The notes under the pieces are model-generated. The model was given only the letters and a program-made list of their open reading frames with translations, was not told the DNA's origin and ran no database searches. The translations under genes and the position numbers were made by a program. From an uncultured Thermoleophilia bacterium (GTDB lineage: Bacteria; Actinomycetota; Thermoleophilia; UBA2241): DNA of 21,931 nucleotides. Of this stretch, positions 1-21,931 are shown piece by piece; the first letter of the stretch is position 1, and each line of letters opens with the position of its first letter. The stretch covers positions 1 through 21,931 of the forward strand of contig CAVQSP010000007.1 of NCBI GenBank assembly GCA_963715985.1. The letters are read 5' to 3'.

Positions 1-1027
1 CTGACGTTGGGCGAGCGCGATCCCCTGCGGGTAGGTCTCGAGACCGACCTCATCGCGCTGGAGTCGACCTCGAAGCACGTGCAGAGCGTCGTGGCGCACT
101 CGCCCGAGCAGGTGCTGCCACTTCTGGAGATGCTGGAGGCGATTGCGGGGGCGCCGCTCTCCGAACGGCCCATCTACTCCTCCCTGCACTGCCCGGTGTC
201 GCCGCTGCGGTTCGAGGGCGACAAGCTCGACGCCTCGATCGAGCTCGCCCGCCACGGGGTACCGATCCTCATCCACCCCCTGCCGCTGCTGGGCGCCACC
301 GCCCCCATGAGCGTGCTGGGCACGACCCTCATCACGCTCGCGGAGATCATGGCCGCCGTCACCATCTTCCAGCTGGCTGCGCCGGGCTGCGGGCTCATGG
401 TGGTCGCCATCGGCGGTTCCACGCACCTGCGCACCGGCGGGTATCTCTGCGGCGCGCCCGAGGTGGCGCTGGTCGACATGGCGAGCCTGGTCATGACCAG
501 GCAGTACGGGCTGCCGAGCATGAGCGGCGGCATGAGCTCGGATGCCAGGACCGCCAACTTCCAGGCCGGCTCCGAGGGCGCCCTGTTGGCGGCGTCCTCC
601 GTGCTGTGCGGCGCGGACATGCTCACCGGCGCCGGGCTCGTCGAAGCGAATGGCCGTCTCCACGGCCAAGGCCGTCCTCGACTGCGACACCATCGGGTCG
701 GTCAAGCGCCTGCTCGAGCTGCCTGACACCGTGGACGACGCGTCGACGCTGATGGAGGACATCGCCGCGGTCGGTCCCGGCGGTCAGTTCCTCGCCCGGC
801 GCAGCTCTCGCGAGAACTCGCGCCGCGGTGAGATCTGGCGCTCATCCGTCTTCCAGCGCGACGGTCTCTCGGCGTACGTGGGGCGTTCGCTGGTGAGCGA
901 CGCCCTGGAGCGCGCCGAGGCCGTGCTCGCCGCGCACGTGCCCACGCCTATCCCCGACGACGCCCGCCGCGAGGCGCGCGCCGTATTCGAGCGGTACGCG
1001 CGCGGCGCGGGCGCCGGCGGCCACTGA
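1..1027 (+). CDS. MttB-superfamily (trimethylamine methyltransferase-like) corrinoid methyltransferase 1, non-Pyl; 5' truncated by the window edge, frameshift near 649
   Basis: ORF 7..726 has MttB motifs (TSKHVQ, PVSPLRF, GATAPMS, GAPE, YGLPSMSGGMSSDAR..FQAG.E). The C-terminus continues in ORF 542..1027 (DIAAVGPGGQFL, FQR, TGA at 1025-1027). Confidence 0.88.
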
Positions 1028-1044
1028 CCAAGGAGCACCAGGAG

Positions 1045-2433
1045 ATGGAGACACAGTACCCGACCCGCATGGGCGACGGTTCGCTGACCCGCATGACGCG
1101 CAGCGAGCTGCGCGCGGAGCTCGAAGAGGGCACTCTTGCGGCGGCGAGCCGGGCCAAGGTGCCGCCGCTGTCCGCGGAGGAGCTCGACCACCTGCTCGAG
1201 ATCTGGGCGTCGCCGGCCAAGTTCTCCGCCGTCGACATCGGCGACGAAGTCGTGCTCACCTACGACGGCTCGGGGTCCAAGACGGTCGGCACGCGCACCC
1301 AGGACCTGCTCATCTACGAGCAGATGTTCGGGGCCGACTCCGTCGAGCTCGGGCACGTCGACTACTCGTTCAAGGCCATCCGGACCATCCTGCCGTTCGA
1401 GGCCCAGAACATGAAGGACGCGCAGGCGGTGCTGACGGTGCCGGTGATGTACGGGGCGATGCCCAATCTGGGGCTGTACTCGAAGCCCGACGGGCCGGCG
1501 CCCAACTGGTCGGAACTGCTGCCGCTGGCGCGGGTGGACGAGGCGCGGGCGGCTCAGGAGGAGGCGGTCGGGTACGCCGTCGAGGACATGGTGAAGACCG
1601 CCGACGCGCTGTGGGAGGCGGGCGCCGACGGCATCGACTTCGACACCGCCGGCGCGGCGGGCGACGGCGACTTCCTGGCCACGCTCCTCGCAATCGAGCG
1701 GATCCGCGCGTCCCACCCCGACATGGGCATCCAGGTCGGCATGGCCGGCGAGTTCGTGCTCGGGATGCACGGCCAGCTCGAGTACGACGGCGTGCGCCTG
1801 GCCGGGCTCTGGCCGCGCGGGCAGATGGAGCTCGTGCGCCGCGCGGGCGCGACCATCTACGGTCCGGCGATCACCGTGAACACGCGCCGGACGGGGGCGT
1901 GGAACATCGCCCGTGCGCTGACGCTCGTCAAGCCGTGCATGGAGGTGGCCGAGATCCCCGTGCACATGAACATCGGCATGGGGGTCGGCGCCGTCCCCAC
2001 CACCAGCTACCTGCCGCTGGACGCCGTGGCGCGCGCCTCGCGCGCCACCGTCGACATCCTGCGGCTGGACGGCTTGTAGGTCGGCGGCGGCGACCCTCTC
2101 GGGATGCCGTGTGCCCACGCGACCGCCTCGGGGATGTGCGGGATGCGCGCTGCTGGAGATCTGGTGGCGCGCATGCAGATCACTCGGGGGATGCGGATCG
2201 GCGAGGCCAAGGCGTACGTCGCCGAGCGACTCGGGGTCAGCCCCGCCGACCTCTCCGATCCCATCGCCATGGAGGACGTGCGCCGGGAACGGCAGCTCGG
2301 GCGCATCACGACCTTCGAGATCAGCTACCCCACCCAGTCGAGCGCCATGGAGGCCAAGTTCAGGATCGCCGAACTGCTGGATCTGCCGATCAACTGCGTG
2401 CAGCGCTTCCGGCAGCACGCCGGGCTCGCGTGA
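1045..2433 (+). CDS. mtbB: Dimethylamine:corrinoid methyltransferase (MtbB family), 462 aa, with in-frame amber codon 2077-2079 predicted to encode pyrrolysine
   Basis: SD AGGAG precedes ATG 1045. N-terminal YPTRMGDG, ELGHVDYSFK, YGAMPNLGLY and DFDTAGAAGDGDF motifs are present. LDGL-TAG-VGGGDPLGMP..ASGM.GMRAAGDLVARMQ reads through in frame into ORF 2104..2433 and matches the MtbB Pyl context as recalled (DG.-O-.G.GDP.GM). Confidence 0.93.
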
Positions 2434-2503
2434 GCGACGCGGCCGGCCGGTATGAGAGACATAGAGATCAGGGCCCTGCGCCGCTCTTGCCCGGAGGTGA
2501 CCG

Positions 2504-3860
2504 ATGACCGCGACCATCGACCGCGAGCGGCTCGCGGCGCTCAAAGCGCGCGAAGACGCCGACTTCGTCGCGCGCCACCCCCGCTCCCGAGAGCTCTTCG
2601 AGCGGGCGCAAGCGCACATGCTCGACGGCGTCCCCATGAACTGGATGACGCGCTGGTCAAGCCCGTTCCCGCCGTTCGTCGCCGAGGCGCACGGCGCCCG
2701 CTTCACCTGCGTCGACGGACACGAGTACGTCGACTTCTGCCTCGGCGACACGGGCGCGATGACCGGCCACTCCCCCGACGCCTCGGTCCGGGCCATCGCG
2801 GCTCAGGCCGGCCGCGGCATCACGACCATGCTGCCCACCGAGGACTCCCTCTGGGTCGCCGCCGAGCTCAGCCGTCGCTTCGGCCTGCAGTACTGGCAGC
2901 TGGCGCTCACGGCGACGGACGCCAACCGCTTCGCCGTGCGCCTCGCCCGTCACGTCACGAAGCGTCCGAAGATCCTCGTCTACAACTACTGCTATCACGG
3001 CTCCGTGGACGAGACCATCATCACGATCAACGACGGCGTGCCGGGGCCCAAGCCGGGCAACGCCGGTCCGCCAGTCGATCCGACGGTGACGAGCAAGGTC
3101 GTCGAGTGGAACGACCTCGAGGCGCTGGAGCGGGCGCTCGGGCCCGGCGACGTGGCCTGCGTCCTCGCCGAGCCGGCGCTCACCAACATCGGCATCATCC
3201 TGCCTGACGAGGGCTATCACGCCGAACTGCGCCGCCTGACCAGCGAGTCCGACACGCTGCTCATCATCGACGAGACGCACACCATCTGCGCCGGCCCCGG
3301 CGGCTGCACGCAGGGCCTGGGGCCTCGAGCCCGACATGGTGACGCTCGGCAAGCCCATCGGCAGCGGCGTGCCCGCCGCCGTCTACGGCTTCGGGCAGGC
3401 CGTCGCCGACCGCATCCGCGTCGGCTGGGACTACCACGCCGCCGACGAGTGCGGCGTCGGCGGCACGCTCGCCGGCAACATGCTGAGCGTCGCGGCAGTG
3501 CGCGCCACCCTGGGCGAGGTGCTCACCGACGAGGCCTACGCGCGCATGATCCCGCTCGCCGGCCGCTGGGCCGACGGCGTGCAGGGCGTGATCGACGAGT
3601 TCGGCCTGCCGTGGGTGGTCAAGCGCCTGGGCTGCCGCGCGGAGTACTGGCCGCGCCCCGTGCCGCCGCGCAACGGCGGCGAGGCGGCCGCGGCCGAGGA
3701 CGAAGAGCTCGACCGCTACCTGCACCTCTTCATGCTGAACCGCGGCATCCTCATGACGCCGTTCCACAACATGGCGCTGATGGCGCCGCAGACGACGGCG
3801 GCAGACGTCGACCGCCACACGGAACTGCTGCGCGAGGCGGCGCGGACGCTGGTCGGCTGA
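2504..3860 (+). CDS. PLP-dependent class-III aminotransferase (GSA-aminomutase-like family); +1 frameshift at about 3313-3315
   Basis: SD GGAGG before ATG 2504. Motifs GVPMNWM, VDGHEYVDFCLG, YHG and LIIDETHT are present. Removing one G from CAGGGCC restores TQAWGLEPDMVTLGKPIG (PLP lysine) and joins ORF 3336..3860. Confidence 0.88.
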
Positions 3861-3925
3861 GGGCCGCCGACATGGCGACCGCTCTCCACATCGCTGCGTC
3901 ACCCACATCATCCGGAGGAAACGAC

Positions 3926-4504
3926 ATGACTGCTCCTGATTCCCGCCCCAAAGTCGTCGCCGTGATCGGCAGCCCCAGGCGGCGCGGCAACACCGCGACG
4001 CTGGTGGAGGCAGCCCTCGAGGAGCTCGAACGCCGCGGCTGCGAGTGCACGCGGATCGTGCTTGCGGAGAAGCGCATCGAGTTCTGCAGCGGTCACGTGT
4101 ACTGCGGCGAGCGGGCGTGCCCGCACGACGACGACATGGCGGGCATCCTCGAGCAGGTGTACGCCGCCGACGGCCTCATCCTCGCGACGCCGATCTACTA
4201 CGAGAACGTCTCCGGCCAGATGAAGACGTTCATGGACCGCAACGCCACCCGCTACTACGGCGAGGAGTGGCTGGCCCCGAAGGTGGTCGGCCTCATCGCC
4301 GTCGCGGGGGAGTCGGAAGCCGAGGATACGCTTGCCGCCATGCGCCGCTTTCTGGCGCTCTCGAATCCCGAGGAGCTGCCCGTGGTGGCCCTCGGCGGGT
4401 GCGCCGACAAGCCGGGCGAGGCGGCGCAGGACGCCGAGCTCATGGCCAAGGCGCGGGCACTCGGGCGCTCGATGGCCGAGCAGCTCGGCCTCGACCCAAG
4501 CTGA
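3926..4504 (+). CDS. Iron-sulfur flavoprotein / NAD(P)H-dependent FMN reductase (flavodoxin-like fold)
   Basis: GGAGG SD then ATG 3926. Contains GSPRRRGNT (FMN phosphate loop), CSGHVYCGERAC, and ADGLILATPIYY..SGQMKTFMDR. Confidence 0.88.
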   Translation: MTAPDSRPKVVAVIGSPRRRGNTATLVEAALEELERRGCECTRIVLAEKRIEFCSGHVYCGERACPHDDDMAGILEQVYAADGLILATPIYYENVSGQMKTFMDRNATRYYGEEWLAPKVVGLIAVAGESEAEDTLAAMRRFLALSNPEELPVVALGGCADKPGEAAQDAELMAKARALGRSMAEQLGLDPS

Positions 4505-4512
4505 CCGTCGTC

Positions 4513-4547
4513 GACGGGGCGGGTGGCGCTACGCCGCCCGCCCCGTC
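4513..4547. terminator. 16-bp hairpin between convergent genes; likely bidirectional terminator
   Basis: GACGGGGCGGGTGGCG-CTA-CGCCGCCCGCCCCGTC with one G.U pair. The loop is the higA stop codon. No U tract. Confidence 0.6.
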
Positions 4548-4901
4548 TCCCGCACCAGCACCTCGAGCGGGATCCCGAGCCCCTCGTGCAGCGCGCGGAT
4601 CATGCGGATACTGAGCCCGCGCTTGCGCGCCAGCACCTCCGAGACGCGCGAGCGGCTGCCTAGGTATGTCCTCCAGGTCGCGTCTCGAGAGGCCGCGCTG
4701 GTCCATGACGAAGAGGATCGCGTCGACCGGGTCTGGGAGCTCGAACGGCCAGCGCTGCTTCTCGTACATCTCGATGACCAGCGCCAGCAGTTGGAGCTCG
4801 TCCGCCTGCGGCGTCCCGGGAGCGGGAGCTGCGTCCAGGAGCGCGTCCAGCTGGGCCAGGGCCGCGGCGTGTTCGGCATCGTCGTGGATGAGGTGAGCCA
4901 C
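4529..4901 (-). CDS. higA: HigA-family HTH antitoxin; +1 frameshift near 4670
   Basis: GTG at 4901 with GGAGG SD at 4906-4910. IHDDAEHAAALAQLDALL..GTPQADELQLLALVIEMYE..PDPVDAILFVMDQRGLSRRDL continues in the next frame as YLGSRSRVSEVL.RKR.LS..MIRALHEGLGIP. Confidence 0.88.
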
Positions 4902-4909
4902 CGGACCTC

Positions 4910-5194
4910 CTAGAGTCGCCAGCGGTCGTACTCGGCGTGGGTGCCGACGGCGACGATGCGGACGATGCCGTTCGCGAAGTCGATGCGAGCCGCCAGCCTG
5001 TAGTCGTTGCCCTTGATCCGAAACACCACAAGGTCTCCTCGGATGAGACTGGCCCGGGGGTGCTCCGTCAGCACCCGCCGCGGCCGGTCCCAAGAAGCCA
5101 TCTCGGCTGCGGCCAGCCACAGCGTCAGTCCCGGGCGAGCATCCGCATGCGCCTGCGCGAACGTCTCGACCAGATGCCGTCCGACGACCCGCAT
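4910..5194 (-). CDS. higB: HigB-family mRNA interferase toxin
   Basis: 94 aa with MRVVG, W..A.W, VVFRIKGNDYRL and VGTHAEYDR motifs. Toxin-first order upstream of higA. Confidence 0.92.
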   Translation of the reverse strand: MRVVGRHLVETFAQAHADARPGLTLWLAAAEMASWDRPRRVLTEHPRASLIRGDLVVFRIKGNDYRLAARIDFANGIVRIVAVGTHAEYDRWRL

Positions 5195-5227
5195 CCGTCA
5201 GGACCGCCCTGCGCCGGCGCACGCGTG

Positions 5228-5274
5228 TGTTCCCAATACGGGAACAGTATGCGCCGTTGTCCGGCGATGGGCAA
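5228..5274 (-). promoter_or_regulatory. sigma70-type promoter of higBA with an adjacent palindromic operator
   Basis: Minus strand TTGCCC (5274-5269), 17-nt spacer, CATACT (5251-5246). The inverted repeat TGTTCCC-AATAC-GGGAACA (5228-5246) lies over the predicted start site. Confidence 0.7.
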
Positions 5275-5452
5275 GCATGCCACGACGTTCGCATGCCGCC
5301 GCCGGCGAGAACAGGGTGCCGACAGCCACATCGGCGTTGACATCACGGACGTCGAAGCCCACCGGAAGGGGACTTGGGCCGGCGGCGGTCCCCACGGGCC
5401 GACGGCCTCCTGGCCGAAGGATGCCTGCACCGGCGTGCGAACGCGCGACTCT

Positions 5453-5482
5453 TTGTAGCGCGCCAAGGCGGTGCGATAGACT
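5453..5482 (+). promoter_or_regulatory. Candidate housekeeping promoter for the mttB2 operon
   Basis: TTGTAG (5453-5458), 18-nt spacer, TAGACT (5477-5482). Predicted +1 is near 5489. Confidence 0.6.
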
Positions 5483-5488
5483 GGCCTC

Positions 5489-5539
5489 GTGCTCACGTCC
5501 ATCAGCATCAGCACGATCAACCGCGCCTGCGGTCTGTAG
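5489..5539 (+). CDS. Putative leaderless leader peptide MLTSISISTINRACGL ending in TAG
   Basis: GTG sits 7 nt after the -10 box. 16 codons, almost all ending in G/C. The amber stop overlaps the 5' arm of a hairpin. Confidence 0.5.
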   Translation: MLTSISISTINRACGL

Positions 5540-5571
5540 ACCCGGCTGCCCTGCGGCGGCCGGGTCTCCTT
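5538..5571 (+). terminator. Attenuator-like hairpin in the mttB2 leader
   Basis: AGACCCGGCTGCC-CTGC-GGCGGCCGGGTCT (13 bp, one G.U), followed by CCTT. Confidence 0.6.
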
Positions 5572-5649
5572 GCATCCCCCTCACCGGCCCGCCTTCGTCC
5601 CCCGACCGTCACCCCGACAAGTCACCGGACACCTGCGAGGTTGCCGACC

Positions 5650-7118
5650 ATGAGCGCCAGAATCGACCCCATCGTTCCACGTCTCTCCTGGGAGGTCCTG
5701 CGACGCGGACGACATCGACCGTATCCACGAGGCCACGCTGGAGATCCTCGCCGACGTCGGCATCCGCTTTCCCAGTGCGAAGGCGCTGGCGATCCTCGAG
5801 GAGAATGGCTGCCAGGTGGACCACGCTACACAGGTCGCGAAGCTGCCGCGCGAAGTGGTCACCGAGGCCGTGGTCAGGGCCCCGCACGAGTTCCTGCTCG
5901 CCGGCCGGGACCCTGACGCCGACATGCGCATCGACGGCCGCCACTGCTACCTGAGCAACGACGGCTCCGGCGTGTTCGTGTAGGACCACACGACCGGGCG
6001 AGAAGCGGCCCAGCACAAAGGCCGACGCCGCCACCAGCGCCCGCTTCGTCGACGCGCTGCCGGAGCTCAGCTACTACTGGGGGCCGGTGGTCACCAGCCA
6101 GGACGTGCCCCCTGCCACCAAGGCGCTCCACGACGCCGAGGCGGTTCTCACCAACACCAGCAAGCACTTTCAGACGGTGACCACGCTCGGTGAGAAGCCG
6201 ATGCGGTATCTGGTGGAGATGGCGGCGGCGATCGCCGGCGGGATCGACGAGCTGAGGGCCCGGCCGCTCGTCAGCTCCATGCAGTGCGCCGTGGACCCGC
6301 TGGGCCACGACGGGCCGAATCTCGAGGCCAACCTGGCGGCCGCCGAATACGGCGTGCCCTGCGGCTTCATGCCGATGCCGCTGGCCGCCGGTACAGGCCC
6401 GGCCACGCTGGCCGGAACGCTCGTCGTGCACAACGCCGAGGCGCTCAGCGGCATCGTGCTGCTGCAGCTCGCCTCGCCCGGCGTGCCATGCTTCGTCGCC
6501 GCCGCCCCGAGTGTGATCGACCTCACCACCGGCGGCTACACCGGCGGCGCCCCGGAGGACTACCTGCTCGCCACGGCCTGCATCCAGCTGGCGCACTTCT
6601 ACGGCCTGCCCATCGCCATGGGGACCATGGCCACCGGCGCCAAGGAGCCGGACTGGCAGGCCGCCGTGGACGACTCCCTGAGCACGTTCGCCAGCGTGAT
6701 GAGCTGCGCCGACATGATGAACGGCGCCGGCCTGCTGAACGGCTCCAAGATCCTCAGTTACCCGCACATGGTCATGGAGACGGAGATCTACCGCATCGTG
6801 CAGAAGATGGCCGGCGGCATCCTGGTGGACGACGAGACGCTGGCGCTGGACGTCATCAAGAGCGTCGGCCAGAACGGCACGTACCTGACGGAGAAGCACA
6901 CGCGCGACCACATGCGCGAGATCTGGCTGCCCAAGGTGTGGGACCGCACGCCCTACGACAGCTGGCTGCGGGACGGCAAGAAGGGCGCCCTGGAGAAGGC
7001 GACGGAGATCGCCGACGACATCCTCGCCAACTACGAGCCCGCGCCGCTGGCGGAGGACGTGACGCGCGAGCTCCGAGGCATCGTCGCTCGCGCCGACCGC
7101 GAGCTGGCGGGAGTCTGA
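5650..7118 (+). CDS. MttB-superfamily methyltransferase 2; frameshifts near 5701 and 5997, in-frame TAG at 5981-5983
   Basis: MSARIDPIVPRLSWEVL, then DADDIDRIHEATLEILADVGIRF..APHEFLLAGRDP..YLSNDGSGVFV-TAG-DHTTG, then EKRPSTKAD.. leading into ORF 6087..7118 (NTSKH, GTGPATLAG, GAPE, YGLP, DEETL-like DDETLALD). Confidence 0.88.
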
Positions 7119-7157
7119 CATGCCGACCGGGCCGAACGAAACGGAAGGTGGCGCGCC

Positions 7158-8567
7158 GTGAGCGATGCAACGACCGCCGCAGTGCCCATGGCGCCGCTCG
7201 CGTCGCCGGCGCGGCTGGCCCTGCGGGTGCTGAGCGACGAGGATGTGCGCCGCGTCCACGCCGCGGCCCTGCGGCTGCTCGGCGACCAGGCGGCCGCCGC
7301 CGAAGCTGCGGCCTCCGCGGCGCCGGCCCGCGTTGTGCTCGGCGGGCGCGTGCCCGAGCGCGACGTGACGCTGGACGGCTCGCGCTGCGTGCTGGGCACG
7401 GGCGGCCCGGCCCCCAGGGTCAGTCCCCGCGACGGCCGCGACCCCCGGGGCGCGACGCCCGCCGACCTCACCGAGGCCGTACGGCTCGCCGACGCCCTGG
7501 CTGAAGTCGCGGTGGTCTGCGGGCCTCCGCTGCGGGCCGCCGGTGAGACGGTACTCGGTGAGCTGGCACTCTGCCTGGCAGCCACGTCCAAGCACGTGCA
7601 GCCGGCGACGCTGTGCACGACCGAGGATGCCGAGGCGGCAGTGCGCATGGCGCGCGCCGTCGCCGCGTCGGACGGGGATCTGCGCGCGCGGCCCCTGCTC
7701 AGCCTGTGCGGCGGCCCGGAGGTGAGCGCGGCGGCGGAGGTCTTCGCGTGCGCCGGCCTGCCCGTGGGCTTCGTGGCGGCGCTCCCCGGCGGCGACACGG
7801 CCGGCGGGCCGGCCTCCGCCCCTGCCCGTCTCGCACCGCTCTCTGCCGCCGTGCCGGCGCCCGGCGCTCCCGACCAGACCGCCGCGCCCGATCCGGCGCT
7901 TGCCCTCGTACGCCATCACGCCGGCGTGCTGGCGGCCTGCGCCGCCGTACAGGCGGCGGCTCCCGGCGCGCCGTTCCTCTACCTCGTCCAGCCGGCCCTT
8001 GCCGGCCTGCCCGCCTGCGGCCCGCAGGCCGTCCTCTTCCAGGTCGCCTGCGTCCAGCTCGCGCGCCTCTGCGGGCTGCCCGTGGTCGCCGCCGGCATGG
8101 GCACGGGCAGCCACGGATCGGACTGGCAGGCGGGCACCCAGAACGCTCTCGGGGCGCTGGGCGCCACGGCGGCCGGCGCCGACCTCACGACCGGCGCCGG
8201 CGCCCTCGGCGGCGGCGGCGCGCTCAGCCTGCAGCAGCTGGTGATGGACGGCGAGGCCTTCTCCTGGAACGCGCGCATCGCCGCGGGCATCGCCGTGGAC
8301 GAGGAGACCATCGCCCTGGACGACATCGAACAGGTGGGCATCGGCGGCAACTACCTGAGCCGCCGGCACACCCGCCGGCACATGAAGGACGTGTGGCGTC
8401 CCCGGCTGCTCGACCGCAGCATGTGGGACGCCTGGGTCGCTGCGGGCCGGGAGGGCGCCGCCGGGAAGGCGGACGCCCTCGTCGAGTCCCTGCTCGCCGC
8501 CCACGAGGTCCTCCCCCTGGGCGACGGGGTCCTGGAGACGGTGCGCAGCATCGCGGCGGAGGCCTGA
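7158..8567 (+). CDS. Divergent, Ala/Gly-rich MttB-superfamily paralogue 3
   Basis: LRVLSDEDVRRVH, TSKHVQ, GLPV, DWQAG, DEETIALDDIEQVGIGGNYL..HTR and P.LLDR motifs in an intact 469-aa ORF. SD-like GGAAGG upstream. Confidence 0.82.
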   Translation: MSDATTAAVPMAPLASPARLALRVLSDEDVRRVHAAALRLLGDQAAAAEAAASAAPARVVLGGRVPERDVTLDGSRCVLGTGGPAPRVSPRDGRDPRGATPADLTEAVRLADALAEVAVVCGPPLRAAGETVLGELALCLAATSKHVQPATLCTTEDAEAAVRMARAVAASDGDLRARPLLSLCGGPEVSAAAEVFACAGLPVGFVAALPGGDTAGGPASAPARLAPLSAAVPAPGAPDQTAAPDPALALVRHHAGVLAACAAVQAAAPGAPFLYLVQPALAGLPACGPQAVLFQVACVQLARLCGLPVVAAGMGTGSHGSDWQAGTQNALGALGATAAGADLTTGAGALGGGGALSLQQLVMDGEAFSWNARIAAGIAVDEETIALDDIEQVGIGGNYLSRRHTRRHMKDVWRPRLLDRSMWDAWVAAGREGAAGKADALVESLLAAHEVLPLGDGVLETVRSIAAEA

Positions 8568-8653
8568 CTGTACTAATCTTATGCATCAGTGAATGGACAT
8601 GGAGCAGTCGTAGCGGTGAGCCACCCGCAGGGCTCACGAGAAGGAGACAGAGG

Positions 8654-9950
8654 ATGATCCGCGACCGCAAGGACATACCGCTCTTCAGGGACGTCACAGA
8701 CGCCGAGTGGAGCGACTGGCATTGGCAGATGCGCAACCGCCTCACCACGGTGGAGGACTTCACCGAGCTGCTCGGCCTGGACGAGGCGAAGCGCGCCGAC
8801 CTGGCGGAGTGCCTCGGCAAGTTCCGCGTCAGCGTGACGCCGTACTACGCCTCCCTCATCGACCCGGACGACCCGCACGATCCCGTGCGCTCACAGGCTG
8901 TGCCCACGCCCGCCGAGCTCGTCGTCCACTCCGAGGACCTCAAGGACTCGATCGCCGAGGACTTCGACTCGCCCACCCCGCGCCTCACTCACCGCTACCC
9001 CGACCGCGTGCTCTTCGTGGTCACCGACATGTGCAGCATGTACTGCCGCCACTGCACGCGCCGGCGCCTCGTGGGCGGCAGCGAGAAGATGGTCTCGAGC
9101 ACGGACATCGACAACGCCATCACCTACATCGAGCGCTCGCCGGAGGTCCGCGACGTGCTCATCAGCGGCGGCGACCCGCTGGTCCTCGTCCGACGAGCAG
9201 CTGGAGGACATCATCTCCCGCGTGCACGCCATCCCCCACGTGGAGATCATCCGCCTCGGCTCGCGCATGCCGGTCGTCTGCCCGCAGCGCATCACCCCCG
9301 AGCTCTGCGCCATGCTCAAGAAGTACCACCCGCTGTACTTCAACACGCACTTCAACCACCCCAACGAGTTCACGCCGGAGAGCAAGGCCGCCTGTGACAG
9401 GCTGGCCGACGCCGGCATCAACCTGGGCAACCAGTCGGTGCTGCTGCGCGGCGTCAACGACTGCGCCAACGTGATGATGCAGCTGGTGCACAAGCTCCTG
9501 CAGTACCGCGTCAAGCCGTACTACTACTACCAGTGCGACCTCGCCGAGGGCACGGCGCACTTCCGCACCAGCGTCGCCAAGGGCATCGAGATCTACGAGA
9601 GCCTGCGCGGCCACACCACGGGCATGGCCGTGCCGACCTACATCATCGACGCCATCGGCGGCGGCGGGAAGACGCCGGTGTTCCCCAACTACGTGATCAC
9701 CCACGCGCCGGGCCAGGTGGTGCTGCGCAATTACGAGGGCGTGATCAGCAGGTACACGGAGCCCGAGGACTACCGGGAGCACGAGTGCCACTGCGAGGCC
9801 TGCGAGGCCGGCCGGCGGCGCCTCGGCGTGGCCGGCATGTTCGACGCTGGGCACGGGCCGATCCTCGACGACGTCTGGGCGGCCCGCATGCAGAAGGTGG
9901 TGGACCGCAAGAACCGGATGGCGGACGTCTTCGGGTCCGTAGAGGTCTGA
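8654..9950 (+). CDS. kamA: Lysine 2,3-aminomutase (radical SAM, PLP); +1 frameshift near 9188
   Basis: [27 protein letters not shown] (CxxxCxxC), [37 protein letters not shown] (PLP lysine) and C-terminal CHCEAC (Zn ligands). Confidence 0.93.
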
Positions 9951-10009
9951 GGTAAACTCCGCGCGGGTAGGAGGAAGTACCCCGGACAACCCGCCAGAGG
10001 AGTAGCGCC

Positions 10010-11797
10010 GTGCCCCGAGTCTTCATCGAGCCCGTCGGGCTGACCATCGACGTCGCCGAGGAGGAGAACCTCCTCGACGCTCTCGTGCGTGCCAACATCG
10101 AGATCCCCACCGACTGCGCCGGTCGCGGCACCTGCGGCAAGTGCTTGATGCGGCTCGGCTCCGGGGAGCTCTCGGAACACACCTCGCGCGAGCTCAAGCG
10201 CATCCCCGAGAAGCTGCGCGAGGAGGGCTGGCGCCTGGCCTGCCAGTCGTACCCACGCGGGGCACGCGTCAGCGTCGAGGTCCGCGGCACAGCTGGGCAG
10301 CGCCGCATCCTCACCACCTCCAAGCTGCAGCACGGCCGCGCGCACCCGGCGGTGTCCGTCAGGGTGCTGGAGCTGAAGAAGCCGACGCTCGAGGACGCGC
10401 GCTCGGATCTGGAGCGCTTCGATGAGGCTCTGGGCGGCGTCGAGGTGCCGCTGAACGTCCTCGACTGTCTCCCCAGGACGCTGCGCGACGGCAAGTGGAA
10501 GGTCGCCGTGACGCTGTACGGCAAGCGCGTGGTCGATGTGCACCCGGCAGACGACCATGTCCCGGAGCGGTACGGCGTGGCCGTGGACATCGGCACCTCC
10601 AAGGTCATCGCCTACCTCTTCGACCTCTCCCGCGGTGTGCTCATCGACCAGGAGGCCATCGAGAACCCGCAGATGCGCTACGGCGAGGACGTGATCTCGC
10701 GCATCGACCACGCCTCGGATTGCGACCAGGCGGCGGAGCTGGGCCGCGTCGTCCGCGGCGGCATCAACGACGACCTCAGGATCCTGTACGAGCGCCAGAG
10801 CATCCACCCCAACCACGTCTGCGACATGACGGTGGTGGGCAACACGGCCATGCACCACCTCGCCCTCGGCCTCTCTCCGGTGGGTCTGGGGTCGGCGCCC
10901 TTCGCGCCGGCCGCGGCCGAGCCGCTCAACTTCCGCGCCAGCGAGCTCGGCATCGACATGAACCCCAACGGCGGCGTGCACTTCCCGCCGCCCATCGCCG
11001 GCTTCGTCGGCTCCGACGCGCTCGCCGTCATCGCCGCCACGCGCCTCTCGCACAAGAAGCGCCCGGCCATGGCCATCGACATCGGCACCAACACCGAGAT
11101 CGCGCTGGTCAAGGACGGCCGCATCACCGTGACGAGCTGCGCCTCCGGCCCCGCCTTCGAGGGCTACCAGATGCGCAACGGCATGAAGGCGGTGGCCGGC
11201 GCCATCGAACGCGTGCGCATCACCAAGAAGGGCGAGGCGGTGGACATCCAGACCATCGCCGGCGCCCCGCCCGTGGGCATCTGCGGCTCGGGCGTGGTGG
11301 ACCTGCTGGCCGGTCTCGTGCGCGCCGGCGTCGTCGACAAGACCGGGCGCATACAGAAGCACCCGCGCGTGCGTGACGGCCAGGACGGCCTCGAGTATCT
11401 CCTCACCACCGGCCCCAGCGGCGACGTGGTCTTCACGCAACACGACGTGCGTAACCTGCAGCTGGCCAAGGGCGCCATCAACAGCGGCTGGTACCTCCTG
11501 ATGGACACGCTGGGCGTGGCCCTGGACGAGCTCGAGAGCGTGTACGTGGCCGGCGCCTTCGGCAACTACCTGGACCTGGACGCGGCCCAGTTCCTGGGGC
11601 TGTTCCCGCCGGTGTCCAAGAAGCGCGTCTCGTTCGTGGGCAACGCGGCCGGCGTGGGCGCGCAGATGGCGCTCGTCGACGTCGGCGCCCGCCGCCGCAT
11701 GGCCAAGGTCCGCGACCTCACCGGCTTCCTCGAGCTCGCCACGGACTCACGCTTCCTCGATGTTTTCGCCAGTCGCCTCGGCTTTGCCGGCGATTGA
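10010..11797 (+). CDS. ATP-dependent reductive activator of corrinoid proteins (N-terminal [2Fe-2S], ASKHA/DUF4445; RACo/RamA-like)
   Basis: CAGRGTCGKC..RLAC ferredoxin motif, then AVDIGTS, NPQ..YGEDVISRI, VGNTAMHHL, GFVGSD, IDIGTNTE, ASGPAFEG, GICGSG, AGAFG and GNAA. Confidence 0.93.
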   Translation: MPRVFIEPVGLTIDVAEEENLLDALVRANIEIPTDCAGRGTCGKCLMRLGSGELSEHTSRELKRIPEKLREEGWRLACQSYPRGARVSVEVRGTAGQRRILTTSKLQHGRAHPAVSVRVLELKKPTLEDARSDLERFDEALGGVEVPLNVLDCLPRTLRDGKWKVAVTLYGKRVVDVHPADDHVPERYGVAVDIGTSKVIAYLFDLSRGVLIDQEAIENPQMRYGEDVISRIDHASDCDQAAELGRVVRGGINDDLRILYERQSIHPNHVCDMTVVGNTAMHHLALGLSPVGLGSAPFAPAAAEPLNFRASELGIDMNPNGGVHFPPPIAGFVGSDALAVIAATRLSHKKRPAMAIDIGTNTEIALVKDGRITVTSCASGPAFEGYQMRNGMKAVAGAIERVRITKKGEAVDIQTIAGAPPVGICGSGVVDLLAGLVRAGVVDKTGRIQKHPRVRDGQDGLEYLLTTGPSGDVVFTQHDVRNLQLAKGAINSGWYLLMDTLGVALDELESVYVAGAFGNYLDLDAAQFLGLFPPVSKKRVSFVGNAAGVGAQMALVDVGARRRMAKVRDLTGFLELATDSRFLDVFASRLGFAGD

Positions 11798-11948
11798 TCG
11801 GCGAAGCGGAATCAACGTGTGGTGCGCCGAAGGTGCACCACACACTGAGCGGCGCAACGGAATCAACGAGGGGTGCGCCGAAGGTGCACCACACACTGAT
11901 CGGTGCAGTGGAACCAACGAGGGGGGCGGCACAGCCGCCCCCCTCGTT
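11795..11948. repeat. Tandem 51-bp units, each carrying a palindrome (REP/BIME-like cluster)
   Basis: Units 11795-11845 and 11846-11896 share GGTGCGCCGAAGGTGCACCACACAC. A third unit from 11897 keeps the linker (TGA.CGG.G....GGAA.CAACG) but ends in a perfect 15-bp hairpin (11916-11948). Confidence 0.85.
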
Positions 11949-11981
11949 CAGCGAAAGAGGGGCACCGGCAAGGGGAGCGCG

Positions 11982-12902
11982 GTGGGCGGACCGCTACCCG
12001 ACCGGCGCCTTCGCGGCTACGTCGAGATCTGCGTCTCGGCGCTCATCCTCGGGACGTCGGCCACACTGATCCAGGTCTCGACGATGCCGGCCAGCCTGCT
12101 CGTGGTCACACGGATGGGGCTGGCCGGCATCGTGCTTGCCGTCCTCTTCTTCCTGACGGGCGGCGTGGATGAGGTGAGGCGCAGCGGCCATCTGCGCCGG
12201 CTCGTGCTCATCGGCTTCGTAGTCGCCGCGGAGATGCTCCTGTACTACGCCGCCATCCGGCTCGCCGACGTCACGGTCGGCGTCTCGCTCGAGTACATGG
12301 CGCCGGTGTGGGTGGCACTGGCCGCGCCCTGGGTGCTGCACACGCGGCGACAGCGCGTGGACATGATCGCCGTCGGCGTCGCGGTGGCTGGTATGGCGCT
12401 CATCCTGGTGCCCAGCGTCAGCCTGTCGGCGGCGGCCGGCAGTGCGCCGGGCATCGTTTGCGGCGTCCTCGCCGGTGTCTGCTTCGCCGCCGCGATGATG
12501 CTCATCAAGACCGTGGGCCGGGGCGTGCGCGGCTCGACCTTCGCGCTGTTCTACTGTGCGGGCAGCGTCGTGCTCATCACGCCGCTGGCCGTGTGGCAGA
12601 CGGCGGCCGGTCACTATCACCTGACGAGCACCGACGCGTGGATCGTCGTCATCGGCGGGCTCGTGTACACGGCTCTGTGCTTCAGCCTGTTCAGCGACGG
12701 GCTGCGCTACGTGCGCGTGGAGCAGGCCGGCATCCTCGGCTACCTCGAGCCGGTGACGGCGCCACTGTGGGCGCTTCTCCTGATCGGCGAGGTGCCGCCG
12801 TGGACCACCGCGGCCGGCGGCCTGCTCATCGTCGTCGCCGGCCTTATCGTCATCGTCCTGGGCAAGGGTGAGGTCGAGGCCGTGCCGGAGCCCCTCACGT
12901 GA
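11982..12902 (+). CDS. EamA/DMT-family transporter 1
   Basis: About 10 hydrophobic segments with Y.AP.WVAL and GYLEPV.A motifs. GTG start at 11982 after GGGGAG. Confidence 0.88.
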   Translation: MGGPLPDRRLRGYVEICVSALILGTSATLIQVSTMPASLLVVTRMGLAGIVLAVLFFLTGGVDEVRRSGHLRRLVLIGFVVAAEMLLYYAAIRLADVTVGVSLEYMAPVWVALAAPWVLHTRRQRVDMIAVGVAVAGMALILVPSVSLSAAAGSAPGIVCGVLAGVCFAAAMMLIKTVGRGVRGSTFALFYCAGSVVLITPLAVWQTAAGHYHLTSTDAWIVVIGGLVYTALCFSLFSDGLRYVRVEQAGILGYLEPVTAPLWALLLIGEVPPWTTAAGGLLIVVAGLIVIVLGKGEVEAVPEPLT

Positions 12903-13876
12903 CGCGAGGTGCGTCAAGCCTGGAGAGACCGTCCGCGCCTGCCGGGGCGCCGGCCGCGCCCGGGGCCACGGAGCAGCAGGAGCGCCTGCGCGGGTTCGTC
13001 GCGGTGGCCCTGGCGTCCATCGCCAACGGCTCCATCGGCGTGATGGTCACTTACGCCGAGATGCCGGCCACCATGCTGCTCTGCCTGCGCATGGCGTTCG
13101 CCGCCGCCGCCCTGGGGATCGTGGTGGTGGCGGCGGGGAGCTGGCGTGACCTGCGCCTCCCGGGAGCGCCCTTGCGTGTGCTGGCCATCAGCGTGTCTCT
13201 CGCGCTCAACCTCATCCTCTACTTCCTCGCCATCCGCTACACGGGCGTCGCGGTGGCGATCTTCCTCTCGTACCTGGCGCCGGTGTACCTCGCCTTCATC
13301 GCGCCGCGCATCCTCCACGAGACCACCGAGCGCATCGTCTACGTGGCCGTCTCGATCGGTCTGACCGGCATGGCGCTGATCCTCGTCCCCGGCCTCCTGC
13401 TGGAGGGCATGGACCTCACGCCGAAAGGGCTGTCGTGCGCGGTGGGCGCCGGCATCATGTATGCGCTGTACCTGCTCTTCGCCAAGTCGCTGCGCACGCG
13501 GCACGTGCGCAGCACGGCGGTGGTGTTCGCGCAGAGCGCGTTCACCGCCCTGGTCATGCTCGTGCCGGGCCTGCTCGCGGTGTCGGCCGCCCACTACGTC
13601 TACGATGGCCGCGACCTGCTCATGGCCGCCCTGCTGGGCCTGGTGACCACGGCCTTCTCGTTCAGCCTGTTCATGCACGGCCTGCGCTACGTGCGCGTGC
13701 AGCACGCCTCCATCATCGCCTACCTCGAGCCGGTGAGCGCGCCGCTCTACGCGCTGGTGTTCCTCGGCCAGGTGCCCTCCGCCTGGACGCTGGCCGGCGG
13801 CGCCCTCATCGTCGGCGCCGGCATCCTCGTGGTGCTGTTCGGCCGCGGGGAGATCGAGCCGGAGCTGGTCGGATGA
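12899..13876 (+). CDS. EamA/DMT-family transporter 2
   Basis: GTGA overlap with the previous stop. AIRYTGVAVAIFLSYLAP and AYLEPVSAP motifs. Confidence 0.9.
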   Translation: MTRGASSLERPSAPAGAPAAPGATEQQERLRGFVAVALASIANGSIGVMVTYAEMPATMLLCLRMAFAAAALGIVVVAAGSWRDLRLPGAPLRVLAISVSLALNLILYFLAIRYTGVAVAIFLSYLAPVYLAFIAPRILHETTERIVYVAVSIGLTGMALILVPGLLLEGMDLTPKGLSCAVGAGIMYALYLLFAKSLRTRHVRSTAVVFAQSAFTALVMLVPGLLAVSAAHYVYDGRDLLMAALLGLVTTAFSFSLFMHGLRYVRVQHASIIAYLEPVSAPLYALVFLGQVPSAWTLAGGALIVGAGILVVLFGRGEIEPELVG

Positions 13877-14775
13877 AGGGCCGCGCCGCGCAGGCATACG
13901 CGATGGTGGCCGCCTCCTATCTGATCATCGGCCTGTCCGGGACACTGGTCACGTGGGCCACGGCGCCGGGGAGCGCGCTGCTGGTGCTCCGTTTCGCCGT
14001 GGCCTCTCTGGTCATCGGCGCGGTGGTGGCGCGCAAGCGCAGGCTGGCCGGGGTCATGCGCCGCGACGTCTGGCCGCGGCTGCTGCTCATGGGCTTCTTC
14101 GACGCCGCCGGGCTTCTGCTGTACTTCGTGGCCATCCGCGAGACCAGCGTCGCCATCGCCACCTTCCTCTTCTTCATCCAGCCGGTATGGATCGCGGTGC
14201 TGGCACCGCGCCTGCTGCACAGCCCCACGGAGCGGGTCGTGTACGTGGCCATCGGTCTCGCCCTGGCCGGGCTGGCCGTCATCCTCGTGCCGGCGTGGTC
14301 GGGTGGAGGCATCCACGCCTCCGCCCTGGGCCTGCTCGCCGGCCTGCTTTCCGGCTTCGCATACGCTGGATTCGCCCTCATCGTCAAGGGGCTTTCCAGG
14401 CGCGTGGACAGCGGCACGATGGTCCTGTCCGAGTGCGCGCTCGACTGTCTGTTCCTGCTGCCGCTCGCCTTGTGGCAGACCGTCGGCGCGGGTTACGCGC
14501 TCACGGGGCGCGACGTGCTTGTGGCGCTCATCCTCGGGCTGGTCTGCACGGCCGTGGCCTACAGCCTGTGGATGGAAGGCGTGCGCTGGGTGCGCATGCA
14601 GCACAGCGCAGTACTCGGCTTCCTCGCCCCGGTGGCGGCGCCGATCTACGCCCTGCTGCTGCTGGGGCAGACGATCACCGCCTGGACTGCGGCCGGCGGC
14701 GCCCTCATCCTCGCCGCCGGCATCCTCGTCGTCCTGCGTGGGGAGGCGGACATCGAGTTGGAGCCGCCGGCGTGA
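13873..14775 (+). CDS. EamA/DMT-family transporter 3
   Basis: ATGA overlap at 13873-13876. AIRETSVAIATFLFFIQP and GFLAPVAAP motifs. Confidence 0.9.
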   Translation: MKGRAAQAYAMVAASYLIIGLSGTLVTWATAPGSALLVLRFAVASLVIGAVVARKRRLAGVMRRDVWPRLLLMGFFDAAGLLLYFVAIRETSVAIATFLFFIQPVWIAVLAPRLLHSPTERVVYVAIGLALAGLAVILVPAWSGGGIHASALGLLAGLLSGFAYAGFALIVKGLSRRVDSGTMVLSECALDCLFLLPLALWQTVGAGYALTGRDVLVALILGLVCTAVAYSLWMEGVRWVRMQHSAVLGFLAPVAAPIYALLLLGQTITAWTAAGGALILAAGILVVLRGEADIELEPPA

Positions 14776-15734
14776 GCGGCGCGGCGTCACCGGCCGCCGG
14801 GGCCATCGGCCCTCCGCGCCGCGACCTGCTCGGCTACGGCATCGTCCTCGTCTCGTACCTGGGCATGGCCGGCAGCGCGCCGCTCGTGGCCTGGGCCGGC
14901 GCCCCCGAGGCCATCATCCTCACGCTGCGCATGGCCTTCGCCGCCCTGGCTCTCGGGGTCGTGTTCCTGCGCCGTCCGATGATCGCCGACTGGCGCCGCC
15001 CGGGCGCCGCCTGGCGCCTCATCGTCATGGCGGCGATGTCGTCGCTCACGCTGCTGCTCTTCTTCTTCGCGGTGCTCCACACCAGCGTGGCCATCGCCAT
15101 GTTCCTGCTGTTCCTGATGCCGGTCTGGGTGGCCCTGGCCGCCCCGCGCCTCTTCCACTCGCCGCGCGAGCCCATCGTGTTCCCTGCCCTCGCGCTGGCC
15201 CTCGCCGGTCTCGTCGTCATCCTGCTCCCCGACCTCCTCGGCGAGGGCGTCAAGCTCTCGCTCGCCGGCCTGCTGGCGGCGCTGTTCACCGGCTTCGGCT
15301 ATGCCACCTACACGGTCTCGGTGAAGGGGCTGACGAAGATCGTCGCGCCCTCCACCATCTCGATGGCGGAGGCCGCCGGCGACGCGCTCATCGTCCTTCC
15401 CCTGGCGCTGTGGCAGTTCTCCAGCACCGGCTACCGCCTGGACGGGCGCGCCTGGATCGCCGCACTCGTGATGGGCGTGGCCTGCACGGCGATCCCGTAC
15501 ACGCTCTGGATCGAAGGCACGCGGCGCGTGCGCGTCGAGCACGTGACCATCCTCGGGTACATCGAGCCCGTGGCCGGACCTCTGTACGCCGTGTTCCTCG
15601 TGGGACAGCTGCCGGGAGTGTGGACCTGGGTGGGCGGCGCCCTGATCCTCGGTGCAGGCCTCCTGGTCGTGATCTTCGGCCGCGGCGAGGGCGAGGCCTC
15701 GACCGCCGCGGCCGCGGAACCGGAGCCGCTGTGA
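14772..15734 (+). CDS. EamA/DMT-family transporter 4
   Basis: GTGA overlap at 14772-14775. AVLHTSVAIAMFLLFLMP and GYIEPVAGP motifs. Confidence 0.9.
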   Translation: MSGAASPAAGAIGPPRRDLLGYGIVLVSYLGMAGSAPLVAWAGAPEAIILTLRMAFAALALGVVFLRRPMIADWRRPGAAWRLIVMAAMSSLTLLLFFFAVLHTSVAIAMFLLFLMPVWVALAAPRLFHSPREPIVFPALALALAGLVVILLPDLLGEGVKLSLAGLLAALFTGFGYATYTVSVKGLTKIVAPSTISMAEAAGDALIVLPLALWQFSSTGYRLDGRAWIAALVMGVACTAIPYTLWIEGTRRVRVEHVTILGYIEPVAGPLYAVFLVGQLPGVWTWVGGALILGAGLLVVIFGRGEGEASTAAAAEPEPL

Positions 15735-15738
15735 GAGG

Positions 15739-16662
15739 ATGCGCCGCATGACCCGCCGCGCCGCCGAGGGCTACATGCTCGTGGCCGGCTCCTTCCTGAT
15801 CATGGGGCTCATCGGGGTGCTGGTGGACTGGGCGACCGCCCCGGAGAGCGCCCTCCTGGTGCTGCGCTTCGCGACCGCAGGGCTGGTGCTGGGCGTGATC
15901 TTCGCGCGCCGACACCCGCTGGCCGGCGTGGCCGCCCGTTCTGTCTGGCCGCGCCTCCTGCTGATGGGCGTCATCGATTCGATCACGCTGCTGCTCTTCT
16001 TCATCGCCATCCGCTGGACGGGGGTCGCGATCGCCATGTTCCTCCAGTTCCTCGCGCCGGTCTGGGTGGCGCTCATCGCCCCCCGCGTGTCCCGGGCGCC
16101 CACCGAGCGCATCGTCTACCCTGCGCTCGCCGTCGCCTTGGGCGGACTGGTCGTCATCCTGGCGCCGACTCTCCTCGGCAGCGGCGCGAGCCTCTCCGTC
16201 GTCGGTGTCGCCGCCGGGCTCGGCGGCGGCCTCTGCTACGCGTTCTTCCAGCTCGTCGTCAAGGATCTGACGAAGCGCGTGTCGGCAGTCACCATCGTGT
16301 TCTCGGAGTCCTGGCTGGACGCGCTCATCCTGCTGCCGCTGGCTCTCTGGCAGACCGTCGGCGTCGGCTACCAGATCACATCTCGCGACCTCGTCGCCGG
16401 CGTCATCCTCGGCGTGGTCTGCACGGCGCTCGCCTACACGATGTGGACCTCGGGGATGGGGATGATCAAGGTGCAGCACAGTTCGATCCTCGGGTATCTC
16501 GAGCTCGTGTCGGCGCCCTTGTACGCGTTCTTGCTGCTCGGCCAGGCGATCTCCCTGTGGACGATCGCCGGCGGGGCCCTCATCGTCGCGGCCGGCGTGC
16601 TCGTCATCCTGTTCGGCGAGCGCGAGGAGGAGGGCGCCGTCTCGCTGGAGCCGGGGCCGTAG
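15739..16662 (+). CDS. EamA/DMT-family transporter 5 (TAG stop)
   Basis: Starts 4 nt after the previous stop. AIRWTGVAIAMFLQFLAP and GYLELVSAP motifs. Confidence 0.9.
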   Translation: MRRMTRRAAEGYMLVAGSFLIMGLIGVLVDWATAPESALLVLRFATAGLVLGVIFARRHPLAGVAARSVWPRLLLMGVIDSITLLLFFIAIRWTGVAIAMFLQFLAPVWVALIAPRVSRAPTERIVYPALAVALGGLVVILAPTLLGSGASLSVVGVAAGLGGGLCYAFFQLVVKDLTKRVSAVTIVFSESWLDALILLPLALWQTVGVGYQITSRDLVAGVILGVVCTALAYTMWTSGMGMIKVQHSSILGYLELVSAPLYAFLLLGQAISLWTIAGGALIVAAGVLVILFGEREEEGAVSLEPGP

Positions 16663-16663
16663 G

Positions 16664-16705
16664 CGCGGCGAGCGAAGCGCCCGGGAGGGCGCTTCGCTCG
16701 CCGCG
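16664..16705 (+). terminator. Perfect 19-bp stem with GGGA tetraloop directly after the last EamA gene
   Basis: CGCGGCGAGCGAAGCGCCC-GGGA-GGGCGCTTCGCTCGCCGCG. No U tract. Confidence 0.7.
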
Positions 16706-16740
16706 GTATCCCGGCGGTCGGCCGGGGGCTCGGTCGAAAC

Positions 16741-16789
16741 GGCGTTTTCAATGGAACGCCCCGTTGCTTGTACTTCCAATTGAAATGCC
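16741..16789. promoter_or_regulatory. AT-rich paired pseudo-palindromic boxes upstream of kat-kce; candidate operator
   Basis: TTTCAATGGAA (16746-16756) and TTCCAATTGAAA (16774-16785) form an imperfect inverted repeat in an otherwise GC-rich context. Confidence 0.45.
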
Positions 16790-16995
16790 GTGCGAGAACA
16801 CCACGCCCGGCGCGCCCGTGTCTCCGCCGAGCCTTGGCGCCGGACCAGGGCTGGACATCCTGGCGCCTCGCCCCCGCGGCGGCTCTCCCGCCCGCGCACG
16901 CGAGCGACGTGCCGTTGCCCCGCGTATCCGATACGCTCTGGCAGCGGGCTCGAGGCGGACGTCGTCGGGGGCCCGTCCGGCCCAAAGGAGCCCCG

Positions 16996-18264
16996 ATGAC
17001 GAAGCACATCGAGAACGCGCCCAAGCTCGACCTGACGAAGTCCATGGCCATGCTCGAGGACGCCCAGCGCCTCACCCCGGGCGGCGTGGGCGGCATCCGC
17101 CGCCCGTACAACTTCGTGATCGGCGAGTACCCCGTGTTCATCACCCACGGCCACCACGGCCACATCGTGGATGTGGACGGCAACGAGTACATCGACATGC
17201 TCTGCGCCTACGGGCCGATCATCCTCGGCTACGTCGAGGAGGAGATCAACGCCGCCGCCAAGGCGCAGATGGACAAGGGCTTCTGCTTCAGCCTCGTGCA
17301 GCCGCTGCAGAACGAGCTCGAGCAGCGGCTCGCCGACATCATGCCCTGCGGCGAGCAGACCATCCTCGTCAAGACCGGCTCGGACGCGACCAACGCGGCC
17401 GTGCGCGCCATGCGCGCCTACACCGGCCGCGACAAGATCGCCCGCTGCGGCTACCACGGCTGGGGCGATTGGTGCGTGGAGCACCACGGCGGCGTGCCGC
17501 AGGCGGTCTACGAGCTCACCAGGGAGTTCGAGTACGGCGACCTCGCCGACCTCGAGCGCGTCTTCGCCGAGAACCCGGGCGAGATCGCCGGCGTCATCAT
17601 CACCCCGGTCGGCCACCCCATGGCCAAGCCGGTCGTGGCGCCGCCGCCGGGATACCTGCAGGCGGTCGTCGACCTGGCCCACAAGAACGGTGCGGTGGTC
17701 ACGTTCGACGAGATCCGCACCGGCTTCCGCGTGGCCATGGGCGGGGCCAGCGAGCGCTACGGCGTGGTCCCCGACCTCACCACAGTGGGCAAGGCCATGG
17801 CCAACGGCTACTCCATCGCGGCTCTGGTCGGCAAGCGCGAGATCCTCAACGTCTACGTCAAGGACGCCTTCCTCAGCTCCACCTACTTCCCCAACAGCCT
17901 GGAGATGGCGGCCAGCATGAAGTGCCTCGAGATCCTCGAGCGCGAGAAGGTGCAGGACGCGATCTGGGAACGCGGCACGAGGTTCCTCGAGAGGCTCGGC
18001 GCGATCGTCGCGAAGAGCGGCGTGCCGGTGACGATGAGCGGCATCCCGCCGATGCCGTTCCTCACCTTCGATCACGCCGACGAGCACTACAAGGAGCGGC
18101 GCACGCAGTTCTACACGCAGTGCATCCGCCGCGGCCTCTTCGTGCAGCCGTATCATCACTGGTACATCTGCTACCGCCACACCGAGCACGACCTGGACCG
18201 GGCGCTCGAGGTGGTCGAAGAGAGCCTGGCGTTCGTGCGCCAGCAGATCCCGTACGTGGGGTAG
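16996..18264 (+). CDS. kat: 3-aminobutyryl-CoA aminotransferase (class III)
   Basis: AAGGAG SD before ATG 16996. PGGV.GIRRPYNFV.GEYP, LCAYGPII, KGFCFSL, YHGW.DWCVE, IITP.GHP, GKAMANG, LSST.FPNS and QPYHH.YICYRH match Cloacimonas Kat as recalled. Adjacent to kce. Confidence 0.85.
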   Translation: MTKHIENAPKLDLTKSMAMLEDAQRLTPGGVGGIRRPYNFVIGEYPVFITHGHHGHIVDVDGNEYIDMLCAYGPIILGYVEEEINAAAKAQMDKGFCFSLVQPLQNELEQRLADIMPCGEQTILVKTGSDATNAAVRAMRAYTGRDKIARCGYHGWGDWCVEHHGGVPQAVYELTREFEYGDLADLERVFAENPGEIAGVIITPVGHPMAKPVVAPPPGYLQAVVDLAHKNGAVVTFDEIRTGFRVAMGGASERYGVVPDLTTVGKAMANGYSIAALVGKREILNVYVKDAFLSSTYFPNSLEMAASMKCLEILEREKVQDAIWERGTRFLERLGAIVAKSGVPVTMSGIPPMPFLTFDHADEHYKERRTQFYTQCIRRGLFVQPYHHWYICYRHTEHDLDRALEVVEESLAFVRQQIPYVG

Positions 18265-18270
18265 TGACCG

Positions 18271-19102
18271 ATGGAGAAGCTCATCATCACCGTGGCCGGC
18301 GTGGGCGCCGAGACCACCAAGGAGGCGCAGCCGGGGCTGCCGGTGACCGCCGCGCGAGATCGGCGCCGACGCGGCGCGCTGCCGCGAGGCCGGCGCCGCG
18401 ATGTACCACCTGCACGTGCGTGACGCCGAGGCCAACCCGACGCAGGCGAAGGAGGTCTTCGCCGCGGCGATCGAGGCGATCCGCGAGCGCACGGACATCA
18501 TCATCCAGACGAGCACCGGCGGCGCCATGGGCATGACCGCCGACGAGCGCCTGCAGCCGCTGGAGCTGGGCCCGGAGATGGCCTCGCTCACCACCGGCAC
18601 CGCCAATTTCGGCGATGAGGTGTTCTTCAACGACACGGCGCTGATGAGCGAGTTCTATCAGCGCATGCAGAAGAAGGGCGTGCGCCCCGAGTTCGAGATC
18701 TTCGAGGCGGGGCAGGTCGACAACGCCCTCCGGCTCGTCAAGCAGTACGGCCCTGCCGGGCCGCTACTGCACTGGGACTTCGTGCTGGGCGTGCCCGGCA
18801 GCATGAGCGGCGAGCCGCGCAACCTCACCTTTCTGGTCGACCGCATCCCCGCCGGGTCGACCTGGACGTGCACCGGCATCGGCCGCTGGCACATGCCGGT
18901 GACCATGACCGCGCTCGCCCTCGGCGGCAATGTGCGCCTGGGGTTCGAGGACAACATCTACCTGCACAAGGGCGTGCTCGCCCAAGAGAACGCCGAGCTC
19001 GTCGCGCGCGTGGCCCGCCTCGCGGGGGAGTGGGACCGCGCCTGCGCGACCCCCGACGAGGCGCGCCGCATCCTCAAGCTCGGCGAGTACGCCGAGGGCT
19101 GA
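18271..19102 (+). CDS. kce: 3-keto-5-aminohexanoate cleavage enzyme (BKACE/DUF849); +1 frameshift near 18353
   Basis: MEKLIITVA..GAETTKEAQPGLPVT joins EAGAAMYHLHVRD (Zn-binding HxH), then QTSTGGA, NFGDEVF, PEFEIFE, FVLGVPG, GIGRWH and GNVRLGFEDN. Confidence 0.9.
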
Positions 19103-19114
19103 CACCGTCGGGCG

Positions 19115-19136
19115 GGCGGGCCTCCGGCGGCCCGCC
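19115..19136 (+). terminator. GC hairpin after kce
   Basis: GGCGGGCC-TCCGGC-GGCCCGCC, 12 nt after the TGA. Confidence 0.4.
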
Positions 19137-19339
19137 ATCACCCTCGCGCCGCCACCCGCCGGCCCCTCGCCCCGCCGCCTCGGTGCGCACGAGCATCCGC
19201 GGATGTTCTACTCAAGTCACCCATCATCCCTGACGACACCTTCGCTGTGTACCGTTCCTGAGGGATCATGGGCGGCTCGTGAACGGGCGTACAATCAGGT
19301 CGTCCCCTGCGTGCGGCGGCCGCGAGCGGAAGAGCCGGG

Positions 19340-21927
19340 ATGGCGTTTCGTGCCAGACATCAGAAGGCGGATCGCAGCGAGGTCGAGCTGCTGCGCAGCC
19401 TCATCACGCTCGCCAACCAGCTGCAGTCGAGCCTGGAGCCGGACGCCATCGTGGGCGTCATCGCCAGCGCCGCCGGCAACATCTTCGGGTTCCGCGAGGC
19501 GGCACTGTACCTCCTCGAGCCCGACGGCGAGACTTTTCGCGTGCACGCCACGCTCGGCGAGAAACCGGATTACGACAGCGTGCTCTTCGAACGGCCGGTG
19601 CCGCGGCGCGTGTTCGACGAGCTGTTCCTCGCCAAGTACCAGATCGGCTCCTCGTACTTCGTCGACGCGCGCCTGCACCAGTGGTCCGAGGAGCAGCTGT
19701 ACTACCTGCCGCCGCTGGACCTGGGCCCACGCGGCGACGACGAGTGGAAGTCCGAGGACGAGCTCTTCGTGCCGCTCTTCGACAAGCAGCGCGAGATCAT
19801 GGGGGTCCTCGATCTGTACGACCCCGCCGACCGCGCGCTGCCTGACGTGGAGATGGTCAAGTCGCTCGAGGTCTTCGCCGCGCATGCGGCCGTGGCCGTC
19901 GAGAACGCGCGCCAGTTCAAGGAGCTGGAGGGCGCCTCCGCGCAGCTCGCCGCCCAGCTCGAGCTGCGACATGCGCTCATCGAGCTCAGCGCCGCGCTGC
20001 TCACTACGCTCGACCAGAGGACGCTGTTCGCGCGCATCGCGGCGCTCCTCAAAGACTTCGTCGACTACGACGCCATGGAGATACGGCTCGTGGACGAACA
20101 GGCCGGAGAACTCTACTGCGGCTTCACGAGCGACCCCGGCGATGCGGAGCAGATGACGAGCTGGCGGGCGCCATTGGACGTGGGCGTGAGCGGCTGGGTG
20201 CTGACTCACAACGAGGCCCAGCTGGTCAACGACATGCTCGGCGACCCGCGGGGTGCGCTCGTGCCCGGCACGGAGTGGGTGCCGCAGGCGTCGATCATCG
20301 CCCCGCTCACGGTGGCCGGGACGGTGATCGGCGTGCTGGCGTTGGACCGCATGGGCGGGCGCACCTTCGCAGAGGAGGAACTCGAACCCACAAGGCTCTT
20401 CGCCAACATGGCGGCCATCGCCATCCAGAACGCGCGCCAGTACGAGGAGGCCGAGGCCGCGTCGCGCGAGCTGGAGCGCCAGCTGGCGCTCCGCCAGGAC
20501 CTGCTCCAGCTCAGCACGGCCCTCCTCGGCACGCTCGGCCGCGACACGGTGTTCGCGGAGGTGACGACCATGCTGAAGGCGATGGTCGACTACGACGCCG
20601 TGGACATCCGCCTCCTGGACGAAAAGACGCGCGAGCTCGTCAGCATCTACGCGCGCGGCGTTGACGTGGAGCTCGCACAGGCCTTCCGCGTCTCCCTTGA
20701 CGAGGGCCTGACCGGCTGGGTGGCGCGCCACAACGAGGCGCAGCTCGTTGACGACATGGAGGCGGACCCGCGGGTCACGCAGGTGCCGGGCACCTCGGAG
20801 CACGAACGCCAGGCGTCGCTCGTCCTCCCCCTCACCGTGCGCGGCACGGTGACCGGCGTGCTCACCATCGACCGCATGGGGGGCCGCACCTTCATGGAGT
20901 CGGAGCTCGAGGTCACCAAGCTGTTCGCCAACATGGCGGCCATCGCCATCCAGAACGCCCTCGCCTACGAGGAGGTGGAGCGCCAGGCCATCAGCGATGG
21001 CCTCACCGGCATCCACAACCATCGCCACTTCCACGAGACGCTCGAGGCGGAGGTCCGGCGCGCGGAGCGCTACGAGGAGACGTTCTGCCTGTTCATGATG
21101 GACCTCGACCACTTCAAGGCGGTCAACGACACGGTGGGCCACCAGAAGGGCGACGAGGTGCTCCGCGCCGTCAGCGACGTGCTGCGGCGCTGCTCACGAG
21201 AGTCCGACTACCTGGCCCGCTACGGCGGCGAGGAGTTCACCATGATCCTCCCCCGCACGGGGTTGCAGGAGGCCGTCACGCTCGCCCAGCGTGTCCGCGC
21301 CGGCGTGGCGGAGATCGACGCAGGGCATCCCGGCCTGCAGGTGACGGTGTCCATCGGCGTAGCCGCGTTCCCGGACTCGGCCCTCGACAGCGACGGCGTC
21401 CTGGCGGCCGCGGACACGGCGCTGCTGCGCGCCAAGGCCCTCGGCCGCGACAGGGTGTGCCTGTTCGCCGGCGACGAACCCCTACTGGTCGCCGGCGCCG
21501 ACACGGACCTGGTGGCCCTGGGCCGGCGCTTCGCGGCCTTCATCAATCTCAGCGAGGCGAAGACCGCCGGGCTCATCACGGCCCTGGCGGTCATGGACCC
21601 TGAGGGCAGCGCCCTGCGCGAGGTCCCGGCGGTGCTGGAGCTAGGTGGCAACGGGGGCTCCCGGGGCGGCGACGTGAGCGGCCGCGCCGTGGAGGCGCTC
21701 CTCTATGGAAACGAGCGCTGGGACGGCTCGGGGTACCCCGAGGGACGGCGCGGGAGCGCCATCCACGCGTGGCCCGCGCGTTCGCCGTGTGCCGCCGCTA
21801 CGACGTGGCCGCCCACAACGGCTCGAGCCTCGATGCCCTCCGCGTTGTGGCCGCGAGGGAGCTCGACCCCGTGATGGTGCAGCGGTTCGCCGCCATGCTC
21901 CGCGCGGAGCGCGCCCACTCCAACTGA
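19340..21927 (+). CDS. Diguanylate cyclase: GAF x3 + GGDEF + degenerate HD-GYP; -1 frameshift near 21763
   Basis: Three GAF units ending A.A..NA, then DGLTG, MDLDHFKAVNDTVGH and RESDYLARYGGEEF (RxxD I-site, active-type motif). ERWDGSGYPEG..G.AI continues in another frame as ARAFAVC..YD..LDP.MV..F to TGA 21925-21927. Confidence 0.9.
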
Positions 21928-21931
21928 CGCC

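Follow-up and report, generated by a model that had tools for sequence, protein, structure and literature searches.

Why would a bacterium keep corrinoid methyltransferase genes among its genes for lysine fermentation? The question is raised by a window of 21,931 nucleotides, the whole of one contig (C7) from the genome of an uncultured, pyrrolysine-decoding wetland actinobacterium of the class Thermoleophilia. An initial annotation had proposed that methylated lysines are demethylated by corrinoid-dependent enzymes and that the backbone is then fermented. The host genome (4.35 Mb) carries about 56 loci of MttB paralogs, so adjacency alone is cheap evidence for such a link, and the proposal was weighed against the remainder of this genome, related genomes and a second phylum.

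Gene content and the lysine pathway

Genes were called by GC3 frame analysis combined with Pfam and NCBIfam scans, and all assigned genes, from MttB-a through the GAF-GGDEF-HD gene, lie on the plus strand (Table 1). The initial annotation had placed kamA between the methyltransferases and their activator in one co-directional row, and this was borne out, with MttB-c directly upstream of kamA and MttB-b, MttB-c, KamA, RACo, five EamA genes, the Kat-like AT2 and the Kce-like BKACE following one another. The gene chain that it listed is correct from MttB-b onward and omits MtbB, AT1 and the FMN reductase, which lie within 1045-5600. About 1 kb (4505-5560) between the FMN reductase and MttB-b has no gene assignment, and an Rfam scan found no lysine or cobalamin riboswitch.

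Table 1. Features of the window, with coordinates, strand and supporting matches
Feature	Position	Strand	Support and remarks
MttB-a, non-Pyl MttB-family	1..1027	+	Pfam MTTB in two frames; 5' end lost at contig end
MtbB, dimethylamine-type methyltransferase	1045..2433	+	Pfam Dimeth_Pyl 555.7 bits, E 9.5e-167 with TAG read-through
PYLIS_2 element, begins at mtbB TAG	2077..2176	+	Rfam RF02509, 78.1 bits vs gathering score 36
AT1, class-III aminotransferase (PRK07046 type)	2504..3860	+	NCBIfam NF005453, 370.9 + 234.3 bits, two frames
NADPH-dependent FMN reductase family protein	~3926..4504	+	Pfam FMN_red 98.4 bits; start codon uncertain
MttB-b, non-Pyl MttB-family methyltransferase, lysine-linked clade	~5650..7118	+	Pfam MTTB 249 bits
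MttB-c, divergent Ala-rich non-Pyl MttB paralog	7188..8567	+	Pfam MTTB 145 bits, chiefly C-terminal half; alternative start GTG 7158
KamA, lysine 2,3-aminomutase	8654..9950	+	TIGR03820, 194.8 + 340.8 bits, two frames
RACo-type corrinoid-protein reductive activase (2Fe-2S + ASKHA)	10010..11797	+	Pfam Fer2, RACo_linker, Raco_middle, RACo_C_ter
Five tandem EamA (DMT family) transporter genes	~11817..16662	+	Pfam EamA, two domains per gene
EamA genes singly	~11817-12902, 12899-13876, 13873-14775, 14772-15734, 15739-16662	+	start calls; 4-base overlaps
AT2, Kat-like HemL-type class-III aminotransferase (putative 3-aminobutyryl-CoA aminotransferase)	16996..18264	+	Pfam Aminotran_3
Kce-like BKACE	18271..19102	+	Pfam BKACE 262 bits; fragment NF052387 345.3 bits
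GAF-GGDEF-HD signalling protein	19340..21874	+	Pfam; conserved downstream neighbour

Small indels affect six genes of the window, with one-base frameshifts in five. Five are one-base insertions, at 3313 (AT1), 5701 and 5999 (MttB-b), 9188 (KamA) and 18356 (BKACE), and MttB-a has a small indel near 649 relative to L055. The inserted bases are missing from relatives and from independent wetland contigs, at 3313 and 18356 from only part of the wetland-contig depth, and these one-base frameshifts look like assembly errors.

Pyrrolysine-dependent MttB and MtbB occur in methanogens and in bacteria such as Acetohalobium and Desulfitobacterium. Like them, the window MtbB has an in-frame TAG, confirmed at 2077-2079, and a PYLIS_2 match, and the host genome carries tRNA-Pyl, pylB, pylC and pylD. 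Unlike in those systems, about 11 MtbB copies and 10 MttB paralogs with TAG at the pyrrolysine position are found in a single bacterial genome of this size. The remaining MttB paralogs, about 46, are non-Pyl; at this position MttB-a has Ser (AGC), MttB-b Ala and MttB-c Gly. The suggestion that lysine flux is co-regulated with pyrrolysine synthesis found no support.

An intact KamA ortholog scores 565.8 against the TIGR03820 cut-off of 525.4, and KamA aligns with 2A5H at 319.5 bits, retaining the CSMYCRHC motif, the PLP lysine and the lysine-binding Asp residues. Homologs of AT2 (50-57% identity) sit in canonical lysine-fermentation clusters (loci L173, L170, L182, L168 and L203); BKACE matches 2Y7D at 246 bits, and its intact ortholog scores 381.1 against the NF052387 cut-off of 382. 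The absence of kamDE and kdd from the window, as first annotated, was confirmed, and a search of the host genome located kamD-kamE-thiolase-kdd on another contig (KamD 778.6 vs cut-off 600, KamE 340.3 vs 280, Kdd 258.9 vs 200). The acetyl-CoA synthase gene AcsB, a marker of the Wood-Ljungdahl pathway, is likewise present in the genome outside the window. In relatives, too, KamDE, Kdd and thiolase lie outside the operon, 38-82 kb away. Kal was not found in the host genome (28 bits vs cut-off 160). Thus, lysine fermentation is complete across the genome in its Kat variant, without Kal, with KamA, Kat and Kce encoded in the window and KamD, KamE, Kdd and thiolase elsewhere.

Perret et al. (2011, PMC3149608) described the Kat variant for Candidatus Cloacamonas acidaminovorans and for a contig of a Bacteroidetes from a digester. 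The present set resembles it: KamA, KamDE, Kdd and Kce are accompanied by a class-III aminotransferase of HemL-like type that stands in for Kal, and the aminotransferase adjoins kce here and thiolase in some homologous loci, as described there for CLOAM0809/0810. Unlike in that variant, the genes are divided between two loci, RACo and one to six EamA genes part kamA from kat-kce, and MttB paralogs precede kamA.

Conservation of the linkage and the role of the activase

The linkage of MttB with kamA is conserved across the order: an MttB gene adjoins KamA in 37 of 38 assessable loci of relatives, lying directly upstream in all 19 same-genus loci and, in a set drawn from eight genera, in 18 of the 19 loci that could be assessed. 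KamA is followed by RACo in 39/39 loci across eight genera, the EamA copy number varies from 1 to 6, and the GAF-GGDEF-HD gene recurs downstream, still adjoining RACo in reduced genomes. MtbB adjoins the cluster in only three of 39 loci (3/19 in the same genus, 0/20 in the eight-genera set).

The RACo gene is one of just two in the genome, and with two activases for some 56 MttB loci, the place of this gene tells little about the enzymes beside it. It is kept in two reduced genomes (G031 and G078) although all flanking genes are lost, and in another genome (G094) that lacks any MttB, which marks it as a general activase. C7 holds none of the host genome's 35 B12-binding matches, in agreement with the initial annotation, which had noted that the corrinoid protein is missing from the window; nor is a corrinoid protein a constant member of the locus.

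That KamA-then-RACo is the most constant pair, present even in the MttB-less G094, could mean that the RACo-type ATPase serves the lysine pathway, either by using ATP to reduce KamA's radical-SAM cluster or by reactivating the B12-dependent KamDE, with the MttB genes as bystanders. We consider this highly improbable: RACo persists after the loss of KamA and KamD in G031 and G078, a methyltransferase-type corrinoid protein is still present in G094, RACo has the domain make-up of a corrinoid activase, and Bacillota clusters use KamB as reactivase, without RACo beside KamA.

G094, which lacks MttB altogether, retains KamA, Kce and KamD, and G031 and G078 have two MttB genes each without KamA or KamD, so the two functions are separable. 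This double dissociation, the large number of MttB loci, the generality of RACo and the location of KamDE and Kdd elsewhere are what would be expected if two independent modules, free-lysine fermentation and demethylation of an unrelated quaternary amine (for example, a betaine freed alongside amino acids from decaying biomass), shared a locus and perhaps a regulator, with no common metabolite. We regard such a juxtaposition as possible but somewhat unlikely, given the phylogeny of the methyltransferases.

A lysine-linked MttB branch in two phyla

Phylogeny gave the strongest result. In an IQ-TREE tree, MttB-b, MttB-c and four Bacillota-type homologs fall into a single clade of 20 rows (SH-aLRT 97). 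Lysine-fermentation genes lie within 6 kb of every one of these 20 members, compared with 1/12 of the nearest outgroups. FastTree, run on 113 rows, recovered a corresponding clade in which 14 of 15 members are near lysine genes, the exception being a broken paralog (G0C10_17128). At the lysine locus, MttB-b and MttB-c represent a specialised branch of the MttB-family corrinoid methyltransferases that lacks pyrrolysine, a clade-specific association that argues against independent modules.

The association reappears in a second phylum. Among 401 genomes searched, four MttB-b homologs at 50-53% identity were found, all in a Bacillota lineage and all at lysine genes, in four different gene orders; homologs at 40-42% identity are at lysine genes in 0/8 cases. 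All six Bacillota KamA proteins score above the TIGR03820 cut-off. Desulfitibacter-type MttB genes have no lysine gene nearby at seven of 11 places, which favours the two-module reading. On the other side stands the cluster of the Bacillota genome G237, with the order Thl-Hbd-Kdd-KamB-regulator-KamD-KamE-Kal-Kce-MttB(non-Pyl)-NhaC-KamA-AtoDA-MtbB(TAG)-corrinoid protein-MttB(TAG)-Kat-like-ThrC-like-EamA. Here, a non-Pyl MttB, a Pyl-MtbB, a corrinoid protein and a Pyl-MttB are interleaved among kce, kamA and kat within a complete lysine-fermentation cluster, unlike the known pyrrolysine methylamine systems, an arrangement that is difficult to account for unless the genes are functionally linked. 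It is also exactly the combination of MttB-like and MtbB-like enzymes with lysine fermentation that had been envisaged for the window. Transfer of a single gene block, and not separate origins, may underlie the recurrence in two phyla.

A candidate route and its relation to known systems

Considering the conserved linkage, the lysine-linked MttB clade in two phyla and the G237 cluster, demethylation of methyl-lysine feeding lysine fermentation is the best explanation for a locus that joins lysine-fermentation genes with this MttB branch, EamA transporters and a general RACo, and one that we hold, from sequence comparison, with middling confidence. The original proposal is supported in part: the conserved linkage, the remaining lysine genes, B12-binding matches and AcsB elsewhere in the genome, the lysine-linked subclade and the G237 cluster speak for it; the rarity of MtbB at the locus, the generality of RACo, the separate loss of lysine and MttB genes, the position of KamDE and Kdd outside the operon and the lack of a constant corrinoid protein or of a lysine or cobalamin riboswitch weigh against it. 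The comparisons establish the gene identities, the completeness of the lysine pathway, the conserved linkage and the clade-specific association, whereas the substrate, the sequence of reactions and the corrinoid protein involved are inferred, as follows. An N-methylated lysine, most simply N-epsilon-trimethyl-L-lysine, would be imported, and MttB-b and/or MttB-c would take one methyl off the quaternary nitrogen and hand it to a Co(I) corrinoid protein whose gene lies elsewhere and which RACo would hold in its reduced state. To our knowledge, non-Pyl MttB enzymes act on quaternary amines only, and removal of the second and third methyl groups would therefore be without precedent; further paralogs might strip the remaining methyls, the candidates being the pyrrolysine-type MttB and MtbB at or near many such loci. 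The methyl groups would pass to tetrahydrofolate and the Wood-Ljungdahl pathway, and free L-lysine would be converted through beta-lysine, 3,5-diaminohexanoate, 3-keto-5-aminohexanoate and 3-aminobutyryl-CoA to acetoacetyl-CoA plus acetoacetate.

Alternatively, the clade might act on another lysine-related methylated compound, such as a beta-lysine bearing methyl groups, or a betaine that arises once KamA, the aminotransferase and BKACE have acted; trimethyl-lysine could, for example, yield its beta isomer, a 3-keto acid and then gamma-butyrobetainyl-CoA plus acetoacetate, with demethylation last. The beta-lysine route of Pseudomonas B4, via N6-acetyl-beta-lysine transamination and 3-keto acid cleavage, offers a precedent. 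Furthermore, only KamA, the aminotransferase and BKACE accompany the MttB genes in Thermoleophilia, and only KamA and Kat in the Desulfitibacter-type loci. Yet we judge this decidedly improbable, because KamA closely resembles its Clostridium counterpart and has retained the two Asp residues holding the free epsilon-ammonium group, AT2 has its homologs in canonical clusters, BKACE scores as Kce, and in G237, G206 and G457 clade or partner MttB genes stand beside kamDE, kdd, kal and kce. In addition, Kat is reported in PMC3149608 to require a CoA thioester.

Among the closest known counterparts of the locus are the non-Pyl MttB-superfamily systems MtgB (glycine betaine), MtpB (proline betaine), MtcB (carnitine) and MtyB (gamma-butyrobetaine), and a choline system is known in Eubacterium limosum and Desulfitobacterium hafniense. 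As in these quaternary-amine systems, the methyltransferases here are TIM-barrel MttB-family proteins lacking pyrrolysine, and the host genome encodes a RACo/RamA-type activase, corrinoid proteins and acetyl-CoA synthase; unlike in them, genes for a corrinoid protein and a methyl-THF transferase are missing from the operon. We know of no MttB-superfamily member reported to be embedded in lysine-fermentation genes as the MttB-b/MttB-c clade is, nor of a quaternary-amine system in which the demethylated product is degraded further, whereas in the present case the methyltransferases are accompanied by a pathway for the backbone. The size of the host's non-Pyl family resembles that of E. limosum, for which 42 members are reported in PMC12155760, compared with about 46 in the host. 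A glycine betaine specificity of MttB-b was rejected, since all four glycine-betaine-binding residues of MtgB named in PMC13080624 (Y97, R312, H348 and F356) are replaced in the MttB-b ortholog, by Gly, Ala, Asn and Ser, respectively.

We found no paper describing methyl-lysine demethylation linked to lysine fermentation. The occurrence of one MttB branch inside lysine genes in distant bacteria suggests an undescribed anaerobic breakdown of methylated lysine.

Window genes and probable assembly errors

The window comprises all of contig C7 (21,931 bases, 70% G+C), which belongs to a genome of 4.35 Mb in 22 contigs, with 88.8% completeness and 7.3% contamination. Due to the high G+C content, a mechanical ORF list of the window was useless (97 ORFs), and the genes were mapped by third-position G+C together with Pfam and NCBIfam scans. 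Every mapped gene lies on the plus strand; both the co-directional gene chain described in the initial annotation and the position of the lysine 2,3-aminomutase gene kamA between the mttB genes and the activase gene were recovered in this map.

Genes mapped in the window (AT1, AT2: the two class-III aminotransferases; RACo: corrinoid reductive activase; BKACE: Kce-like gene)
Feature	Position	Strand	Remark
MttB-a	1-1027	+	truncated by contig end
MtbB	1045-2433	+	Dimeth_Pyl, TAG at 2077-2079
Class-III aminotransferase AT1	2504-3860	+	
FMN reductase	about 3926-4504	+	
MttB-b	about 5650-7118	+	
MttB-c	7188-8567	+	
KamA	8654-9950	+	
RACo-type activase	10010-11797	+	
Five EamA transporter genes	about 11817-16662	+	4-base overlap at three junctions
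HemL-like aminotransferase AT2	16996-18264	+	
BKACE	18271-19102	+	
GAF-GGDEF-HD protein	19340-21874	+	

The stretch of about 1 kb between the FMN reductase and MttB-b (4505-5560) matched no family. Within and around it, the minus-strand ORF 4440-5294 and its counterpart in the related locus L055 (5213-6052) had no NCBIfam match, and ORF 5007-5951 had no Pfam match. The stretch corresponds to 5183-6309 in L055; the related loci L052 and L059 lack it and have a gap of about 340 bases there. At 4668, wetland contigs are one base shorter, so that another frameshift may hide a gene in 4505-5560. Rfam searches of the window and five relatives at gathering scores, and of the window at E-values up to 1, returned only PYLIS elements and no lysine or cobalamin riboswitch. 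A promoter scan of the window yielded 0 promoter-like sites, and a terminator scan 7 weak sites, including one at 16749-16766 in the 333-base gap upstream of the Kat-like AT2 gene, which are not relied on for a high-GC actinobacterium.

Frame changes affect MttB-a, AT1, MttB-b (twice), KamA and BKACE, amounting to six indels in the contig. Compared with relatives, AT1, MttB-b, KamA and BKACE carry single extra bases at about 3310, 5700, 5996-5999, 9188 and 18354-18355, and contigs from four wetland runs (X1-X4; 93-99% alike) have one base fewer at 3313, 5701, 5999, 9188 and 18356. At 9188, 5701 and 5999 the base is absent, at full depth, in contigs of two to three of the four runs and not in the remaining ones; at 3313 and 18356 it is missing in only part of the wetland-contig depth. 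Relatives carry similar frame breaks at other, scattered positions. Gene decay was rejected because the extra bases are missing in relatives and wetland contigs, and we read the frameshifts as probable consensus errors of long-read assembly, with the caveat that the compared contigs may represent related strains.

Lysine fermentation genes and corrinoid methyltransferases

The only KamA of the genome is interrupted by a one-base insertion. Its two frames yield 194.8 and 340.8 bits, which can be added up only crudely and not as a true profile score; the intact ortholog of the closest relative, in locus L148, 88% identical over the C-terminal part, reaches 565.8 bits against the TIGR03820 equivalog cut-off of 525.4. 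The radical-SAM motif CxxxCxxC is present as CSMYCRHC, and alignment to the Clostridium subterminale enzyme (2A5H, 319.5 bits) places D, D and K at chain positions 293, 330 and 337, which we take, in C. subterminale numbering, to bind the lysine epsilon-ammonium group (D293, D330) and PLP (K337). KamA resembles an ordinary L-lysine enzyme, and demethylation should come first if methyl-lysine is the substrate. Several relatives (G001, G016, G026, G096 and G005) have two KamA places.

The intact ortholog of the Kce-like BKACE scores 381.1 bits, 0.9 under the equivalog cut-off of 382, and the window fragment 345.3 bits over profile positions 25-267 (Pfam BKACE, 262 bits). Its best solved match is Kce of Cloacamonas (2Y7D, 246.3 bits; next chain, 149 bits), with HLH aligned to HLH at the HxH motif, which presumably binds zinc. 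There are six further BKACE paralogs in the genome, and only the copy on contig C12 is close to that of the window (93% identity).

For AT2, the best family and PDB matches are glutamate-1-semialdehyde aminomutases, and Kat is likewise described as HemL-like in PMC3149608. A metagenome-contig scan with an AT2 alignment recovered homologs of 50-57% identity inside canonical lysine-fermentation clusters (L173, L170, L182, L168 and L203), for example AT2-Kce-Kdd-KamA ... KamD-KamE-thiolase in L173. No NCBIfam model or PDB chain names AT2 as Kat, and Kal was not found in the genome (best score 28 bits against a cut-off of 160). We regard AT2 as a putative 3-aminobutyryl-CoA aminotransferase (Kat). 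A 668-residue protein, P0093, 79% identical to AT2, combines Aminotran_3 and BKACE domains and is either a Kat-Kce fusion or an assembly-error read-through.

The kamDE and kdd genes, which the initial annotation noted as absent from the window, lie together with a thiolase gene on contig C10, each above its equivalog cut-off. Judged from gene content, the Kat variant of lysine fermentation is complete, in two loci, because kamA, kat and kce are in the window and kamD, kamE, thiolase and kdd on C10.

Two further loci resemble parts of the window. On the minus strand of C12 (72716-79626), the downstream half of the cluster is partly duplicated, with two EamA genes, AT2 (82% identical), BKACE (93%) and GGDEF (64%), and this copy is cut off by the contig end. 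It could be a genuine paralog of the locus or, given the contamination of this genome, stem from a co-binned related strain. On contig C14 (619969-629342), a non-Pyl MttB (Tyr at the pyrrolysine position) is found with a corrinoid protein, a fragment of a class-III aminotransferase and a paralog of BKACE. This may be a parallel case in which demethylation is combined with cleavage of a beta-keto acid, for example from carnitine-type substrates.

MttB-b and MttB-c (Pfam MTTB, 249 and 145 bits) belong to the non-pyrrolysine (non-Pyl) branch, with Ala and Gly, respectively, at the pyrrolysine position (X334 of 7XCL). Glycine betaine is bound in MtgB by Y97, R312, H348 and F356, as stated in PMC13080624, to which the chain index of 9YCE is offset by 2 (lower; checked on R, H and F). 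Aligned to 9YCE, the MttB-b ortholog has Gly, Ala, Asn and Ser at these positions, and because all four residues are replaced, glycine betaine appears an unlikely substrate. By family precedent, as described in the 2025 choline paper (PMC12155760), in which most non-pyrrolysine MttB-family proteins are said to lack a known substrate, MttB-b and MttB-c should take a quaternary amine.

The window MtbB, by family a dimethylamine methyltransferase of pyrrolysine type, scores 555.7 bits (Dimeth_Pyl) when its single in-frame TAG is read through, and Rfam PYLIS_2 matches at this codon. The genome encodes tRNA-Pyl(CUA) and tRNA-Sec. On C13 (552-559 kb, locus L020), tRNA-Pyl is immediately preceded by a pylB fragment, pylC and pylD (PylC 317.9, PylD 199.5 and PylB 304.8 bits, the last under its cut-off of 348 and perhaps broken); pylS was not found among the ORFs scanned around this tRNA, and a corrinoid protein is encoded 3 kb downstream of it. 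About 11 MtbB genes were detected, 10 with a single in-frame TAG and the eleventh in three pieces with no stop reported, along with about 56 MttB loci, 10 with TAG at the pyrrolysine position (Pyl-type) and about 46 non-Pyl. For a bacterium, this is an unusually large pyrrolysine proteome.

The reported lack of a corrinoid protein gene in the window was borne out, with 0 of the 35 B12-binding matches of the genome on C7. All four Pfam domains of RACo were found (N-terminal 2Fe-2S, linker, middle and C-terminal ASKHA), and its scores fall under the equivalog cut-offs of AcsV (395.6 vs 800 bits) and RamA (131 vs 500). The genome has only two RACo genes, the second located 3 kb from an acetyl-CoA synthase gene.

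Conservation within the order and in a second phylum

The order comprises one family, 11 genera and 89 genomes, among which KamA and KamD are each present in 79 and the RACo ortholog in 88; KamA and KamD are both missing in the same 6 genomes. We compared 20 kb around KamA in 39 loci, from 19 same-genus species and 20 genomes of 8 genera. RACo follows KamA in every one of the 39, and an MttB-family gene lies immediately upstream of KamA in 37 of the 38 assessable loci, one locus ending at KamA. Wherever the DNA reaches, one to six EamA genes, AT2 and BKACE follow RACo, except in L140, which has no AT2. The synteny of mttB with kamA, kat and kce is thus conserved across relatives. The MttB-a/MtbB/AT1/FMN reductase module occurs in only 3 of the 39 loci (complete in L055, without AT1 in L052 and L059). 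At 5-8 kb upstream, many loci carry a divergently oriented Pyl-type MttB whose reading frame contains a stop, matched by Rfam PYLIS_3 in L051 and L141 and accompanied by a corrinoid protein in G013 and G022.

The constant KamA-RACo pair raises the alternative that RACo serves the lysine enzymes, as an activator of KamA or KamDE. Genomes that depart from the common pattern bear on it. In G094 (94% complete), a KamA-RACo-EamA-BKACE-GGDEF locus and KamD are present; there is no AT2 at the locus and no MttB anywhere in the genome, which retains a methyltransferase-type corrinoid protein. In G031 and G078 (L154 and L155; 98% complete, 1.7-1.8 Mb, same genus), the locus is reduced to RACo-GGDEF, KamA and KamD are both missing genome-wide, and two MttB genes each are located elsewhere. 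These streamlined genomes have lost genes on both sides of RACo, plus kamD elsewhere. RACo is a general activase, because it is kept in G094 without MttB and in G031 and G078 without KamA and KamD; a role dedicated to lysine enzymes is highly improbable.

The same genomes show that lysine fermentation can occur without MttB-type methyl transfer and vice versa, as would be expected if the two modules were merely co-located or co-regulated. This explanation, which has to be set beside the upstream MttB of 37 of 38 loci and the occurrence of the linkage in a second, Bacillota-type lineage described below, we consider rather unlikely.

Among the best 120 matches listed for AT2 and for the MttB-b ortholog, almost all come from the same lineage and have no functional names, and a genome-collection scan with MttB-b returned this lineage only, plus 4 matches at 31-34% identity. 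The second phylum was found through the AT2 scan and genome searches, not through that collection scan. Contig L164 (36% G+C) carries an AT2 homolog (64% identical) in the order Hbd-Crt-sigma-54 regulator-LysO-NhaC-KamA-0.77 kb-MttB (non-Pyl)-Kat-PucR, and its MttB has the same sequence as a protein recorded under Desulfitibacter sp. BRH_c19. A corrinoid gene in the 0.77-kb kamA-mttB gap was rejected, as there is no open frame in any of the six frames.

We then searched 401 genomes of the phylum holding a Syntrophomonadaceae MAG (G113). The L164 MttB matched 11 places in 10 genomes, 4 of them at lysine genes; the other 7 had no lysine gene within the fetched DNA. The four comprise L164 itself (G164), G246 with the same order, G271 (NhaC-regulator-MttB-KamA-MttB) and G237, a 3.3-Mb single-contig genome with a complete lysine pathway into which methyltransferase genes are interleaved: Thl-Hbd-Kdd-KamB-regulator-KamD-KamE-Kal-Kce-MttB (non-Pyl)-NhaC-KamA-AtoD-AtoA-MtbB (TAG)-corrinoid protein-MttB (TAG)-Kat-like-ThrC-like-EamA type. 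Its MtbB and MttB with TAG score 546.5 and 723.6 bits (cut-offs, 369 and 525).

With an intact MttB-b ortholog as query, the same 401 genomes yielded 12 places in 11 genomes. Four, at 50-53% identity and in loci of 43-69% G+C, are all at lysine genes: directly downstream of KamA in G271 (L243, its second MttB); as corrinoid protein-MttB-b-like-MttB, 4 kb from Kce-Kal-KamE-KamD, in G457 (L251); as Kdd-Kal-Kce-Thl-regulator-LysO ... KamA-MttB-b-like in G206 (L252); and as MttB-b-like-KamA-regulator-KamA-NhaC in G484 (L253). In L253 (1716-6508), two full KamA genes over the equivalog cut-off flank the sigma-54 regulator beside the MttB-b-like gene. The six Bacillota KamA proteins score 583.5-606.9 bits, all above the lysine 2,3-aminomutase cut-off. 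No lysine gene is near any of the remaining 8 places (40-42% identity), 5 of which pair a non-Pyl MttB with MtbB and a Pyl-type MttB. Such triads, frequently accompanied by a sigma-54 regulator but by no lysine genes, recur in the sister clade of the lysine-linked clade (L254, L257, L258, L259 and L261, from G433, G164, G246, G316 and G134) and suggest stepwise demethylation of some other quaternary amine.

Trees were built from MttB homologs with at least 330 aligned residues (113 rows: 49 from the genome itself, the others from 8 Thermoleophilia and 22 second-phylum loci). FastTree recovered a 15-row clade (support 97) of 4 second-phylum and 11 MttB-b-type rows, 14 of which have KamA, KamD, Kdd or Kce no more than 6 kb away; the remaining row is G0C10_17128, a broken paralog on C10. 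In a quick IQ-TREE search (LG+G4; 40 rows, with 73 left out, including G0C10_17128), MttB-b (10 rows), MttB-c (6) and the second-phylum homologs (4) formed a clade with SH-aLRT 97. All 20 of its rows are lysine-linked, vs 1 of 12 in the two nearest outgroups, these being rows of kin and not independent. Transfer of the whole block from one phylum to another is possible; even so, a gene pair kept or moved together argues for shared function.

Candidate substrate and implications

The initial annotation had interpreted the window as demethylation of methyl-lysine feeding lysine fermentation. This interpretation is partly supported, with methyl-lysine as a candidate substrate: it passes the refutation test set in the initial annotation, in that the linkage is conserved in relatives, and the cross-phylum, clade-specific association is an unexpected gain for it. 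On balance, we give methyl-lysine demethylation feeding lysine fermentation an even chance. Another lysine-related methylated substrate is distinctly unlikely in our judgment. Most subscription journals lay outside our literature search, and within it we found no paper linking MttB-family enzymes with methyl-lysine or lysine fermentation.

A more elaborate form of methyl-lysine demethylation, which we put forward tentatively and consider unlikely as it stands, is a three-tier corrinoid pathway that removes all three methyls of N-epsilon-trimethyl-lysine, yielding free lysine for fermentation. Full demethylation would need quaternary, tertiary and secondary amine steps: the non-Pyl MttB-b/MttB-c clade would act on the quaternary amine, a Pyl-type MttB paralog on dimethyl-lysine as a trimethylamine analogue, and a Pyl-type MtbB paralog on monomethyl-lysine as a dimethylamine analogue. 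In the G237 cluster, a non-Pyl MttB, a Pyl-MttB, a Pyl-MtbB and a corrinoid protein are each present exactly once, a set that, as we infer from its genes, would fit three-step demethylation. To our knowledge, no non-Pyl MttB acts beyond the quaternary step and no pyrrolysine enzyme takes an alkyl-methylamine. If true, the three-tier pathway would extend the action of pyrrolysine enzymes from the simple methylamines to larger alkyl-methylamines, and would explain the 10 or so copies each of Pyl-MttB and Pyl-MtbB in these genomes.

Related records represent MAGs of uncultured Thermoleophilia or Actinomycetota, sampled in soils, peat, lakes and digesters. Among the 24 runs listed, 23 DNA runs contained at least one third of the sampled words of the window, 21 of them labelled wetland metagenomes, where carriers are thus widespread; RNA run X24 contained a fraction of 0.06. 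For Stordalen Mire, PMC10805028 reports that some Actinobacteriota MAGs express Pyl-type mttB and mtbB and names RBG-16-64-13, which may or may not be the genus considered here, as an active methylotroph; its main text does not contain "lysine" as a separate word.

To conclude, the well-defined MttB-b/MttB-c subclade gains a candidate substrate that is concrete and can be tested, together with a complete pathway downstream of it. Methylated lysines occur commonly in proteins and plants and, if the interpretation is confirmed, would join the substrates of anaerobic methylotrophy. This would then also be the first case in which demethylation of a methyl-amine is linked to complete fermentation of its carbon skeleton, and the substrate range of pyrrolysine enzymes would possibly be wider. 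The three-tier pathway, if true, would provide an anaerobic wetland sink that directs protein-derived methyl-lysines to acetogenesis rather than methanogenesis. Given the widespread carriers in wetlands and the expression of Pyl-type enzymes at Stordalen Mire, methyl-lysine demethylation would therefore bear on the competition for methyl groups with methylotrophic methanogens.

Follow-up and report, generated by a model that had tools for sequence, protein, structure and literature searches.

To our knowledge, the list of metabolite-sensing nascent peptides in bacteria is short. SpeFL is described as an ornithine-sensing arrest peptide (10.1101/604074), PepNL as a leader in which arrest at termination is cancelled when the stop codon is read through, UGA being leaky and UAA and UAG not (PMC11890864), and Ms5788A and the other leaderless polycysteine attenuators of mycobacteria as elements in which occlusion of the Shine-Dalgarno (SD) sequence is relieved by ribosome occupancy (10.1101/834739). 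We have analyzed 21,931 nt of DNA (the whole stretch is called the window here) from an uncultured Thermoleophilia bacterium, in which a short upstream ORF (uORF) precedes mttB2, the first gene of a putative lysine-fermentation operon. The nearest architecture within the phylum is the leaderless polycysteine attenuator, which is described as sensing by means of a codon run (10.1101/834739). In the literature searched (titles and abstract openings) we found neither this leader nor a pyrrolysine (Pyl)-sensing attenuator, and the leader-peptide regulator described below is apparently both real and new to that literature.

The features of the window are listed in Table 1. A preliminary description, made from the DNA of the window alone, had given positions for the promoter hexamers, the GTG, the uORF, its TAG, the hairpin and a 37-codon read-through frame, and every one of them was re-found. 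The promoter-like TTGTAG-N18-TAGACT is present and its -10 box is conserved in the orthologues, where the extended TGnTAGACT is the usual form; a strict sigma-70 scan did not call it. The location of this box implies that transcription would begin at or adjoining the GTG, giving a leaderless mRNA, and the GTG had indeed been placed at the predicted +1. The orthologues agree, with a start 6-7 nt past the box in 101 of 104 (6-9 nt across all 104). The single RNA run that was found, with a share of 0.06, gives no cover over the leader and speaks neither way. Directly upstream of the promoter lie a HigB-like toxin gene and a probable antitoxin (4529-5194, minus strand), a pair that is absent at that place in the aligned relatives.

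Table 1. Features of the window and their coordinates (nt).
Feature	Position	Strand	Remarks
mtbB, Pyl-type dimethylamine methyltransferase	1045-2433		in-frame TAG 2077-2079; Rfam PYLIS_2, 78 bits
-35-like hexamer TTGTAG, weak	5453-5458	+	TTGCCG/TTGTCG in many orthologues
-10 box, TAGACT at 5477-5482	5474-5482	+	18-nt spacer from TTGTAG
Leader uORF, (M)LTSISISTINRACGL-TAG, 16 codons	5489-5539	+	GTG 5489, TAG 5537-5539
Post-stop hairpin B:C, 13 bp	5538-5567	+	B 5540-5550, C 5555-5567
Read-through frame, 37 codons	5540-5653	+	TGA 5651-5653 overlapping ATG 5650-5652; judged incidental
C-rich, G-poor spacer	5568-5632	+	inner hairpin inside; possible Rho-loading region
Segment D	5584-5593	+	partner of SD region or of C, by computed folding only
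SD region of mttB2	5635-5645	+	GAGG 5637-5640
mttB2, non-pyrrolysine MttB-superfamily methyltransferase	5650-7118	+	Ala at Pyl site
Second, divergent MttB-family gene	7158-8567	+	
kamA, lysine 2,3-aminomutase	8630-9950	+	frameshifted, start approximate
RamA/AcsV-like corrinoid reactivase	10010-11797	+	below curated cut-offs
Five EamA-family transporters	11760-16662	+	
HemL-like class III aminotransferase	16996-18264	+	start approximate; Kat-like by context only
Next feature after HemL-like aminotransferase	18265-19102	+	
Triple-GAF GGDEF gene	19340-21874		

Judged by comparison among genomes, the uORF is a real, conserved and probably translated leader in a family of uncultured bacteria within the class Thermoleophilia. 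Searched at the DNA level, 41 genomes yielded 19 orthologous loci, and in these the -10 box, the GTG, the peptide core and the stop align. A pattern derived from the peptide, which allowed TAA, TAG, TGA or TGG at its end, had a match in 59 of the 89 genomes of the family, the reversed control giving 0. Across GTDB the pattern recovered 59 stretches, four of which, in other phyla, were treated as chance matches, none of them having the context of the leader and one (L052) lying inside a long gene. In 14 genomes missed by the pattern there was a diverged leader directly before mttB2 in 13, and in the 14th the leader precedes a new first gene of the operon. A metagenomic set was chosen by the downstream protein instead: 66 of 80 loci had a matching N-terminus and were kept, and 7 of these were short of upstream DNA, leaving 59. 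A search by promoter only, which made no use of the peptide, recovered this ORF in 50 of them; six of the nine misses have a leader behind a -10 variant, two a leader without a nearby box, and the last is a 59% paralogue without a leader. The pooled set on which the counts below rest comprises 104 distinct leaders, part of them collected via the peptide-derived pattern and kin among them not independent; outside it stand the eight metagenomic misses with a leader, L126, and leaders found later or failing the start or RBS filters. To judge from these alignments, the -10 box, the start, the peptide and the post-stop hairpin are more conserved than chance would give. Two loci (L116 and L117), from genomes assigned to different genera (G085 and G042), have identical leader regions, possibly by binning error or recent transfer.

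The start codon is GTG in 101 leaders, ATG in 2 and TTG in 1, and the length is 15, 16, 17 or 18 codons in 31, 6, 23 and 44 of them, always with the frame kept from start to stop. The core of the family reads [IV](-10) x x [IV](-7) x R(-5) x x G(-2) L(-1), followed by TAA or TAG. Ile or Val is found at -7 in 104/104 and at -10 in 102/104, Arg at -5 in 101/104 and the terminal Gly-Leu in 97/104; at least two Ile occur in 89/104, their codons mostly non-tandem and ATC, Cys(-3) is replaced in 24/104, and Lys is present in 8/104. Few residues are invariant because there is a second C-terminal class, ..[IV]S[HT]IY[RFL]TFA[DAH], from which R-x-x-G-L is absent. Since the pN/pS of the last 11 codons is weak (0.67), the case for translation rests chiefly on conservation of the frame and not on codon statistics. 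NCBIfam and Pfam searches at E 10 with four leaders (as 21-codon stretches, very short queries being insensitive) gave 0 families. In the genome of the window the leader is a single copy, with a profile score of 47 and a next best of 11.5 among 92,468 stop-anchored 12-mers, and BLAST, motif, leaderless-ORF and profile scans found no paralogous leaders there. A look-alike near pylT was rejected, as it seems to sit within a coding frame. Elsewhere on the same contig (C13:101864, plus strand) there is a leaderless-looking ORF start with an early UGA, resembling the selenoprotein SelD.

From its neighbourhoods, we conclude that the leader stands first in a conserved lysine-fermentation operon, MttB-kamA-EamA-aminotransferase-kce, and travels together with it. 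The leader is usually followed by mttB2, then by one or two further MttB paralogues, kamA, RamA/AcsV, EamA, HemL-like, kce and GGDEF; kamA, the HemL-like gene and kce lie downstream in most of the 34 neighbourhoods, those of 33 relatives and of the window (of 35 fetched loci, two without an anchor were dropped, and one of these was re-read along with another region, taken from the other genome). The leader precedes another MttB paralogue in one genome (G095) and a divergent one in another (G104); it follows the operon, not one gene. Among six kamA operons without mttB2, four of them from one genus, the leader is kept in one, present in a diverged TGA form in two, a decayed remnant in one and missing from two. 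A decayed class-2 leader, with its start lost and its stop changed to CGA, is seen at L240 ~1310-1370 (G089), in an operon without mttB2. Beyond the family, no mttB2 orthologue at E 1e-170 was found in 321 genomes of the class, and 400 genomes of the phylum gave only three homologues (42-44%), with no kamA or leader in the fetched loci; a protein search with mttB2 returned the same subfamily plus a 62-65% paralogue, without gene context. The triple-GAF GGDEF gene follows kce in many relatives and may share the operon transcript, an ornithine-racemase-like gene adjoins the operon divergently in several genera (L111, L121, L239-L243, L251), and a polar amino-acid ABC transporter is often found upstream.

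An intact kamA orthologue passes TIGR03820 (592 against a cut-off of 525), and kamD, kamE, kamB and kdd are elsewhere in the genome, on another contig; a second, distant lysine-5,6-aminomutase-alpha-like gene was also seen (C14:378565-379695). A HemL-like enzyme is described as replacing Kal in a variant of lysine fermentation (PMC3149608); here such a role is assigned to the HemL-like aminotransferase by context only. No lysine riboswitch was found in the genome (88.8% complete). Many genes of the window (mttB2, the first aminotransferase, kamA and kce) are frameshifted with respect to intact orthologues, as expected of uncorrected long-read indels. In mttB2 there are two 1-nt insertions, near 5700 and 5996, and an in-frame TAG (5981-5983, also in the G013 orthologue) at a Tyr/Trp/Phe position where the nearest relatives have TAT or TGG. 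The insertions and the TAG are probably assembly errors, although a Pyl-decoding host might tolerate the latter; as a new Pyl site it was rejected, not being conserved. Intact orthologues have 488 aa and no internal TAG. MtgB, a glycine-betaine methyltransferase, is described as binding its substrate through Y97, R312, H348 and F356 (PMC13080624). In a phmmer alignment mttB2 has G (or D), A, N and S at these places, none of the four binding residues, and we rejected it as an enzyme of the MtgB type. Its substrate may be methyl-lysine.

None of 200 shuffles folds as well as the region 5480-5660 (z -4.25), and the hairpin that had been noticed at the uORF stop is conserved, B:C starting 0-2 nt past the stop in 85 of the 104 orthologues. 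It was not called in a scan for intrinsic terminators, and only 1/104 orthologues has five T within the next 8 nt. A small competing pairing that had been suggested, GGTC (5531-5534) with GACC (5539-5542), has both sequences in place and a pairing probability of 0.0 in the computed ensemble. In the window without a ribosome on B, the computed ensemble is dominated by B:C and D:SD (D:SD P 0.91-0.99), whereas a ribosome covering B with the stop in its A site gives C:D (P 0.94), brings D:SD down to 0.11 and lowers the cost of opening the SD from 11.0 kcal/mol to 5.6; the final two G in GAGG remain paired in a small local hairpin. In 48 genome leaders the median opening cost was computed at 9.8, 6.2 and 9.1 kcal/mol for a ribosome edge at 0, +10 and +21, and in 68 the minimum fell at +9 to +12 past the stop. 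This opening dip appears in 42 of 65 long-spacer class-1 leaders (34/48 plus 8/17) vs. 64 of 953 shuffles; it appears in 3/32 shorter or divergent class-1 leaders and in 0/7 class-2 leaders. For these 42 long-spacer leaders, computed folding predicts that B:C gives way to C:D and the SD becomes looser once a ribosome sits at the stop. In a MAFFT alignment of 42 of the 68 spacers, pairing reaches 88-89% in the C:D and E:SD helices and 30-57% in slid controls; two-sided covariation was found in neither helix in this alignment, letter shuffles not being beaten, and B:C was judged by per-sequence duplex energies only, because its 5' arm aligned poorly. By eye, C has changed together with B and D in the window, L039 and L124. 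Two loci (L113, L114) have an extra hairpin of ~95 nt inserted straight after the leader stop. The spacers are rich in C, their median C-G skew being 0.27 (104 leaders) against 0.0 for 323 upstream regions taken as controls, and rho is present in the genome, which makes Rho control a second possible output.

By analogy with TnaC and SpeFL, we think it rather probable that the operon is switched by a termination-arrest leader peptide, induced by lysine or methyl-lysine. Some of the marks of metabolite-controlled termination arrest are found here: a conserved short ORF, residues fixed with respect to the stop and a position in front of a catabolic operon. As long as B is free of ribosomes, B:C would form and D (or E) would pair with the mttB2 SD, by computed folding the OFF state; once the last codon or the stop occupies its A site, a ribosome would cover B, so that in the computed ON state C pairs with D and the SD loosens, in an ermC-like relay through B, C and D. 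Termination would be blocked jointly by the nascent peptide and a small ligand, like tryptophan in the case of TnaC and ornithine in that of SpeFL, and the operon would in this way be induced by its substrate. Rho-dependent termination may come in addition, through the C-rich spacer, and is the likelier output where the spacer is short. As to the ligand, the gene context allows guesses: possibly a methylated amine demethylated by MttB2, most plausibly an N-methyl-lysine; with less probability lysine or beta-lysine; and, doubtfully, another metabolite. That short leaderless arrest peptides sense an N-methylated lysine, as substrate of the MttB pair, and turn on demethylation plus lysine fermentation via a ribosome held at UAA or UAG is a proposal that we put forward tentatively.

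The preliminary description had read the locus otherwise, as an attenuator whose amber stop is read through by charged tRNA-Pyl, with termination and the coupling of the operon under its control. There are points in favor of this idea. The genome has tRNA-Pyl (and tRNA-Sec), PylS is found in 82 of the 89 genomes of the family, the window has upstream a Pyl-type mtbB (with its in-frame TAG and PYLIS_2 match, in an actinobacterium), and TAG is tolerated in 48 of the 104 leaders. A constraint on the leader stop, which speaks for the arrest peptide, shows in TGA making up 2/104 against 78% genome-wide and TAA 52% against 3% (the genome has 19% TAG, among 1,658 crudely called genes). The shift is towards TAA (54 leaders), which Pyl-tRNA does not read, against some 6 TAG per TAA in the genome. 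A tree built from the downstream genes of 103 of the 104 leaders shows 25 exchanges between TAA and TAG, at least 17 of them forced by well-supported branches, and a single origin of TGA (two further class-2 leaders with TGA, not part of the 104, belong to a lineage that has no mttB2), and one genome (G016) has a TAA copy and a TAG copy. Thus the amber codon is not conserved among orthologues, half of the leader copies end in a stop unreadable by pyrrolysine, the enzyme downstream has no Pyl, and we do not consider the leader a pyrrolysine sensor. Orthologues that end in TAA or TGA, or in which the frame is lost, had been named in the preliminary description as outcomes that would refute it, and both are seen. 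PylS is found also in 30 of the 35 genomes with TAA leaders; the leader-bearing genomes without a PylS match are all TAA (5/35 vs. 0/25 TAG genomes), a weak point in favor, from a hand tally of genomes that are 53-93% complete and not independent where they are kin. Two near-complete genomes of 1.7-1.8 Mb (G060, G061) have no match for PylS, mttB2 or kamA. The read-through frame fares similarly. Its ATGA overlap with mttB2 exists in the window, but it is found in only 34/104 leaders (15/48 TAG, 19/54 TAA), with ~0.23 expected by chance from spacer composition; the remaining TAG leaders would give an in-frame fusion (10), an out-of-frame run (7) or a stop in the spacer (16), and TAA leaders are scattered alike (19/13/10/12 for the four outcomes). 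The closest relative (L171) has a 112-nt spacer in another frame, and the two insertions in mttB2 make the spacer length of the window itself insecure. The same ATGA coupling claimed between the EamA genes holds for one junction, two others being GTGA and one a 4-nt gap. Ribosome dwell at the stop is retained as the likely input, without specificity for UAG. We consider control by charged tRNA-Pyl very unlikely, and equally so a weaker form in which, in UAG alleles only, pyrrolysyl-tRNA read-through cancels the arrest and adds a second, allele-specific input, as Trp-tRNA does for PepNL, the precedent for such cancelling (PMC11890864). A ligand-stalling leader, an alternative in the preliminary description, is in our judgement the better reading. 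Leakiness of UGA, as for PepNL, is possibly one reason why leaders avoid TGA. UAA is read by both release factors, so that a simple RF1-specific arrest does not explain the stop bias.

The invariance of Ile/Val at -7 and -10 and the number of leaders with at least two Ile would also suit a starvation attenuator, in which the ribosome stalls for want of charged tRNA at the Ile codons or at the last Leu codon, where it would fall into the SD-opening range; leaderless sensor ORFs with SD occlusion are described in mycobacteria (10.1101/834739). A ribosome at the Ile codons (edge -12/-21), however, leaves the SD closed, with a computed median of 8.5-9.1 vs. 6.4-6.5 kcal/mol at +9/+12, the Ile codons are mostly not in tandem, Leu(-1) is missing from class 2, and no gene of an Ile, Leu or Cys pathway lies in the operon, all of which makes this quite unlikely. 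An attenuator of the thrL, ilv or polyCys type was rejected for lack of tandem control codons for a pathway product (Lys being so scarce), and Cys sensing on account of the frequent replacement of Cys(-3). A device without a ligand, in which termination that is slow, or arrests intrinsically, would fix a basal level and tie the operon to general translation capacity, fits all the geometry equally and would go well with a peptide that tolerates two C-terminal classes; PepNL and NanCL are described as arresting without inducer (PMC11890864). It is nevertheless unlikely, as the leader is lost or decayed in three of the six operons without mttB2 while kamA-kce stay. A four-segment switch ahead of a catabolic operon is, in addition, more typical of inducible control. 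Strong nucleotide conservation, including the AGC Ser and GGT Gly codons, and the modest pN/pS could point to an RNA aptamer (a riboswitch) with an incidental ORF. This we find highly improbable, given length changes that are always in frame, a consensus structure of the uORF RNA with only 3 pairs and no covariation (26 leaders), and an Rfam search of the leader region with nothing at the gathering score and nothing meaningful at E 10. Finally, the scarcity of stops at high GC had been offered as a source of chance ORFs, and 39 short ORFs do lie behind -10-like boxes in this genome; against conservation in 104 distinct loci, retained when the first gene of the operon changes, chance has a negligible probability.

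If the termination-arrest reading is right, a leader of 15-18 residues with more than 100 natural variants in two C-terminal classes would be a target for toeprinting and cryo-EM as well as a natural mutational scan. The ligand, once known, would point to the substrate of a non-pyrrolysine MttB subfamily and would link methyl-amine demethylation with lysine fermentation in uncultured Thermoleophilia. TAA and TAG are freely exchanged and TGA is nearly excluded, in a host where UAG is decoded as pyrrolysine and tRNA-Sec is present, a pattern of interest for the question of how regulatory stops persist under expanded genetic codes.

Among the known systems, TnaC, a Trp-sensing case of termination arrest, resembles this leader in the catabolic operon induced by its substrate (as predicted here), the peptide fixed to its stop and the possible Rho output; the leader differs in having no Trp codon, UAA or UAG and not UGA, and a predicted SD-occlusion switch. 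The TnaC motif includes a terminal Pro, absent here. With no HIRRXXH, no Trp and no profile match, membership of the TnaC or SpeFL sequence families was rejected. In translational attenuators of the ermC type, four segments alternate between 1:2 plus 3:4 (OFF) and 2:3 (ON); the four-segment scheme is shared, while here there is no antibiotic-resistance gene and arrest is predicted at the stop and not mid-ORF. With SpeFL, as described, the locus shares a conserved uORF ahead of a gene of basic-amino-acid catabolism, a hairpin at the 3' end of the uORF, arrest at the last codons or stop (predicted in our case) and a C-rich downstream region. SpeFL, however, has 34 aa with HIRRXXH and Phe-rich motifs that these 15-18 aa lack, the leader reported here is leaderless, and which release factor acts is described as not important for SpeFL (10.1101/604074), whereas this family avoids TGA. 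PepNL is similar in size (~14-18 aa) and in termination arrest, which here is proposed; it is described as needing UGA for its control by Trp, unlike a family that avoids UGA and has no conserved read-through product. Ms5788A comes from the same phylum and likewise has a leaderless, GUG-started short ORF ~100 nt before the regulated gene; the relief of SD occlusion by the ribosome described for it is predicted here. It differs, as far as its description goes, in the homopolymer sensor run, which has no counterpart here, where Cys is not conserved, and in that our uORF does not itself pair with the SD but would act on it by relay through B, C and D.
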